From assembly GCA_017475725.1 (NCBI GenBank), contig JAFVFA010000052.1, positions 1 through 37,094 of the forward strand: a DNA stretch of 37,094 nucleotides, read 5' to 3'. Shown here piece after piece: positions 1 through 37,094 of this stretch. This DNA is from Spirochaetales bacterium. Its GTDB lineage: Bacteria > Spirochaetota > Spirochaetia > Sphaerochaetales > Sphaerochaetaceae. The notes under the pieces were generated by a model. It made no database searches and had not been told where the DNA came from. It was given only the letters and a program-made list of their open reading frames with translations. A program made the translations under genes and the position numbers. Every line of letters starts with the position of its first letter. The first letter of the stretch is position 1.

Positions 1-2
1 CA

Positions 3-1205
3 AGATGTCTGGACAAGGATTTCGGCGGTTATCTGAACTGTTTTGACAACAAGGGACAGAACCTTGTCAGCCATGACAAGTACACATGGAGCCAGGGCAG
101 GTTCCTCTGGATGTTCTCCAGGCTTGCAAGCACCAAGGCACCCCTTTTCACAGAGGAGGAGAGGCAGGGATTCCTTGATCTGGCGGCCTCCGGATACCAT
201 TTCCTGAAGGAGCATTGCCTGATGGGCAAGGATGACTGGAGGTGCGTCTTCCTGATGGAGCGGGATGGAAGCCCAAAGAAGGTCGGTGACTATGGGACTC
301 TGGACATGAGCATCTATGCCGACTGCTTTGTTGTGATCGGCATGGCAGCCTATTCGATAGCCTCAAACAACAGAAATGCCTATGATTTCGGCAAGAGACT
401 CTACTTATCGGTCACTGAAAGGGTCCATAGCGGGACTTTCAACACGCTCCCGTACCCGCTTGACCCGAAATATCGGGCCCATGGAATCCCGATGATCCTG
501 ACCAATGTGGCAAAGGAGCTCTATGAGGCGGCAGAGAAGTTCGACACCAGCTTCTCCGCAAGCCTTCTGAACGATATGGACATGACTGCCAGAGACGTTG
601 TGAAGAACTTCATGGACAGGGGAAACGTGATCCATGAGGTCATCTCCAGGGACAACAGGCCGGTCGAGGGGCTTCTGGGTCAGCACATGAACCCTGGGCA
701 CTCCATAGAGGACTCCTGGTTCATACATGATGCAGCCGCAATGCTGAACATGCCTGACATGGACAAGGCCGCTGCGAAGATAATGAGGACAGCGTTCTGG
801 AAAGGCTGGGACGAGAGGTACGGAGGCATTCTGCACTTCGTGAATCTGGATGGGGACCCGCTGACCTTCGAGAGCGACAGCGATGAGCCGACTGTCACGC
901 TTGTGAAGGGCGGTTGGGGCGACAAGCTCTGGTGGGTTCATTCCGAGACTCTCTACGCATCGCTTCTGTTCCATCTGACAACAGGGGACGAGGAGTTCAT
1001 GGACATCCACAACATAGCCTTCGAGTATGTGTTCAGCCATTTTCCGAACCATGCCCCTGAGGGTGAGTGGATCCAGATTCTGACAAGGGAAGGAGAGCCC
1101 CAGGAGAAGGTGGTGGCCCTTCCTGTCAAGGATCCGTTCCACATTACGAGGAATCTGCTGCTCATCTGCGAGCTTCTCCACTCCAAGATGGAAAACATCG
1201 ACTGA
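3..1205 (+). CDS. AGE-superfamily (N-acylglucosamine 2-epimerase-like) epimerase/isomerase, 5'-truncated by the window edge
   Basis: The frame stays open from nt 3 (RCLDKDFGGYLNCFDNKGQNLVSHDKYTWSQGRFLWMFS...), upstream of the first Met listed in the track (111). The DxxxGG[FY]...KxxWxQxRxxWxF signature, plus the later GHSIEDSWF and WWVHSETLYA motifs, is typical of the alpha/alpha-barrel AGE family (GlcNAc 2-epimerase, cellobiose 2-epimerase, YihS-like isomerases). The substrate cannot be assigned. Confidence 0.85.
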   Translation, partial: RCLDKDFGGYLNCFDNKGQNLVSHDKYTWSQGRFLWMFSRLASTKAPLFTEEERQGFLDLAASGYHFLKEHCLMGKDDWRCVFLMERDGSPKKVGDYGTLDMSIYADCFVVIGMAAYSIASNNRNAYDFGKRLYLSVTERVHSGTFNTLPYPLDPKYRAHGIPMILTNVAKELYEAAEKFDTSFSASLLNDMDMTARDVVKNFMDRGNVIHEVISRDNRPVEGLLGQHMNPGHSIEDSWFIHDAAAMLNMPDMDKAAAKIMRTAFWKGWDERYGGILHFVNLDGDPLTFESDSDEPTVTLVKGGWGDKLWWVHSETLYASLLFHLTTGDEEFMDIHNIAFEYVFSHFPNHAPEGEWIQILTREGEPQEKVVALPVKDPFHITRNLLLICELLHSKMENID

Positions 1206-1223
1206 AAGAGGTAGAATAGGGCC

Positions 1224-2069
1224 ATGTTCAAGAAAGAAGACATCAAGGTAATCACAATAGATTTCGACGGAACCATCCTGCAGAGTGACAAGATGTGGCT
1301 CAGCCCACGCAACCACCATGCGCTGAAGGAGCTCCAGAAGAGGGGGATCCACTGCATCCCGTGCACGGGCCGCTCAGCTGACATGTTCCCGCCCCAGTTC
1401 GAGGACGGGTCATTCAGGTACTGGTTCACCTGCTTCGGCGCAAGGATCCTTGACACCCTGACCGGCGAGGTGATCCACAAGCATTCGTTCACCCCTGAGC
1501 AGAGCGCTGAGGTCTGCAGGATCTTCGAGGGCAAGGGCATCTACTGCGAGGTCGCAGCTGAAGGCAGGCTTCTGTTCGAGAAGGATGTCATGGACAATCT
1601 CTGGAAGTACCCTGTGCCGGGCCACCATGTCTGGTACATGTACACATCGGGCAGACCTGTGACCGTCTACGGCAAGCTCTCCGACTTCTTCCTTTCGCAG
1701 AACATAGGGGCCGAGAAGTTCAACCTCTACGGAATCCCGAAGGAGGAGTTCGACGGCATGCTGGAGAAGTGCAGGAGCTTCGACTTTGCAGGCATCTCGC
1801 TCTCTGAGCCGGTGGGCATCCAGATCTCGGACAAGCCGGATCTCAGAGTGCCCTCAATGGAGATCCTTCTCAGACATCTGGGCTGCACGTGGGACAACGT
1901 GATGAGCATAGGCGACAGCATGCCTCTGGACGGGCTCATGATAAGGAACGCCGCCTTCGGTGTGACCCTTGAGAACGCATCCGATGAGATGAAGGCCATT
2001 GCGGACTATGTGACCGACCGCTACGACGAGGACGGCTTCGCCAAGGTGGTGGAGAAGTTCCTGCTGTAA
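1224..2069 (+). CDS. Cof-type HAD-IIB family hydrolase (sugar-phosphate phosphatase-like)
   Basis: HAD motif I is present (ITIDFDGTIL). A C-terminal GDSMPLDGLMIRNAAFGVTLENASDEMKAIADYV block matches the Cof/YbiV GDxxND...N(A)...K pattern. The gene starts 18 nt after the upstream stop. Confidence 0.85.
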   Translation: MFKKEDIKVITIDFDGTILQSDKMWLSPRNHHALKELQKRGIHCIPCTGRSADMFPPQFEDGSFRYWFTCFGARILDTLTGEVIHKHSFTPEQSAEVCRIFEGKGIYCEVAAEGRLLFEKDVMDNLWKYPVPGHHVWYMYTSGRPVTVYGKLSDFFLSQNIGAEKFNLYGIPKEEFDGMLEKCRSFDFAGISLSEPVGIQISDKPDLRVPSMEILLRHLGCTWDNVMSIGDSMPLDGLMIRNAAFGVTLENASDEMKAIADYVTDRYDEDGFAKVVEKFLL

Positions 2070-2191
2070 TTGCTTGAGAGGATATGCTTCTGACTGAATA
2101 TAACGAGAAGTCAATGGCAACCGTGTATAATTGAGGTTGTATAATAGTCTAATTTTGCTGTTAGTGCTATTATTATTGCATAATAGTGCAA

Positions 2192-2515
2192 TTATAGGGT
2201 GTTAATTCGATTCCGGAGTTTCTCAATGGAACTCTGGAATTCGTTCAGTGAATCCACTATTGCTGACTTCAGCTCTGTGTCGATATGCTCATCATGTGCT
2301 TCGTTATTGCAGAAAAGCAAATACACGGGAACATTCAATGCCTGTGACAGCGATTCCAGCACTTCCGATGAAGGGAATGACTTTCCGCACTCGACATAGC
2401 TTATGTATCTGAAGCTCACATCAACCATCTCTGCGAGCTGTGATTGAGAGAGGCCTCTTTGCAGCCTCAAATTCTTTATGTTTCTCCCAAGAATGGTCTT
2501 AATGCTCTCTGCCAT
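2192..2515 (-). CDS. XRE-family helix-turn-helix transcriptional regulator
   Basis: The N-terminus ILGRNIKNLRLQRGLSQSQLAEMVDVSFRYISYVECGKSFPSSEVLESLSQAL is a classic Cro/C1 HTH_3 domain. The gene is divergent from the giant lipoprotein operon. Confidence 0.85.
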   Translation of the reverse strand: MAESIKTILGRNIKNLRLQRGLSQSQLAEMVDVSFRYISYVECGKSFPSSEVLESLSQALNVPVYLLFCNNEAHDEHIDTELKSAIVDSLNEFQSSIEKLRNRINTL

Positions 2516-2602
2516 GGCCTAATTATATGAAACCAAGCCAAAGCCACATATGAAATATAAGACTCAATAAAGGAAATTTTTTTTCTAAAAAATGAAATTT
2601 TA

Positions 2603-2632
2603 TTTACAATATAGTAACGCGCAGGTTAGAAT
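2603..2632 (+). promoter_or_regulatory. Putative sigma70-type promoter for the 2688-17892 operon
   Basis: TTTACA (2603-2608) is followed by an 18-nt spacer and TAGAAT (2627-2632) in the AT-rich 172-nt divergent intergenic region. The element lies about 55 nt upstream of the ATG at 2688 (GAGGGG RBS). The nearby AT-only inverted repeat ATTTTTT/AAAAAAT (2576-2593) could be an operator. This is a sequence-pattern call only. Confidence 0.3.
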
Positions 2633-2687
2633 TCTCTAGGTTATGCTGCATTGGGTTTCACACACCGCATAACTTGAGGGGAACTGT

Positions 2688-5600
2688 ATGAAGAAAGCTC
2701 TACGTCTGTCTGCTCTTTTGCTCATCTGCATTTTTGCGTTTGTCTCGTGTACACAGGATCCTGTATCTGTGACAATAACTCCTACAATCCGCGGAAAGGT
2801 GTCGATTCCATCGGGAGCGAACGTTAAAGGCAGTGATTTCTATATCCGCATCATGGAAGGGGAGAATGCGGTATACACAGGCAAGGTCAAAGAGGATGGT
2901 TCATTCGCTGTCGAGGGATTGGACGAGTCCAAGACGTACAGCATTCTTCTTTCAACGGAGGAACTGGGCGAGGTCAATACGAGTGCCAGAGATGTTTCAA
3001 GGGCTGCAAGCACCAGCGGTTATGGTGGATGGCTCAAGAATGTCACAGCTTCAGTGAACGAGCAGGCTGGAGTCGGATCCATAAAGGTGAAACCGCTTGG
3101 AACCATAAAGGGTGTGGTCAAGAGGTCAGGAGAGGAGGAGCACTCTGACATCATGGTCTACATTCCCGGAACATCCTATATGGCTGTCACCGATTCGAAT
3201 GGAAACTACAGCATCTTCAATGTCCCCCAGTCAAGCTCAACCTATAACCTCAGATGCATCTCCGTCACCGGGGACTGGCTTCCAGAGGTGATCACAGGTG
3301 TTCTTCTCTATTCTGACAGCGACACAGAGAATCCTGTGAAGACGGTTCAGGAAAAGTCCATTGTCAAGAATGCAGGTAATCTTCTCGGAACAATCACCAA
3401 GACGGCAGCAACGGATAACAGCAACATAACAGTTCTGATCCAGAACGATGAGTTCTCTGAAACAGGGACAACAGCTGCGGACGGTAGCCTGAAGATAACC
3501 GGAATCTTGCCGGGAACATACAAAGTGACAATCAGCTCCACCGGGTTCGTCACACAGACAATCGATGATGTTGTCATCAGGGCAGCCAAAGACACTTCCA
3601 TAGGAGAGAAGGTCCTGATAGCAAATGGTGGTGATATAATTGGAACTGTCTCAATCAATGATGGGTCTTCTAGCATTGGCTCGCTGATTACTGTCACAAG
3701 TCAGGATAAGAAGTATTCGTATACTACTCAGGCAAGTGCCGATGGTTCTTTTGTTATTCCTAATGCCTACGGCGCGATATATGACATAACAATTTCAAAG
3801 ACAGGATATGCAGAAGTGATTCAGCACAACATTCTGGTTTCTGCTGGTCAGGTTACTGCGTTGGGATTGATAGAGCTTTCTTCCTCATATGGCACAGTGT
3901 CTGGCAGAGTAACGGACACCAAGGGCAACCCGCTTGAGAATGCCATTGTGAAGATCGGCAACTTGAGTGTGTTCACGGGAGTGGACGGCATGTTCACGAA
4001 AACTGGTGTGCCTGTAGGAAACTGTGATGTGTCGGTGAGCATGGAGGGGTACTCCACGCAGAACCTTGCACAGATGATCACGGTTGAATCCTCCAGGACC
4101 ACTGGTATAGGTACTGTCAGGCTCGCATCCGTCTACGGATCGGTCACTGGAACAGTCACGGTCAATGACGGGAAATCGGTTGAGAATATCAGTGTCTCTG
4201 CAACCTCTGCAGATGGTGCCAGTATCCAAGTGAAGACCATCGGTGATGGTTCTTATCACATTCAGGGCTTGGTTCCAGGTTCATATACTGTCTCTGCAAA
4301 TGCTGATGGTTATACTGGATCAAGTAGGACTGTGGCAGTATCCGCAGACAACAATGTGGAAATAGATGTTCTTTCCTTGTATAGCAAGTATGGAAAGCTG
4401 AGCGGTAGAGTCGTCGATTCAAATGGAAACCCTCTGAGCGGAGTCTCCATCATGATCGGAGATTTGGAAGCAGTTGTAACCAAAGCAGACGGAACATTCA
4501 TCAAGGATTTGCTTCCTGTCGGATTATACTCAATTTCAATCACGAAGGAAAGTTTTGTTGACGAACTTCTAGAGAACATCGAGGTCCAGTCTTTCATAGA
4601 AACACATCTAACAGATGATGTTGTTATGACTCCAAAGATGGGCACGATAGCGGGCAGAGTCAGAATTGACGGCGAATCAGATTTTTCAGGAATAAAGGTT
4701 ACTGTTTCATCAAGTGGAGAAGGAAAGGACTATTCTGCCTTTACAGAGGCAGATGGATCTTTCTCTATTTCTGCACTCCCTGGAAACTATAACCTGATTG
4801 AGTTCTCTCATCCATGCTGCAATGTCCAATATTATTTGGACAATGTTGCTTTGTTTGCAAATGGAAGAGTTGAAGTTAAACCACAGGGATTGAATTCAAC
4901 GGAGTATCAGATTGCGTTGAGCCACAACTATGGAATTCTTTACAACGAGTCAAAGTCTTCCTCTTGTACGGAGCAAGGATACAATAAACTCCGATGTTGG
5001 GATTGTGGCAAAGAAATCACAGAGTATTTGGATATTTTGGAACATGAATTCTCTTTGGTTGACCACCTTGATCCAACCTGTACTGAAGAAGGTTGGAGAA
5101 AATACGAATGCTCATCATGTGGACAGGAGTTCACAGAGATTGATCAAGCTCTTGGCCATGATTGGAACAAGCCGGTCATCATTGAAGCTGCCACCTGTCA
5201 TTCAACAGGATTGCAGCAAGTCACCTGTAAGACTTGTGGTGAGACGGAGAACCAGACCATTGCGATGCTTCCGCACTCATGGGTGGACAATGGATACCAC
5301 GATGGGAAGATCGAGTACGTCTGCTCTGTCTGTGACGAGGTTGAATATGCAGATGACTCCACCGCTATTCTGAACATCAGTGACTGGGGTTCAGTGTCAT
5401 TGAAACCATCTGTGGACCCGAGTTCGGTCAAGACTCTGATTATACCGTCAGAGATAAACGGAATGACGGTAACGTCTGTATTCGAGCATACTTTCCAGGA
5501 TTGCGTTAATATCACTAAGATTGTCCTCCCTGAAACTCTCACCTCCATTGAGAGTTGGGCGTTCGCAGGGTGTATCGGAATAACCGAGATAGATTTGCCG

Positions 5601-8600
5601 GCATCTCTCACGAGAATTGGAGATCAGGCATTCCGAGGATGCACATCTCTGAAATCAATTGTTATTCCAGATGGAATTGAAAAGATTGAATACTCAACAT
5701 TCTATAATTGCGAATCACTAGTTTCCGTGACTCTTCCAGATTCTGTGACTTATCTTGATCGGGAGTGCTTTGTCGGATGTGGATTTGACAGATTCCAGAT
5801 TCCGGAGACTGTTGACACATTAAGCTGTTATGTTTTCATGAACTGCAAAAACCTCAAGGAGATTCTCATTCCCAAGAGTGTGAAGTATGTTGATGACAGA
5901 CCGTTCTGGGATTGTACCTCCTTGCAGAAAATCTATGTTCAGTCACAGACCCAGCCAAGTGGATGGATAACATCCTGGCATGATTGTTGTGATGCTCAGA
6001 TAGTTTGGGGCTACACAGGAGAACTGCATTATACCCATACTGAATCAACGGAATGGAAGACAAGCTCCACATATCACTGGCATGAGTGTACGGAATGCGG
6101 AGAGGTCATGAGCATGGCCAAGCACACCTACCAAAGCGAGGTCACTGCTCAGCCAACCTGTACTGAAGCAGGAACAATGACCTATACATGTTCCGAATGC
6201 GGATGGAGCTACACCGAAACCATTCCAGCCCTTGGACATGACTATCATTCGGAGATAACAAAGCAGGCGACATGTACGGAAAAGGGAGAACTCAAGTATT
6301 CCTGCAGCCGTTGTGACAGCACATACACTGAGGAGATCGTCTCGCACCACGAATATGAGGAAGTGGTAACCACTGCTGCCACCTGTACCACGGATGGTCT
6401 GAAGACTCTGACATGCTCAATCTGCAGTGACAGCAAGACCGAAGTGATTCCTGCAACAGGACACTCCTACAAGGAAACCGTTGTTCCTGCAACCTGTACA
6501 GATGACGGAACAAAGATCTACAAATGCGAGCACTGTGAGGACGCCTATGAGGAAGTGATCCCTGCAATTGGTCATAACTATGTAGCATCCATCACCAAGC
6601 AGGCAACCTGTGAAGAGGATGGAATCAAGACATTCACATGCTCAAGATGCAGTGATTCCTACACAGAGACAATCAATGCCTATGGTCACTATTTCACAAC
6701 TTCTACAATAGTTCAGGCAGCAACATGCCATGAGGCAGGAATCAAGTCCTCCAAGTGCTTCAGATGTGGCAAGACCGTTACAGAGGAGATCCCAAAGCTC
6801 GAGCACAATCCAGTCTTTGCAGCCGATGAGTCAAACCACTGGACGCAGTGCAGTCTCTGTGGAGAAATCCTTGTTTCCAAGGCGGCCCACAACTATATCG
6901 AGACTGAAGGTGACTTCGTCTGTGCAGACTGCGGTTATTCTGAATCATCTCTCTACTACCAGGTGGATGACAACGGAATTCTGACTCCAAAGGACAAATC
7001 GGTTCTTCCATCAGTGGTTAGAATCCCATCTAACATCAATGGAAAAGCTGTAACGGCCATAGGTGATGATGCTTTCAGGGATTGCACCAACATAACAACG
7101 CTTTATATCTCGGAAGGCATCAAGAAGGTTGGTGCAAATGCATTCTGGTACTGCACAAACATAACATCGATCTCTCTACCAAGCACATTAAGTGAAATTG
7201 GGGATAGTTCGTTCAGGGGCTTGGAGAAACTTAAGGATCTGGTTGTTCCGGGAAGCCTCCGGTATCTCCCCTCACAATCATTTAGTCTGTGCCATGATCT
7301 TCAGTCAATTATCATCGAAGATGGTGTTGAGCGAATCGGTCCGTATGCATTGGAAGAGGTTTTCAACAACAAACTTGATTATGTCGAGATTCCTAGAAGT
7401 GTAACCACTATTGAAGGCTATGCATTCCGGCAGTGTTACATTGACGAGATTAACTATGCGGGAACAATTGCTGATTGGAACAACATTACGATTGATCAGC
7501 GCTGGATGCATCTAAGCACAATTGAACGAATAGTCTGTGCTGATGGAATTATAGTAATTGGCGATTATGATGTAACTGCTGATGGAGAATTCTATGTTAT
7601 AAAAAAAGATATGATCCCTTCACATTTTGAAATTCCTTCTGTAATTAATGGTATAAAAGTAACAAAACTGGCCGACAGTGCTTTTGATGATTGCCAAACC
7701 ATTGAGTCCGTTGTTATTCCCGAAGGAGTTGTTTCAATAGAAGCATGGGGATTTTATAATTGTCAGAATCTAAAGGAGATATCATTTCCTTCAACTATGA
7801 AAAACATCGGCCATTATGCGCTTATGGGTACTCAGATTGAGACATTGTACCTGCCTAATGGGAATCTTGGAAATGCTATTGCCTGTTGCAATTCTGTCAA
7901 ATCCATAACAATCTCCAACGAATCATCTTCTGCGCCTATTGTAGGAAGTTGCAGAAATCTTGAGGAATTGGTTTTTCTTGGAACTATGAGTGAATGGAAC
8001 CGACTTCCAAAAGAAGGAGGCTGGTGTGAAAAGACATTACTGAAGAAAGTTTCATGTCTTGATGGTGATGTCGAAATACCAAACATTTACATTAACAATA
8101 GCACCCTGTTCTGTAATAATACTTCAGCATTATTATCCGAAGTAGAAATACCTGCTTCATTTGATGGAAGCGCTGTGAAAAAAATATCCGATAACATGTT
8201 CCGTGGTGACACTCACATTGTTTCAGTCGTTATTCCTGAAGGAGTAAAGGAAATCGGAGCCTCGTGTTTTAGGGAGTGTTCAAATCTTGTATCTGTTTCA
8301 CTACCATCAACAATAACAACAATCGGTTCCGAGGCTTTTCAATATTGTGAAAAGCTCGAATCGGTAAAGATTCCTTCTGGGGTAACCAAGATTGAACCGG
8401 ATACATTCTCGCGATGTTACTCGTTATCAGAAGTTGTAATACCAAACACCGTTACGACTATTGGGTATGGCGCTTTTCATAGTTGTCCCATGAAGTCCAT
8501 TGAGATTCCTGATTCGGTAACTTCTATTGGATGGGTTGCTTTTTACGATTCAAAGCTAACTTCATTGGTTATTCCAGACAGCGTCAGATACATTGATAGC

Positions 8601-8816
8601 GAAGCTTTTGCCAATTCAAGTCTGCTGGAATCAGCTGTTATATCAGGTAATCTCTCATCAATCCCCAATAAGCTGTTTGAGAACTGCACGAATCTGAGCT
8701 TAATCATGTTCAACGGGACCGTTGCCAAATGGAATTCTCTTAACAAGGGAAGCGGATGGAATGAAGGTGTTCCAGCAACAAAGGTTGTCTGTCTTGATGG
8801 TGAAGTGAATCTGTAA
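2688..8816 (+). CDS. Giant modular surface lipoprotein (2042 aa): CarboxypepD_reg-like beta-sandwich repeats + Cys-rich repeats + BspA-type leucine-rich repeats
   Basis: One uninterrupted 6.1 kb ORF. The signal peptide carries a lipobox (LLLICIFAFVSC). The repeat modules are described in the sub-features below. Confidence 0.9.
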   Translation: MKKALRLSALLLICIFAFVSCTQDPVSVTITPTIRGKVSIPSGANVKGSDFYIRIMEGENAVYTGKVKEDGSFAVEGLDESKTYSILLSTEELGEVNTSARDVSRAASTSGYGGWLKNVTASVNEQAGVGSIKVKPLGTIKGVVKRSGEEEHSDIMVYIPGTSYMAVTDSNGNYSIFNVPQSSSTYNLRCISVTGDWLPEVITGVLLYSDSDTENPVKTVQEKSIVKNAGNLLGTITKTAATDNSNITVLIQNDEFSETGTTAADGSLKITGILPGTYKVTISSTGFVTQTIDDVVIRAAKDTSIGEKVLIANGGDIIGTVSINDGSSSIGSLITVTSQDKKYSYTTQASADGSFVIPNAYGAIYDITISKTGYAEVIQHNILVSAGQVTALGLIELSSSYGTVSGRVTDTKGNPLENAIVKIGNLSVFTGVDGMFTKTGVPVGNCDVSVSMEGYSTQNLAQMITVESSRTTGIGTVRLASVYGSVTGTVTVNDGKSVENISVSATSADGASIQVKTIGDGSYHIQGLVPGSYTVSANADGYTGSSRTVAVSADNNVEIDVLSLYSKYGKLSGRVVDSNGNPLSGVSIMIGDLEAVVTKADGTFIKDLLPVGLYSISITKESFVDELLENIEVQSFIETHLTDDVVMTPKMGTIAGRVRIDGESDFSGIKVTVSSSGEGKDYSAFTEADGSFSISALPGNYNLIEFSHPCCNVQYYLDNVALFANGRVEVKPQGLNSTEYQIALSHNYGILYNESKSSSCTEQGYNKLRCWDCGKEITEYLDILEHEFSLVDHLDPTCTEEGWRKYECSSCGQEFTEIDQALGHDWNKPVIIEAATCHSTGLQQVTCKTCGETENQTIAMLPHSWVDNGYHDGKIEYVCSVCDEVEYADDSTAILNISDWGSVSLKPSVDPSSVKTLIIPSEINGMTVTSVFEHTFQDCVNITKIVLPETLTSIESWAFAGCIGITEIDLPASLTRIGDQAFRGCTSLKSIVIPDGIEKIEYSTFYNCESLVSVTLPDSVTYLDRECFVGCGFDRFQIPETVDTLSCYVFMNCKNLKEILIPKSVKYVDDRPFWDCTSLQKIYVQSQTQPSGWITSWHDCCDAQIVWGYTGELHYTHTESTEWKTSSTYHWHECTECGEVMSMAKHTYQSEVTAQPTCTEAGTMTYTCSECGWSYTETIPALGHDYHSEITKQATCTEKGELKYSCSRCDSTYTEEIVSHHEYEEVVTTAATCTTDGLKTLTCSICSDSKTEVIPATGHSYKETVVPATCTDDGTKIYKCEHCEDAYEEVIPAIGHNYVASITKQATCEEDGIKTFTCSRCSDSYTETINAYGHYFTTSTIVQAATCHEAGIKSSKCFRCGKTVTEEIPKLEHNPVFAADESNHWTQCSLCGEILVSKAAHNYIETEGDFVCADCGYSESSLYYQVDDNGILTPKDKSVLPSVVRIPSNINGKAVTAIGDDAFRDCTNITTLYISEGIKKVGANAFWYCTNITSISLPSTLSEIGDSSFRGLEKLKDLVVPGSLRYLPSQSFSLCHDLQSIIIEDGVERIGPYALEEVFNNKLDYVEIPRSVTTIEGYAFRQCYIDEINYAGTIADWNNITIDQRWMHLSTIERIVCADGIIVIGDYDVTADGEFYVIKKDMIPSHFEIPSVINGIKVTKLADSAFDDCQTIESVVIPEGVVSIEAWGFYNCQNLKEISFPSTMKNIGHYALMGTQIETLYLPNGNLGNAIACCNSVKSITISNESSSAPIVGSCRNLEELVFLGTMSEWNRLPKEGGWCEKTLLKKVSCLDGDVEIPNIYINNSTLFCNNTSALLSEVEIPASFDGSAVKKISDNMFRGDTHIVSVVIPEGVKEIGASCFRECSNLVSVSLPSTITTIGSEAFQYCEKLESVKIPSGVTKIEPDTFSRCYSLSEVVIPNTVTTIGYGAFHSCPMKSIEIPDSVTSIGWVAFYDSKLTSLVIPDSVRYIDSEAFANSSLLESAVISGNLSSIPNKLFENCTNLSLIMFNGTVAKWNSLNKGSGWNEGVPATKVVCLDGEVNL
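2781..4920 (+). repeat. Array of about ten CarboxypepD_reg/PEGA-like beta-sandwich repeats (protein level) in lipoprotein 1
   Basis: A module of 80-100 aa recurs in the form G(T/S)(V/I)xGxVxxxxGxPLxxxxVxI...TxxDGxFxxxxLxPGxYxLxxSxxGY. One example is YGTVSGRVTDTKGNPLENAIVKIGNLSVFTGVDGMFTKTGVPVGNCDVSVSMEGYS. Confidence 0.7.
4964..5350 (+). repeat. Cys-rich repeat block 1 (3 full copies plus a partial) of a roughly 32-37 aa C-x9-C-x2-C-x12-H module
   Basis: Copies are SCTEQGYNKLRCWDCGKEITEYLDILEHEF, PTCTEEGWRKYECSSCGQEFTEIDQALGHDW and ATCHSTGLQQVTCKTCGETENQTIAMLPHSW, followed by the partial YVCSVCDEVEY. Confidence 0.75.
5427..5945 (+). repeat. BspA-type leucine-rich repeat (LRR_5-like) block A
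   Basis: Units of 23-25 aa recur, e.g. IPSEINGMTVTSVFEHTFQDCVNITKIVLPETLTSIESWAFAGCIGITEIDLPASLTRIGDQAFRGCTSLKSIVIPDGIEKIEYSTFYNCESL. They follow the pattern (I/L)Pxx(V/L)xxIGxxAFxxCxxL. Confidence 0.8.
6025..6940 (+). repeat. Cys-rich repeat block 2 (6 full plus about 3 partial copies) of the C-x9-C-x2-C-x12-H module
   Basis: Full copies are PTCTEAGTMTYTCSECGWSYTETIPALGHDY, ATCTEKGELKYSCSRCDSTYTEEIVSHHEY, ATCTTDGLKTLTCSICSDSKTEVIPATGHSY, ATCTDDGTKIYKCEHCEDAYEEVIPAIGHNY, ATCEEDGIKTFTCSRCSDSYTETINAYGHYF and ATCHEAGIKSSKCFRCGKTVTEEIPKLEHNP. Half-modules flank them (HWHECTECGEVMSMAKHTY, HWTQCSLCGEILVSKAAHNY, FVCADCGY). Confidence 0.8.
7014..8745 (+). repeat. BspA-type LRR blocks B, C and D (about 7014-7490, 7623-8005, 8140-8745), each ending in a '...GT(I/M/V)xxWNxL/I' cap
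   Basis: Three further runs of the (I/L)PxxVxxIGxxAFxxCxxLxx(V/I) unit. Each run is introduced by '(V/F)xIPSxINGxxVTxI' and terminated by a similar cap (YAGTIADWNNI, FLGTMSEWNRL, FNGTVAKWNSL). Confidence 0.8.
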
Positions 8817-8827
8817 GGTCGTAGGAT

Positions 8828-11800
8828 ATGAGAAAACTAGTCTTGTTTGTTTTGTTGATTTCTTTGTTCGCCATGGTCTCCTGCAACGAGGAGCCTGCTA
8901 CTGTGGTCCAGCAGACCCCCACAATCAGGGGTTCCGTCTCAATCCCCGCAGGTGCAGGGGTCACCGGAAGTGACTTTTACGTCCGCATCATGGAGGGTGA
9001 GAGGGCTGTCTACACCGACAAGGTGAACAGTGACGGTTCATTCTCGGTGTCCGGACTCAGTGAGGAGAGGACATACAGCATACTTCTCACAACTGAGGAG
9101 CCGGGAAACATCAACGACAGCTCAAGGGATGTCCCAAGGGCAGCCACCAGCGGCTACGGCGGATGGCTGAGCAATGTGACGGCATCGGTCAACGAGCAGG
9201 CAGGGGTTGGTTCAATCAAGGTGAAGCCACTTGGAACAATCAGGGGCGTTGTGAAGAAGGACGGCGCCGAGGACAACTACGACACAACCGTATACATCCC
9301 TGGAACCTCATATCTTGCCATGACGGATGGAGAGGGGAACTTCAGCATCTTCAATGTTCCACAAGCCACATATACCCTCAGATTCATCTCCAGCGGCTAC
9401 ATGGCAAGGATGGTTGATAATGTGGTGTTGCATTCAGACAGTGACACAGAGAATCCGGTCACCACTGTGCAGGCACAGACACTGATAAAGAACGCTGGAA
9501 ATCTCATTGGAACGATCTCGAAGACAGGCTCAACAGATCACAGCAATGTTACAGTCATGCTCAGTGATGGAAAGAACACCTTCACAGGAAGCACGTCTTC
9601 AGACGGAAGTCTGCTAATCTCCAGCATAATCCCTGGAACATATACTGCCACAATCAGTGCAAGCGGGTTCCTGACACAGACAATCGAAGGCCTCACAATA
9701 GAGGCTGCGAAGAACACGGCACTCAATCCTATAAGCCTCATAGCAAATGGTGGAAGCATAGCTGGAACGGTTGAGATGAACGATGGAGGCGAGAAGGCAG
9801 GTGTACTGATAACCGCGAAGAGCACCGATGACAAGTACTCCTACACCACAAGTACGGATGCCGAGGGCAAATACGTGATCAACAACACCTATCCCGGAGT
9901 ATACATCCTAACCGCCTCAAAAGCTGGTTATCCCTCTGTGACTACAGGAGAAGCAGCCTCAATTGCAGGACAGACAACAACTATTGGAGTCATTTCCCTC
10001 TCATCCAAGTATGGCAGTGTCTCAGGCAGGGTGGCACTTTCAGAGAGTGTGGACAACAGTGGAGTTACAGTTTCCCTTACATGCGGTGCAGGTCCGTCAA
10101 TCGCCTACACGGCTGTGTCAGGAGCAGATGGAACATACACAATCAGTAGCCTTACAACAGCTGGGCAATACACCATCACATTCAGCAAGGACGGCTATGT
10201 GTCTAATACTGGAACCGTGGTGAATGTTGTGCTCGGGCAGAATCAGGTGATAGAGGACGTCACACTGAAGAGCCTTGCCTCCAAGGTGTTCGGAAATGTC
10301 ACCCTTGAAGAGACGGGGGACTACACTGGAATCTCCGTCCAACTGAAGGCAGTGGATGGCTCAGTTCAATACGATGCAACAACGGACCAGCAGGGAAACT
10401 ATGTCATGGCAAGAGTTAACCCCGGCGAATACTCACTGACTGCATCAAAGGCTGGATATGTGTCCAAGACTGTTGAATCGATAATTATTGAGTCGTCAAC
10501 TGAGAAGGAGCTTGATTTAGTGATCCTTAATATAGGAACACGATCTGTTTTCGGAACAGTCAGTCTTGAACTGGGAAACAGTCATGAAGGAACTCTAGTA
10601 ACTGCAACAAATACCCAAGACACTACGAAAATATACTCTGCTATTACTAATACTGCAGGTGAATTCACCCTTGCGGGTATGGTTCCGGGCAGGTATAACG
10701 TTGCATTGTCTCACAGCAACTATGTGACATCCACTGTATCTATCGATGTTATTGACGGTACTCTTGCAACAAACGATAATGTGAAACTTGCAATTGCAAG
10801 AGGTGCAATTCAAGGTTATGCCAAGCTTGAGGGCTACACAGATTACAGCGGAACATCTGTCGTTCTTGTCGGAACGGACTATTCTACCGTCACTGATAAT
10901 GAAGGATTCTATTCACTCAATGTGCCTACGGGAAACTATTCCGGTGGAATCCTGTTCGAACATGAGGATTTCGAGAGTCATATGCATGTCTCTACTGTCA
11001 CTGTGCAGATGAGCGGAGCATATGGAATCCCGACTGTGACATTGGATGCAAAGAATGTCAGAGTGGTTAAAGGTGTATTCACCTTGAAGGACAGATCCGA
11101 CAGTTCAGGCATCTCTGTCTATTTTGAGGATCTTCCACATTATTCTGCAGAGACGGATACAGAGGGAAACTGGGTAATTGAACATGTGCCGCTCGGTCAG
11201 CACAATCTTGTCACATACAGGGAAAACGTCAAGTCGTTCAGTATGACTGTAGAACTTGAACCTGCACCAGCGTATGACAATGGCACATTGGTTCTTATTC
11301 CTGAATCTGCAACAATTCAGGGTTTTGCAAGGTTATCCGGAATGACTTCATATGCAGGCATCGAAGTGACAGCAACACCTGAAGGAGTTGGAGATGTAAT
11401 CACCACAACCACAAAGGCAGATGGGTCATATTATATGTCGAATTTGCTTTCCACATCGGACTACACAATCTCGTTCTTCAAGGAAGGTTGGAAAATGGAA
11501 AGCATCAAGCAGAGGAATTTCACAGAACTTGAAGTCCGGACTCTTGATGATATCGCTATGGTTGATAATACGGCTCCTGTCATTTCCGATGTGGTCATCA
11601 ACAACGGCGGGGCTACGACTTCCGACAGGGAAATAAGAATTTATCTTTCATCCAATGACCTCGGAAGCGGATGCAAAAGAGTCCAGATCAACACAGAAAA
11701 CAGGTTTGATGAAACTGTGATATATAGGGACTATTATGATGAGCAGGATTTCACACTTCCTGAGGGAAACGGTGAAAAGACCATATACATCAAGGTGTAT

Positions 11801-14023
11801 GACCTTGCTGGAAACGGCTCTGAGGTGTTCCGGAAAACAATAACGTTGACCGAACAGAAGACCAAGGTGGGTGGCGTTCTTGTAGGTGCGACTGATATTG
11901 TATGGACCAAAGAAAAGAGTCCGTACTACGTGGAAAGCAGTATTCTGGTCGAGTCTGGTCGTACCTTGACCATAGAGCATGGTGTAGTTGTTGAATTTGC
12001 TGGACCTTACTATATCGATGTCGAGGGAACCATGTATGTTAATGGTACGGAAGACGACATGGTATGTATGTATGGTGTGGGTGAAGGCGAGAATACGTGG
12101 AAGGGTGTAAACTTCCTCAGTAAAAATCTTGTTTATACAGGAACGGAGTATGAACCGGTCTATGTAAGCGGAAACAGGATGTCCTATGTGAACATTCAGA
12201 ATAATGCAGAAGGGATAACGGGAACAGCGTGGATTGAAAAATGTACTATTACGACAAGTTCCAATATAAATGAAAAGGCATCATGGCAATGGCGAGGTCT
12301 TGCATTTGGAAATGCTGGTTTTGGAGAAGGCCCTCAAAGCAATGGAACTCAGATGCAGTCAATTTTCTATGTTTCAGGGGTATTTAAGGATAATACTATC
12401 ATTGGTGATTTCTCCTGCTATGGCTTGGCCCCATTTATTTTTGCAAATAACCAAGTGGAAGGAAATGTGTTTATCCAGAATACAAATAATGATGCTCGCA
12501 ATATGGAGTACCACTTCTACAATAATCGCTTTGTTGGGATAGGCTGCAAGTTTGGAATAGATACTTATTACAAGAATGATTACTTCTTTGCAAATAATGC
12601 TTTTAATGGCTTTGAAAGCCTTTCTGTGTTTTCTAGTTGGAGCACGGAGAGAGTAGATTGGGGCGATTCTCGTTTTTCTTATGATAACTGCTCTTTTGAG
12701 GCCATTAATCAAATTAGCATTGATGTTAGGGGCTCTGGATGTGCAGGACGAATAAAAGGGGTGTTTTGTGGGTGCTTGTTTGATAGCATTGAGACAATTG
12801 AAATCGGTTTTTCTGTTGATGTGAATTATTCTAATATTATTGACGTTTCGAAGATTTCTGTCACATCTCAGAGACAATATCTTGGATCAAACTCATTCTC
12901 CAACAATTACTGGGGGCCTGATAAGGTTTTTTCAATGAATAATAATGGAGATGATTTCAATTATGCCTTCTTCTCTGATTTCTATGACGATATTGTTGTG
13001 TCCAAGCTTGATTATTCGGGATGGGTTCAGAATCCATTTGAAACAGCAGGGTACCGAGGAGAAGACTACTGCTCTTATGAGTTGGTTCCAGAAAAACCTA
13101 TTGAAGCTACTATTAATGTCGATTCAGATTACGTGATGACGAATGTGGGTGTAAATCGCATCTTCGTTTTACCTGTCTACGGATCAGATGCTATAAGGTA
13201 TAGAGCTTTTCAGAACCTTGATGAGTTGTTGGTACTCGCCTCAGATGAAGGATGGACAGAGACTGTCGATCACAAGATTAGTATTTATCCAGATAATCTG
13301 AAAGATTGGTTTATTCAGATAGAAGATGGTAATGGCAGGAAATCACGTGTTTATAGGATAGCACCAATATTTTTGGTCGGAGGTCCTGCGGGAGGATTTG
13401 TATTTTATGACTGCGATGCTGACAACAATTCTGGTGATTCTGATGGTTTAAGGTCTTCTGAGATTGGTTGGAGATATCTTGAGGCTGCTCCAGCAGATCT
13501 TAAGGTTGTCAATGGTGTCCCGACAGTCGACTCTTCTGTCAACGGATATTCAAGTGCTTCCAGCGAATATGAATTCGGTTATTACAGGACAGCCGACAGC
13601 GGAGATAACTTGTATGTAAATGGAACACCCACTTACAGAGGATCCAACTGCACAGGAACTGCCATAGGAACAGGAGAGTCCAATACACAGCTTCTCGCCG
13701 AAGCAATGGGAGATGAGACTTATTCCTCAGAATCTGGCTCAAATAAGACTTCAAACTATGCCGCAAGGTTGTGTGACATAGTTGAATACACTGTGGATGG
13801 AGTGACTTATGACGACTGGTTCCTGCCAAGCAAGGACGAGCTGAACGTGATGTACACCAATCTGCACATGGCTGGTCTAGGCGATTTTGCCAACTACGGC
13901 TACTGGTCATCCAGTGAGGACAGCGATTTCACATACAATGCGTGGTTAGAGAATTTCTATGGAAGCCTGTACTGCAACAGCCGCCAACTCAGATACAAAG
14001 TACGTCCTATACGAACTTTCTAA
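8828..14023 (+). CDS. Giant modular surface lipoprotein 2 (1731 aa): paralogous N-terminal stalk, CarboxypepD_reg-like repeats, Ig-like domain, beta-helix-like region, C-terminal DUF1566 (Lcl C-terminal / C-type-lectin-like) domain
   Basis: An uninterrupted 5.2 kb ORF starting 11 nt after lipoprotein 1. It has a lipobox (LLISLFAMVSC). The first ~380 aa align colinearly with lipoprotein 1, at roughly 60% identity by eye. Confidence 0.9.
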   Translation: MRKLVLFVLLISLFAMVSCNEEPATVVQQTPTIRGSVSIPAGAGVTGSDFYVRIMEGERAVYTDKVNSDGSFSVSGLSEERTYSILLTTEEPGNINDSSRDVPRAATSGYGGWLSNVTASVNEQAGVGSIKVKPLGTIRGVVKKDGAEDNYDTTVYIPGTSYLAMTDGEGNFSIFNVPQATYTLRFISSGYMARMVDNVVLHSDSDTENPVTTVQAQTLIKNAGNLIGTISKTGSTDHSNVTVMLSDGKNTFTGSTSSDGSLLISSIIPGTYTATISASGFLTQTIEGLTIEAAKNTALNPISLIANGGSIAGTVEMNDGGEKAGVLITAKSTDDKYSYTTSTDAEGKYVINNTYPGVYILTASKAGYPSVTTGEAASIAGQTTTIGVISLSSKYGSVSGRVALSESVDNSGVTVSLTCGAGPSIAYTAVSGADGTYTISSLTTAGQYTITFSKDGYVSNTGTVVNVVLGQNQVIEDVTLKSLASKVFGNVTLEETGDYTGISVQLKAVDGSVQYDATTDQQGNYVMARVNPGEYSLTASKAGYVSKTVESIIIESSTEKELDLVILNIGTRSVFGTVSLELGNSHEGTLVTATNTQDTTKIYSAITNTAGEFTLAGMVPGRYNVALSHSNYVTSTVSIDVIDGTLATNDNVKLAIARGAIQGYAKLEGYTDYSGTSVVLVGTDYSTVTDNEGFYSLNVPTGNYSGGILFEHEDFESHMHVSTVTVQMSGAYGIPTVTLDAKNVRVVKGVFTLKDRSDSSGISVYFEDLPHYSAETDTEGNWVIEHVPLGQHNLVTYRENVKSFSMTVELEPAPAYDNGTLVLIPESATIQGFARLSGMTSYAGIEVTATPEGVGDVITTTTKADGSYYMSNLLSTSDYTISFFKEGWKMESIKQRNFTELEVRTLDDIAMVDNTAPVISDVVINNGGATTSDREIRIYLSSNDLGSGCKRVQINTENRFDETVIYRDYYDEQDFTLPEGNGEKTIYIKVYDLAGNGSEVFRKTITLTEQKTKVGGVLVGATDIVWTKEKSPYYVESSILVESGRTLTIEHGVVVEFAGPYYIDVEGTMYVNGTEDDMVCMYGVGEGENTWKGVNFLSKNLVYTGTEYEPVYVSGNRMSYVNIQNNAEGITGTAWIEKCTITTSSNINEKASWQWRGLAFGNAGFGEGPQSNGTQMQSIFYVSGVFKDNTIIGDFSCYGLAPFIFANNQVEGNVFIQNTNNDARNMEYHFYNNRFVGIGCKFGIDTYYKNDYFFANNAFNGFESLSVFSSWSTERVDWGDSRFSYDNCSFEAINQISIDVRGSGCAGRIKGVFCGCLFDSIETIEIGFSVDVNYSNIIDVSKISVTSQRQYLGSNSFSNNYWGPDKVFSMNNNGDDFNYAFFSDFYDDIVVSKLDYSGWVQNPFETAGYRGEDYCSYELVPEKPIEATINVDSDYVMTNVGVNRIFVLPVYGSDAIRYRAFQNLDELLVLASDEGWTETVDHKISIYPDNLKDWFIQIEDGNGRKSRVYRIAPIFLVGGPAGGFVFYDCDADNNSGDSDGLRSSEIGWRYLEAAPADLKVVNGVPTVDSSVNGYSSASSEYEFGYYRTADSGDNLYVNGTPTYRGSNCTGTAIGTGESNTQLLAEAMGDETYSSESGSNKTSNYAARLCDIVEYTVDGVTYDDWFLPSKDELNVMYTNLHMAGLGDFANYGYWSSSEDSDFTYNAWLENFYGSLYCNSRQLRYKVRPIRTF
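8915..11565 (+). repeat. CarboxypepD_reg/PEGA-like beta-sandwich repeat array in lipoprotein 2
   Basis: Modules recur such as YGSVSGRVALSESVDNSGVTVSL...GADGTYTISSLTTAGQYTITFSKDGY, VFGNVTLEETGDYTGISVQLKAVDGS...TDQQGNYVMARVNPGEYSLTASKAGY and IQGYAKLEGYTDYSGTSVVLVGTDYSTVTDNEGFYSLNVPTGNY. Confidence 0.7.
11860..13000 (+). other. Right-handed beta-helix-like region (protein domain) of lipoprotein 2
   Basis: It opens with WTKEKSPYYVESSILVESGRTLTIEHGVVVEFAGPYYIDVEGTMYVNGTEDDMV, the common 'SPY.V...i.V..G.TLTIEPGV.V.F' beta-helix entry motif. N/G/F-rich pseudo-repeats follow. The preceding NTAPVISDVVINNGGATTSDREIRIYLSS...YIKVYDLAGNGS segment looks Ig-like. Boundaries are approximate. Confidence 0.5.
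13375..14020 (+). other. DUF1566 / Lcl C-terminal-like domain of lipoprotein 2
   Basis: The entry is GGPAGGFVFYDCD...GWRYLEAAPADL. The terminal DDWFLPSKDELNVMYTNL...YGYWSSSEDSDFTYNAWLENFYGSLYCNSRQLRYKVRPIRTF matches the DUF1566 pattern W(R/F)LP(T/S)xxEL...YWSS(T/S)E...AW...F..G......VR.(V/I)R.F. Confidence 0.75.
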
Positions 14024-14036
14024 CCAATTTGATTGC

Positions 14037-15137
14037 ATGACAAAAGGAGACCTGTTGAGCGTGTTACATGAATTCAAAGAGTGGCTCGAAATAACAGAAG
14101 ATTCCAAGAATTCCTATAGCTCATATGTTAGTTCTTTGTTTGTTCGTGTCCTTGAGCCTAGGATGGCCGATATAAAGGAAATCTTTAGTGACAATCAAGT
14201 TGAGCCAGATACTCCTCTTTTAGCATGGATTGTTGATTCTGCTCGAAGCGAGGAAGAACTATCTTCGTTTTCTTGTTTGGTAGAGAATATTATTTCAACA
14301 GAGATTGCAAACACCAGAAGTGGTACTAGTTCTTTATCCATACCGGCTAAGACATTATCCAATTACAGAAGTGGCTTTAGAAGATTCATTAATTATCTTG
14401 GAGTAGAGAATAGCGTAGTAAAGAAATGTGAGGATATTGGTTTTCCCAAATCGGAAAAGAAGATTGAGATTCCATTCAATTCTGATCAGTTTTTCAGCCA
14501 CAGACAGATGTTCAACACTTTCAAAAGCAGGCTGAAGACCCAGGATCGTTTTTACTCACACATTATTTTCCCCGTGAGGCTCCTAAGTAAGTTGTTCAAT
14601 GGAAAGGGAAAAAAGGAAGAGTACAACTTGGTACTGAAAAATACCATTGATTCAACAAAGATCCTCATATGTGGAGAAGAAAAGGATGTTTGCTTCAGTT
14701 CTGTTTCATCACTTAACATCAATATAGGAAAAGAAAACTCATGCCAAGTCAATGTTGTAGACAAAGGATGGAAGACTGTATGTACAGAATGTTATGAGAA
14801 TGGTGGCGGACCCAAAATCCGTTTGCTACAACCGTTATCCTTCATGGACTTGTCATTAGATCATGATACAGCAATGCATAACCTTTTGGAGGAGCATTGT
14901 CTGGATTATCCTGCACTTAAAAGGCTCTCTGATCGCATTGCCAATCACTTCAATATATCTGGGGATTACAATCAGCTAAGAGGTTACAGAGATAGGATTT
15001 GTTCAGAATTCTATGAAAGTGTGGGTTTCTCTGAAAACGAGATTGACAATCTTTACAAAGAGTTCGTTGAGCTCAGCGAAAAAATAAGTTTAACAATCAT
15101 GGAGCGTTCTGAGAACTCGAGAAAGAATGCTTCATAA
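14037..15137 (+). CDS. Hypothetical cytoplasmic protein (366 aa), AT-rich orphan inside the surface-protein operon
   Basis: The ORF is open from 13959, but that start overlaps the stop of the upstream gene. The first non-overlapping ATG is 14037 (MTKGDLLSVLHEFKEWLEI...). It has no signal peptide or TM segment, and I recognise no family. Confidence 0.6.
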   Translation: MTKGDLLSVLHEFKEWLEITEDSKNSYSSYVSSLFVRVLEPRMADIKEIFSDNQVEPDTPLLAWIVDSARSEEELSSFSCLVENIISTEIANTRSGTSSLSIPAKTLSNYRSGFRRFINYLGVENSVVKKCEDIGFPKSEKKIEIPFNSDQFFSHRQMFNTFKSRLKTQDRFYSHIIFPVRLLSKLFNGKGKKEEYNLVLKNTIDSTKILICGEEKDVCFSSVSSLNINIGKENSCQVNVVDKGWKTVCTECYENGGGPKIRLLQPLSFMDLSLDHDTAMHNLLEEHCLDYPALKRLSDRIANHFNISGDYNQLRGYRDRICSEFYESVGFSENEIDNLYKEFVELSEKISLTIMERSENSRKNAS

Positions 15138-15167
15138 TGGATAAAACAATTGTTAAAAGGAGTTAAC

Positions 15168-15755
15168 ATGAAAAAAATCGCAATCCTTTTGCTGTGCATC
15201 ATCGCACTGGGACTGATCGTATCATGCCAGGCCACCAACCATGGTGTGGCATTGTCGCAGAACAAGGGAGTGGTCGGGAAGAACGGCATCCCCAGACCGG
15301 ATTGGGTCATCTATGACCAGTCAACCAAGAAGATGCACTTCGCCTCAGGCTTCGGCACAAGCAAGACATTCGAGGTCGCCAAGCAGAAGGCCGTGCTGAA
15401 CGCCGATGCAGAGCTTGCACTGTGGATTGCAAACTCCGTTACCGCCGTCAGGGACAGGTACATAGAGGAGGCCATAGTCAACGAGAGCGAGACATACATC
15501 GACAAGTTCGTCTCCACTGCAACAGAGATGGGCAACGCCGTCATGTCCGGAGTCACAGAGATCGACTACTGGGAGGACGGGGACGGTGGTGTCTGGGTTC
15601 TCCGCGCCATTGAGGTCGCAAACGTCAAGGCACAGATTGCCGCTGCCATAAGCGCAACATGTGCAGAGCCGACCCTGTTCAGCGGCACCACTGATGTCGC
15701 TGATGTCATGGCCAAGCTCAACAAGGCCCTTGACGAGTACTTCCCGGCAGAATGA
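15168..15755 (+). CDS. LPP20/FlgP-like lipoprotein
   Basis: The ATG at 15168 follows AAAAGGAG. A lipobox is present (IIALGLIVSCQ). The core IPRPDWVIY...HFASGFGTSKTFEVAKQKAVLNADAELALWIANSV fits the LPP20 pattern (P.W....y.vG.G......A...A...A..ELa..i). Confidence 0.7.
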   Translation: MKKIAILLLCIIALGLIVSCQATNHGVALSQNKGVVGKNGIPRPDWVIYDQSTKKMHFASGFGTSKTFEVAKQKAVLNADAELALWIANSVTAVRDRYIEEAIVNESETYIDKFVSTATEMGNAVMSGVTEIDYWEDGDGGVWVLRAIEVANVKAQIAAAISATCAEPTLFSGTTDVADVMAKLNKALDEYFPAE

Positions 15756-16762
15756 TGAGAAGGAACCTTTGCATCTTTGCTGCGGTCCTGCTTCTTGCAG
15801 GACTGCTGGTGTCCTGTGCATCGTCAAAGTGGGTGTCGGATCCCTATGCCTCCTATCCGCAGGCTGACTATGTCTGCGCAGTGGGGAAGGGCAGCACTCA
15901 AGATGAAGCCGACCTTGCGGCCAGGCGTGAACTTGCAGCCCTTTTCGGCATGAGTGTGCAGTCCACAATCTCCAGGACCCTTGTCGAGACATCTGTCGAG
16001 AGGGATGGCCGGAGCTCGGAGAGCTTCAGCGAGTTCTTCACAAGCAATGCTACCACAACGGTGAATGTGGACAACCTCTACGGGGTGGAGATCGCCAAAC
16101 GGACGACAGAGAAGGACGGCAGGTCCGTCTCTCTTGCCGTGATGGAGAAGAAGGCCACCGCTGACTACTATCTTGCCAGATTGAAGTCTGACAAAGAGGA
16201 GATCGATGGCCTGAAAGCATCAATTGCACCGAATTTCGGCAAGTTGAAAGCCATTTCGGACTCTGTATCCATCATCCGGAAGGTTAATGACTACAACACC
16301 AGCGTGGTCATGTGCAACTACCTGACCGGTGGGGAGATCCCTTTCATGAGCCTGGCGGAGTTCAGTGAGCTCTACAGACAGGCAATGGATGCCGTTGTGG
16401 TCGATGTTGTTGTGGAAGGCGATCCCTCAGGTGCCGTCAAGAGCGCTGTGGACAAGATCGTCACGGGTTGCGGCCTTTCAGTTGCCGCCGGAAACTCGGA
16501 GCCCACTGCCAAGGTCGCAGTCACAGTGGTTTGGCGTGAGAGTGCAGGTACAGGCGTAGCAAGCTCATTCCTGTTCGCGGACTACAACGCCGACATCTCG
16601 CTGGTGGATCTTGCAGATGGGGAGAGTATCTTCGTCAGATCCTACAAGGGTAAGGAAGGTCATCAGACTTTCGAGAGCGCCAAGGCCAGGGCTATCACAG
16701 ATCTGGTTGGCCAGATCGAGGATGAGTTCGGACCCGCGATGAGGGAAGTCTTCACATACTAG
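15752..16762 (+). CDS. LPP20-domain lipoprotein with C-terminal extension
   Basis: Its start overlaps the upstream stop (ATGA), implying translational coupling. A lipobox is present (LLLAGLLVSCASS). ADYVCAVGKGSTQDEADLAARRELAALFGMSVQSTI is a second LPP20-like core. About 200 further residues are of unknown fold. Confidence 0.65.
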   Translation: MMRRNLCIFAAVLLLAGLLVSCASSKWVSDPYASYPQADYVCAVGKGSTQDEADLAARRELAALFGMSVQSTISRTLVETSVERDGRSSESFSEFFTSNATTTVNVDNLYGVEIAKRTTEKDGRSVSLAVMEKKATADYYLARLKSDKEEIDGLKASIAPNFGKLKAISDSVSIIRKVNDYNTSVVMCNYLTGGEIPFMSLAEFSELYRQAMDAVVVDVVVEGDPSGAVKSAVDKIVTGCGLSVAAGNSEPTAKVAVTVVWRESAGTGVASSFLFADYNADISLVDLADGESIFVRSYKGKEGHQTFESAKARAITDLVGQIEDEFGPAMREVFTY

Positions 16763-16770
16763 GAGAGTTT

Positions 16771-17892
16771 ATGAAAAGCATGAAGAGAACAGTCCTTGCT
16801 CTTGTTGTTCTGTTTGCACTGTGCCTTCCCGTCTTCGCGGCGACCAATGAATATGAGGCTGCTGTGGCGGAGATTGTGGAGACCTTCGCCAATGTTCTGG
16901 GCAAGGGCACCACAGTTGCGTTCGTTTCCATGGAAAGCGATTCGGAGGCTTTCTCCTCCAGATTCATGTCGGATGTGGAAAGGGGGCTTGTGAACCGCGA
17001 TGCCATTGTCCTTGACAGAAGCAACATCGATGCCATTGTGGCGGAGCTGGAGTTCCAGACAAGCGGCCTGGTCGATGATGACCAGGCGGTCTCCATCGGT
17101 CACATGCTCGGGGCGCAGATGATAATATCGGCAAAGGCATCAAACCAGGTCTCCGCCTATCATGTCGACATCCAGCTGATAGACATAGAGACCACTCTGG
17201 TCAGAAGGCATCTTGTCTACGACCTGAAGCAGGACCAGAACCTGAGGAACATCATCAGCGGAAGCTCATCGAATGTCGGAAGCCAGAAGATCGGCATCGG
17301 ACTGCGTGGCGGCATGAACTTCGGGTTCAACAAGGCCCATGAGGATATGGTCGGAACCGGGACAAGACCCGCTGAGGAGTCCCCGAAGACGTTCACTCCG
17401 ACTTTAAGCGCCTTCTACAGGGTCATGGACACCCTGAAGGTGCAGCTCGAGCTCTCCTACTTGGAGAACGGCATTGATGTCTACGGCTTCTACGATGACT
17501 ACAGCGGCTACACGCTTGACATTGATGTCCGGTACAAGACGCTGGACATTCCGCTTCTTCTGGCATGGAACTTCATCCAGAAGCCTGTGAGCGTGGATGT
17601 CTTTGCCGGGGCCTATGCCTCCATCCCCGTCAGCACAGCCAACATCTCGTATGACATCGAAGGCCACGGCAACCTCAAGGGTTCGGTCGATGTCACCGGT
17701 GTTGTGTTCGGCGTTGTCGGAGGATTCGATGCCGGCTTCAGAGTCGGTCCCGGCAATGTTGTGGTGGATGCAAGGTTCTTCTATGACCTGACACCCGCAA
17801 TGGCCCAGGGTGAGCTTCTGGGCGAAGGTTCGCAGGGTCTTATGTACCGCAGAGGCGTGATCGTGTCTGCCGGTTACATGTTCGAGATCTGA
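16771..17892 (+). CDS. Outer-membrane protein: N-terminal CsgG/LpoB/FlgO-type periplasmic domain fused to a C-terminal OMP beta-barrel
   Basis: An SPase-I signal is present (LCLPVFA-AT). The N-domain TTVAFVSMESDSEAFSSRFMSDVERGLVNRDAIVLDRSNIDAIVAELEFQTSGLVDDDQAVSIGHMLGAQMIISAKAS...YHVDIQLIDIETTLV matches the CsgG/LpoB/TolB-N-like pattern. The C-terminal half shows alternating-hydrophobic strands rich in G/Y/F and ends ...VSAGYMFEI, an aromatic-x-hydrophobic OMP terminus. Confidence 0.7.
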   Translation: MKSMKRTVLALVVLFALCLPVFAATNEYEAAVAEIVETFANVLGKGTTVAFVSMESDSEAFSSRFMSDVERGLVNRDAIVLDRSNIDAIVAELEFQTSGLVDDDQAVSIGHMLGAQMIISAKASNQVSAYHVDIQLIDIETTLVRRHLVYDLKQDQNLRNIISGSSSNVGSQKIGIGLRGGMNFGFNKAHEDMVGTGTRPAEESPKTFTPTLSAFYRVMDTLKVQLELSYLENGIDVYGFYDDYSGYTLDIDVRYKTLDIPLLLAWNFIQKPVSVDVFAGAYASIPVSTANISYDIEGHGNLKGSVDVTGVVFGVVGGFDAGFRVGPGNVVVDARFFYDLTPAMAQGELLGEGSQGLMYRRGVIVSAGYMFEI

Positions 17893-17898
17893 TTAGAT

Positions 17899-17945
17899 CC
17901 CATCCCATTGCCGGTGCGGGGTGGCTCGGAATGGGATGGGTTTTT
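17899..17945 (+). terminator. Rho-independent terminator closing the 2688-17892 operon
   Basis: A perfect 11-bp stem, CCCATCCCATT (17899-17909) with AATGGGATGGG (17930-17940), encloses a 20-nt GC-rich loop. TTTTT follows at 17941-17945. The element starts 7 nt after the stop codon. Confidence 0.85.
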
Positions 17946-17996
17946 CCTCTTTCCGTAAAGTGTGGACCCCCTGAAATTTCCTCTTTCCGTAAAGTG
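17943..17996. repeat. Perfect 20-bp direct repeat TTTCCTCTTTCCGTAAAGTG x2 (period 34)
   Basis: Copies lie at 17943-17962 and 17977-17996, immediately after the terminator. Confidence 0.9.
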
Positions 17997-18001
17997 AAAA
18001 G

Positions 18002-18125
18002 TAGTTAGCGCCAGAAACTATAGATGATTTTGGCGCTAAGTCAAATAAAAATATAGTTAGCGCCGAAAACTATAGTTGAATTCGGCGCTATTGTGGTTAA
18101 TAATATGGTTAGCGCCAAAATGGTA
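18002..18125. repeat. Two tandem hairpin elements sharing TAGTTAGCGCC(A/G)AAAACTATAG, plus a third half-copy, upstream of ATPase gene 1
   Basis: Hairpin 1 pairs TTAGCGCCA (18005-18013) with TGGCGCTAA (18031-18039), 9 bp. Hairpin 2 pairs TAGCGCCGAA (18058-18067) with TTCGGCGCTA (18081-18090), 10 bp. A third GGTTAGCGCCAAAA at 18107-18120 has no partner arm and lies about 25 nt before the ATG at 18144. Confidence 0.85.
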
Positions 18126-18143
18126 CACTCGGAGGGACAAATT

Positions 18144-19562
18144 ATGCTGATTGGTCGAGATCAAGAACAAAGGAAGCTGAGGGAAGCATATCAGGCTGAA
18201 GAATCCCAGTTCATTGCCGTGTATGGAAGACGCAGAGTAGGCAAGACCTACCTTATCCGTGAAAGCTTCGGATCAGGCTTCACCTTTCAGCATACCGGCT
18301 ACTATGGTGGAAAGCTTTCCGATGAATTGTTTGAATTCTGTGCATCTCTACGAGAGTATGGGCTGACAGATTTTGAAAGGCCCAGGAACTGGCTTGAGGC
18401 ATTTGAGCTCCTTAAAGACTTGATCAGAGGCTCAAAAGGGGAAAAGAAGGTGATATTCCTTGATGAACTGTCATGGATGGATACTCGTGGCAGTGATTTC
18501 ATCATGGCTTTGGAAGGGTTCTGGAACAGTTGGGCTTCTGCTAGGAAGGATATTCTTCTTATTGTCTGTGGTTCTGTGACATCTTGGATGCTGAGTAAAA
18601 TAATCCACAACAAGGGAGGTCTATATAATCGTTTGTCCTGCAGAATCCACCTCCAGCCTTTTACCCTCAAAGAGTGTGAGGAATATATTAAATCTAAAAA
18701 AATAGTTATGAACCGTCATCAGATTCTCGAGAGCTATATGATAATGGGTGGTATTCCGTATTATTGGAGTTTCCTTGAAAAAGGATTGAGTCTAGCACAG
18801 AACATTGACCGCTTGTTTTTTTCCAATGATGCTCCTTTGAAGCAGGAATTCGACTATTTGTACTCTGCACTGTTCAAGAGACCCGAGCCATATCTGGAAA
18901 TCGTTTCTGCCTTGGGAAAGAAAAAGACCGGTATGACAAGAGAAGAACTACTTAAGGTTACACATTCGACAGATTCTGGAAATTTTTCCACTCGATTGGA
19001 GGAGTTGGAAAGTTGCGGTTTCATTCGGAAGTATCGCCGGTATGGAATGAAGGAGCGTAATTCAAACTATCAATTGATTGATAATTATACACTCTTCTAC
19101 TTCAAGTTTTTGGATGACAGGCCCACAGATGAGCATTATTGGAGTAATCAGATCAACACGCCAAAGGTCAATGCTTGGTGCGGATTGGCCTTTGAAATGG
19201 TTTGCCTTGAGCATGTCCCTCAGATTAAGAATGCGCTTGGAATCTCCGGGGTTTTGACTGAGGCATACTCATGGATTTGCAAAGAGGATTCAGAGAAGGG
19301 CATACATGGATCTCAGATAGATTTGGTCATTGCCAGAAAGGATCAGGTGATCGACTTATGTGAAATGAAGTTTTCAGTGAAGATGTTTTCTATAACGGAG
19401 AAGATTGATGAGTCCATCAGACGGAAGGCTTCAGATTTTCTTCTGTCCACAGGCGCAAAGTATGCGATTCATACGATACTGGTGACTCCTTATGGAGTTG
19501 CAGATCGCTCCTACGTAGGGAGTATACAGAAAGTCATTACAACAGAGGACCTGTTTTCTTGA
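18144..19562 (+). CDS. Orphan ATP-binding protein, archaeal-type ATPase (Arch_ATPase) + DUF234-like C-terminal PD-(D/E)xK-like domain
   Basis: I prefer the ATG at 18144 because GGAGGG lies 7 nt upstream; the ORF is open from 18093. MLIGRDQEQRKLREAY....FIAVYGRRRVGKTYLIRE is the family N-terminus with Walker A, and VIFLDELSWM is Walker B. The C-terminal GSQIDLVIARKDQVIDLCEMKFS resembles a D...(D/E)xK nuclease-fold core. Confidence 0.8.
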   Translation: MLIGRDQEQRKLREAYQAEESQFIAVYGRRRVGKTYLIRESFGSGFTFQHTGYYGGKLSDELFEFCASLREYGLTDFERPRNWLEAFELLKDLIRGSKGEKKVIFLDELSWMDTRGSDFIMALEGFWNSWASARKDILLIVCGSVTSWMLSKIIHNKGGLYNRLSCRIHLQPFTLKECEEYIKSKKIVMNRHQILESYMIMGGIPYYWSFLEKGLSLAQNIDRLFFSNDAPLKQEFDYLYSALFKRPEPYLEIVSALGKKKTGMTREELLKVTHSTDSGNFSTRLEELESCGFIRKYRRYGMKERNSNYQLIDNYTLFYFKFLDDRPTDEHYWSNQINTPKVNAWCGLAFEMVCLEHVPQIKNALGISGVLTEAYSWICKEDSEKGIHGSQIDLVIARKDQVIDLCEMKFSVKMFSITEKIDESIRRKASDFLLSTGAKYAIHTILVTPYGVADRSYVGSIQKVITTEDLFS

Positions 19563-19669
19563 GTTCGGTTCAGAAGCTACGGTGAAGGGGCAAAAACAAG
19601 GTCGGCACCCGTGTGGATGTCGGCCCTGAAGTTGCTCTTGATGCTTGGGTTCGGATCCCATGATTCGGA

Positions 19670-21406
19670 TCACATCTTCATGGAGGATGAGAGGTCCGTT
19701 CCCTTTCTTGTGTTCATCGTGTAGATGATCGCGAAGACGACGATCAGGAGGACGGTTGAAAGTGCGCTTGCCCTTCCGAGGTTGTTCTCGTTGACGGCGT
19801 TGAAGATCTGGATCGGGACGGTCCTTGTCTTTGCACCGTACAGGAGGATCGTTGTGCTCAGCTCCTGCAGGAGAGTCGTCAGCGTCATGACCGAACCTGA
19901 GATGATGGCAGGCATGATCAGCGGCACGCTGACTCTTCTGAAGGTGTAGAACCATGTTGCACCGCTTATCGTGCTGGCCTCCTCGAGTGACGGGTTGAGC
20001 TGCGTCAGGTTCGCCGCTACCGAGCGGTAGACGTACGGGGTCCTTCTGATCATGTAGGAGATGATCAGGATGGCGTAGGTTCCTGTCAGCTTGAAGATTC
20101 CGTTTCCGCCGAATGCTGAGAGCAGGGCGATTGAGACGACTGTTCCGGGCAGGATGAACGGGGCCATGATGGACAGGTCCAGAAGAGCGGCTCCCTTCGG
20201 TCTCTTCCTCTCTGTGATGTAGGCTAGGATGGAGCCGAAGACGGCACACATCAGTGTGGCTGTGATCGAGAGGAAGAAGGAGTTGAACAGCTCGTGGCTG
20301 GACTTCTTGAAGATGTTCGCGTAGTTCTCCCATGTGAAGCCTGTGGGCAGGAGACCGGTCCATCTCTTGAAGAAGGACATGACGATGATCGTCACCTGCG
20401 GCAGGAGCGAGAAGATCAGGACTATCAGGCAGAGGATGATGGCGAACAGCCTTGCGCCGAAGCTCGTGTGCTGCTTGATCTCCGTGTGAGTGGCGGAGAT
20501 GGTCTCGTACTCGTGGCGTGAGACGATGTACTTCTGCAGATAAAGCACCAGACCTGTGATTATGACGTTGATGACTGCGATGGACGATGCCAGGTTGATG
20601 TCTCCGGCGCCGCTGTATGCGAACTTGATCAATGTCGGGAGCACGTAGTTGTTTCCGCCTATGACGGCCGGGATTCCGAAGTTTCCGATCGCTCTGACAA
20701 AGACCAGGAGTGCGGAGGCTCCGAGTGACGGGATGATCAGAGGAAGTGTTATGGTCCTCATGATCCTTGTCCTTCCTGCACCCATCAGGCTTGCGGACTC
20801 CTCAAGAAGTGCGTTCGCACCGGAGAATGCTCCATAGGCCATCTGGAAGACGAAGGGGTAGTAGGTCAGCGTCATGCAGAGGATCATTCCGAACATTCCG
20901 TAGATGCTTGGGATTGTCACTCCGAAAGGCTTGAGGAGCCAGTTGATGGCCACTCTGACTATTCCGTTGTTTCCCAGCAGGATGACCCATGTGTAGGCTC
21001 CTACGAATGACGGCATGATTATCGGCAGGATTCCGAGGGACACAAGGAGCTTCTTACCCGGGATCTTGACCCTGGCGACGCAGTAGCCCATCGGCACTCC
21101 GATCAGGATGCAGAAGATCGTGACGGAGAGGCTGACGATGATGGAGTTGATCAGCGCCTTGAGGTAGAGCTTGGTGCCGAAGAAGGTCCTGAAGCCCTCA
21201 AGTGACCACCCTGTGAACTTGAATGTGTACTCTGCAGGTGCCCAGAAGGCCCTCACAAGAGTGATTGCCATAGGATAGAGCAGGAAGATCGCAATGAAGA
21301 TCATGGGGATCATGAAGATGATCAGCTGGGAGAAGTCCTTCTGGAAGAACTTCTTGATCTTGTTGGTCTCCGCTCCATTCTCGATCATGGAGTATTTTGC
21401 GCTCAT
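19670..21406 (-). CDS. ABC transporter permease, fused two-domain (12-TM) Fe3+/AfuB/ThiP-type
   Basis: The 578-aa product is very hydrophobic. It carries two EAA-loop motifs (EESASLMGAGRTRIMRTITLPLIIP and LEEASTISGATWFYTFRRVSVPLIMP). Its start overlaps the stop of the ATPase gene by 4 nt. Confidence 0.85.
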   Translation of the reverse strand: MSAKYSMIENGAETNKIKKFFQKDFSQLIIFMIPMIFIAIFLLYPMAITLVRAFWAPAEYTFKFTGWSLEGFRTFFGTKLYLKALINSIIVSLSVTIFCILIGVPMGYCVARVKIPGKKLLVSLGILPIIMPSFVGAYTWVILLGNNGIVRVAINWLLKPFGVTIPSIYGMFGMILCMTLTYYPFVFQMAYGAFSGANALLEESASLMGAGRTRIMRTITLPLIIPSLGASALLVFVRAIGNFGIPAVIGGNNYVLPTLIKFAYSGAGDINLASSIAVINVIITGLVLYLQKYIVSRHEYETISATHTEIKQHTSFGARLFAIILCLIVLIFSLLPQVTIIVMSFFKRWTGLLPTGFTWENYANIFKKSSHELFNSFFLSITATLMCAVFGSILAYITERKRPKGAALLDLSIMAPFILPGTVVSIALLSAFGGNGIFKLTGTYAILIISYMIRRTPYVYRSVAANLTQLNPSLEEASTISGATWFYTFRRVSVPLIMPAIISGSVMTLTTLLQELSTTILLYGAKTRTVPIQIFNAVNENNLGRASALSTVLLIVVFAIIYTMNTRKGTDLSSSMKM

Positions 21407-22524
21407 ATCTCTCTTCCCTCCGGTGAGAACAGGGCGACTCTGGACTGGTCGAATGTGACGTTGATGGTGTCGCCTTCATGGATGTCCTTCTGCAGGCTGT
21501 CCATGTCGATCTCGAATGTGACAGGTGAGATGTTGCCGTTCACCTCGACCTCGTAGCGGATGAAGGATCCGAGGTGCTGGATGATTCTGACCTTGCCCGG
21601 GACGGCCTTGTCCGAAGCCTGCGTGGTGACTGACAGGTACTCAGGTCTTCCGCCTATGAGAACCTGGTCTCCGACCTTGGCGTCCACATGCTGCCTTTCG
21701 GGCTTGATGGCCACACGGATTCCGGTGGAGTCTATCTCCGCGACCGTCTCCTCTGCGTCCTTGGAGACCACATGCGCGTTGAAGAAGTTCATCTTTCCGA
21801 TGAAGTTCGCGACGAATGCGTTTCTGGGCTGGTTGTAGAGCTCGTCCGATGTGCCTATCTGCTCGACCAGGCCCTTTCTGAGGACGGCGAGTCTGTCTCC
21901 TACGGCCATGGCCTCCTCCTGGTCATGGGTGACGAAGATGGTTGTGATGTTCGTCGCCTTCTGGATCCTTCTGATCTCGGCTCTCATGTAGCGGCGAAGC
22001 TTGGCATCCAGGTTGGCAAGAGGCTCGTCCAGAAGAAGAACGTCCGGGTCGTAGACAAGGGCGCGGGCGATGGCGACACGCTGCTGCTGTCCGCCGGAGA
22101 GGGCTGTCGGGCTCGGGTTTCTCTTGAGCTCCTCCTGAAGCCCTACAAGCTCCATGACCTCGGTGACCTTCTTCTTCACGATGTCGTTCGGGACCTTCCT
22201 GACTCTGAGACCGTATGCAACATTCTCGAAGATCGACATGTGAGGGTAGAGCGCATAGCTCTGGAAAACCATTCCGATGTTCCTCTTGTAAGGAGGTATG
22301 GTCGAGATGTCGACGTCACCATAGTACATCTTTCCGGATGTGATGGTGTCCAGACCTGCCGTGTTCCTGAGCAGGGTGGTCTTTCCGCATCCTGATGGTC
22401 CGAGGAGGCAGAAGAGCTCCCCTTCGTTGATTGTGAAAGTCACATCCTTGAGGGCGTGCACTTCATTCTTTGTCCCCAACCCGAAAATCTTGTTTACATT
22501 CTCATATCTTACTGTCTTGCTCAT
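21403..22524 (-). CDS. ABC transporter ATP-binding protein (FbpC/PotA/AfuC-type with C-terminal TOBE-like domain)
   Basis: Walker A GPSGCGKTT, signature LSGGQQQRVAIARAL and Walker B VLLLDEPL are all present. A C-terminal extension of about 130 aa follows. Confidence 0.9.
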   Translation of the reverse strand: MSKTVRYENVNKIFGLGTKNEVHALKDVTFTINEGELFCLLGPSGCGKTTLLRNTAGLDTITSGKMYYGDVDISTIPPYKRNIGMVFQSYALYPHMSIFENVAYGLRVRKVPNDIVKKKVTEVMELVGLQEELKRNPSPTALSGGQQQRVAIARALVYDPDVLLLDEPLANLDAKLRRYMRAEIRRIQKATNITTIFVTHDQEEAMAVGDRLAVLRKGLVEQIGTSDELYNQPRNAFVANFIGKMNFFNAHVVSKDAEETVAEIDSTGIRVAIKPERQHVDAKVGDQVLIGGRPEYLSVTTQASDKAVPGKVRIIQHLGSFIRYEVEVNGNISPVTFEIDMDSLQKDIHEGDTINVTFDQSRVALFSPEGREI

Positions 22525-22563
22525 GAGAGGGTGTTTCTCCTGTTTCTTGTGTTATAAAAGTAA

Positions 22564-22588
22564 GGGCCGCCCGCCAGGCAGGCAGCCC
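22564..22588 (-). terminator. Possible intra-operon attenuator hairpin after the binding-protein gene
   Basis: GGGCCGCC (22564-22571) pairs with GGCAGCCC (22581-22588), 7 of 8 bp. On the minus-strand transcript it is followed by UUACUUUUAU. It sits in the 84-nt gap between the SBP stop and the ATPase start. The call is weak. Confidence 0.3.
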
Positions 22589-22608
22589 CAATTTGTGATC
22601 CTTGTGGA

Positions 22609-23592
22609 TTACAGCAGAGCGTTGAAGTCAGCTCTGAGCTGCTTCTTGAGATCTCCTGCCTCGATGGCATCGTACTCGAAGAACGGGAGCTCGTTGAGTG
22701 CCGGCAGGAAATCCGGTCCGCCGACCTCTGTTGAGACAGGTCTTCTTCCGACGCTTCTGATGACCTCAGCGCCACCCTTTCCAGTGAACCAGTCCATGAA
22801 GATCTTTGCAGCCTCGAGGTTCTTGCAGCCATCGATGATTCCTGCACCCTCGATTCTTCTTCCTGTTCCCTCCTGTGGGTAGAGGTAGTTGACCGGGCTT
22901 CCGTTTGCCATTGCGCTTGAGACGTTGCTCTCACCTGTCATCGTCAGAGCATACTCGCCGCGTGCGACAGCCTGAGGACCGGACTTGGAGTCTGTGACGT
23001 ATGTTGTTCCGTTCTTTGCGATGGCCTCTGCAAGGCTGAGGTCGCCTGTGAGCTTGTACATCATGTAGAGCTGTGCATATGCGCTTCCGGATGATGACGG
23101 GTTGGTCATGACGATCTTTCCGTAGTACTTCGGATCTGCAAGGTCGAACCATGACTTAGGAACATCATCGCCCTTGAGGAGGTCTGTGTTGTACATGAAT
23201 GTCTGGAGAGGCATTGAACATGCATACCATCTTCCCTCAGGATCCTTGTACTCTGCATCGAACTTTGCATCGTTGACGTTCTTGTACGGATAGAGGTTCG
23301 CTGCCATCGGGATAAGGCTGTCCTGGGCGATCAGGAGGACGACGTCCGAGTCAGATGAGTTCTGCTGGACCAGTGTGAGGACATCTCCGGAGTCCTTCTC
23401 AAGGTGAGTGACTGAGATGTTCGGATACTCTTTGTTGAAAGCCTCGATGAGGGCTTCACTCTCTGATTCCTTACCGGCGCTGAGGATGACAAGCTCCATC
23501 TTCTCCGCACCCTTGTTCTCTGCTGCCGCCTCTGCGAAGACTGCTGTGAAAACAGTTGCGAGGATCAGCATGACCACGAATAGTTTCTTCAT
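22609..23592 (-). CDS. ABC transporter periplasmic substrate-binding protein, Fe3+/AfuA/thiamine-type family
   Basis: A signal peptide is present (VFTAVFAEAAA). The SBP layout includes ...VILSAGKESE...NPSSSGSAYAQLY...GEYALTMTGESN...YPQEGTG.., typical of the FbpA/AfuA/TbpA cluster. The ligand cannot be assigned from sequence. Confidence 0.8.
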   Translation of the reverse strand: MKKLFVVMLILATVFTAVFAEAAAENKGAEKMELVILSAGKESESEALIEAFNKEYPNISVTHLEKDSGDVLTLVQQNSSDSDVVLLIAQDSLIPMAANLYPYKNVNDAKFDAEYKDPEGRWYACSMPLQTFMYNTDLLKGDDVPKSWFDLADPKYYGKIVMTNPSSSGSAYAQLYMMYKLTGDLSLAEAIAKNGTTYVTDSKSGPQAVARGEYALTMTGESNVSSAMANGSPVNYLYPQEGTGRRIEGAGIIDGCKNLEAAKIFMDWFTGKGGAEVIRSVGRRPVSTEVGGPDFLPALNELPFFEYDAIEAGDLKKQLRADFNALL

Positions 23593-23763
23593 AATAGCCT
23601 CCTAGTAATTCGCTATACAGTTTATTTTATCATGAAAATTACTAAAGGCAACCGAGATGTTCATGAATTTTTGTTCAAGCGGACAGGGGTGCTTTTTCTT
23701 CGCCGATGTTGTACTATTGCAATGTCGGACAGACAGATCCCGAATTTGGAGAGCAGGACTCAA

Positions 23764-24957
23764 ATGGTACTACACGGACGCTTGGTTCTCAAAGACAGAG
23801 TGGTTGACGGATATCTCCGCGTCATTGACGGACGGATATCCGGGATATCGGCATCGAAACCTCCCATCCCGGAAGGTGAGGAGTATCTGGACTACGGTGA
23901 CAGCTTCATCATGCCCGGCTTCGTCGACACACATACGCATGGAAGCGGTGGATTCGACTTCATGGACGGGAGTGAGGAGGACATAGTCGGAGCTGCGCGC
24001 AGCCATGCACGCTTCGGCACGACGACCTGCCTTCCGACAGCTCTGACAAGCTCTGATGAGGAGATGGTCGAATTCCTGAAAAACCTTGGTGCAGTGCACA
24101 GAATGCAGGTTTCCGGAAATCTTCCGGGCTGTGCCAAGATGCCCGGAACCCACCTTGAGGGACCGTATTTCGACATGGTTGAGAAGGGTGCCCAGGACCC
24201 CAGATACATCAGGGATCCGGAGCCGAGACACTACAACATGCTGCTTGAAGCAGGAGACGGCTTGATAAAGCGCTGGTCGGTGGCCCCAGAGAGACCTGGT
24301 GCATTGGAATTCATAGATACAATGGTGAAACAGGGCATTGAAGTCTCTGCGGCTCATACTGCCGCCACCTATGATGACGTCTCCAGGGCATTCGACCACG
24401 GCCTGAACCTCCTGACTCACTTCTACAGCGGCATGAGCACAATCTCAAGGCGGGGTGGCTTCAGGGTCCTGGGAACGGTTGAGAGCGGCTATCTGATAGA
24501 CGGCATGAACATAGAGCTGATCTGCGACGGAAGCCATCTGCCTCCGGAGCTTCTGCGTATGATCTTCAAGCTCAAGGGCCATGACAGGATAATAGCCTGC
24601 TCTGACAGCATGAGGGGTGCAGGAATGCCTGACGGTCCGTCGATACTCGGTCCGAAGAACAACGGCACGGCCTGCATCATCGAGGACGGGATAGCCAAGA
24701 TGCCTGACCGCACATGCTTTGCAGGAAGCGTGGCCACGGGCGACAGGCTTGCAAGGACGCTGCACTGCATCATGGGGCTTTCCATGGATGAGGTGTCCAG
24801 GATCCTCTGCCTCCAGCCTGCAGCTCTGATGGGTCTGGACGATGAGGTCGGCTCTCTGGAGGTCGGAAAGGCTGCGGACCTTGTTGTCTGCAATGATGGA
24901 ATCGAAATCAAGAAAGTCTATATAGACGGCGTTGCAATCCGCAATGCCGGAAAGTGA
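23764..24957 (+). CDS. nagA: N-acetylglucosamine-6-phosphate deacetylase family amidohydrolase
   Basis: Motifs GFVDTHTHGSGGFDFMDG, HLEGPYF, SAAHTAATY, THFYSGMS and the C-terminal LEVGKAADLVV match NagA. The ORF is open from 23632. I prefer the ATG at 23764 (MVLHGRLVLKDRVVDGYLRVIDGRISGI, the typical NagA N-terminus, with GGAGAG 10 nt upstream). The ATG at 23722 is an alternative. Confidence 0.8.
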   Translation: MVLHGRLVLKDRVVDGYLRVIDGRISGISASKPPIPEGEEYLDYGDSFIMPGFVDTHTHGSGGFDFMDGSEEDIVGAARSHARFGTTTCLPTALTSSDEEMVEFLKNLGAVHRMQVSGNLPGCAKMPGTHLEGPYFDMVEKGAQDPRYIRDPEPRHYNMLLEAGDGLIKRWSVAPERPGALEFIDTMVKQGIEVSAAHTAATYDDVSRAFDHGLNLLTHFYSGMSTISRRGGFRVLGTVESGYLIDGMNIELICDGSHLPPELLRMIFKLKGHDRIIACSDSMRGAGMPDGPSILGPKNNGTACIIEDGIAKMPDRTCFAGSVATGDRLARTLHCIMGLSMDEVSRILCLQPAALMGLDDEVGSLEVGKAADLVVCNDGIEIKKVYIDGVAIRNAGK

Positions 24958-24964
24958 GGTTACC

Positions 24965-25702
24965 GTGAATATCAATATCTCTGTTTCAACCACTCCTGTC
25001 GAGAACGGACGCAAGGCCGCTTTCAAGATCGCAGAACTGATCAGCAAGGCCATCAGGGAGAAGGGGTACGCCAGAATAGTCCTGTCGACCGGTGCAAGCC
25101 AGTTCGAGATGTTCGATGCCCTTGTCAAGCTTGACGTTGACTGGTCGAAGGTCGAGATGTTCCATCTTGACGAGTATGTGGCTCTTCCTGAGACCCATAT
25201 CGCCTCGTTCCGCAAGTACCTCAAGGAGAGGTTCGTCAATGTGGTGCATCCGAAGGCAGCCCATTTCGTCAACGGTGAGGGTGATGTGCAGAGGAACATC
25301 GCAGAGCTCACCAAGGAGCTCAGAAGCGATGACATCGACGTCGGCGTCATAGGGATAGGTGAGAACGGGCATATCGCATTCAATGACCCTCCTGCAGACT
25401 TCGATGCCACAGAGGCCTACAGGGTGGTAAATCTGGACCACAAGTGCCGCATGCAGCAGGTGGGTGAGGGCTGGTTCGCAACTGAGGACGATGTCCCTAA
25501 GCAGGCCATCTCCATGCTTCCAAGGCAGATCATGTCATGCAAGACCATAGTCTCCGTGGTACCGCATGCGGTGAAGGCCAAGGCTGTCTATGACACAATC
25601 ACGCAGAAGGTGAACAACATGGTTCCGGCAACGCTTCTGAAGACCCACCCGGAGTGGTACCTCTTCATAGATGATGAAGCCGCATCGTTGCTGATCAAGT
25701 GA
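24965..25702 (+). CDS. nagB: Glucosamine-6-phosphate deaminase / 6-phosphogluconolactonase-family protein
   Basis: Motifs RIVLSTGASQFEMFDALV, VEMFHLDEYV and GIGENGHIAFNDPPADF match NagB. I prefer the GTG at 24965 because GTGAGG lies 6 nt upstream and it follows the nagA stop. In-frame ATGs at 24932 and 24944 would overlap nagA. Confidence 0.8.
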   Translation: MNINISVSTTPVENGRKAAFKIAELISKAIREKGYARIVLSTGASQFEMFDALVKLDVDWSKVEMFHLDEYVALPETHIASFRKYLKERFVNVVHPKAAHFVNGEGDVQRNIAELTKELRSDDIDVGVIGIGENGHIAFNDPPADFDATEAYRVVNLDHKCRMQQVGEGWFATEDDVPKQAISMLPRQIMSCKTIVSVVPHAVKAKAVYDTITQKVNNMVPATLLKTHPEWYLFIDDEAASLLIK

Positions 25703-25710
25703 GCTGAAAT

Positions 25711-25806
25711 CGAGAAACTCGCTCATTTTTTGTGATGAAACTTCAAAAACTCGCTCATTTTTCGTGATGAAACATCGAAAACTCGCTCATTTTTTGTGAT
25801 GAGTCT
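25711..25806. repeat. Three tandem 32-bp repeats (consensus ATCGAAAACTCGCTCATTTTTTGTGATGAAAC) upstream of ATPase gene 2
   Basis: The CTCGCTCAT cores start at 25718, 25750 and 25782, an exact 32-bp period. The copies differ at only a few positions. The array ends about 45 nt before the ATG at 25852. Confidence 0.9.
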
Positions 25807-25851
25807 TGACTTATTTGATTTGTTAAATGAAAATAGAGCGAGGAGAGTTTC

Positions 25852-27183
25852 ATGTATCTTAAACGCAAGATTGATTCGTATCTGGCAGAATGGAAAAAGG
25901 ACCCGGATAGAAAACCGCTGATTGTCAAAGGCGCGCGACAGATAGGGAAGACCAGATCCATAGAGATGTTCGCTGAGAATAACTATTCTCACGTGGTCTA
26001 TATCAATTTTGTCCTGGAGCCTAAATACAAGAGCATCATCTCCGATGGATACGATGTTAACTCGATTGTACGGAACATCAGCCTTCTGGATCCTTCAAAG
26101 GTATTCATGGAAGGACATACCCTGCTTGTCTTTGACGAGATTCAGGATTGCCCGGATATAGCAACCACATTGAAATCTTTCTGTCTTGACAGGCGGTATG
26201 ATGTGATCTGCTCCGGTTCAATGCTTGGGATCAACTATAAGAAGATCCACAGCAACAGTGTGGGCTTCAAGACCGATTATGAGATGCATTCCCTCGATTT
26301 CGAGGAGTTCCTTTGGGCTAGAGGACGCAATGAGGCTGCCGATGATATTCTGACCCATATGGTCAACTATGTTCCGTTCTCTGACGTTGAAATGAAGGTT
26401 TACAAGGACCTGCTGCTGGAATATGCAGTGATCGGTGGAATGCCTGCCGTGGTCAGCGGCTTCATTCAGAGACAGAGTTATGAAGGTTCTTTGGAGACCC
26501 AAGGACAGATTGTTCTGGATTATGAGGAGGATATCCGGAAGTACGTGACTGGTCTTGAACAGACCAAGATAATCAACGTTTTCAGGAGTATCCCGGCGCA
26601 GCTTGCAAAGGAGAACAAGAAGTTCCAGTTCTCGGTTGTATCCAGCAAGGCCAGAAGCAGGGAATACTCCGGTTGCATCGATTGGCTGGTTGATTCCGGC
26701 ATTGTGAACATATGCTATTGCATGGGGTTCCCTGAGTTGCCTATCAAGGGAAATGTGGACTACAGCAAGTTCAAGCTCTATTATTCTGACTCCGGTCTTC
26801 TTGTGTCCCAGCTGGATGAGGAAGCCCAGTATGATATAAGGGCAAACAGGAATCTGGGCACCTACAAAGGTGCTCTGTATGAGAACCTCGTTTCAGAAGC
26901 ATTCGTCAAACAGAATCTTCCTACTGTGTATTACAAACGTGATGACTCGACACTTGAAGAAGATTTCTTTGTCAGAACACCAGATGAGCTGATCCCTGTT
27001 GAAGTGAAGGCGAACAACAACAATTCAAAATCCATGCGTACCCTGATACAGTCGAATCACTATCCTGAAATTCACAGAGGCATGAAGTTCTCTGATGCCA
27101 ATGTCGGGAATGAGAACAGCATCATGACGTTTCCGCTTTTCTGTGCATTCCAGACCAAGAGGTTCCTTTCAATGTTGAAGTGA
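25852..27183 (+). CDS. Orphan ATP-binding protein, AAA_14 ATPase + DUF4143 (PD-(D/E)xK-like) domain
   Basis: The N-terminus is YLKRKIDSYLAEWKKDPDRKPLIVKGARQIGKTRSIEMF (Walker A) and LLVFDEIQ is Walker B. The C-terminal EEDFFVRTPDELIPVEVKANNN is the conserved DUF4143 E/D...P(V/I)EVK core. An AGGAGAG RBS lies 5 nt upstream. Confidence 0.85.
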   Translation: MYLKRKIDSYLAEWKKDPDRKPLIVKGARQIGKTRSIEMFAENNYSHVVYINFVLEPKYKSIISDGYDVNSIVRNISLLDPSKVFMEGHTLLVFDEIQDCPDIATTLKSFCLDRRYDVICSGSMLGINYKKIHSNSVGFKTDYEMHSLDFEEFLWARGRNEAADDILTHMVNYVPFSDVEMKVYKDLLLEYAVIGGMPAVVSGFIQRQSYEGSLETQGQIVLDYEEDIRKYVTGLEQTKIINVFRSIPAQLAKENKKFQFSVVSSKARSREYSGCIDWLVDSGIVNICYCMGFPELPIKGNVDYSKFKLYYSDSGLLVSQLDEEAQYDIRANRNLGTYKGALYENLVSEAFVKQNLPTVYYKRDDSTLEEDFFVRTPDELIPVEVKANNNNSKSMRTLIQSNHYPEIHRGMKFSDANVGNENSIMTFPLFCAFQTKRFLSMLK

Positions 27184-27188
27184 TGCTA

Positions 27189-27440
27189 TTATGTGGGATT
27201 GGAATTGACCTGCCACCAGCCCGACTTGTTCGGGCCGATGCGGGTCAATCTGTTCTCCTGCTTCAGCTTGGCGATCGCTCTCTCCACCTGCCTTTGAGAG
27301 ATGCCGATTGCTGCTGAGAGTTCTTTTGCAGTCATATGAGGATTGGTCCTCAGACAATTGATTATCTGCTCATTTATTCCGACATTTATTCCGACATTTA
27401 TTCCGACATTATCTTCGACCACTGATTTGATGAGCTTCAA
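27189..27440 (-). CDS. Small winged-HTH protein (83 aa), resembling the C-terminal DNA-binding tail of Schlafen/AlbA_2-type regulators
   Basis: (VGIN)x3 is followed by EQIINCLRTNPHMTAKELSAAIGISQRQVERAIAKLKQENRLTRIGPNKSGWWQV. This mirrors the short-repeat + wHTH tail I know from long AlbA_2/HATPase-type 'putative DNA-binding' proteins. It may be a remnant or a stand-alone gene. Confidence 0.55.
   Translation of the reverse strand: MKLIKSVVEDNVGINVGINVGINEQIINCLRTNPHMTAKELSAAIGISQRQVERAIAKLKQENRLTRIGPNKSGWWQVNSNPT
27372..27410. repeat. In-frame 12-bp tandem repeat ATTTATTCCGAC x3.25 (encodes VGIN repeats on the minus strand)
   Basis: Perfect copies lie at 27372-27383, 27384-27395 and 27396-27407, followed by the partial ATT. 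Confidence 0.9.
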
Positions 27441-27496
27441 AACGGAGGCGAGTATCGATCATCCATGGAAACCATTATACATGGTTTTCCTTCTTA

Positions 27497-28489
27497 TCAG
27501 AAGAAGAACTGGAACATGACGTAGGCCGCGTAGACAATCAGCAGGACTATGCCCTGGTACCTTCTGAGCTTCTTCGTCAGCAGGGCCGGCACCGTCATGA
27601 AGGCCATGACGAAGAACATCAGCGGCACGTCCACGACCAGCGATGCGTTCATGCCTCCTATCAGCTTGTCTGCAGGGATCGTAAACGGATTGATGGTCAT
27701 TGCCATTCCGCTTACAAGGACAAGGTTGAACAGGTTGGCTCCCACTATGTTTCCGAGAGACAGGGATGAATGTCCCTTGACCAGTGAGGTTATTGCGGTG
27801 ACAAGCTCAGGCAGTGATGTGCCGAGTGCGATGAAGGTCAATGCTATGACCGACTCCGGGACTCCGAGTCCGGCTGCGATGATCTTCCCGTTGTCAACCA
27901 GAAGGTTTGCGCCGAGTGCAATGACTCCTGCCCCAAGGATCAACAGGACGATGTCCTTCCAGAGAGGCGAGTTCTTCTCCTTCTCCTCGTCTTTCTCGAC
28001 TTCAGCCTCAGCGGCATCGTCTATGGTCAGTCTGTTCTTCAAAGCCTGCCTGACGGTAAGTGTCATGTAGACCAGGAAGATGGCAAGGAGGATTATTCCG
28101 ATCAGTCTGCTGAATGTTCCTGTGGTGTAGGCAACCCCCGCATAGAGAATGGCTGCTCCGAAGAAGAACATGACCGGGGTCCTGAATGTCTTTGTGTTGA
28201 CTTCGGCGACGGACTTTGCTGAGATTGTGATTGCGCAGATCAGTGCTGTGTTGCAGATTATGGATCCGATTGCATTCCCGTATGCTGTCTGGCTCTGTCC
28301 GACTGCGGCCGCAATGGAAGAGACCATGACTTCAGGTATTGTGGTTCCGATGGAGACGACTGTGGCCCCGATCAGAATCTCCGGAATGTGGTAGCGATGG
28401 GCTACGCCCACAGCACCGTCAACGAACCAATCGCCGCCCTTGATCAGAAGGACAAGCCCGACTGCGAACAGTAATACTGCTTTGATCAT
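27497..28489 (-). CDS. CaCA-family cation/Ca2+ antiporter (YrbG-like)
   Basis: The 330-aa product is polytopic. It carries the two alpha-repeat signatures GATVVSIGTTIPE and FIALGTSLPELVTAI. It is the last gene of the minus-strand GRE operon, 32 nt after the upstream stop. Confidence 0.85.
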   Translation of the reverse strand: MIKAVLLFAVGLVLLIKGGDWFVDGAVGVAHRYHIPEILIGATVVSIGTTIPEVMVSSIAAAVGQSQTAYGNAIGSIICNTALICAITISAKSVAEVNTKTFRTPVMFFFGAAILYAGVAYTTGTFSRLIGIILLAIFLVYMTLTVRQALKNRLTIDDAAEAEVEKDEEKEKNSPLWKDIVLLILGAGVIALGANLLVDNGKIIAAGLGVPESVIALTFIALGTSLPELVTAITSLVKGHSSLSLGNIVGANLFNLVLVSGMAMTINPFTIPADKLIGGMNASLVVDVPLMFFVMAFMTVPALLTKKLRRYQGIVLLIVYAAYVMFQFFF

Positions 28490-28521
28490 GTGAGACTCCC
28501 TTTTTGTGTGTATTTTGCCTT

Positions 28522-29544
28522 TCAGAGAGGAATTCTAACACCATTGCGCGATGATGAATAGAGACCCAGAATCACAGAAAGCGGAATTCTGCCCTGATCT
28601 CCATCGATGAGCAGAGGCTTCCCGTACATGTAATGGTCCCTGATGTTCTCGAACTCCCTCCTGTGGTATTCGGTGTTTATCCCCCTGGGGTCCGCGGAGG
28701 CTGATCCTCCCGTGGTGCTCTGCCCGCTGACAGGGCATGGGGAGGGCAGGGCCCAGAGACTTATGGAGTCGTCTTCAAGTATGACGGTGCCTTTCTCCCC
28801 GCAGATTATGAACTTCTTCGCGAATGACGGTGTGGAGCAGACGGTCGCATCTATGGAACCGACTGACCCGTTCTCGAACTCGACCGCGGCGACTGCAGTG
28901 TCCTCCACCTCTATGTCCCTGAGCCTGGTTGTTGCATAGCCCATGACGGATTTGGGTCTTCCCATTATGTAGCAGAGAACGTCGATGCCGTGGATGCCCT
29001 GGTTCATCAGGACTCCGCCTCCATCGTATTTGACAGTTCCGCGCCAATCGGCCTGGTCATAGTAGGACTGGGGTCTTGAATAGCGCATCATCAGCTGGGC
29101 GGAGACCATCTTCCCGAACTCGTTGTTCTCAACGGCTCTGCGGATGGCCTGCACGGAATCGGAGAACCTGGTCTGTGAGATCACGCACAGGGCAAGCCCC
29201 TTTTCCTTTGCAAGGGCAATGAGCTCATCCGCCTCTTCAAGGGAAAGGCACATCGGTTTCTCCACAACAACGTTCCTGTTATGGAACAAAGCCTGTTTTG
29301 CGGCCTCGTAATGATTTCCAGAAGGTGAGCATATTGTAACGAAATTGATTCTTTCATCCGATAAGAGGTCATCAATTGAAGGTTTTGCCTCTATGTTGAA
29401 CTTCTCTGCCAGCTTCTGTGCGCTGCTGTAGGATGCGGATGTGCAGGAAACCAGTTCACAGCCGTCCACCTGCCTTATCACTTCGGCATGGTAGTAGCCG
29501 ATCATTCCGAATCCGATGATTCCGAATCTCAGTTTCCTGTCCAT
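28522..29544 (-). CDS. Gfo/Idh/MocA-family NAD(P)-dependent oxidoreductase
   Basis: The N-terminus is a Rossmann fold, LRFGIIGFGMIGYYHAEVI. The motifs ...EKPMCLSLEEADELI.. and a C-terminal alpha/beta dimerisation domain follow. The start overlaps the upstream gene by 16 nt. Confidence 0.85.
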   Translation of the reverse strand: MDRKLRFGIIGFGMIGYYHAEVIRQVDGCELVSCTSASYSSAQKLAEKFNIEAKPSIDDLLSDERINFVTICSPSGNHYEAAKQALFHNRNVVVEKPMCLSLEEADELIALAKEKGLALCVISQTRFSDSVQAIRRAVENNEFGKMVSAQLMMRYSRPQSYYDQADWRGTVKYDGGGVLMNQGIHGIDVLCYIMGRPKSVMGYATTRLRDIEVEDTAVAAVEFENGSVGSIDATVCSTPSFAKKFIICGEKGTVILEDDSISLWALPSPCPVSGQSTTGGSASADPRGINTEYHRREFENIRDHYMYGKPLLIDGDQGRIPLSVILGLYSSSRNGVRIPL

Positions 29545-30767
29545 CTGTTCTCCTTGTTGACATCAAGTATAACACCATCTGCCTTGAGGGTGGACCTGAG
29601 TTTTCTGACATCCAGGTTCCGGACTGTGGTGCCTTCCTCTATCAGCTGTGATGCGGCAGTGCCTGCGGCCTGTCCTGTTGCACTTGCCTGCGGAATGCAT
29701 CTGATTATCTCCCAAGCCTCTCCTGAGACGCTTATGCAGCGTCCTGCGCAGAGGACGTTCTCCAGATGATCGTTGAAAAGCGTCCTGTACGGGATCTCGT
29801 ACACCGGTCCTGGTCTCCTCCAGTCTCCGGTCCCCGCTATGTTGTCGTCAAAGTGCATGTTCGCATCCCTGTCGGACAGCTCGTAGGCCCCTTCTATCCT
29901 TCTGGCCATCCTGATGTCGGCCATGCCTGGAAGGGAGGCGGGCTCAAGGGTCGGGTTTCTCTTCATCTCAGAGAGAAGGCTGGAGTGGGAATCCTTTATG
30001 AACCTGTCCACGTCTTCCGCACTGTCTCCGTAGTATGGGACGTTGACGATGTGCTTCCTGGCCTTTGTGTCTATCCTGCCCATGCTGATCAGCCTTATGC
30101 CGGGTGCATCCCGTCCTCCGCGGTTCTGGTTTATGCAACTGCCGTCATCTGCAGGTCCTTCAGAGTCTGTCGCATAGAACCAGATTGAAAGGCTGTTCTT
30201 TGCAGCTATGCATCTGGAGCCGTTTCTGAAGAACAGATCCGCATCTCCGGAGGCGTCGACAACTGCTTTGGCTGCATAGAGGGATCTTCCGCTCTTGTTC
30301 TCCACAAAGACACCTTTACAGATGCCTCCATGCATGAGGCCTCCGACGAACAGGCTGTCATAGAGGATCTCCACTCCTTCTGTGACAAGCAGCTCCTCAA
30401 GGGCAAGGGAGAAGGCGGGGCCGTTGAATTTGCACTCGTACCTTCTTCCTTCCTCCTTCCATGTCCTGATGTCGGTACCATGGTAGGCGTATTTTGTGGA
30501 GAGCTTCAGAAGCTCCTCACTGATTCCTCCTATCACCTGGCGGCCATAGCCGTCGTCAAGGGGTAGGTAGATCGTTATGTGTCCTGTTGTGGCAAGACCG
30601 CCAAGGACCGTGAGCTTCTCTATCAGCAGGACACTTCTTCCATGTCTCCTTGCTGCGATGGCAGCACTGCAACCTGCAATGCCTCCACCGATGACTATGA
30701 CGTCGAAGGAGCCCTTCGTCCTTGATGGGTCCTCCGGCTTGCCTGTGTATCTCTCGTTCTCATTCAT
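29529..30767 (-). CDS. FAD-dependent oxidoreductase (FAD_oxidored / PF12831-like)
   Basis: The dinucleotide fold is FDVIVIGGGIAGCSAAIAARRHGRSVLLIEK. The length and the C-terminal ...ASATGQAAGTAA... motif are typical of this glycan-locus-associated flavoprotein family. Confidence 0.75.
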   Translation of the reverse strand: MNENERYTGKPEDPSRTKGSFDVIVIGGGIAGCSAAIAARRHGRSVLLIEKLTVLGGLATTGHITIYLPLDDGYGRQVIGGISEELLKLSTKYAYHGTDIRTWKEEGRRYECKFNGPAFSLALEELLVTEGVEILYDSLFVGGLMHGGICKGVFVENKSGRSLYAAKAVVDASGDADLFFRNGSRCIAAKNSLSIWFYATDSEGPADDGSCINQNRGGRDAPGIRLISMGRIDTKARKHIVNVPYYGDSAEDVDRFIKDSHSSLLSEMKRNPTLEPASLPGMADIRMARRIEGAYELSDRDANMHFDDNIAGTGDWRRPGPVYEIPYRTLFNDHLENVLCAGRCISVSGEAWEIIRCIPQASATGQAAGTAASQLIEEGTTVRNLDVRKLRSTLKADGVILDVNKENRWTGN

Positions 30768-30773
30768 GGTCTT

Positions 30774-31862
30774 CTAGTTCTCAGGGCCAAAGCAGCGGAA
30801 CATCTCAATGGTGCTGCCGCTGTAGGCTGATATGGAGTAGTCCCCGGATGCGGCAGGGACGAAGAACTGGTCTCCTCCTCGGATCGGGATCTCCCGGTCA
30901 CTGGTGATCATCCTGCCTCTTCCTCCAAGGATGTATATGCCGCAGAATATGCCGTCAGACTTCAGGTCGCACCTTCCGGTCACATTGATCCGCTCCATCC
31001 TGAAACAGCTGGTGTTCTCGTAGCCTATGATCTGGCTGCGCACGAACCCGTCTGTCCTTTCGAGGATGGTCGGCTGGATCTTCCATTTCTCCATGGCCTG
31101 GTCCAGTGTGTATCCGTTGTAGTCGAAGCAGTCGAACATCCTCTCGAATCCCAGACCCTGGTGGCAACCCATGTCTGCAACCTTCAGACCTTTTGGTGTG
31201 GTCCGCTCGACCCTGATGGTGTAGTCGGTGGGTTCCTGTATCTCAACCAGAAGGCAGCCTGTGCCTATGGCATGCGGGACACCCCCGTTTATCAGCCAGG
31301 TGTCCCCGGGTTTGACCTCTATGTGATGCATGTGGCCAAGGAGGGCAGGGATGTCCTGCTCATCGAAGCAGCGCTTCCATTCCTCTCTGGTTATGCCGGG
31401 TTTGAAACCCATGTATATGCTGGGGGCCTCGCCGTCTATGGTTCTGCCTCCCAGCACATACCAGCATTCAGTCTTGCCGAACTTGGAGTTGAACAGGGAC
31501 AGCGCCTTCTCCTTGTTTGGATGGACCTGCACCGTCAGCCTCTCGGCGGCGTCTATGACCTTGACCAGAACACCGGTGGTCGCACCGATGTTTCTGGCAT
31601 GCCTTGTTCCAAGGGCTTTTTCGGGATCGGACTCGATGTAGTCCTTCAGGGACACTGACTTGTCATCGTCAAGGAAGCAGATCCCCTCGATGATGTCCTC
31701 CCTGCCTGCGTTTCTGGCCACAACAGTGGACATTATCCACTCCTCAGGGAACTGGGTGTCCCTGCTGTCCTGTATGCCGTGGATCCTGTCAATCAGGCTT
31801 CCGCCTGTGTAGGTTCTCCAGGCCCTTCCCGATGTGAGCTTAAGTGGAACGTCGTATCTCAT
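30774..31862 (-). CDS. Type I phosphomannose-isomerase-like cupin (sugar/sugar-phosphate isomerase)
   Basis: Metal and cupin motifs LTVQVHPNKEKA, GKTECWYVLG and GGVPHAIGTG match class I PMI of the Firmicutes ManA/Pmi type. Confidence 0.75.
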   Translation of the reverse strand: MRYDVPLKLTSGRAWRTYTGGSLIDRIHGIQDSRDTQFPEEWIMSTVVARNAGREDIIEGICFLDDDKSVSLKDYIESDPEKALGTRHARNIGATTGVLVKVIDAAERLTVQVHPNKEKALSLFNSKFGKTECWYVLGGRTIDGEAPSIYMGFKPGITREEWKRCFDEQDIPALLGHMHHIEVKPGDTWLINGGVPHAIGTGCLLVEIQEPTDYTIRVERTTPKGLKVADMGCHQGLGFERMFDCFDYNGYTLDQAMEKWKIQPTILERTDGFVRSQIIGYENTSCFRMERINVTGRCDLKSDGIFCGIYILGGRGRMITSDREIPIRGGDQFFVPAASGDYSISAYSGSTIEMFRCFGPEN

Positions 31863-31864
31863 TG

Positions 31865-32656
31865 TCAGCCGATTCTCTCTCCCTTGGAGTTGAAGTCGGC
31901 GTGTTTGCCTGTTGGGATGTGCGAGGCATCAAGTCTCTTGAGGGCAAGGTCGTTGTCCGGATAGAAGTCTATCCAGAGGTAGTGGCAGTGCTCGCCTTCC
32001 TTGACGTCAACTCCGTGCATCGATCCAAGTGGGATGTAGAGCAGCTCCGAACCTGACATGTGGACGGGTTCGAAGTCGATCAGGACGTCCATCTCGTTCT
32101 CCGGGAAAGAGAAGAAGTACTGGTCAAGCATCGGGTGGTCATGCGACTTGACTGCATCGACTCCATATGTCTCGACAGAACCGTAGGCGAAACGTGGAAT
32201 CTTCCTCTGGTCAACGCAGCTTCTGCTGATGGTCTTGTCGCTCTTGTTCCTGTCCCTGTACTGCTTTGAGTTGCGGTAGATCTGGATGAGAGGGAACTGC
32301 GTCTTGTACTCTGCTGCCAGCTCGTCATCGCCCTCTCTGAAGTTCCATCTGATCTCAAGTATGTGTGCATCCGTCTTGGCCTTGATGGTGACGCTGCATT
32401 TTGGATCCGGGATGAGGGAGACTCTCTCGTGGAATGAGTACTCGTTGCCGTCAGTGTCGAACTCAACCTCTCCGATGAAGCAGATCAGGATATGGTAGAA
32501 GTCTCCGGGCTCGAGTGTGAGCTCAGTCCCCGCCATGATCGAGTGATGATAGGGTGTGGCACCGGGAATGCATCCCGGCAGCAGCACTGTTGTTCTGTTC
32601 TCTCTTGTTGTGACATCCAGTTTCTGGGTTGGTACGTCTCTCATATGTTCCTCCAT
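31865..32656 (-). CDS. Cupin-fold protein of unknown function (possible bicupin)
   Basis: A C-terminal cupin metal motif is present (SHDHPMLDQYFF...IPLGSMHGV). An N-terminal cupin-like half lacks clear His ligands. An alternative start at 32644 has GGAGGA 4 nt upstream. The stop lies 2 nt before the PMI-like start. Confidence 0.6.
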   Translation of the reverse strand: MEEHMRDVPTQKLDVTTRENRTTVLLPGCIPGATPYHHSIMAGTELTLEPGDFYHILICFIGEVEFDTDGNEYSFHERVSLIPDPKCSVTIKAKTDAHILEIRWNFREGDDELAAEYKTQFPLIQIYRNSKQYRDRNKSDKTISRSCVDQRKIPRFAYGSVETYGVDAVKSHDHPMLDQYFFSFPENEMDVLIDFEPVHMSGSELLYIPLGSMHGVDVKEGEHCHYLWIDFYPDNDLALKRLDASHIPTGKHADFNSKGERIG

Positions 32657-32667
32657 TTTACCGTTTT

Positions 32668-34896
32668 CTATTCTTCACAGGCATCGCCGTTTACGGCTCT
32701 GACCCTGTCCACGACCAGTTCTCTGAACTTCTCGCTCAACATGGCGAAGAAGGCCGTGAAGCCTGTGACCCTGACGACAAGGTCCGGATACTTGTACGGA
32801 TCCTTGTGAGCCTCCAGTATCTTCTTGGCATCGATTATGTTGATGTTCAGAAGGGTGTTTCCGCTCTTCATTATGCCCATGACCATGGCGCACATCTTGT
32901 CGACCCCTTCCGGGTCGTTGGCTATCTGAGGGTCAACCTCAAGCTGGACGGGGGCGGTGTTCCCGTAGCCAGGCTGGATGGCGGCGATGGAGTTGCACAT
33001 GCTTGTCACAGCTCCATCCTTCCTGAAACCGCCGTTCGGGTTTGCCCCATGGTTTATGGGTTCTCCCTTCCTTCTTCCGTTGGGCGTAGCACCCAGGATC
33101 GAACCCAGAAGTATGGTGTTTGACCAGGAGAAGAAGCCCGGGATGAAGTTGACGTGCTTCGGGTTGTCGCTGTGCTGTCTGACAAGGTCCCTTACCAGAG
33201 AGGTCCAGAGTTTGGATATCCTGACGGCCCATCTGTCACCTATGGTGTCTCCGCCGCCGTATCTCTCGCTGTGGAGCATCATCTGCCTTGTGTATTCCCC
33301 GCCTTCATCGTTGAAGTCCGCATCCATGTGCCTGGTGAGTTCGGCGTAGGTGAGCTTGTGCTCTATGTCTATCCTCTGCTCGCAGGCGGCGAAACTGTCG
33401 GCCGCAACTGCCAGGCCCGCTCCGTCGACGCACATGTTGTAGTAGTTGGCCCCTCCGTCCGTTATGTTCTCCCCCTTCTCGATCAGACCGTGCTGGAAGA
33501 GGTTGAGGATCAGCTCTGGCTGGCTCTTTGTCTGGTAGGTCAGATGGTGGATTATGCCCTTTCCGGTTGCATCCACTGCTATCTTCAGATGCTTGCTGAA
33601 GTAGTCCCAGAGGACCTCTGAGCTTGGGGTTATGCTTCCGGCGTTGTCCATCATGTCCTTGTAGGCCACGGAGAACACCATTGCGATGTTGACCTTGACC
33701 GTGTCGTTCATCGTGTATTCCATGCCCGGCATGCACATCCAGTGGCATCCTGCGGCAACCCTCTTCCTTGCAAGCTCCTTGGAGTAGCCGCATCTCATGA
33801 ATCCTTCGGTGAGGGCCTTGTCGTTCGAGTATCTTGGCCATCCCTGCTTGTTCTTGAAAAGGAGCTCAACGGACTCCCTGAAGAAGACAGGGTCAAGCTT
33901 GTCATGGACCCTGATCGTCAGGTTTGTCGCGATGTTGAGCTTGTCTGCGGCGTAGAGGGCAAGGTAGCTCAGATGACAGGTCTTGTCGTTGTCGTTCTCG
34001 TCAGGTCCTCCAAGCTGCCAGTATCTGCTGTCCTGCAGGAACATGCAGGCAAGGTAGAAGATGGCCTCGTCGTCCGTGAGCCTTCCGGCTTTGATGTCAC
34101 GCTCATAGAACGGGTTGAAGAGGTCCTCAAGCTGTCCACCTGCGCTTCCTCTGTTGTAGGTTCTGCTCAGCATGCTGAACCAGTTGCTCCATTGGATGGC
34201 CTCCCTGAAGGTCTCAGGAGGATTTTCAGCTATCTTTCTGTCAATATCGGCCATTATTCTGAGGTTTTCGGAAAGCTGCTTGTTCTTCTCCTCCCTGGAG
34301 CAGGCCTCAATCTCGTCCGCGGCCCTCCTTATGAAGGCCATTATGTTCTCCACAACCTCTATCTCGGAGTCGTAGAATTCCCTGTGTGTCTCGTCATGGA
34401 GCTCCTTCTGCTCCTTGAGCTTTCTGAGTATTCCACCCCATCCGAGGTCCATTCCGATCTGGAGATCCGGTGTGAAATGGTGGCAGTTGTCTATTCCCGA
34501 TATGACCTGGTACTTGTCGAAGATGGCCTGGAGCTCAGGGTAGGCGTAGTCAGGGTTCCACTTCTTTGTCTTGGGTCTGAGTCTCTCAAGGAACAGAAAG
34601 CCCTTTGCGGAGAAGGCATCAAGGGCATCCACGTAGATTGGATGCTGCTGCAGAATGGAGCAGTAGTTCTCCGTCCATGCCTTGTAGCCGTATATGGATC
34701 CGTTGGGGTGGTTGGGTTTCAGCTTGTAGTCGAACACATTCTGGACTATAAGCCCGTAGTCGTCCTCGTCCGCTCCACCGGCCTTTGCCTTCTCTTCGGT
34801 CTGCTGGACCTTCCGCCTGCGCAGAAGTGCAATCCTCTCGTCATAGGAGAATGTCCTGTTCGGGTCGAACTCGTTTATGAATCTTATCTCGCTCAT
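32668..34896 (-). CDS. Glycyl radical enzyme, PFL2/dehydratase-like class, divergent (742 aa)
   Basis: The C-terminal glycine-radical motif is DLVVRVTGFTAFFAMLSEKFRELVVDRV (Gly712, codon 32763-32761). The candidate thiyl loop AAGCHWMCMPG carries Cys384 (codon 33747-33745), 328 aa upstream of Gly712. The internal EAIQWSNWF...GGQLEDLFNPFYERDIKAGRLTDDEAIFYLACMF matches the PFL2 core. An activase gene lies adjacent. Confidence 0.9.
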   Translation of the reverse strand: MSEIRFINEFDPNRTFSYDERIALLRRRKVQQTEEKAKAGGADEDDYGLIVQNVFDYKLKPNHPNGSIYGYKAWTENYCSILQQHPIYVDALDAFSAKGFLFLERLRPKTKKWNPDYAYPELQAIFDKYQVISGIDNCHHFTPDLQIGMDLGWGGILRKLKEQKELHDETHREFYDSEIEVVENIMAFIRRAADEIEACSREEKNKQLSENLRIMADIDRKIAENPPETFREAIQWSNWFSMLSRTYNRGSAGGQLEDLFNPFYERDIKAGRLTDDEAIFYLACMFLQDSRYWQLGGPDENDNDKTCHLSYLALYAADKLNIATNLTIRVHDKLDPVFFRESVELLFKNKQGWPRYSNDKALTEGFMRCGYSKELARKRVAAGCHWMCMPGMEYTMNDTVKVNIAMVFSVAYKDMMDNAGSITPSSEVLWDYFSKHLKIAVDATGKGIIHHLTYQTKSQPELILNLFQHGLIEKGENITDGGANYYNMCVDGAGLAVAADSFAACEQRIDIEHKLTYAELTRHMDADFNDEGGEYTRQMMLHSERYGGGDTIGDRWAVRISKLWTSLVRDLVRQHSDNPKHVNFIPGFFSWSNTILLGSILGATPNGRRKGEPINHGANPNGGFRKDGAVTSMCNSIAAIQPGYGNTAPVQLEVDPQIANDPEGVDKMCAMVMGIMKSGNTLLNINIIDAKKILEAHKDPYKYPDLVVRVTGFTAFFAMLSEKFRELVVDRVRAVNGDACEE

Positions 34897-34909
34897 CTCT
34901 TCCTCTTGT

Positions 34910-35812
34910 TCAGCTTATCTTCAGTTCCACACCTGCGTCCTGCAGCTGTTTCCGTATCTCCTCCAGGTCCTTGTTGGAATACGGCCTGCAGTCCCCGAAT
35001 GGGTCCTCCGCATCCATTGCCATGCGTTTGGAGGAGCCGAGAGGATTGTAGTTCAGAAGCTCGTAGTACTTTATGTTCCTCAGCTTGGACACGAACTCGG
35101 CAACGCCCTTGAGGTTCGTGATGTCGTTCGTGGCCCCTGGTATCAGAGGTGTCCTCACTATCATGGGGATCCCGAGAAGGGATGACCTTCCGATGTTGTT
35201 GAATATGATCTGGTTGTCAACCCCTGTGTACTTCTTGTGGGTGGGGGAGTCCACATGCTTCAGGTCGCACATGATAAGGTCCATCTTCTTCAGCATTGGC
35301 TCGATCCGGTGGTAGGGAAGGGCCATGTTGGTCTCGCAGGCTATCCTGATGCCCTCTGCGTGGCAGGCGTCGGCAAGCTCCTCTATGAAGGCCGAATGGA
35401 GAGAGGCCTCTCCTCCCGAGACCGTGACGCCACCGTCCGACAGATCGTAGTACAGCTTGTCCTGACGCACCTCCGCCATGACCTCCTCAACGGTGTATGG
35501 CTTTGAGGACATCACAAGGGCGGATGCTGTGCAGTTCTCCGCCAGATCCTCCGCATTTTTCAGTATCTTCCTGTCAATCACATGTCTGCCGCCCTCCAGC
35601 CTGACGGCGTTGGGTGGGTCGCTGAGCCTGAAGCATGTTCCGCAGCCTATGCACTTGTTGGAATAGTGCATGAGAACCGGCTTCATGGATATCGTCTCCG
35701 GATTGTGGCACCATGTGCAGTGCATGTTGCACCCCTGGAAGAACACTGTGGTCCTTATGCCTGGACCGTCGTTCAAGGAGAATCTCTGAATGTTCGTTAT
35801 CAATGCCTGCAT
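34910..35812 (-). CDS. Glycyl-radical enzyme activating protein (radical SAM)
   Basis: The N-terminus is IQRFSLNDGPGIRTTVFFQGCNMHCTWCHNPE (CX3CX2C). An auxiliary ferredoxin-type motif CIGCGTC and the SAM-binding GGVTVSGGE are present. A GGGAG RBS lies 7 nt upstream. Confidence 0.9.
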   Translation of the reverse strand: MQALITNIQRFSLNDGPGIRTTVFFQGCNMHCTWCHNPETISMKPVLMHYSNKCIGCGTCFRLSDPPNAVRLEGGRHVIDRKILKNAEDLAENCTASALVMSSKPYTVEEVMAEVRQDKLYYDLSDGGVTVSGGEASLHSAFIEELADACHAEGIRIACETNMALPYHRIEPMLKKMDLIMCDLKHVDSPTHKKYTGVDNQIIFNNIGRSSLLGIPMIVRTPLIPGATNDITNLKGVAEFVSKLRNIKYYELLNYNPLGSSKRMAMDAEDPFGDCRPYSNKDLEEIRKQLQDAGVELKIS

Positions 35813-35950
35813 CGATGACTCCCTTTTCTATATTTGTAGCGCACGTAAGCGCATACGGATTCACACTCAAAGATTAGTCACTGGGTTCACCATCAGACAA
35901 TACAAAAAAAGCGGCAAAAAAAGCGGAAATATTTGGGGCATGCTTTGGTT

Positions 35951-35985
35951 CCCATCTGATAAAATGCCCATCTGATAAAATGCCC
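35951..35985. repeat. Perfect 16-bp tandem repeat CCCATCTGATAAAATG x2 (+CCC) in the divergent GRE-operon/regulator control region
   Basis: Copies lie at 35951-35966 and 35967-35982, followed by CCC. The repeat sits 60-95 nt upstream of the regulator ATG (36045). A second short direct repeat, AAAAAAAGCGG x2, lies at 35904-35926. Confidence 0.9.
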
Positions 35986-36044
35986 TTGAAAACGCGGATG
36001 ATGGGATTTAGAATTTTCTTTGTTGAATTATTATGGGAGGGTAT

Positions 36045-37094
36045 ATGCAGCTGGACAACAAAACGATTTTTCTGATAGTTGAGCCAAACTACATGACGCC
36101 CTTCTGGTATGCACGGAGCATAGAGGGGCTGGAGGAGGCCGCGGCAAGGCACAAGCAGGAGGTCCGCAGGCTCTCTTCCATCAATGAGCTCGATGTTCAG
36201 ACAACCGCCATAGTCATAATCGGCACCACACACTCATGGATAAAGGAGACGCTGGACCAGGTCAGGTCCAGAAACCTCCGCCCGATACTGATCGGGACCA
36301 TACCGTCCAAGTACGGTGAGGATGTCTCCGGGACGATGTACGGCAGCCATTCGGCAATAGAGGAGATGGTCCACTATTTCCATTATTACGGACGCAGGAA
36401 GATCGCCCTGGTTGACATCAATGCGAATTCGTCCAACGACTCCATGAAGGTCGAGAGCTTTCTGGGCACAACCAGCAAGCTGGGTCTGGACACCTCATAC
36501 AACGACATCTTCTTCCGCAACTCAGGGTCCCAGAATGGGGATGACAAGTTCCTGCAGAACATACGGTCCTATGATGGCGTCATCTGCTCGAACGACTACT
36601 CCGCCGCCTTCCTGCTGAAGTACGCAGAGGACAACGGAATCAGGGTCCCGGACGAGCTTTTTGTGGCGGGGTTGGGGGATACATCCCTCTGCCGCTACAC
36701 CAATCCCACCCTGACATCTGCCACAAGAAGCTACTACGAGACGGGCGAGAACGCCTATGAGCTGTGGAGGACCCTGACACGCAACCCGAACGTGGAGTCA
36801 ATAGTCACTACAATGCGCAGCTACCTCAAGCCCAGAGGGAGCACGGGCTTCATGCCGGGTGTCAAGGTGGAGATCAACCAGTTCGGTGTCCCTGCCGCAA
36901 GCTCCGAGCTCGACAAGAACATAATGAGGAAGGGCGCAGACTCCCTGAAGTCAATCCAGGAATGCCTTTCCCAGTGTGACTCTGTGGACATGTCGATAAT
37001 AGCCGGAGTCCTGACCAACGACAGCAATGAAAGGCTCGCAGAGGACCTCTCAATGTCGACTGGAGCCATAAACTACAGGCTGAAGAAACTCTAC
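36045..37094 (+). CDS. Transcriptional regulator with LacI/PBP-type sugar-binding domain and C-terminal LuxR/sigma-r4-like HTH, 3'-truncated by window end
   Basis: This ORF is not in the track because it has no stop in the window; I translated it by hand from the ATG at 36045 (GGGAGG 5-10 nt upstream). The frame stays open for 350 codons to the window end. It begins directly with the PBP core (TIFLIVEPNYMTPFWYARSIEGLEEAA...RKIALVDINANSSNDSMKVESF...DGVICSNDYSAAFLLKYAEDNGIRVPDELFVAGLGDT). It ends with DMSIIAGVLTNDSNERLAEDLSMSTGAINYRLKKLY, which is HTH-like. Confidence 0.7.
   Translation, partial: MQLDNKTIFLIVEPNYMTPFWYARSIEGLEEAAARHKQEVRRLSSINELDVQTTAIVIIGTTHSWIKETLDQVRSRNLRPILIGTIPSKYGEDVSGTMYGSHSAIEEMVHYFHYYGRRKIALVDINANSSNDSMKVESFLGTTSKLGLDTSYNDIFFRNSGSQNGDDKFLQNIRSYDGVICSNDYSAAFLLKYAEDNGIRVPDELFVAGLGDTSLCRYTNPTLTSATRSYYETGENAYELWRTLTRNPNVESIVTTMRSYLKPRGSTGFMPGVKVEINQFGVPAASSELDKNIMRKGADSLKSIQECLSQCDSVDMSIIAGVLTNDSNERLAEDLSMSTGAINYRLKKLY

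Follow-up and report, generated by a model that had tools for sequence, protein, structure and literature searches.

Two giant lipoprotein genes (g1 and g2) and three genes encoding predicted outer-membrane-associated proteins (g4, g5, and g6; hereafter the trio) lie in one row within a 37,094-nt stretch of spirochaete DNA, here called the window. Comparison of related loci in gut spirochaetes suggests that the trio is not a chance cluster but probably an undescribed platform for anchoring or display. In our preferred reading, to which we assign a probability of about 0.5, the trio is a conserved three-protein outer-membrane module serving exchangeable giant lipoprotein adhesins, with g6 as the cargo adaptor.

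Gene layout and base composition

The features of the locus are as follows.
2192..2515, minus strand: XRE/HTH_3 regulator gene, divergent from g1 (Pfam HTH_3, E 2e-13)
2603..2632, plus strand: candidate sigma-70-type promoter, TTTACA-18-TAGAAT, 55 nt 5' of g1 (10/12 matches)
2688..8816, plus strand: g1, lipoprotein of 2042 aa, lipobox FVSC
2688..3842, plus strand: conserved membrane-proximal N-terminal module of g1 (aa 1 to ~385), 62% identical to that of g2
8828..14023, plus strand: g2, lipoprotein of 1731 aa
8828..9982, plus strand: conserved N-terminal module of g2 (aa 1-385), of the "local" type matching the trio
14037..15137, plus strand: g3, 366 aa; a longer ORF start lies at 13959
15168..15755, plus strand: g4, LPP20-type lipoprotein of 195 aa; its reading frame is open from TTG 15150
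15752..16762, plus strand: g5, LPP20-domain lipoprotein of 336 aa, with a 4-nt overlap with g4
16771..17892, plus strand: g6, outer-membrane protein of 373 aa
17899..17945, plus strand: intrinsic terminator closing the gene row, hairpin arms followed by T5

The initial annotation had described this six-gene layout with its spacings, lipoboxes, domain calls, and terminator, and it was confirmed by ORF, Pfam, and hairpin analyses. From g1 to g6, the intergenic gaps are 11, 13, 30, -4, and 8 nt, and the terminator consists of perfect 11-bp arms (17899-17909/17930-17940) plus an inner extension, followed by TTTTT (dG -29.3 kcal/mol, z -2.1). The promoter that had also been proposed is present; however, promoter-like sites occur in this region as often as in shuffled sequence (26 observed versus 25.8 expected), so 2603-2632 is a candidate only. 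The divergent XRE gene is possibly a regulator of the locus, and its homologs also adjoin a giant gene at locus L095.

Base composition breaks sharply, exactly between g3 and g4. GC3 is 0.45 in g1 and g2 and 0.39 in g3, compared with 0.67 to 0.72 in g4 to g6 and 0.72 to 0.82 in the flanking housekeeping genes. g1 to g3 and a downstream defence gene are foreign in composition, as is the XRE gene (GC3 0.53), while g4 to g6 are host-like. The giant genes hold a GC3 of ~0.44 to 0.46 across two different host backgrounds. The source organism is known solely from metagenome-type sequence.

Giant lipoproteins and a passenger gene

g1 and g2 are paralogs sharing 44% identity across the first ~710 aa. 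In the family alignment, the lipobox Cys of the giants (S18-C19) is invariant or nearly so, and in every giant the lipidated Cys is followed by acidic residues, a pattern resembling lipoprotein export signals of Bacteroidota. The conserved N-terminal module spans about 330 to 385 aa, and its alignment with 12 giants of other loci contains 47 invariant columns. g1 has a stalk of Ig-like CarboxypepD_reg domains (six Pfam matches) and distal parts made up of four BspA-type LRR blocks (LRR_5, 488 bits) and nine Cys3His repeats, whereas in g2 the module is followed by a CarboxypepD_reg stalk (eight matches), a beta-rich body, and a C-terminal lectin-like Lcl_C/DUF1566 domain, the last a weak Pfam match. 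The earlier picture of two giant lipoproteins with a common N-terminal part and different heads therefore holds. Sulphated glycosaminoglycans are ligands of the C-terminal domain of Lcl in Legionella (PMC11162425).

The first 385 aa of g2 are 62 to 65% identical to g1 and to the giants of L002 and L010 but share just 30% identity with the giant of L143, a locus without the trio; residues 386 to 1731, on the other hand, are 56% identical to that L143 giant. By these identities, g2 is a mosaic of a local-type N-terminal part and an L143-like remainder. Trio neighbors of 1535 to 1607 aa in L002, L010, and L013 match g2 over its full length, Lcl_C end included, and g2 is the ortholog of the trio's conserved partner.

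g3 had been counted as part of the system. It has no signal peptide and no match in Pfam, NCBIfam, PHROGs, or PADLOC, and only five homologs were found. One of these (45% identical) lies 40 nt 3' of a g2-like giant gene in L143/L144, both trio-less, and a trio-less locus with the g2-type gene and the g3 homolog adjoins a transposase gene; g3 is missing from all other trio loci examined. Its distribution marks g3 as a passenger of a g2-type cassette, outside the conserved system.

Predicted structure of the trio proteins

The best conserved component of the trio is g4, with a mean column identity of 62% and an invariant N-terminal segment, C-x3-NH-x-VALSQNK-x3-GKNG-x2-RP-x-W. Its lipobox Cys (S19-C20) and that of g5 (S21-C22) are invariant or nearly so in the family alignments. 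Both proteins had been called LPP20-type lipoproteins; g5 exceeds the Pfam LPP20 cutoff (27.4 bits), whereas g4 scores under it (20.9 bits, E 5e-4, cutoff 25.9). The AF2 model of g5 (pLDDT 83) predicts three parts: an LPP20/SHS2 domain carrying a 45-aa insert, a helical hairpin, and a C-terminal domain similar to LptE, PelC, and TolB-N. Its best Foldseek match was HP1454 (4kzs, E 3e-8, 264 columns), followed by FlgT, LptE, PelC, GNA1162, and CsgG. The modeled insert is a low-confidence hairpin placed after a helix of the SHS2 domain, and in this family such an insert reportedly correlates with the formation of rings (PMC12222027); for the trio, ring formation is only an analogy.

g6 has a cleavable signal peptide, and its family has no conserved Cys. 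It is predicted to combine a periplasmic LpoB/TolB-N-like domain (~aa 25-165) with a ~10-stranded beta-barrel (aa 174-372; AF2 pLDDT 81.5), a fusion seen solely in the spirochaete family. Its homologs carry PF13568 (OMP_b-brl_2), Foldseek matched it to OmpA, OmpW, Ail, Pla, LpoB, and TolB, and the monomer model leaves its best conserved motif disordered. The CsgG/LpoB-like domain of the initial annotation stood as LpoB (30.9 bits versus a cutoff of 22.3) but was marginal as CsgG (13.3 bits, under the cutoff of 20.8). Likewise, the dedicated outer-membrane barrel proposed at that stage is present but small; in the model it resembles the 8- to 10-stranded OmpA/OmpW/Ail/Pla anchors, which favors a role as an anchor over one as a pore or conduit for a 2000-aa protein.

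Linkage of the trio to giant lipoproteins

Homologs of g4, g5, and g6 were contiguous in 24 of 24 trio loci, which represent 16 clusters under 95% g6 identity and 15 lineages informative for the neighbor. In 14 of these 15 lineages, no more than ~550 nt separate the trio from a giant that carries the N-terminal module shared by g1 and g2. On the same strand, the giant precedes the trio in the window, L001, L145, and L006 and follows it in most remaining loci, while in L013/L094 giants on the opposite strand flank the trio on both sides. Because adjacency survives rearrangement, a functional link is indicated. In the window itself the giants do not adjoin g6 but lie upstream of g4 and are of foreign composition. 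A search in the reverse direction, with the N-terminal module as the query, recovered the trio in four of five loci with sufficient flank (L090, L091, L092, and L094). Module-bearing giants with no trio nearby were seen in L095 (2244 aa; -10/+2.3 kb viewed) and L143 (+/-10 kb viewed). The co-occurrence check suggested by the initial annotation thus came out in its favor.

Conversely, L007 has the trio but no giant, and the same holds for L046, L077, and L049 in other phyla. Related trios or pairs of LPP20 and CsgG/LpoB-like genes in Campylobacterota and Bacteroidota are flanked by housekeeping genes and have no giant lipoprotein gene beside them. Accessory genes lacking giants and having another established role had been named as evidence against the coupling; such giant-less trios do exist, but no unrelated role is established for them.

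Co-variation of g6 with its cargo

Among 11 non-redundant, phylogenetically related loci, the identity of the giants' N-terminal module followed that of g6 (Spearman 0.82), also when g4 and g5 were controlled for (partial r 0.79, partial Mantel p 2e-4), and in these 11 loci no correlation of the module remained for g4 (-0.19) or for g5 (-0.01). This pattern could stem from co-inheritance of neighboring genes and recombination between g5 and g6 rather than from physical contact. Compared to the window, L007 retains 73% identity in g4 and 62% in g5 but only 32% in g6, and the neighbor of its trio is an unrelated 564-aa lipoprotein, whose paralog adjoins another LpoB-like lipoprotein. L007 thus has the appearance of a natural swap, in which g6 was replaced and the cargo type changed too. 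Together with adjacency and the reverse search, the co-variation supports the core idea of the initial annotation, a coupling of accessory genes to giants.

Comparison with known systems

The trio resembles the H. pylori lpp20 cluster (HP1454, HP1456/Lpp20, and HP1457) in the LPP20 domains of g4 and g5 and in the g5 model, which fits the HP1454 crystal structure best; a Helicobacter-labeled contig (L077) also has a CsgG/LpoB-like gene overlapping a 333-aa LPP20-domain gene. The three H. pylori proteins are jointly outer-membrane and vesicle associated (PMC7999756). The likeness is at the fold level; in sequence, the solved chains show no detectable similarity to the trio proteins, and the H. 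pylori proteins have neither a known tie to giant lipoproteins nor a g6-type barrel fusion. With LpoB, the PBP1b activator of Enterobacteria, g6 shares an N-domain that passes the Pfam cutoff and superposes on the LpoB C-domain (4q6l, TM to target 0.67). However, it scores 20 bits against the NCBIfam LpoB equivalog cutoff of 110, has a barrel but no lipobox or long disordered linker, and no PBP gene lies near the trio; the relation is one of fold family, not functional orthology.

Folds are also shared with the Vibrio H-ring (FlgT, FlgP, and FlgO) and the Campylobacter FlgP basal disk, namely SHS2/LPP20 (FlgP and FlgT-N) and TolB-N-like (FlgT-M), and the g5 insert sits where ring-forming members have theirs. 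Profiles for FlgT_M, FlgO, and FlgP nonetheless gave no match among g4 to g6; the trio has no flagellar context, its partner is a giant lipoprotein, and spirochaete flagella stay inside the outer membrane. The curli system (CsgG/CsgE/CsgF) and HfaB likewise combine a CsgG/LpoB/TolB-N alpha/beta periplasmic domain and small accessory proteins with a surface fiber, and one homolog (P0057) is source-annotated "CsgG/HfaB family." Apart from its subthreshold CsgG score, g6 differs in being a non-lipoprotein with its own monomeric barrel, whereas the CsgG barrel is oligomeric, and the trio locus has no curlin/amyloid subunit, CsgE, or CsgF and a lipidated cargo. Slam (Neisseria) and LptD flipping (Borrelia BB0838; LptDE-LptM) address the same problem of bringing lipoproteins onto the diderm exterior, and the C-terminal domain of g5 has an LptE-like fold. 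In contrast to these routes, the trio has no DUF560/Slam or LptD/Omp85 domain and a far smaller barrel, and it is matched to a single cargo family while LptD-type machinery is general.

Proposed docking platform and alternatives

We infer that g4, g5, and g6 assemble into a physical, possibly oligomeric complex at the periplasmic face of the outer membrane, by analogy with the LPP20/TolB-N-like FlgP, FlgO, and FlgT rings under the Vibrio outer membrane, which anchor to its inner leaflet (bioRxiv 10.64898/2025.12.02.691832). g6 would be embedded by its barrel and g4 and g5 held by lipid anchors as a generic scaffold, while the N-terminal module of the giants would dock onto g6, the cargo-specific adaptor. 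The distal cargo parts (Ig-like stalk and variable adhesin head), presumably surface exposed, would be exchanged horizontally. The trio would most likely anchor, position, or stabilize the adhesin base and may help its insertion; membrane passage of the giants would more probably use general machinery, e.g., an LptD-type flippase. The best reading of the predicted function is a widespread periplasmic-face scaffold specialized via g6 for docking or organizing giant adhesins.

That the trio itself exports the giants, with g6 or a g6 oligomer as the channel and g4 and g5 as periplasmic chaperones or plugs, in a manner similar to Slam or LptE-in-LptD, we consider unlikely. Strict trio-giant linkage and g6-cargo co-variation would suit such a translocon, as would the LptE/PelC/CsgG-type fold in g5, the acidic residues after the lipidated Cys, and the disorder of the top g6 motif, expected if it is ordered only in an assembly. 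Nevertheless, known translocators have 14 to 26 strands against the 8 to 10 of this OmpA/OmpW/Ail/Pla-like barrel, the CsgG score is under its cutoff, Pfam and NCBIfam searches found no Slam/DUF560, TPR, or Omp85 domain, and related trios exist without a cargo-like neighbor. Moreover, the premise that surface export of spirochaete lipoproteins lacks an explanation is partly outdated, since the Borrelia LptD homolog BB0838 is required to flip surface lipoproteins (bioRxiv 10.1101/2022.12.21.521298).

It is quite improbable that the trio is a housekeeping outer-membrane/peptidoglycan scaffold (similar to Pal, LpoB, or the H. pylori Lpp20 cluster) and that the giants simply accumulate beside it, e.g., because a "surface island" of this kind tolerates insertions or is co-regulated. 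Such a hotspot would gather varied cargo, yet the same N-terminal module recurs in 14 of 15 lineages and three arrangements and co-varies with g6, not g4 or g5, and the g6 replacement in L007 was accompanied by a new cargo type. These observations stand against the contrast between host-like g4 to g6 and their foreign neighbors, the mobile-type genes flanking the locus in relatives (AAA_14/DUF4143, PDC-S27, GmrSD, and transposase), and the very large g5-type family (3048 representatives), found in several phyla between housekeeping genes, all of which speak for an island. Very unlikely is a periplasmic or S-layer-like array of giants that the trio links to the outer membrane, possibly with an H-ring-like role at periplasmic flagella. 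The fold set does match FlgT, FlgP, and FlgO, and the stalk repeats weakly match an anammox S-layer glycoprotein (NCBIfam), but the latter matches reflect generic CarboxypepD_reg repeats (33 to 48 bits versus a cutoff of 1400), and neither the window nor any related locus contains flagellar genes. Some carriers, furthermore, are labeled Sphaerochaeta or Sphaerochaetaceae, which are described as non-flagellated; heads of the BspA-LRR and DUF1566 kinds are characteristic of extracellular adhesins, and stalks of 1500 to 4700 aa are too long for a periplasm.

Paralogous modules

In Treponema, paralogous modules consist of an XRE gene, a ~255-aa lipoprotein gene, g5-like and g6N-like genes, and then a gene for a 660- to 727-aa lipoprotein that combines Flg_new repeats with an FGE-sulfatase head; these modules repeat the trio-plus-large-lipoprotein theme. 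Homologs of the XRE gene of the window adjoin paralogous LpoB-like modules in L024, L027, L029, L040, L041, and L086.

Layout and composition of the six-gene row

The initial annotation described six plus-strand genes, g1 to g6, as one operon and a plausible display or anchoring system for giant lipoproteins. The positions of its six open reading frames proved exact:

2688-8816, plus strand, g1, giant lipoprotein
8828-14023, plus strand, g2, giant lipoprotein
14037-15137, plus strand, g3, product with no signal peptide
15168-15755, plus strand, g4, lipoprotein
15752-16762, plus strand, g5, lipoprotein
16771-17892, plus strand, g6, product whose signal peptide has no conserved cysteine

The gaps are 11, 13, 30, −4, and 8 nt, and the sequence itself confirms a row on one strand with short gaps and one terminator, a strong hairpin followed by T5. 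The XRE gene described at the other end is present, as is the candidate promoter, whose match was not statistically distinguishable from chance. In the family alignments, the lipobox Ser-Cys of g1, g2, g4, and g5, read directly from the sequences, is invariant or nearly so: S19-C20 of the g4 lipobox (IVSC) is invariant among 14 sequences, and S21-C22 of the g5 lipobox (LVSC) is conserved at 90% or more among 43. Pfam bore out the earlier domain calls for g1, g2, g5, and g6, with the LPP20 call for g4 falling just under the cut-off and the CsgG call for g6 being marginal. What had been missed was a sharp break in composition at the g3/g4 junction, with GC3 of 0.45 in g1/g2, 0.39 in g3, and 0.53 in the XRE gene, 0.67 to 0.72 in g4 to g6, and 0.72 to 0.82 in the flanking metabolic genes. 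A weak promoter-like site ends at 15138, directly 5′ of g4; promoter-like sites were not commoner than chance.

The g4-g6 trio is linked to giant lipoproteins across lineages

Co-occurrence of the accessory genes with giant lipoprotein genes, proposed as a check in the initial annotation, was examined in both directions and upheld. In the forward test, which started from g6, genomic contexts were obtained by exact-protein look-up and a scan of species-representative genomes, and phmmer was run against six-frame ORFs. The g6 homologues numbered 114 and were essentially all of spirochete type where the source gives a name. g4, g5, and g6 (the trio) were contiguous in 24 of 24 loci, representing 16 clusters at <95% g6 identity, and in 14 of the 15 informative lineages, the window counted, a lipoprotein carrying the conserved membrane-proximal N-terminal base of the giants (~330 to 385 aa) lay within ~550 nt of the trio. 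In the window and in loci L001, L145, and L006, the giant gene lies 5′ of the trio in the same orientation; most lineages have it 3′ of the trio, again in the same orientation, and in L013/L094 giants on the opposite strand flank the trio at either side. These neighboring giants are between 1535 and at least 4719 aa long. In the reverse test, an alignment of the base was scanned against metagenome contigs and returned seven loci with the base at full length. The trio was present in four of them (L090, L091, L092, and L094), two were too short to judge, and in L095 no trio was found within −10/+2.3 kb. Because the linkage has been kept through rearrangement and in lineages down to 36% g6 identity, it argues strongly for a functional connection. 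Taking a recent insertion of g1 to g3 to prove that they lack a functional link to the trio was rejected, since the giant-upstream order also occurs in L001 and L145 (g6 72% and 68 to 69% identical) and the adjacency is kept across lineages.

We further compared the divergence of the parts in the 11 nonredundant loci that hold all four. Identity of the first 330 residues of the giant (the cargo) correlated best with that of g6 (Spearman 0.82; partial correlation given g4 and g5, 0.79; partial Mantel P = 2e-4), leaving residual correlations of −0.19 for g4 and −0.01 for g5, but g6 and cargo are usually neighbors, so a shared recombination history could give the same signal. In L007, g4 and g5 are 73% and 62% identical to those of the window and g6 just 32%; the neighbor there is an unrelated 564-aa lipoprotein, a paralogue of which sits beside another LpoB-like lipoprotein.

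The trio-plus-giant contigs of L010, L012, and L013 bear the labels of Bacteroidaceae, Paludibacter, and Peptococcales MAGs. Mis-binning most likely accounts for these labels, and the taxonomy of these loci is therefore taken with caution. In one lineage (L005:6033-8262, minus strand; L019:2234-4490), two additional g6 paralogues of 384 and 357 aa stand in tandem on the upstream side of the trio and are divergent from it.

g6 combines an LpoB-like domain with a predicted small barrel

The g6 product scored 30.9 bits against the Pfam LpoB domain (cut-off, 22.3), placing it in that family at the domain level. As an LpoB equivalog (NCBIfam TIGR02722) it fell far short, at 20.1 bits against a cut-off of 110.55; its signal peptide has no conserved Cys, and the window holds no PBP gene. 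CsgG (PF03783) gave 13.3 bits (E = 0.05), below the cut-off of 20.8. In the AF2 model (pLDDT 81.5), an alpha/beta domain (residues ~25 to 165) precedes a barrel of about 10 strands (174 to 372). Foldseek matched the former to LpoB, TolB-N, and GNA1162 and the latter to OmpA, OmpW, Ail, OmpX, and Pla (E = 2e-7 to 1e-5 for OmpA, OmpW, Ail, and Pla). PF13568 (OMP_b-brl_2) is precomputed on many g6 homologues; the g6 of the window itself matches OMP_b-brl (E = 0.16) and the TDE1717 family (NF049866; 22 bits against a cut-off of 135) weakly. The model supports a small-barrel fold for g6, and membership in a particular subfamily is not supported. A barrel of this predicted size would suit an anchor or dock; as a channel for a folded protein of 200 kDa it is not an obvious candidate.

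One segment of the LpoB-like domain stood out:

17041-17106 (g6 aa 91-112), motif ELEFQTSGLVDDDQAVSIGHMLGA, the most conserved of the whole LpoB-like family and the sole part of the AF2 model where pLDDT falls below 50

Even other phyla have matches to it, at 35 to 50% identity. The greatest conservation coinciding with the lowest model confidence suggests a segment that becomes ordered only with a partner, and it may be a binding or oligomerization element.

g4 and g5 are LPP20-type lipoproteins

Against LPP20 (PF02169; gathering cut-off, 25.9 bits), g5 scored 27.4 bits over aa 27 to 131 and is a member; g4 scored 20.9 bits (E = 5e-4), under the cut-off, and taken alone is a probable rather than a formal member. 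The AF2 model of g5 (pLDDT 83) has the SHS2-like fold, in which a helix crosses one face of a three-stranded sheet (strand 40-47, helix 50-66, and strands 112-119 and 125-132). In this SHS2/LPP20 domain, a 45-residue low-confidence hairpin insert follows the helix; after the domain, the model shows a helical hairpin and then a domain resembling LptE/PelC. The best structural match was Helicobacter pylori HP1454 (PDB 4kzs; Foldseek E = 3.2e-8, 264 aligned columns, TM to target 0.51), on which the three-domain architecture can be superposed, followed by FlgT, LptE, PelC, GNA1162, and CsgG. Searching PDB chains with sequence profiles of g4, g5, and g6 returned nothing significant; the relation of g5 to HP1454 is therefore structural only. 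HP1454 has been found together with Lpp20 and HP1457 in H. pylori vesicles (PMC7999756). The LPP20 fold is common to FlgP and FlgT, and in that family ring formation correlates with an insert at exactly the position of the hairpin insert in g5 (PMC12222027).

Assignment of the trio to the flagellar H-ring proteins FlgT, FlgO, and FlgP was rejected: g4 to g6 gave no Pfam match to FlgT_N/M/C, FlgO, or FlgP even at E values up to 10, no flagellar genes were found in the window or the related loci, and g5 resembles FlgT at the fold level only.

The giants share a base and differ in their heads

Both giants contain CarboxypepD_reg repeats, and they are 44% identical over ~710 N-terminal residues. 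In g1, Pfam adds BspA-type LRR_5 (488 bits in seven stretches, which establishes domain membership); against the HupY/LrrG equivalog, g1 scored 174 bits with a cut-off of 1250. Its 72 Cys residues (g2 has 16) include those of a repeat array:

4965-5276 and 6159-6806 (g1 aa 760-863 and 1158-1373), nine tandem ~37-aa repeats of C-x9-C-x2-C-x(11-13)-H (Cys3His), between BspA-LRR blocks

These repeats may be zinc-binding spacer modules. In g2, a C-terminal Lcl_C/DUF1566 match (PF07603) is weak, at 22.8 bits over aa 1659 to 1729 with a gathering cut-off of 34.9; its orthologues in L002 and L143 bear an unmarked precomputed PF07603 match, and the g2 C terminus aligns with theirs. g2 aligns with the conserved partner of the trio from end to end, the Lcl_C terminus included, and is its orthologue, and g1 is a paralogue with another head.

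g2 is itself a mosaic. Residues 1 to 385 are 62 to 65% identical to g1, L002, and L010 and ~30% identical to the giant of L143, and residues 386 to 1731 are 56% identical to that same L143 giant. L143 and L144 carry a cassette in which a giant is followed, after 40 nt, by a homologue of g3 (45% identity). The cassette adjoins a transposase (rve) gene and one of the AAA_14/DUF4143 type, with no trio within 10 kb. GC3 of the giants is ~0.44 to 0.46 in both hosts despite their differing backgrounds. Taken together, the mosaic, the cassette, and the equal GC3 indicate that heads are exchanged horizontally together with g3, the base matching the local trio.

g3, listed by the initial annotation as an orphan within the operon, was not borne out as a part of the conserved system; it travels as a passenger with the g2-type cassette and is therefore no random orphan. 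Its 45%-identical homologues (L143:10001-11104 and L144:4950-6053) lie directly 3′ of a g2-type giant on the two trio-less contigs. Five homologues were found in all, with no family assigned, and g3 had no match in Pfam, NCBIfam, PHROGs, or PADLOC. A role as recombinase or phase-variation factor, raised by two integrase core-binding-like motifs seen by eye, was dropped, there being no family match in these four libraries and no inverted repeats around the promoter region (2050-2800).

In a Marinifilum (Bacteroidota) genome, an LpoB-like domain is fused to Lcl_C/DUF1566 (L049:9773-10726), and a Treponema MAG has an LpoB-like ORF directly beside a small Lcl_C one (L037:9153-9581). With g2 probably ending in the same lectin-like domain, these cases hint at a recurrent LpoB-like/DUF1566 partnership.

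Distant relatives of the trio

In profile searches of the fetched loci, 23 further ones, belonging to Spirochaetota, Bacteroidota, and Campylobacterota, had a g5-like gene next to an LpoB/CsgG-like one. Individual modules of this kind were recorded as follows:

L046:9163-11815 (Arcobacteraceae), LPP20 (186 aa), CsgG/LpoB-like plus TPR (331 aa), and LPP20-domain (323 aa) proteins, between DctM and ZIP transporter genes
L077:8633-10799 (Helicobacter-labelled MAG), CsgG/LpoB-like and LPP20-domain pair, between gpsA and miaA
L024, L027, L034, L038, and L040 (Treponema; e.g., L027:7103-13079), paralogous module of a divergent XRE gene, a ~255-aa lipoprotein, a g5-like lipoprotein, a ~311- to 339-aa LpoB/CsgG-like protein, and a 660- to 727-aa lipoprotein

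The two Campylobacterota modules (L046 and L077) have housekeeping genes on either side, and the middle Arcobacteraceae protein has TPR repeats in place of a barrel. The last lipoprotein of the Treponema module again consists of a repeat stalk (Flg_new) and a lectin-like head (FGE-sulfatase, C-type-lectin-like). The g5-type family comprises 3048 representatives at E ≤ 1e-3 in a library of 1.84 billion proteins, and ten sampled distant members had no NCBIfam name. The distant modules have no giant neighbor, which the initial annotation had regarded as damaging to its proposal if the genes also had an unrelated established role; no such role emerged for them.

A proposed docking scaffold for giant adhesins

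Several known secretion systems were considered and rejected. For curli-like secretion, the CsgG score of g6 is under the cut-off, the g6 product is no lipoprotein, and neither curlin nor CsgE/F families occur among the six products. For Slam/DUF560, g3 to g6 had no DUF560 or TPR match, and the predicted g6 barrel is too small for the 14-stranded barrel of that translocon; domain searches of the six genes and of their flanks gave no match to Slam, T9SS, or T1SS. The combination of trio and giant gene had no description in the searchable open-access literature.

The best-supported reading, to which we give a probability of about 0.5, is a scaffold specialized through g6 to dock giant adhesins, a step beyond the layout, folds, linkage, and co-variation. 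LPP20-type lipoproteins and an LpoB/TolB-N-like protein would form an ancient scaffold on the periplasmic face; in these spirochetes the LpoB/TolB-N-like protein would have been fused to a barrel, giving g6, and the scaffold would dock and organize giant lipoprotein adhesins via their conserved base. The trio might instead be a self-contained, cargo-matched machine for displaying giant lipoproteins on spirochetes, in which a g4/g5 ring lies under the outer membrane and g6 recognizes the base; the machine as a whole would be needed both for threading or flipping the cargo outward and for keeping it on the surface. The barrel size of g6 and the cargo-less relatives weaken such a dedicated translocon, which we consider unlikely. 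It is more economical to ascribe the translocation to general machinery: BB0838, the Borrelia LptD homologue, is required for flipping surface lipoproteins (bioRxiv 10.1101/2022.12.21.521298) and proteobacterial LptDE is able to pass a lipoprotein. If real, the machine would be a fourth, hitherto unrecognized surface-lipoprotein route beside Slam, LptD-type flipping, and BAM-assisted threading. Its relatives would be those of Bacteroidota and Campylobacterota, the H. pylori Lpp20 cluster among the latter. Still less probable is an insertion hotspot beside the trio, into which giant genes merely insert; it would leave the uniform cargo base, the co-variation of g6 with cargo, and the L007 swap unexplained.

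For the docking scaffold, the fold families and outer-membrane LPP20/TolB-N-like scaffolds are known, and their putative role here would be new. The giant adhesin-like lipoproteins are likely attachment determinants of rumen and gut spirochetes, and the conserved three-gene partner offers a concrete handle on how proteins of 1500 to 4700 aa are anchored on the fragile spirochetal outer membrane. It would also give a first functional context to the very large g5/HP1454-type lipoprotein family (3048 representative clusters, no curated name) and to the H. pylori Lpp20 cluster, long known but obscure in function. On this view, the LPP20 and TolB-N-like blocks of the flagellar H-ring/basal disk may be one case of a wider class of outer-membrane scaffolds. 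A conserved base with horizontally swapped heads would explain adhesin diversification with anchoring compatibility kept, and this base/head architecture could serve surface display engineering.

Candidate defense gene and a low-GC patch downstream of the trio

Two further genes and one upstream region were recorded:

18093-19562, plus strand, PDC-S27 (PADLOC candidate defense gene; full-length match, E = 1e-197), ATPase_2/AAA fold, after the terminator
17943-18120, region upstream of PDC-S27, two exact 20-nt direct repeats TTTCCTCTTTCCGTAAAGTG and three copies of TAGTTAGCGCC..AAA at a spacing of 52 nt, accompanied by inverted partners TTTTGGCGCTAA
25852-27183, plus strand, AAA_14 plus DUF4143 gene, in a low-GC patch (0.46) amid metabolic genes

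GC content of the PDC-S27 gene is 0.43, versus 0.55 for the host, and the repeats upstream of it look operator-like. L005 and L019 likewise have homologues of this ATPase close to the trio. The AAA_14/DUF4143 family adjoins the trio in L001, and in L143 it adjoins the cassette of g2-like and g3-like genes and the transposase.

Follow-up and report, generated by a model that had tools for sequence, protein, structure and literature searches.

A conserved spirochaete gene trio encoding two LPP20-type lipoproteins and an LpoB-domain outer-membrane barrel adjoins genes for giant lipoproteins

We analyzed a 37,094-nt stretch of DNA from a gut spirochaete (hereafter the window) in which three consecutive forward-strand genes, here called A, B and C, precede an intrinsic terminator. 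Gene A (15168..15755) and gene B (15752..16762) encode LPP20-type lipoproteins of 195 aa and 336 aa, and gene C (16771..17892) encodes a 373-aa outer-membrane protein made of an LpoB-fold domain and a barrel. This composition agrees with a previous sequence-only reading, which had placed here two LPP20 proteins followed by a CsgG/LpoB-superfamily domain joined to a small barrel. The stop codon of A and the start codon of B overlap (gaATGAtg, 15752-15755), B ends in TAG at 16760-16762 and, after an 8-nt gap (gagagttt), C starts with ATG at 16771, preceded by an AGGAG that spans the stop codon of B. With their ATGA overlap and 8-nt gap, the three genes look as if they are translationally coupled, as the same reading suggested. 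The terminator (17895..17945, forward strand) comes immediately after C and consists of a hairpin and a U-run; no shuffled sequence equaled the stability of its fold (dG -28.5 kcal/mol, z -3.35), and it is the end of the A-B-C transcription unit. A consensus promoter/terminator scan was uninformative and overlooked this real terminator because of its long loop. Rfam and tRNA scans detected no RNA genes in the window.

Homologues of each of the three proteins fall into 56-114 clusters, and 9/9 full-length genome loci have the genes in the order A-B-C, indicating that A, B and C are real genes and not chance open reading frames. Homologue records are assigned to Spirochaetales, Sphaerochaetaceae, Bullifex and Ornithospirochaeta; a few are labeled Bacteroidaceae, Paludibacter or Peptococcales, which may be binning errors.

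Both A and B carry a lipobox and belong to the LPP20 family. In A, the lipobox LIVSC ends at Cys20, and S19 and C20 are invariant across 38 sequences, as is the linker that follows the cysteine (NHxVALSQNKGVVGKNGIxRPDWV, aa 24-47, about nt 15237-15308). In A, a C-terminal helix comes after the LPP20 domain (aa 44-145). The lipobox of B is LLVSC (Cys22), with S21 and C22 at least 90% conserved in the B family. Three domains follow: the LPP20 domain occupies aa 27-132, residues 133-192 form a long helical hairpin, and an alpha/beta domain covers aa 202-334. Against Pfam LPP20 (PF02169, curated cut-off 25.9 bits), B scores 27.4 bits and 40/42 B-family members match. The LPP20 assignment made in the sequence-only reading is thus significant for B, while A taken alone stays below the cut-off (20.9 bits, E 4.8e-4). 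Nonetheless, 26 of the 38 A-family members match (best E 7.8e-7), and A is homologous to the N-terminal LPP20 part of B (hhalign probability 97%, E 2.7e-11). In the model of B, the 46 residues at aa 66-111 have a pLDDT of 32-43 and only short strands; this segment may or may not correspond to the ring-building hairpin of FlgP and, as the Pfam LPP20 model covers it, need not be an insert relative to the family. The top Foldseek match of B is H. pylori HP1454 (E 2.8e-8, 309 columns), and its C-terminal domain resembles LptE, PelC, CsgG and GNA1162.

The signal peptide of C has no conserved cysteine and no lipobox, so that it is cleaved in the manner of signal peptidase I (VFA/A). The LpoB-fold periplasmic domain (aa 28-153, nt 16852-17229) holds the most conserved motif (ELEFQTSGLVDDxxAVSIGHMLGA). 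About 20 residues connect it to a barrel of approximately 10 strands (aa 174-372, nt 17290-17886), whose first loop is conserved (FNKAHEDMVGTGxxPxE, aa 186-205); the protein ends in ...GYMFEI, as noted earlier. The AlphaFold2 model (pLDDT 82) consists of an alpha/beta N-domain and a barrel of about 10 strands. Foldseek matches the N-domain to LpoB (4q6l, 4q6z; TM 0.68 on target), TolB-N and GNA1162, and the barrel to OmpW, OmpA, OprG and Ail, with OmpA, OmpW and OprG at E 2e-7 to 1e-6. Pfam LpoB (PF13036) matches residues 64-144 with 30.9 bits (cut-off 22.3), CsgG matches residues 80-121 weakly (E 0.05, 13.3 bits, cut-off 20.8) and OMP_b-brl is likewise weak (E 0.16); PF13568 (OMP_b-brl_2) is recorded for many C homologues. 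As modeled, the barrel fits the small outer-membrane class (OmpW/OmpA/OmpX) with 8-10 strands and periplasmic termini, which places the N-domain in the periplasm.

The fusion of an LpoB domain to a barrel is not rare. C homologues form 114 clusters at 90% identity, an exhaustive search returned 362 representatives at E<=1e-30, and both domains are present in 81/142 examined representatives. The sequence-only reading did not recognize this fusion as a described architecture, and we reach the same view: database entries are named hypothetical, 'TolB-like' or 'CsgG/HfaB family' with no curated family name, no NCBIfam model reaches its cut-off, and our literature searches turned up no account of an LpoB-barrel fusion or an A-B-C module in spirochaetes. 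Searches of PDB sequences with A and B and with family profiles of A, B and C gave nothing significant, and fold comparison alone was informative. Several identities considered for C were rejected. The NCBIfam TDE1717 subfamily scores 22 bits (cut-off 135). LpoB proper does not fit a protein with no lipobox, a link of about 20 residues to its barrel and 20.1 bits against the NCBIfam LpoB equivalog TIGR02722 (cut-off 110.55); neither does CsgG/HfaB, given the subthreshold CsgG score, the absence of lipidation, the protein's own monomeric barrel and the lack of csgE/F or hfa neighbors. Slam (DUF560) has a 14-strand barrel and TPR domain, for which C gives no Pfam match and has only about 10 strands. 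FlgO, whose model should be part of the Pfam copy scanned, gave no match to C at E<=1, and C is a barrel protein with no conserved signal-peptide cysteine. Matches in termite-gut Treponema (L010-L023) were also set aside, as they have another architecture, with the LpoB-like domain C-terminal and no A/B neighbors.

Upstream of the trio, the window carries two genes for giant lipoproteins on the forward strand. G1 (2688..8816) encodes 2042 aa with the lipobox AFVSC followed by TQDP and a BspA-type leucine-rich-repeat head; G2 (8828..14023) encodes 1731 aa, in which NEEP comes after the lipobox AMVSC, CarboxypepD_reg domains are arranged in tandem and an Lcl_C domain forms the C-terminus. The two are paralogous, having in common an N-terminal CarboxypepD_reg stalk (44% identity over about 710 aa). 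G2 is an orthologue of the giant gene that directly adjoins the trio in other genomes, and we propose it as the partner or cargo of the trio; in the window, a 1.1-kb foreign-looking ORF lies between G2 and A. This adjacency was absent from the sequence-only reading and is the strongest functional clue. In nearly every related locus, a large lipoprotein gene directly adjoins the trio or a distant C-like gene, and the usual neighbor of the trio is a protein of 1,000-4,000 aa made of CarboxypepD_reg repeats. The giant gene varies in position between loci and can also lie on the opposite strand. It directly follows C in L001, L004-L008, L026/27, L030, L035, L036, L041 and L043, directly precedes A in L025 and flanks the trio on both sides in L003/L037. 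Each of the giants next to the trio carries a lipobox and an acidic/polar tether, and the first domain is conserved among them.

Downstream of distant C-like genes (27-36% identity), at a distance of about 10-260 nt, lie genes for unrelated large lipoproteins. For example, the neighbor in L029 is a 1078-aa protein with fn3/Big_3 domains, followed by an LPP20 lipoprotein, and those in L044, L045 and L028 are lipoproteins of 551, 700 and 564 aa. In L028, A and B are 74% and 62% identical to their counterparts in the window while C is only 32% identical and the neighboring lipoprotein is of another kind, so C travels with the cargo. In L044 and L045, the C proteins are 81% identical and the downstream lipoproteins are unrelated, which means that a folded domain cannot be what is recognized, if recognition occurs at all. 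Most related loci are cases of orthologous synteny, and the set is thus not one of independent samples. In addition, the modules sit in variable islands rich in defence genes, and surface-protein genes may gather there for unrelated reasons.

Given these data, we propose, with a probability of about 0.5, that the three proteins assemble into a complex on the outer membrane whose role is to display or anchor the neighboring giant lipoprotein. A scaffold attached to the outer membrane, as imagined in the sequence-only reading, is still the most plausible physical picture, and many of the folds matched by B and C come from outer-membrane lipoproteins that are ring-forming or docked on a barrel. 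The complex would sit on the inner face of the outer membrane, with C inserted as a small barrel and its LpoB/CsgG-fold domain hanging just below. A and B would be lipid-anchored, and their LPP20 domains, together with the LptE/PelC-like domain of B, would probably pack on the periplasmic domain of C, probably by beta-sheet pairing, the way in which FlgP packs on FlgO in the H-ring of Vibrio; A, B and C could also build up into larger arrays or arcs. The trio would then be a spirochaete version of the Helicobacter Lpp20-operon module in which the LpoB-like subunit has a barrel in place of its lipid anchor. The giant lipoprotein would be lipid-anchored at its N-terminus, with a short acidic/polar tether leading to a CarboxypepD_reg stalk and a variable adhesin-like head. 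The trio would be its dedicated partner, responsible for delivery to the cell surface, for retention there or for both, and C would be the subunit nearest the cargo. A folded 1,700-aa protein does not fit through a barrel of 10 strands, so export could only proceed via the tether or lipid or by lateral release. More tentatively, and in our view with less than even odds, C-type proteins and their LPP20 partners may constitute a widespread, previously unrecognized spirochaete system dedicated to placing specific large lipoproteins on the cell surface and keeping them there, functionally analogous to Slam or to lipoprotein display through LptDE. In such a system, the conserved first loop of the barrel would recognize the acidic tether of the cargo, and A and B would make up a load-bearing ring below the membrane.

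The same gene neighborhoods can be read in another way, with the trio serving general envelope maintenance by stabilizing the outer membrane or coupling it to the cell wall, with no direct link, physical or functional, to the giant lipoprotein, and with adjacency arising from co-regulation or a common surface-protein island. Such a role has been proposed for the Lpp20/HP0018/LpoB-like lipoprotein clusters of Campylobacterota, loss of HP0018 in H. pylori leading to hypervesiculation and shape change (PMC11394524), and C resembles OmpA in its logic, a small barrel with a periplasmic domain. Barrel-less clusters fit this explanation as well: in L040 and L046, a free LpoB-type lipoprotein (Pfam LpoB E 5.8e-35 in L040) lies beside A/B homologues and away from any giant gene. 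In L040, no giant gene was found within 10 kb, which indicates that A and B have a function independent of such cargo. However, the adjacency survives rearrangement into the various positions described above, it recurs with four unrelated lipoprotein types beside distant C-like genes, and C was exchanged along with its neighbor while A and B were unchanged. We regard envelope maintenance as a rather unlikely explanation of the locus.

Other roles follow from the individual folds. E. coli LpoB activates a class A PBP, and its long disordered linker reaches through the sacculus. The trio would be a peptidoglycan-synthase regulator if the LpoB-like domain of C acted similarly on a class A PBP with A and B as accessories, a role suggested by the above-threshold Pfam LpoB match, by the likeness of the C fold to the LpoB C-domain and by the discussion of HP1457 in such a light (PMC11394524). 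Yet the missing lipid anchor, the short connection in place of a long linker and the low equivalog score (20 bits, cut-off 110) all speak against it, and it leaves the giant-lipoprotein link unexplained; we give it very little credence. The likeness of the C-terminal domain of B to PelC, CsgG and LptE and the CsgG/LpoB motif in the N-domain of C could instead indicate a secretion channel of the CsgG/PelC kind, in which a periplasmic ring would pass a polymer or an unfolded protein out through a pore in the outer membrane. This would come as a considerable surprise, as Pfam CsgG stays below its cut-off, CsgG-like transmembrane hairpins are absent, the barrel is of the narrow OmpW/OmpA/Ail class, and polysaccharide or amyloid genes were found in none of the loci. 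Finally, A and B might act as FlgP and C as FlgO in a disc encircling the basal body of the periplasmic flagella, or be a relic of such a disc. FlgP is a member of the LPP20 family; among the structural matches of B, FlgT ranks 4 and a Vibrio LPHT-ring chain ranks 38; and HP1454 and HP1456 interact with FlgP and FapH by co-IP and two-hybrid (PMC11756786). The flagellar likeness drawn in the sequence-only reading holds only at the level of fold or superfamily: C is neither a FlgO family match nor a lipoprotein, and FlgP is absent from the top 50 structural matches of B. That reading also described the context as non-flagellar, which is borne out by the 10 neighboring ORFs scanned in the window and by more than 25 related loci, none of which contained a flagellar gene. 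Moreover, spirochaete flagella stay inside the outer membrane and do not cross it, leaving an outer-membrane disc with no obvious role. We consider a flagellar ring hardly credible.

Slam, LptDE-linked routes and a Borrelia LptD homologue are the only systems implicated so far in the surface delivery of lipoproteins and the retention of long adhesins in spirochaetes and other diderms. If our display or anchoring proposal is right, a four-gene module (giant lipoprotein, barrel with adaptor domain and two LPP20 lipoproteins) that recurs with different cargo types becomes a testable candidate for display, and the long-known H. pylori proteins Lpp20, HP1454 and HP1457 gain a first functional handle. 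If the link to giant lipoproteins is incidental, a conserved, unnamed outer-membrane architecture and its lipoprotein partners have still been described.

Compared with known systems, the trio has points of contact with several. Slam, whose substrates were discovered through adjacency to the gene of the outer-membrane factor, also combines an outer-membrane barrel with a periplasmic domain and has its gene beside that of its lipoprotein substrate (PMC5449769), but C is unrelated, in sequence and in fold, to the barrel and the TPR domain of Slam, and its barrel is much smaller. In LptDE, LptE-fold lipoproteins cooperate with a barrel, and an LptD homologue of Borrelia is implicated in surface-lipoprotein flipping (10.1101/2022.12.21.521298); what the trio has in common with Slam and LptDE is the logic alone. 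E. coli LpoB is similar to C in fold and at the Pfam level and differs in architecture and gene context. FlgP, the LPP20/SHS2-type lipoprotein of the Vibrio H-ring and the Campylobacter basal disc, forms concentric 58-mer rings with FlgO on the outer membrane via beta-sheet pairing (10.64898/2025.12.02.691832). Both Vibrio proteins are outer-membrane attached and pair with each other, which may serve as a physical model for A/B-C binding, whereas the trio is non-flagellar, gave no FlgO family match and includes a barrel protein.

Much closer than FlgO/FlgP, and the closest known counterpart of the trio, is the H. pylori lpp20 operon, which encodes HP1454, HP1456 (= Lpp20) and HP1457 (PMC11756786, PMC11394524). 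A resembles HP1456 as a single-domain LPP20 lipoprotein, B resembles HP1454 in having three domains of which the first is LPP20-like, and the N-domain of C resembles HP1457, an LpoB homologue (PMC11394524); the trio thus contains the same co-encoded set of Lpp20-like, HP1454-like three-domain and LpoB-family members. The likeness is structural and compositional and is not significant at the sequence level against the PDB, where A/B family profiles list Lpp20 (5ok8) at E 0.33 and leave HP1454 unlisted. The trio differs in gene order and in its LpoB-like unit, which is fused to a 10-strand barrel and not lipidated, and adjoining giant lipoprotein genes are not reported for the Helicobacter operon (PMC11756786, PMC11394524). 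In Campylobacterota, the lipoproteins HP0018/Cj0089 and Cj0091 are associated with the lpp20-type module, and homologues of HP1457 are syntenic with HP0018 (PMC11394524). A 445-aa lipoprotein in L040 occupies the position that HP0018 has in enterohepatic Helicobacter, and the barrel-less loci L040 and L046 bridge the trio and the HP1454/HP1456/HP1457 composition.

The trio consists of three ORFs on the + strand, encoding 195 aa (A, 15168-15755), 336 aa (B, 15752-16762) and 373 aa (C, 16771-17892). As the sequence-only reading had noted, the stop codon of A overlaps the start of B in an ATGA and an 8-nt gap separates B from C; an AGGAG spans the stop codon of B. Directly after C lies a hairpin followed by a U-run (~17895-17945; dG -28.5 kcal/mol, z = -3.35), and no shuffled sequence was as stable. 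The overlap, the short gap and this hairpin define A-B-C as a compact unit ending after C, and the three genes are tightly co-transcribed. Their G+C content is 0.52-0.55, against 0.38-0.42 in the low-GC flanking ORFs. The order A-B-C was kept in 9/9 full-length genome loci and in further metagenome loci. Identity to the window across the compared loci was 54-74% for A, 31-64% for B and 32-74% for C; conservation is highest in A, and B and C are more variable.

Both A and B had been proposed to be LPP20 lipoproteins, and this assignment held. Using the curated Pfam cut-off of 25.9 bits, B matches LPP20 at 27.4 bits and A falls below it at 20.9 bits (E 4.8e-4). The assignment is secure at the family level, since LPP20 was matched in 40/42 B-family and 26/38 A-family members and hhalign aligned A with the N-terminal part of B (probability 97%, E 2.7e-11). 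The lipobox cysteine is conserved in each, and both are outer-membrane-directed lipoproteins with LPP20 domains. Following the lipidated cysteine of A is an invariant 24-residue linker, NHxVALSQNKGVVGKNGIxRPDWV, which is absent from B. The linker (A residues 21-47, window 15228-15308) does not vary among 38 sequences whose identity to the A of the window is otherwise 49-82%. A lipoprotein tether is not usually this well conserved, and the alignment therefore suggests a candidate binding peptide. The AlphaFold2 model of B (pLDDT 83.5) predicts an LPP20-type domain (residues 40-132, with segment 66-111 poorly predicted), a long helical hairpin (133-192) and a C-terminal alpha/beta domain (202-334). 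Its top Foldseek match in the PDB is H. pylori HP1454 (4kzs; E 2.8e-8, 309 aligned columns), and FlgT ranks fourth; the C-terminal domain matches LptE, PelC, CsgG, GNA1162 and HpaA.

C has a signal peptide with no conserved cysteine. Pfam LpoB was matched on residues 64-144 at 30.9 bits (cut-off 22.3), and CsgG was matched weakly. In the structural model (pLDDT 82), an alpha/beta domain (residues 28-153) matching the LpoB C-domain (TM 0.68 on target), TolB-N and GNA1162 is joined by a linker of about 20 residues to a barrel of about 10 strands (174-372) matching OmpA, OmpW, OprG, Ail and Pla. C is a barrel protein whose LpoB/CsgG-fold domain sits just beneath the membrane. Pfam, hhalign and the models together bear out the description, made from sequence alone, of two LPP20 lipoproteins followed by a CsgG/LpoB-type domain fused to a barrel. 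Conservation in C is highest in a motif of the periplasmic domain, ELEFQTSGLVDDxxAVSIGHMLGA, and in the loop that follows the first barrel strand, FNKAHEDMVGTGxxPxE.

Homologues of C form 114 clusters at 90% identity, nearly all 350-380 aa long and built of these two domains, and are named, where at all, hypothetical, 'TolB-like' or 'CsgG/HfaB family'. An exhaustive profile search with C returned 362 representatives at E<=1e-30; both domains were found in 81 of the 142 new best representatives and at least two copies of the periplasmic domain in 27 of them. Most C-type records are Spirochaetales by title (Sphaerochaetaceae, Bullifex, Ornithospirochaeta). The NCBIfam scan gave no model at its cut-off for C and the literature search found no paper describing an LpoB-barrel fusion, in agreement with the earlier remark that the fusion was not recognised as a described architecture; given its spread, the architecture is widespread yet unnamed. 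Some C-family variants (P0267-P0349) carry two to five tandem LpoB-like domains in proteins of 470-1198 aa. In the related locus L009/L030, two extra divergent C paralogues (6033-8262; 29-33% identity) lie head-to-head with an A-B-C-giant module and lack the first-loop motif HEDM(V/I)GTG, which is kept in C proteins adjoining a lipoprotein gene. A separate family in termite-gut Treponema MAGs (L010-L023; mostly ~250-320 aa, one of 444 aa) places the LpoB-like domain at the C-terminus after ~130 residues with faint barrel-like similarity, with no A or B homologues nearby.

The sequence-only reading of the context missed what we consider the decisive neighbour, a giant lipoprotein that is adjacent to the trio in related loci. 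In the window, two such lipoproteins are encoded upstream of A: G1 (2688-8816, 2042 aa), with a CarboxypepD_reg N-terminal stalk and a BspA-type LRR head, and G2 (8828-14023, 1731 aa), with the same type of stalk and Lcl_C at its end. They are tandem paralogues with ~710 N-terminal residues in common (44% identity), and their differing heads suggest head swapping on a common stalk. Giant homologues lie directly downstream of C in many related loci (L001, L004-L008, L026/L027, L030, L035, L036, L041, L043), directly upstream of A in L025, where the giant has 3824 aa, and on both sides of the trio on the opposite strand in L003/L037. All giants carry a lipobox and a short acidic or polar tether (C-NEEP, C-TQDP, C-DQNP, C-EQPK, C-KEPEPE), followed by a conserved first domain starting TPTI+G.[VI]S[IL]P; conservation peaks in the N-terminal ~200 residues, and the distal heads vary. 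The assembly that contains L001 also carries another copy of the module, now decayed (L047, 10001-13554): the N-terminal ~75 residues of B are gone, C survives as an N-terminal fragment of 78 aa, and the giant gene is shortened to 839 aa and has lost its lipoprotein start.

This pattern reaches beyond the orthologous group: C-like genes with 27-36% identity also precede large lipoprotein genes, here of unrelated kinds. In L029 the lipoprotein has 1078 aa and fn3/Big_3/Flg_new domains, and after it come an LPP20-like lipoprotein of 172 aa and one further lipoprotein; in L044 it is a 551-aa fn3 lipoprotein and in L045 a 700-aa lipoprotein. In L028, A and B are 74% and 62% identical to those of the window, C is only 32% identical, and the downstream gene encodes a 564-aa lipoprotein of another kind; C therefore appears to have been exchanged together with its neighbouring lipoprotein gene. 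Across the loci, there is a persistent genomic linkage to large lipoproteins of adhesin-like architecture.

Between G2 and A lies a low-GC ORF of ~370-392 aa (13959 or, as the probable start, 14037 to 15137; GC 0.38) that matches no Pfam family and lacks homologues in all of the related loci. The corresponding gap in other genomes is just tens of bases long, which gives this ORF the look of a foreign gene that has been inserted. Downstream of C is a low-GC orphan ATPase (18093-19562; ATPase_2/AAA_14). A homologue with 43% identity is encoded close to the module in L009/L030, in L025 the gene after C is of the AAA_14+DUF4143 type, and GmrSD or HigB genes flank the module in other loci (L026/L027, L044, L047). 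The module seems to reside in variable, defence-gene-rich islands. Ahead of the ATPase gene, the intergenic stretch 17943-18120 contains an exact 20-nt direct repeat, TTTCCTCTTTCCGTAAAGTG, in two copies 34 nt apart, together with a unit that occurs three times, spaced by 52 nt, and includes the palindrome TAGTTAGCGCC...GGCGCTAA. Both kinds of repeat are possible operator sites.

We favour, at a probability of about 0.5, a platform of A, B and C attached to the outer membrane and serving the neighbouring giant lipoprotein. A and B would bind the periplasmic domain of C, by analogy with FlgP-FlgO and with lipoproteins sharing their fold, namely the ring-formers PelC and CsgG and the barrel-docking LptE. 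The platform could bring the lipidated N-terminus of the giant to the outer leaflet, hold the giant against pulling forces, or both. C would be the cargo-proximal subunit, because of the exchange in L028 and of the C-plus-lipoprotein pairs without adjacent A and B. The narrow modelled barrel argues against passage of a folded protein; export, if involved, would have to concern the tether or lipid, for which RcsF-type threading and LptDE/Slam-type mechanisms offer models. The trio is of interest chiefly because its proposed part in displaying large spirochaete lipoproteins at the surface, or in anchoring them, can be put to the test.

The leading alternative, possible although clearly less probable, is that the trio serves envelope stability in general and is not tied directly to the giants. 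It draws on barrel-less variants and on the phenotype of HP0018. In L040, a lipoprotein of 201 aa that matches LpoB strongly (E 5.8e-35) and one of 445 aa precede homologues of A (48%) and B (33%), and in L046 A-like and B-like genes adjoin a lipoprotein closely resembling that LpoB-type protein; in both, the LpoB-like unit is anchored by a lipid and not by a barrel, and the vicinity is free of giant genes. HP0018/Cj0089 is a TPR lipoprotein syntenic with HP1457 in enterohepatic Helicobacter, and loss of HP0018 leads to hypervesiculation and shape change (PMC11394524). That the trio, with its LpoB-type domain, is a PBP activator seems very improbable, and we hold a CsgG/PelC-type secretion ring, against which the narrowness of the barrel also speaks, to be just as doubtful. 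Least credible of all is a true flagellar ring: flagellar genes were seen neither in the scanned parts of the window nor in any related locus, and the Pfam search of C reported no FlgO family match at E<=1.

Compared with known systems, the trio shares its parts list with the H. pylori lpp20 operon (HP1454, HP1456/Lpp20, HP1457): B resembles HP1454, whose first domain is Lpp20-like (PMC11756786), and HP1457 is described as homologous to LpoB and as the orthologue of C. jejuni Cj0091 (PMC11394524), which contributes to adherence according to the Campylobacterota literature. In co-IP and two-hybrid assays, FlgP and FapH were interaction partners of HP1454 and HP1456 (PMC11756786). FlgP itself has an SHS2/LPP20 fold (PMC12222027), and in V. 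cholerae it and FlgO are lipoproteins that build concentric 58-mer rings, joined by beta-sheet pairing (10.64898/2025.12.02.691832). This pair is more distant from the trio than the lpp20 operon, and FlgO is a lipoprotein whereas C is not. The earlier ring or scaffold interpretation thus keeps its domain calls and its non-flagellar scaffold, but the nearest relative is the Lpp20 operon and not FlgO/FlgP. The trio represents an altered form of a known, functionally obscure Lpp20-type module, and its new features are the barrel fusion and the cargo linkage.

Follow-up and report, generated by a model that had tools for sequence, protein, structure and literature searches.

A glycyl radical enzyme clustered with sugar isomerase and oxidoreductase genes: a candidate anaerobic pathway for a sugar acid

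Two glycyl radical enzymes (GREs) of E. coli, PflD and YbiW, are isomerases that act on 1,5-anhydromannitol-6-phosphate and 1,5-anhydroglucitol-6-phosphate. The GRE 1,2-eliminases comprise the glycerol/propanediol dehydratases, CutC, HypD, IslA/IseG, HpsG and HpfG, and a review of June 2026 reports that the C-x-E motif is kept in all GRE eliminases and isomerases. Sugars are also processed by "oxidise-then-rearrange" modules, such as DgpA/DgpBC, levoglucosan Lgd, Bacteroides BT2156-2159 and IolG/IolE/IolI/IolO, and by the hexuronate isomerase pathway (UxaC-UxuB-UxuA-KdgK-KdgA), which is considered here together with uronate TRAP transport. The iol repertoire of B. subtilis includes several Gfo proteins (iolG/X/W), AP_endonuc_2 proteins (iolE/I/H) and the bicupin iolB.

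Layout of the locus and its radical enzyme

The window, i.e., the whole 37,094-nucleotide stretch of DNA analysed, comes from a gut/rumen spirochaete and carries seven co-directional minus-strand genes, spaced from activase to antiporter by 13, 11, 2, 6, -16 and 32 nt, and a divergent regulator. An earlier note, made from sequence alone, had proposed this arrangement, and its coordinates, gaps and domains were confirmed. It had also noted that the operon lacks microcompartment shell genes, an aldehyde/alcohol dehydrogenase pair, sulfite reductase and pta/ack; a search of the whole window likewise turned up no gene for a microcompartment, for pta/ack, for sulfite reductase or for aldehyde dehydrogenase. 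The features are as follows.

34910-35812, minus strand: activase, radical SAM (TIGR02494)
32668-34896, minus strand: 742-aa GRE (PF02901 and PF01228)
31865-32656, minus strand: 263-aa predicted bicupin (AlphaFold2 model, without Pfam/NCBIfam family)
30774-31862, minus strand: PMI-like isomerase candidate (weak PF21621/PF20511)
29529-30767, minus strand: FAD-dependent oxidoreductase (PF12831)
28522-29544, minus strand: GFO1, Gfo/Idh/MocA dehydrogenase (PF01408, PF22725, PF02894)
27497-28489, minus strand: CaCA calcium/sodium antiporter (TIGR00367)
35813-36044, no strand: putative divergent promoter/operator region between activase and regulator (promoter-like sites and repeats)
36045 to beyond 37094, plus strand: divergent regulator (PF13377), cut by the window end

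A sequence scan of 35813-36044 detected promoter-like sites on both strands and showed that a 12-mer (35903-35926) and a 16-mer (35951-35982) are each perfectly duplicated in tandem (x2); the role of this region as a promoter/operator region is inferred from sequence alone. The regulator has a PF13377 (Peripla_BP_3) sensor domain (59.6 bits) and a weak C-terminal HTH, and its domains suggest a sugar sensor of the periplasmic-binding-protein-like type.

The activase matches TIGR02494 (279 bits, cutoff 174) and PF04055, and carries a CX3CX2C motif (Cys28/32/35) as well as a Cys-rich ferredoxin-like insert. The GRE carries the PF02901 (281 bits) and PF01228 (50 bits) domains, with the radical glycine Gly712 (codon 32761-32763) in an RVTG motif and the catalytic cysteine Cys384 (codon 33745-33747) in a G-C-H-W loop; both codon positions were confirmed against the DNA. 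The radical-SAM activase and the GRE are a cognate pair, and the GRE holds the glycine and the cysteine required for radical catalysis.

In profile searches, the GRE scores far under the cutoff of all curated GRE equivalog models, including TIGR01774 (222 bits, cutoff 678) and TIGR01255 (69 bits, cutoff 994). Its closest solved structure is E. coli PflD (8yjo, 160 bits), whose GCVE aligns opposite the GCHW of the GRE. Neither C-x-E nor a Cys-Cys pair was found by motif reading and clade alignment, and the Cys loop of the clade reads G-C-(H/N)-W-x3-P-G-x-E-Y, without the Glu of C-x-E. The "PFL2-class" label given by the earlier note is too strong in view of the TIGR01774 score and the lack of C-x-E. 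Full-length clade members score 468-872 bits, whereas canonical C-x-E GREs remain below 210 bits, and the GRE sits in a separate clade apart from the latter. This clade carries only the name "PFL family" in annotation, and public sources label relatives "pyruvate formate lyase family protein" or "formate C-acetyltransferase". It is conceivable that, lacking the catalytic Glu, the GRE catalyses no elimination whatever. Arg291 is invariant among orthologs, missing from the RhaT/MFS-linked sub-families and aligned with the Arg of the PflD ARYF motif. Other sub-families of the clade adjoin RhaT, MFS sugar or ABC sugar transporter, AP_endonuc_2 and Gfo genes, and these neighbourhoods suggest that an association with sugars runs through the whole clade.

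The GRE is most likely an uncharacterised orphan that matches no characterised GRE pathway. This claim is supported because all scores are sub-cutoff, PflD is remote, C-x-E is absent, the partners are conserved across phyla and no GRE with such partners was found in the literature searched.

Partner genes and their conservation

The census covered 51 orthologous loci in MAGs of gut and rumen origin that span three phyla, with denominators that vary with the available flank. The hosts are Spirochaetota, many Clostridia families and one Verrucomicrobia MAG, with GRE identities of 69-91%. The activase adjoins the GRE in 48/49 loci, and wherever the flank suffices, both the bicupin (42/42) and the PMI-like gene (42/42) are present. 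The activase-GRE-bicupin-PMI-like synteny is itself kept in 42/42 such loci across the three phyla; the gene arrangement is therefore not due to chance.

The 263-aa protein matched no Pfam or NCBIfam family in profile searches, and its AlphaFold2 model predicts a bicupin (pLDDT 95). His172, His174 and His214, in the C-terminal barrel, are invariant among homologs and, judging from this conservation and the model, likely form a metal site. Foldseek aligns the model with bicupins at TM 0.6-0.7 and 6-18% identity, an IolB-like structure ranking 25th among the fold matches. The bicupin represents a new sequence family, of which the approximately 250 clusters, every one named "hypothetical", are confined to the GRE cluster. 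The PMI-like protein falls short of TIGR00218 (manA; 84.6 bits, cutoff 116) and matches PF20511/PF21621 weakly. Its metal-site motifs (QVHP, KTECW and PHA) line up with B. subtilis 1qwr and the metal ligands are kept, so that its sequence suggests a candidate metal-dependent aldose-ketose isomerase of the type I phosphomannose-isomerase fold.

The bicupin and the PMI-like protein are universal partners, whereas the flavoprotein and GFO1 are lineage-restricted. The flavoprotein (PF12831, 202 bits) is an accessory member present in 13/32 loci and in three of the four cluster architectures; its homologs at 54% identity remain GRE-linked, and structure searches returned only a generic flavoprotein fold (TM at most 0.51). 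A database protein 100% identical to it is 407 aa long, and the true start may lie five codons downstream. GFO1, whose gene overlaps that of the flavoprotein by 16 nt, has a Gfo/Idh/MocA domain score of 103 bits; among named relatives, inositol 2-dehydrogenase and UDP-GlcNAc 3-dehydrogenase come closest, both far under cutoff, and family matches suggest an NAD(P)-dependent sugar dehydrogenase/reductase. The CaCA antiporter (TIGR00367, 205 bits, cutoff 180) is missing from 32/32 orthologous loci with full flanks. No minus-strand terminator was found between GFO1 and the antiporter, yet despite its co-direction and the 32-nt gap, the antiporter is probably a passenger outside the pathway.

In the closest relatives, the far side of the regulator holds the genes of a TRAP transporter together with an epimerase-like AP_endonuc_2 gene (APEa) and a further Gfo gene (GFO3). 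Regulator orthologs (45-79% identity) stand between the GRE operon and the TRAP operon in L001-L006, L030, L033, L124 and L125, reaching 79% in L004/L033. By extrapolation from these relatives, about half of the system would lie outside the window in the source genome, past the regulator. In the PDB, the TRAP binding protein is most similar to two structures, 4N8Y with bound galacturonate and 4X8R with bound glucuronate; these uronate binders score 136 and 117 bits against 74.5 for the isethionate binder 8t9t, and sialic-acid binders score almost as high as uronate binders. The nearest relatives of APEa are TM0416/IolO, ketose 3-epimerases and a 3-keto-glucoside 4-epimerase; those of GFO3, among named structures, are DgpA-type 3-dehydrogenases.

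Across the census, APEa and GFO3 each occur in 24/32 loci, plus four fusions, and 29/32 loci have one or more Gfo genes. One human-gut type, which is widespread, carries an AP_endonuc_2-Gfo fusion beside the activase; fusions are found in L020 and L121. TRAP DctPQM genes are present in 11/32 loci and an AEC-family permease in some Clostridia loci; no dedicated transporter was recognisable in most Clostridia loci. UxuA and UxuB occur in 4/32 loci each. True UxuA (486 bits, cutoff 191) and D-mannonate oxidoreductase (438 bits, cutoff 281) are found in several loci of both architectures: both genes lie between activase and GRE in L026, UxuA lies inside the TRAP operon in L120, and a PfkB kinase lies beside the TRAP module in L124.

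These comparisons bear on the remaining claims of the earlier note. Its core claim, an orphan GRE functionally linked to genes for sugar isomerases and oxidoreductases and outside characterised pathways, held in every test run. As for the two outcomes set to refute it, the GRE does not fall inside a characterised isofunctional cluster, all equivalogs being far under cutoff, and the 42/42 bicupin/PMI-like synteny speaks against unrelated neighbours, apart from the antiporter, which is never conserved. The neighbourhood analysis that it had proposed was carried out over the 51 orthologous loci, and partners are conserved across phyla. Its "metal-site cupin" held as a predicted bicupin with a probable metal site (AlphaFold2 model, invariant His). 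The flavoprotein and the adjacent Gfo gene held only in part as core partners, given their lineage restriction. The antiporter failed as a member of the system (0/32 loci), and the operon, taken as the whole system, proved incomplete, since about half lies past the regulator in the closest relatives. The view that sugar radical chemistry is "largely uncharted" failed, as YbiW/PflD act on 1,5-anhydrohexitol 6-phosphates, and the proposed keto-, deoxy-, anhydro- or amino-sugar substrate gives way to evidence narrowing towards an anionic sugar acid.

Proposed pathway and rival explanations

The reading favoured here, with a probability of only about 0.45, is that the cluster encodes a GRE-dependent pathway not yet described, whose substrate would be a sugar acid of anionic, hexuronate-like type; both substrate and reaction are inferred from context. 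In this view, the window locus would form one half of a catabolic cluster that is conserved among strict anaerobes of the gut and rumen and moves horizontally. Import would rely on a TRAP system with a galacturonate/glucuronate-like binding protein in spirochaetes and on an AEC-type anion permease in some Clostridia. The Gfo dehydrogenase(s) and the AP_endonuc_2 enzyme would shift or epimerise a carbonyl, making or consuming the GRE substrate. The thiyl radical of the GRE would take a carbinol hydrogen, allowing a C-O cleavage beyond polar chemistry (dehydration, ether cleavage or ring opening), and the clade-conserved Glu393 (Cys+9) or His385 may serve as the base in place of the canonical Glu. 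From there, the two cupin isomerases, helped by other reductases (among them the flavoprotein in loci that have it), would bring the product to the level of fructuronate/mannonate or KDG, for entry into the UxuB/UxuA/KDG-kinase route.

The anionic, uronate-like substrate is inferred from the TRAP system, the AEC permease, UxuA, D-mannonate oxidoreductase, PfkB and Arg291. Beyond "GRE plus activase", however, this reading rests on gene context alone. UxuA and UxuB are each limited to 4/32 loci and TRAP to 11/32; the TRAP binding-protein similarity (136 bits) leaves the ligand unfixed; a radical C-O elimination would yield a deoxy-keto product with no obvious passage via mannonate; and the three Gfo genes, two AP_endonuc_2 genes and bicupin resemble inositol/cyclitol sets equally. 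If true, the cluster, with its oxygen-sensitive GRE, is a lead to a reaction and a pathway new to anaerobic metabolism, probably for an acidic plant sugar.

The most serious rival, which remains possible, is that the cluster degrades a plant cyclitol or cyclitol carboxylate (myo-/chiro-inositol, pinitol, quinate or shikimate). The Gfo proteins would then be inositol/quinate-type dehydrogenases, the AP_endonuc_2 proteins inosose/dehydroshikimate dehydratases or isomerases and the bicupin an IolB-like isomerase, with radical dehydration, demethoxylation or ring cleavage by the GRE in place of IolE/IolD-type steps. The classical iol repertoire consists of just such genes, namely several Gfo, one or two AP_endonuc_2 and a bicupin; the top NCBIfam match of the Gfo proteins is inositol 2-dehydrogenase; APEa best matches IolO, a 5-keto-L-gluconate epimerase from the Thermotoga pathway that channels inositol to tagaturonate and UxuAB; and an IolB-like structure is among the bicupin fold matches. 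Occurrence in herbivore guts is consistent with plant cyclitols, and a TRAP system would also suit a carboxylated cyclitol such as quinate. However, every inositol-related match is far under its family cutoff, IolC, IolJ, IolA and IolD-type genes were not seen, and the invariant (42/42) PMI-type aldose-ketose isomerase would have no role on carbocycles. UxuA, UxuB and PfkB indicate open-chain hexuronate intermediates, and the TRAP binding protein is nearest to hexuronate binders.

Less probable is the ring opening of an anhydro-sugar, in which the GRE would be a YbiW/PflD analogue acting on a non-phosphorylated or carboxylated cyclic ether (1,5-anhydro-hexitol, 1,5-anhydrofructose, levoglucosan or a 3,6-anhydro sugar), and the cupin isomerases and Gfo reductases would process a deoxy-ketose product. 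PflD is the closest solved relative, intramolecular C-O cleavage of sugars by GREs is already established, and deoxy-ketose products would require aldose-ketose isomerases. Gfo/Idh/MocA and AP_endonuc_2 pairs are a hallmark of levoglucosan and 3-keto-glycoside routes, and weak NCBIfam matches to levoglucosan dehydrogenase and BT_2158/2159 families were obtained. Yet PflD matches at no more than 160 bits, and a Trp stands in the GRE where YbiW/PflD use the Glu of C-x-E to deprotonate the C2-OH. PTS, kinase and aldolase partners of the anhydroglycolysis type are absent, and the uronate-type TRAP, AEC permease and UxuA/UxuB favour an acid over a neutral anhydro-sugar. More remote still is a sulfo-sugar C-S lyase, which would eliminate sulfite from sulfoquinovose or a derivative, like IslA and HpsG, with the PMI-like protein isomerising a 6-sulfo sugar whose sulfonate mimics phosphate. 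Sulfoquinovose is abundant in herbivore guts and rumen Sphaerochaetaceae help degrade it, TRAP systems carry sulfonates (8t9t is among the weaker matches) and GRE C-S lyases are known. But rumen Sphaerochaetaceae employ the sulfo-transketolase pathway, sulfoquinovosidase, sulfite reductase and sulfite exporter were found in no examined locus, the TRAP binding protein is much nearer to uronate binders (136 and 117 against 74.5 bits), the GRE lacks C-x-E, and nothing was found tying PMI-like proteins to sulfoquinovose isomerases. Finally, the annotation could be correct, with the GRE a pyruvate formate-lyase (formate C-acetyltransferase) or glycerol/diol dehydratase next to unrelated neighbours, as the public names of its relatives would have it. 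This is all but excluded by the scores (69 against 994 bits for TIGR01255, 222 against 678 for TIGR01774), the absence of both the Cys-Cys pair and C-x-E, and the 42/42 bicupin and PMI-like synteny across phyla; the motif and synteny tests effectively refute either identity.

Comparison with known systems

PflD and YbiW, like the GRE described here, are PFL-like GREs with a dedicated activase, and the Arg of PflD ARYF aligns with the invariant Arg of the GRE orthologs; their substrate is an anionic hexose derivative, which for this GRE is only probable. The similarity is remote, however: GCHW replaces GCVE, with Trp for the catalytic Glu, the GRE is about 40-80 residues shorter with a clade-specific N-terminus, and their PTS and aldolase contrast with the bicupin, PMI-like, Gfo, AP_endonuc_2 and TRAP genes of the GRE cluster. 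The 1,2-eliminases have the same overall fold, likewise carry an RVxG glycine loop and have only one Cys in the Cys loop, and the GRE scores 118-148 bits against the structures of glycerol dehydratase, CutC, HypD, diol dehydratase and IslA. By analogy with them, C-O cleavage appears the most plausible chemistry. Unlike the eliminases, the GRE lacks C-x-E, its equivalog scores are 5- to 10-fold under cutoff, and the locus is without microcompartment, aldehyde dehydrogenase or sulfite handling.

The oxidise-then-rearrange modules likewise pair Gfo/Idh/MocA with AP_endonuc_2, which are even fused in the L020 and L121 GRE loci, and APEa is nearest to IolO/TM0416 and keto-sugar epimerases, GFO3 to DgpA. 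Those modules have no GRE, bicupin or PMI-like protein, and all matches are far under family cutoffs. The 263-aa bicupin resembles KduI/IolB and BacB in size, in its two barrels and in its His-rich metal site, with BacB and an IolB-like protein among its fold matches (TM 0.57-0.63), but it lacks PF04962 or any other Pfam match and shares only 6-18% identity. As for the hexuronate isomerase pathway with uronate TRAP, the likeness lies in the TRAP binding protein and in the genuine UxuA, D-mannonate oxidoreductase and PfkB kinase inside some GRE loci. UxaC, in contrast, is absent, and the upstream steps would fall to the GRE, the cupins, Gfo and AP_endonuc_2; the substrate would therefore be a modified uronate-like compound, unfit for the classical pathway.

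Layout of the operon and content of the window

Seven co-directional ORFs on the minus strand span positions 27497-35812 and are separated by gaps of 13, 11, 2, 6, -16 and 32 nt. The earlier note had claimed both this run of genes and the exact gaps, and the ORF listing upholds it on both counts. The genes, in operon order, and the divergently transcribed regulator are assigned as follows.

Genes of the GRE operon and the divergent regulator, with family matches
Minus strand: activase, a GRE-activating radical-SAM enzyme; TIGR02494 at 279 bits vs a cutoff of 174 (NCBIfam scan)
32668-34896, minus strand: GRE, the glycyl radical enzyme, 742 aa; PF02901 at 280.7 bits over residues 140-598, PF01228 (Gly_radical) at 50.2 bits
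Minus strand: bicupin, 263 aa; no family in the Pfam and NCBIfam scans
Minus strand: PMI-like protein; weak match, TIGR00218 at 84.6 bits vs a cutoff of 116.2
29529-30767, minus strand: FAD oxidoreductase (the flavoprotein); PF12831 at 201.9 bits vs a gathering score of 27
Minus strand: Gfo/Idh/MocA dehydrogenase (Pfam and NCBIfam scans)
Minus strand: CaCA antiporter; TIGR00367 at 205 bits vs 180
Start at 36045, running past the window end, divergent: regulator with a Peripla_BP_3 sugar-binding domain

The promoter and terminator scan gave no informative internal minus-strand terminator within the operon. In the activase, sequence reading places the CX3CX2C motif at Cys28/Cys32/Cys35, together with a Cys-rich insert. 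A database protein 100% identical to the flavoprotein (P0406) has 407 aa vs 412 aa for the ORF at 29529-30767, and the true start probably lies 5 codons downstream of the ORF start, which would alter the arithmetic of the -16 nt overlap on the upstream side only. The 232-nt intergenic region between activase and regulator contains two perfect tandem duplications, at 35903-35926 and 35951-35982, the duplicated units being CAAAAAAAGCGG x2 and CCCATCTGATAAAATG x2; these might be operator repeats or the product of replication slippage.

Microcompartment, pta/ack and sulfite-reductase genes were not found across the rest of the window, whose other genes encode BspA-type LRR surface proteins, lipoproteins, ATPases, an ABC transporter and NagA/NagB-like enzymes. 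Two giant ORFs, at 2688-8816 (2042 aa) and 8828-14023 (1731 aa), carry BspA-type leucine-rich repeats, many CarboxypepD_reg/prealbumin-like beta-sandwich repeats and an Lcl C-terminal domain, and are likely surface adhesins; they are followed by LPP20/LpoB-like lipoprotein genes at 15150-17892. Amino-sugar genes at 111-1205, 23632-24957 and 24932-25702 encode an N-acylglucosamine 2-epimerase-family protein, a NagA-like amidohydrolase and a NagB-like glucosamine-6-phosphate deaminase, and show no linkage to the GRE operon in relatives. Two AAA_14/DUF4143-type ATPase genes lie at 25852-27183 and 18093-19562, and a homolog is found just downstream of the GRE cluster in comparison locus L001; such genes could mark mobile or variable junctions of the cluster.

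A glycyl radical enzyme outside the characterised classes

Membership of the GRE superfamily, in its PFL-like division, rests on four defining features, all of which were tested and met. The ten-stranded barrel is supported by the PF02901 match and by 36 GRE structures matched with phmmer. The glycyl radical domain is read in the sequence as R709-V-T-G712, invariant in the clade, although formation of the glycyl radical itself is inferred from sequence. Cys384, the single loop Cys, aligns to the Cys of the PflD GCVE motif and is invariant in 100 clade sequences. Lastly, an activase gene adjoins the GRE gene in 48/49 orthologous loci. The two proteins form a cognate activase/GRE pair with intact radical motifs.

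The enzyme nevertheless fails the defining features of the eliminase/isomerase classes, the formate-lyases, the aminoacyl radical enzymes (AAREs) and the subunit-dependent classes. According to a June 2026 review (PMC13450708), C-x-E is retained in all GRE 1,2-eliminases and in the three GRE isomerases, where the Glu is bound to a substrate hydroxyl, either by a hydrogen bond or as the base that deprotonates it; the classes concerned are GD, PD, HpfG, HypD, CutC, IslA/IseG, HpsG, HplG, YbiW and PflD. Here the Cys loop reads C384-H385-W386, with Trp aligned to the Glu of PflD, so that C-x-E is absent, and this non-canonical C-(H/N)-W loop is kept across the clade. Scores also stay far under the cutoff of every curated GRE model (TIGR01774, 222 vs a cutoff of 678; HypD, 171 vs 1100; CutC, 166 vs 1050; HpsG, 187 vs 1000), and for the CutC, HypD, HpsG, PFL and decarboxylase models the score is 5- to 15-fold under cutoff. 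The Cys-Cys pair, found only in PFL and TdcE (PMC13450708), is missing: the lone loop Cys precedes a His, a further Cys at +4 is not conserved, and TIGR01255 scores 69 vs 994. The features of an X-succinate synthase or HPAD-type enzyme are lacking too: the gaps flanking the GRE gene, 13 and 11 nt, leave no room for a small subunit gene, and the HPAD and indoleacetate decarboxylase models give about 95 bits vs cutoffs of 1100-1150. AARE identity, defined by replacement of the radical-bearing Gly with Ala, Ser or Thr, was considered and rejected, as Gly712 is kept in RVTG and the Thr occupies the x position rather than the radical position.

An exhaustive HMMER search of 1.84 billion representatives with the GRE returned some 13 full-length clusters, which share 35-50% identity and score 468-817 bits. 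Next came a broader set with G-C-x-W (27-32% identity), and canonical C-x-E enzymes appeared only below about 210 bits. The clade consensus is G-C-(H/N)-W-x3-P-G-x-E-Y for the Cys loop and RVTG(F/Y) for the Gly loop, with a conserved Glu at Cys+9 (Glu393) and Asp at Cys+14. All members come from MAGs, under the generic public names 'PFL family' or 'formate C-acetyltransferase'. A clue to the substrate came from comparing 41 orthologs with 59 GREs of other sub-families: Arg291 (D-S-R-Y-W) proved invariant in the orthologs and missing elsewhere; it aligns to the Arg of ARYF in PflD, whose ligand is a phosphorylated sugar.

Other sub-families of the clade adjoin RhaT-type, MFS-sugar and ABC-sugar transporters as well as AP_endonuc_2 and Gfo genes, which argues that the whole clade is carbohydrate-associated, the sugar differing by sub-family. 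In one of them (loci L062, L068, L069, L074, L075, L081, L083, L084, L088 and L097), the GRE gene is always followed downstream by genes for a ~141-aa protein without a Pfam family and a RhaT-type sugar-proton symporter. This gene context suggests that the sub-family serves another orphan GRE pathway, with a neutral (deoxy-)sugar as substrate. At least two Gfo/Idh/MocA genes precede the GREs of further sub-families in L041, L042, L044, L050, L099 and L118, with six in L099; Gfo pairing is therefore clade-wide and not limited to the window's orthologs.

Partner proteins and their conservation

To delimit the system, 126 loci were gathered from four sources: contigs of close homologs, scanned GTDB species genomes, metagenomes scanned with distant clade members as seeds, and contigs carrying bicupin or flavoprotein homologs. 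GRE orthologs, 69-91% identical, were found in MAGs of Spirochaetales/Sphaerochaetaceae, Oscillospiraceae, Christensenellaceae, Lachnospiraceae and other Clostridia and in one Verrucomicrobia bin; every one of these came from a rumen, livestock hindgut or human (Hadza) gut sample. Fifty-one orthologous loci entered a six-frame HMM census in which, for each partner, only loci with enough flank were counted. It included APEa, an AP_endonuc_2 epimerase-like gene, and GFO3, a second Gfo gene, both found in relatives' loci outside the window.

Partners found in the census of orthologous loci
Activase: 48/49 loci
Bicupin: 42/42 loci
PMI-like protein: 42/42 loci
APEa (AP_endonuc_2 gene): 24/32 loci
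GFO3: 24/32 loci
Any Gfo: 29/32 loci
FAD oxidoreductase (flavoprotein): 13/32 loci
TRAP transporter: 11/32 loci
UxuA: 4/32 loci
UxuB: 4/32 loci
CaCA antiporter: 0/32 loci

The GRE is thus strictly linked to two cupin-fold proteins and usually linked to Gfo and AP_endonuc_2 enzymes, while the CaCA antiporter, found in none of the 32 loci, is most likely a passenger. The flavoprotein is present in three of the four cluster architectures, and homologs at 54% identity are still GRE-linked, and it therefore counts as an accessory member, not a passenger. Spirochaete loci place APEa, GFO3 and a second AP_endonuc_2 gene together with DctPQM beyond the regulator. The closest relatives, L004 and L033, share this layout, and their regulator is 79% identical to that of the window; the window thus appears to hold one half of the system only. 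The layout differs in most Clostridia, where the PMI-like gene is directly followed by APEa and GFO3 and the divergent regulator is of the AraC type. In four additional loci, a single 630-aa fusion protein next to the activase combines APEa and Gfo.

That fusion, an AP_endonuc_2 TIM barrel joined to Gfo/Idh/MocA, sits directly upstream of the activase (L020, 7155-9047; L121-L123, 4925-6817). The variant bearing it is very widespread in the human gut (211 blocks in the index), and its neighbours include a GH94 phosphorylase-family gene and large CBM_4_9 proteins. UDP-glucose/GDP-mannose dehydrogenase-family genes occur at the cluster edge in two unrelated architectures (L002/L003, 282-1478; L125/L126, 12628-13431) and may generate or relate to a C6-carboxylated sugar. 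A ~494-aa beta-lactamase-fold protein (cluster c13) recurs beside Clostridial clusters (L009, L010, L025, L028, L035 and L037); it most resembles the 3-succinylated cholic acid synthase family, under the cutoff (205 bits vs 800), and a role as esterase or acyltransferase, in releasing or modifying the substrate, is conceivable.

The bicupin family comprises about 250 clusters, all named 'hypothetical'. The AF2 model (pLDDT 95, pTM 0.92) predicts a two-barrel cupin fold, and the fold search placed it near DR1152/YlbA, BacB, EF2996, quercetinase and an IolB-like protein (TM 0.6-0.7, identity 6-18%). Four His residues of the C-terminal barrel (His172, His174, His214 and His225) are invariant. Assignment to KduI/IolB, which calls for PF04962 or a close structure, fails: no Pfam family matches even when the threshold is relaxed to E<=1, and the IolB-like structure 2qjv ranks 25 (TM 0.57, 12% identity). 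A sequence search against the PDB gave just a marginal EutQ match (E=0.12). Alignment to B. subtilis 1qwr shows that the type I PMI metal-site motifs (QVHP, KTECW and PHA) are retained in the PMI-like protein. The name ManA is not warranted, since TIGR00218 falls under the manA equivalog cutoff and PRK15131 scores 31.6 vs 571.

The closest matches of APEa are TM0416/IolO (5-keto-L-gluconate epimerase), ketose 3-epimerases and a 3-keto-glucoside 4-epimerase; those of GFO3 are structural-genomics oxidoreductases and DgpA C-glycoside 3-dehydrogenases. The flavoprotein meets the requirements of PF12831, with G27-G28-G29 and G32 of the FAD-binding GxGxxG invariant. To our knowledge no PF12831 member has a known function, and membership thus says little about the reaction. 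Its AF2 model (pLDDT 84.5) shows a generic GR2 flavoprotein fold, and Foldseek yielded generic GR2 flavoproteins only, with geranylgeranyl-reductase-like, FixC-like and monooxygenase scaffolds at TM 0.51 or less, giving no function from structure.

A putative acidic-sugar pathway and its alternatives

Several clues bear on the substrate. Among solved structures, the TRAP binding protein comes closest to 4N8Y, which has galacturonate bound, and 4X8R, which has glucuronate bound (PMC11668362); SiaP sialic-acid binders score close behind, and the isethionate binder scores far lower. An AEC-family permease is encoded in some of the Clostridia loci, and the AEC family transports organic anions. A genuine mannonate dehydratase (486 bits vs 191) and D-mannonate oxidoreductase (438 vs 281) occur inside loci of both architectures: the two lie between activase and GRE in L026, UxuA lies within the TRAP operon in L120, and a PfkB kinase adjoins the TRAP module in L124. 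This transporter, UxuA/UxuB and kinase context yields a short list of candidate substrates. Possible ones include 4-O-methyl-glucuronate, other modified uronates and keto-aldonates, none of them demonstrated. Flanking CAZymes are heterogeneous (GH94 in two architectures, a weak GH106-like match, GH2 once, CBM_4_9 proteins) and point to no shared polysaccharide source, with no GH67/GH115 or pectinase signal in the flanks examined. Literature searches for GREs in a sugar-acid, inositol or rhamnose context found nothing relevant, nor did a search on the fate of 4-O-methyl-glucuronate, which was swamped by generic terms.

It is likely that the cluster encodes an uncharacterised GRE-dependent carbohydrate pathway. 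The narrower acidic-sugar model remains tentative, with a probability of roughly 0.45. In this model, an anionic, hexuronate-like compound would be imported, and the Gfo enzymes, with NAD(P) as cofactor, and the epimerase-like AP_endonuc_2 enzyme would shift a carbonyl or stereocentre. The GRE thiyl radical would then take a carbinol hydrogen, allowing C-O cleavage beyond the reach of polar chemistry, with something other than the canonical Glu acting as base. Cupin isomerases and reductases, including the flavoprotein where present, would feed the product to fructuronate/mannonate or KDG. A bolder reading, which we regard as unlikely, holds that the C-(H/N)-W clade has a reaction type new to GREs, acting on free sugar acids without a Glu base, while the bicupin and PMI-like protein process a new deoxy-keto-uronate intermediate. 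Examples would be radical demethoxylation of xylan-derived 4-O-methyl-glucuronate, or C-O/C-C cleavage or epimerisation of a uronate-like compound. If true, this would establish a new GRE functional class and a pathway, widespread in gut and rumen, for a plant acid of unknown anaerobic fate.

Among the alternatives, a pathway for a cyclitol or cyclitol-carboxylate remains possible: the Gfo/AP_endonuc_2/bicupin repertoire and the IolG/IolO-like matches fit it, but the invariant PMI-type isomerase and UxuA/UxuB do not. Ring opening of a non-phosphorylated anhydro-sugar, in the manner of YbiW/PflD, agrees with the best PDB match, yet it is improbable, being at odds with the missing Glu, the partners and the acid-type transporters. 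Still less credible is a C-S lyase acting on a sulfo-sugar (sulfoquinovose), as sulfite-handling genes were found in no locus examined and papers on rumen sulfoquinovose or E. rectale sulfoglycolysis offer no support. The database annotation as PFL is contradicted by motifs, scores and synteny alike and can be all but dismissed.

In gut microbes, it is GREs that carry out the demanding anaerobic reactions, and every clade newly assigned has exposed a new flow of metabolites (choline to TMA, hydroxyproline, isethionate to H2S, anhydroglucitol). The present clade abounds in metagenomes from rumen, livestock hindgut and human gut, has spread across phyla and is mis-annotated everywhere as pyruvate formate-lyase; its strictly conserved partners make it a concrete, testable system of defined size. 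Resolving its function would give GREs an additional reaction class and supply an annotation for a new bicupin family and for a PF12831 flavoprotein subfamily, and would probably explain the anaerobic consumption of a plant-derived acidic sugar.

Neither the clade, nor its loop, nor its partner set appears in the 2026 review or in the literature searched. The earlier note had further held that radical chemistry on hexose-derived sugars is largely uncharted; that claim failed as outdated, YbiW and PflD being sugar-acting GREs. The cluster is best described as a well-defined, widespread and testable orphan whose mechanism is anomalous; many other GRE clades likewise await biochemistry. Its best solved relative, E. 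coli PflD, matches at only 160 bits and carries G-C-V-E where this enzyme has G-C-H-W, and the clade breaks the C-x-E catalytic rule that now unites all GRE eliminases and isomerases.

Follow-up and report, generated by a model that had tools for sequence, protein, structure and literature searches.

The glycyl radical enzyme and its operon

The window, a stretch of 37,094 nucleotides from a Spirochaetales bacterium, carries a compact operon with intergenic gaps of 11-13 nt. A glycyl radical enzyme (GRE) is encoded between its putative activating enzyme and a cupin-domain protein, and three further genes follow, for a phosphomannose-isomerase-like cupin, an FAD-dependent oxidoreductase and a Gfo/Idh/MocA oxidoreductase (Table 1). 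The 263-aa cupin gene lies directly downstream of the GRE gene and is conserved in the window's subfamily; profile searches with this partner returned generic cupin only. The nearest solved relatives of the Gfo/Idh/MocA protein were WlbA-type sugar 3-dehydrogenases. The whole set of activase, GRE, cupin, phosphomannose-isomerase-like, FAD oxidoreductase and Gfo genes recurred in four other loci (L002, L003, L063 and L081). The arrangement with the LacI-type regulator was also found again in L081, there followed by a TRAP transporter, and this copy of the operon carried further TIM and Gfo genes.

Table 1. Genes and residues of the GRE locus, with positions in the window
Feature	Position	Strand	Basis
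GRE, 742 aa, PFL2-like, CxW clade member	32668..34896	-	Pfam, AF2, Foldseek
GRE-activating radical SAM enzyme, 300 aa	34910..35812	-	TIGR02494 279 bits (cut-off 174); Pfam Radical_SAM, Fer4_12
Cupin-domain protein, 263 aa, HxH...H metal motif	31865..32656	-	no Pfam family above threshold
Phosphomannose-isomerase-like cupin, 362 aa	30774..31862	-	Pfam MPI_cupin_dom, PMI_typeI_cat; PDB 1qwr E 1e-15
FAD-dependent oxidoreductase (PF12831), 412 aa	29529..30767	-	Pfam
Gfo/Idh/MocA oxidoreductase, 340 aa	28522..29544	-	PDB 3q2k E 2.5e-49, 3q2i E 6.9e-45
Divergent LacI-type regulator (Peripla_BP_3), runs off window end	36033..37094	+	profile match
Cys loop AAGCHWMCMPG, aa 381-391	33724..33756	-	aligned to GCVE(L/P)... 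of PflD, glycerol dehydratase, CutC
Cys384, predicted thiyl-radical Cys	33745..33747	-	invariant, 69/69 family sequences; aligns to catalytic Cys of solved GREs
His385 (+1), His/Asn position	33742..33744	-	N 41, H 28 of 69 (59%/41%)
Trp386 (+2), at CXE Glu position, clade hallmark	33739..33741	-	W 69/69 family; all 24 full-length CxW representatives
Cys388 (+4), variable small residue	33733..33735	-	A 27, C 17, S 17, G 4, N 3, V 1 of 69
Arg379, canonical Tyr site five residues ahead of Cys384	33760..33762	-	R 68/69 family; Y 51/52 CxE representatives
Asp398, equivalent of glycerol dehydratase Asp447	33703..33705	-	phmmer alignment; invariant
His140, equivalent of glycerol dehydratase His164	34477..34479	-	alignment; H in 13/14 near-family representatives
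Glu461, clade-specific Glu	33514..33516	-	Glu in 44/46 CxW, 1/54 CxE sequences
Glycyl radical motif RVTGF	32758..32772	-	Gly712 at 32761-32763
Arg725, at fingerprint Gln position	32722..32724	-	R in 12/14 near-family representatives; Q in 50/52 CxE

The 742-aa product matched the Pfam PFL-like domain (PF02901, 280.7 bits, E 3.8e-83) and the Gly_radical domain (PF01228, 50.2 bits, E 4.1e-13). Both scores exceeded their cut-offs (PFL-like division, IPR004184), and with such E-values the GRE assignment cannot be attributed to chance. The AF2 model had a pLDDT of 87.9. Foldseek searches with this model gave PflD, glycerol dehydratase and CutC as the best matches, at ~20% identity and a TM score of about 0.8, and PflD was also the top match of a phmmer search against the PDB (E 7.7e-46). 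The glycyl radical motif was well preserved, with RVTG[FY] kept in all CxW family members. Gly712 was invariant, so that the Ala, Ser or Thr expected at the radical site of an aminoacyl radical enzyme (AARE) was not found. Of the fingerprint RVxG[FWY]x6-8[FL]x4Qx2[IV]x2R, which is quoted in a GRE review (PMC13450708), the window GRE has RVTGF, L720, V728 and R731, with Arg725 at the Gln position. The intact RVTGF motif, together with an activase above the TIGR02494 cut-off, strongly suggests that the ORF encodes a GRE of the functional type.

The curated models gave much lower scores than their cut-offs. TIGR01774 (PFL2/glycerol dehydratase) reached 221.9 bits on the window GRE against a cut-off of 678.2, and 231-374 bits on eight other members of the CxW clade described below. 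The eliminase and isomerase equivalogs (HypD, CutC, HpsG, HpfG and PflD) scored 158-190 bits against cut-offs of 1000-1109, the PflD equivalog NF007437 standing at 190 bits against 1109. The PFL equivalog TIGR01255 scored 69 bits (cut-off 994), and the decarboxylase equivalogs scored 95 bits for IAD and 94 bits for HPAD (cut-offs 1100-1150). Membership in a known curated family was rejected on this basis, as the NCBIfam and Pfam matches of the window protein and the eight clade members stayed at the superfamily level, far under the cut-offs of such families. A full-text literature search, including bioRxiv preprints since 2023, found no paper on the CxW clade. A paper on sulfoquinovose in Sphaerochaetaceae was set aside as an account of the enzyme; its topic is a sulfo-transketolase pathway. 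The CxW clade is thus an uncharacterised group that has neither a curated model nor a paper.

The Cys loop and the conserved residues of the CxW clade

For GRE eliminases and isomerases as a whole, the CXE motif serves as the signature of mechanism, and functional predictions from sequence make use of it. The window GRE has C384-H385-W386 in its place (motif definition in PMC13450708). In phmmer alignments against the PDB, GCHWMCMPG matched column for column with GCVELSIPG of PflD, GCVEPQKPG of glycerol dehydratase and GCVEPQKSG of CutC. These alignments indicate that C384 is the thiyl Cys and that W386 occupies the position of the catalytic Glu. The spacing of 328 aa between C384 and G712 agrees with the ~330 residues by which the finger-loop Cys precedes the radical Gly.

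A sequence-only reading of this DNA had proposed C384 as the loop Cys, had given the same spacing and had described the loss of the loop Glu to Trp. The first proposal gained support from the alignments and from the conservation of the Cys throughout the family, the spacing was confirmed by the ORF translation, and the replacement proved to be a conserved feature of the family and of the whole CxW clade. The Cys and Glu pairs that it listed for known enzymes (C433/E435, C489/E491, C434/E436 and C468/E470) match those given in the GRE review of 2026 (PMC13450708). Its interval for the loop, 33733-33765, translates to KRVAAGCHWMC (aa 378-388) and is 9 nt off the 11-mer it quoted, and still contains C384, H385, W386 and C388.

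A different thiyl Cys was also sought. Among all 13 Cys residues of the window GRE, C384 alone was invariant in the family, and no conserved Cys was followed by Glu at +2. The sole C-x-E in the protein, C740-E741-E742, lies in an unconserved C-terminal tail with a pLDDT below 50. The Cys loop itself (residues 381-400) was modelled with a pLDDT of 77-83, the lowest-but-one confidence of the core.

The conservation analysis was based on a CxW family set of 69 sequences with 29-79% identity. About 59 positions were at least 97% conserved in this set, including Cys384 and Gly712. W386 was also kept in the wider CxW clade, down to 27% identity. This clade was monophyletic, as all 24 full-length CxW representatives grouped together in a neighbor-joining tree with no CxE sequence inside. 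The family hosts belong to at least ten phyla and include Clostridia, Bacteroidota, Planctomycetota, Verrucomicrobiota, Chloroflexota, Spirochaetota, Latescibacterota, Ignavibacteria, Armatimonadota, Lentisphaeria and one Bathyarchaeia MAG. Cultured gut isolates were also seen in the clade, and its cultured carriers include Neglectibacter timonensis SN17 (L008) and Faecalicatena fissicatena KCTC 15010 (L038).

The sequence-only reading had treated H-W-x-C as one motif. Only the Trp was conserved across the family; the unit as a whole was not. Position +1 was either Asn or His in the family, F, Q, P or G in the far part of the clade, which includes a GC[FQ]WY group, and V or I in CxE enzymes. 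The alternation of His385 with Asn, which is found in 59% of the family, argues against an obligatory acid/base role, and His385 was rejected as a base. Position +4 was Ala in 39%, Cys in 25% and Ser in 25% of the family. Cys at this position was seen in 120 of 120 close homologues (at least 80% identity) and in three of ten far-clade CxW representatives, and it was fixed solely within the window's own subfamily of at least 69% identity. Gly383, the residue before Cys384, was conserved at 99%, and PFL2-class enzymes all share this Gly. We infer that neither His385 nor Cys388 is catalytic. His385 would at most form a hydrogen bond, and Cys388 would be just a small residue. The analysis defines targets for mutagenesis, and discards these two as tempting but wrong.

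Other substitutions accompanied the Trp. Glu461 co-varied with Trp386 (44 of 46 CxW against one of 54 CxE sequences) and was invariant across the 69-sequence family, and CxE sequences have P-x-P at this site. In the AF2 model, Glu461 sits in the loop after the helix 426-458, off the barrel strands. By its conservation pattern it is a candidate for a relocated acid/base or for a structural anchor, and its role may be purely structural. The canonical Tyr ahead of the loop and the fingerprint Gln were both replaced by Arg (Arg379 and Arg725), and RV[AS]G was changed to RVTG. Tyr292, which matches Tyr339 of glycerol dehydratase, was retained. Phe589 aligned at Tyr640 of the same enzyme. From this alignment and from the strand residues that contact substrate in CutC, HypD and IslA, we take Phe589 and Trp591 as probably lining the active site. 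A large monophyletic clade with compensating changes at Glu461, Arg379 and Arg725 implies that GREs have a more plastic catalytic apparatus than one would expect from the enzymes characterised so far.

Gene neighbourhoods of the family

Sixty loci of the family were compared. The activase gene was adjacent to the GRE gene in 42 of them. Gfo/Idh/MocA genes were present in 21, and 2-4 copies per locus were frequent. ABC sugar permeases were found in 17 loci, URO-D-like genes in nine and UxuA in a few. The loci also contained AraC or LacI regulators, xylose-isomerase-like TIM barrels and glycosidases of GH38, GH47, GH31 and GH36. A PfkB-like sugar kinase, named from sequence alone, was noted in a few loci. 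The neighbourhoods were heterogeneous: apart from the activase, no single partner was found in more than 35% of the 60 loci. Consequently, no substrate can be named from the gene context, and the subfamilies probably differ in substrate. Judged by its neighbours, the GRE would act on a derivative of a carbohydrate or sugar acid. Because the clade occurs in sugar-utilisation loci beside sugar dehydrogenases, isomerases and glycosidases, its reaction is probably part of a new anaerobic route by which gut and rumen microbiomes process a compound derived from carbohydrate. Taken together, the CxW clade appears to be a GRE variant of a new sort, acting on a sugar-derived substrate with a rewired proton-transfer apparatus.

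Possible catalytic mechanisms

All characterised eliminases and isomerases, roughly 16, keep the CXE motif, with its Glu bonded to the substrate (PMC13450708). For this reason, a proton-transfer arrangement unlike that of the known enzymes is a reasonable inference for the CxW GREs. To this extent the mechanism suggested by the sequence-only reading stands; a departure from 1,2-elimination itself would be a further step, given that His140 and Asp398 are retained and that the clade has an invariant Glu of its own in Glu461. Its analogy with the second Cys of PFL fails, as the +4 Cys was found in only 17 of 69 family members and lies at the wrong position.

We consider it fairly probable that the CxW proteins are active GREs, in which Trp provides an aromatic platform in place of the CXE base, other residues move the protons and the substrate is sugar-derived. 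The first two steps are strongly suggested: the adjacent activase would generate the radical on Gly712, and Cys384, at the loop tip, would become the thiyl radical that takes a hydrogen from the substrate. Trp386, together with the clade-conserved Trp591 and Phe589, would most probably form the aromatic platform that holds a sugar-derived ring over the thiyl. The proton transfers would then proceed through His140 and Asp398, which correspond to His164 and Asp447 of glycerol dehydratase; His164 is the proton donor to the leaving group in that enzyme (PMC13450708). A clade-unique carboxylate may add to the proton transfer, with Glu461 as the best candidate and Glu393 and Asp491 as alternatives. 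The substrate would be handled alongside the Gfo/Idh/MocA sugar (3-)dehydrogenases and the cupin or TIM-barrel isomerases. It is an attractive possibility that the partner dehydrogenases provide a carbonyl, so that ketyl formation by a Cys-loop Glu is not needed.

A more far-reaching proposal, which we make only tentatively, is that CxW enzymes constitute a new functional class of GREs. These would have exchanged the Cys-loop base for an aromatic platform that holds the sugar. Glu461 would have taken over the acid/base catalysis, or partner Gfo/Idh/MocA dehydrogenases would make it superfluous by supplying substrates that already bear a carbonyl. The enzymes would perform a novel keto-sugar or sugar-acid chemistry in an unrecognised anaerobic pathway. 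If this were true, GRE chemistry could include C-C cleavage or rearrangement, or a deoxygenation that needs no base for ketyl formation, and this carbohydrate pathway would operate in bacteria from gut, rumen and sediment that span at least ten phyla.

Alternatively, the protein might catalyse a conventional 1,2-elimination or isomerisation of a sugar or polyol, as a dehydratase or ring-opening enzyme. The ketyl chemistry would then be the usual one with the base elsewhere (Glu461, Glu393 or Asp491), and the Trp would be an adaptation to substrate binding that leaves the mechanism unchanged. We regard this as possible, if somewhat doubtful. In its favour, PflD, glycerol dehydratase and CutC are the closest of the solved structures in both sequence and fold, and the gene context is sugar-catabolic. 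The fold, the position of the thiyl Cys and the Cys-Gly spacing of ~330 are shared with the GRE 1,2-eliminases (B12-independent glycerol dehydratase, PD, HypD, CutC, IslA and HpsG). The equivalents of His164, Asp447 and Tyr339 of glycerol dehydratase are conserved as His140, Asp398 and Tyr292, and the clade-specific invariant Glu461 appears just when the loop Glu is lost. The best match in the PDB, the GRE isomerase PflD/YbiW (PDB 8yjo, 8id0 and 8id7), opens the rings of 1,5-anhydromannitol-6-P and 1,5-anhydroglucitol-6-P. It has in common with the window GRE the PFL2 architecture, one loop Cys after Gly, the ...PG..Y..(H/N)D segment behind the loop, the sugar substrate context and a TIGR02494-type activase. 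However, identity with PflD was about 20% only, and C-[HN]-W stands in place of CXE. A phosphosugar pathway would be expected with PTS, kinase or aldolase genes, whereas the CxW loci carry ABC or TRAP uptake systems. With respect to glycerol dehydratase, Glu435 became Trp and Tyr640 became Phe; the exchanges of the pre-loop Tyr and of the fingerprint Gln for Arg, as well as the RVTG change, set the window GRE apart from the 1,2-eliminases and suggest a deeper divergence. Moreover, the position of Glu461 off the barrel strands in the AF2 model speaks against its use as the base. A relocated base would also be unprecedented in a class that keeps CXE whatever the substrate (PMC13450708).

A reaction other than elimination, in which a sugar acid or keto-sugar would for example undergo radical decarboxylation, C-C cleavage or rearrangement, seemed unlikely to us. 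The lost Cys-loop Glu would fit such a reaction, Arg379, which is specific to the family, could be a carboxylate-binding residue, and keto substrates could come from the partner dehydrogenases. The closest long contig, L081, carries a TRAP transporter, a type typical of organic acids, and URO-D-like, UxuA and PfkB-like genes could be read in the same way. GRE decarboxylases, among them the arylacetate decarboxylases, and X-succinate synthases do not depend on a Cys-loop Glu to deprotonate a hydroxyl. They also provide a precedent for a proton- or electron-transfer logic other than CXE in PFL-like GREs, as in the Kolbe-type mechanism of HPAD and in PAD with its essential Gln484 and Trp495 (PMC13450708). 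In contrast, the similarity to these enzymes was distant, with IAD and HPAD scores more than 1000 bits under their cut-offs, and the context is that of carbohydrates, not of aromatics or hydrocarbons. Small subunits like those of HPAD or BSS were not found adjacent to the GRE, CUT1-type ABC sugar permeases (17 of the 60 loci have ABC sugar permeases) prevail over acid transporters in the family loci, and no particular reaction of this kind has direct support.

The two loop cysteines of the window protein raise the idea of a PFL-like mechanism, with a radical relay between Cys384 and Cys388 and a covalent attack by one of them on the substrate carbonyl, as with Cys418/Cys419. This would be novel, since two loop cysteines are known only for PFL and TdcE (PMC13450708). 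PFL and the window protein do belong to one superfamily and each have more than one loop Cys, and the +4 Cys, besides being constant among the close homologues, recurs in distant members. The +4 site nevertheless tolerates Ala or Ser and otherwise Gly, Asn or Val, and a catalytic Cys could not be replaced by Ala. In PFL the two cysteines are direct neighbours and neither is dispensable, while those of the window GRE are spaced i/i+4 and the second is not conserved. PFL has its additional Cys at -1 to the residue that aligns with C384, the very position that the invariant Gly occupies here. The TIGR01255 score was far under its cut-off, and the PFL structure 1h16 matched only residues 589-731, the C-terminal glycyl radical domain, in the PDB search. 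We therefore hold a two-Cys mechanism to be very improbable.

Finally, a degenerate, non-catalytic paralogue, in which the loss of the Glu marks a loss of function, could account for the absent catalytic Glu and the missed cut-offs of all curated families, but is hardly credible for a protein with such strong conservation over at least ten phyla at 29-79% identity, with an invariant Trp as the replacement, a dedicated activase next to the GRE in most family loci, and an intact ORF in a compact operon.

The thiyl cysteine and its tryptophan neighbour

The window protein is a glycyl radical enzyme (GRE) with its own activase. Pfam matched it to the PFL-like domain at E 3.8e-83 and to the glycyl radical domain at E 4.1e-13, and Gly712 lies within RVTGF, 328 residues C-terminal to Cys384. 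A phmmer search of all PDB sequences aligned the protein over its full length with E. coli PflD (E 7.7e-46), the B12-independent glycerol dehydratase (GDH) and CutC; GCHWMCMPG fell gap-free on GCVELSIPG, GCVEPQKPG or GCVEPQKSG in the respective alignments. Based on these alignments, Cys384 corresponds to the catalytic Cys, and Trp386 to Glu435 of GDH, Glu491 of CutC and the matching Glu of PflD. The AlphaFold2 model (pLDDT 87.9, pTM 0.88) resembled PflD, GDH, CutC, PD and HypD, with a TM of about 0.8 at about 20% identity. Cys384 is the only conserved one of the 13 cysteines. None of the 13 provides a C-x-E with a conserved Cys, the sole C-x-E being in the unconserved, disordered C-terminus; thus, the arrangement that the sequence-only reading had named as contradicting its own assignment, another thiyl Cys with Glu at +2, was not found. 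The gap-free alignments and the conservation of Cys384 confirmed its proposal that Cys384 is the loop Cys, in the thiyl position, and that the general-base Glu has been lost. The interval proposed for the loop, 33733-33765, covers Cys384, His385, Trp386 and Cys388, but it translates to KRVAAGCHWMC (378-388), 9 nt off the quoted 11-mer.

Features of the window and their coordinates
Feature	Position	Strand	Details
GRE ORF	32668-34896	minus	742 aa
Cys loop AAGCHWMCMPG	33724-33756	minus	residues 381-391
Glu461 codon	33514-33516	minus	
Arg725 codon	32722-32724	minus	
Radical SAM activase		minus	300 aa; directly upstream of GRE, 13-nt gap; TIGR02494, 279 bits, above the cut-off of 174
Cupin protein	31865-32656	minus	263 aa; HxH...H metal motif
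Two adjacent large ORFs	2688-14023	plus	2042 and 1731 aa
AAA-ATPase gene	18093-19562	plus	
AAA-ATPase gene	25852-27183	plus	

The 120 nearest cluster representatives, at least 81% identical to the window GRE, all carried AAGCHWMC[IM]PG; the few with a named source were labelled Spirochaetales or Sphaerochaeta. A sensitive search over 1.84 billion 50%-identity representatives revealed three tiers: full-length relatives at 35-50% identity, a second tier at 27-32%, and the canonical GC[VI]E enzymes, which appeared only below the latter. The second tier also had Trp at +2, in loops GCFWY, GCQWY, GCGWY and ACPWY. When one genome per GTDB species was scanned, 60 loci contained family members, and all retained G-C-[HN]-W-x-x-[ILVM]-P-G and RVTG[FY]. 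These came from Clostridia, Bacteroidota, Planctomycetota, Verrucomicrobiota, Chloroflexota, Spirochaetota, Latescibacterota, Ignavibacteria, Armatimonadota, Lentisphaeria and one Bathyarchaeia MAG. Two of the carriers, Neglectibacter timonensis SN17 and Faecalicatena fissicatena KCTC 15010, are cultured isolates. A neighbour-joining tree built from 85 full-length representatives grouped the 24 Cys-x-Trp sequences (CxW) in a single clade that contained no CXE sequence.

Both Cys384 and Trp386 were 100% conserved in a 69-sequence alignment, so the expected conservation of the loop held for the Trp. Because this residue is invariant in the family, recurs in the second tier and belongs to a single clade in the tree, we regard it as the clade hallmark; the loop Glu has been replaced by an invariant Trp across a monophyletic clade. 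The significance given earlier to His385, and to Cys388 as a second Cys of catalytic type, did not survive, as neither is conserved. Position +1 is Asn (59%) or His (41%), and its His is one of two accepted hydrogen-bonding residues. Position +4 is Ala (39%), Cys (25%) or Ser (25%), followed by Gly, Asn and Val, and simply takes a small residue.

Nine other full-length GRE representatives (P0182, P0199, P0201, P0207, P0236, P0245, P0250, P0252 and P0254) also lack CXE, with loops GCSTG, GCADP, GCQHF, GCSIF, GCVGV, GCCHP, GCCNI, GCVSL and GCANP. The CxW clade is therefore not alone in having a non-canonical Cys loop, and additional unexplored variants exist beyond it.

Genomic context

The operon in the window runs along the minus strand and comprises the activase, the GRE, the 263-aa cupin, a phosphomannose-isomerase-like cupin, an FAD oxidoreductase (PF12831), a Gfo/Idh/MocA protein closest to WlbA-type sugar 3-dehydrogenases (E 2.5e-49), and a Na/Ca-exchanger-type membrane protein. 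Its core was repeated in four homologue loci (L002, L003, L063 and L081). Within this subfamily, the 263-aa cupin gene immediately follows the GRE in every case; its product has 72 invariant positions among six orthologues, and profile and PDB searches assigned this product to no Pfam or NCBIfam family with a score above threshold and turned up no relative in the PDB. Beyond the activase, a divergent LacI-type regulator runs past the window end. In L081, an 81%-identical homologue locus (1741-8917), the genes past this regulator encode a TRAP transporter (DctPQM), a pair of xylose-isomerase-like TIM barrels and another Gfo protein. Since the window ends inside the regulator, equivalent genes may sit just outside it.

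Among the 60 family loci, the activase was found in 42, Gfo/Idh/MocA genes in 21 (often 2-4 copies), ABC sugar permeases in 17, AraC regulators in 15, LacI/GntR regulators in 10, URO-D-like proteins in nine, TIM-barrel isomerases in seven and GH38 alpha-mannosidases in six. Single loci also contained GH47, GH31, GH36, a GxGYxYP putative glycosidase, aldose 1-epimerase, aldo-keto reductase or Zn-dependent polyol dehydrogenases. What the neighbourhoods have in common is the breakdown of a carbohydrate-derived compound; their diversity implies that the clade acts on several substrates.

URO-D-like (uroporphyrinogen-decarboxylase-like, PF01208) genes occurred by the GRE in L012, L028, L030, L032, L038, L041 and L044, several immediately adjacent. 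An Acutalibacteraceae MAG (L037, about 10001-16547) has a tandem pair of family GRE-activase units (749 and 725 aa) adjoining four Gfo/Idh/MocA genes and a TIM barrel. The contig binned as Candidatus Bathyarchaeia (L018, 10001-12214) encodes a member of 43% identity with the loop GCHWFAIPG and an adjacent activase; no archaeal PFL-like GRE has a characterised function (PMC13450708).

Co-varying residues and a proposed mechanism

A column-wise comparison covered 24 CxW and 52 CxE representatives. Glu461 occurred in 44/46 CxW but 1/54 CxE sequences, which have a conserved P-x-P there, and in these sequences it co-varies with Trp386. Glu461 lies in a loop after helix 426-458 of the AlphaFold2 model and may serve as a relocated base or as a structural anchor. 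Asp398, Glu393-Tyr394, Trp591 and the Thr before the radical Gly (RVTG) were conserved throughout the clade. The near family, to which the window GRE belongs, was further distinguished by Tyr292, by Arg379 (Tyr in 51/52 CxE enzymes), and by His436, Gln641 and Asn684 in place of the Gln, Asp and Gln of CxE enzymes. Beside the Cys loop, a second departure from the superfamily signature was seen: the Gln of the published fingerprint [FL]x4Qx2[IV]x2R is Arg725 in 12/14 near-family representatives, and remains Gln in 50/52 CxE and 9/10 more distant CxW representatives.

In the phmmer alignment to GDH, His140, Asp398, Tyr292 and Phe589 correspond to His164, Asp447, Tyr339 and Tyr640. In GDH, the base is Glu435, and His164 is proposed to donate the proton to the leaving hydroxyl (PMC13450708). 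The window GRE has thus kept the acid side of an eliminase, lost the loop base and, in Glu461, gained another invariant carboxylate.

The window GRE is probably a catalytically competent, mechanistically rewired sugar-processing enzyme that makes no catalytic use of His385 or Cys388. The thiyl Cys and lost Glu of the sequence-only reading stand, but not the weight it placed on those two residues. Aromatic residues are the usual means by which proteins bind carbohydrates, so Trp386, Trp591 and Phe589 might form an aromatic platform for the sugar ring. Proton transfer would involve His140, Asp398 and one clade-specific carboxylate. Alternatively, partner dehydrogenases might supply a keto substrate, and a ketyl-forming base would then not be needed.

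The enzyme resembles PFL2-type GREs in radical generation, but lacks the CXE motif that defines the eliminase and isomerase classes. All six C-O eliminases, CutC, the three C-S lyases and the three isomerases keep this motif, whose Glu is bonded to substrate (PMC13450708). That it is still an eliminase or isomerase, with the base relocated, is a doubtful but serious alternative, for which Glu461 offers a candidate; a specific different reaction type is distinctly improbable. A PFL-like two-cysteine mechanism is essentially excluded. Two loop cysteines occur only in PFL and TdcE (PMC13450708); the window GRE lacks the Cys-Cys pair of formate lyases. A dead enzyme, as loss of the Glu might suggest, is likewise essentially excluded, with the activase and invariant Cys384 in place.

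On a broader but tentative reading, the CxW clade may represent a new functional class. A 2026 review of the superfamily lists seven classes and notes that whole clades are still without annotation (PMC13450708). No NCBIfam equivalog or subfamily model accepted the window GRE or eight other clade members, and our literature search found no paper describing the clade. Unannotated GRE clades are to be expected; the conserved Cys-x-Trp loop and its co-varying Glu offer a concrete, testable lead to new GRE chemistry, situated in sugar loci of many phyla, cultured gut isolates included.

Other features of the window

Both large ORFs contain repeats of CarboxypepD_reg-like beta-sandwich domains, to which the first adds BspA-type leucine-rich repeats, and they probably encode surface proteins. 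Slightly downstream are three lipoprotein-like ORFs (LPP20, LPP20 and LpoB). The AAA-ATPase genes, one with ATPase_2 and AAA_14 domains and the other with AAA_14 and DUF4143, are scattered between metabolic operons; in L081, too, a DUF4143 gene comes after the GRE operon.
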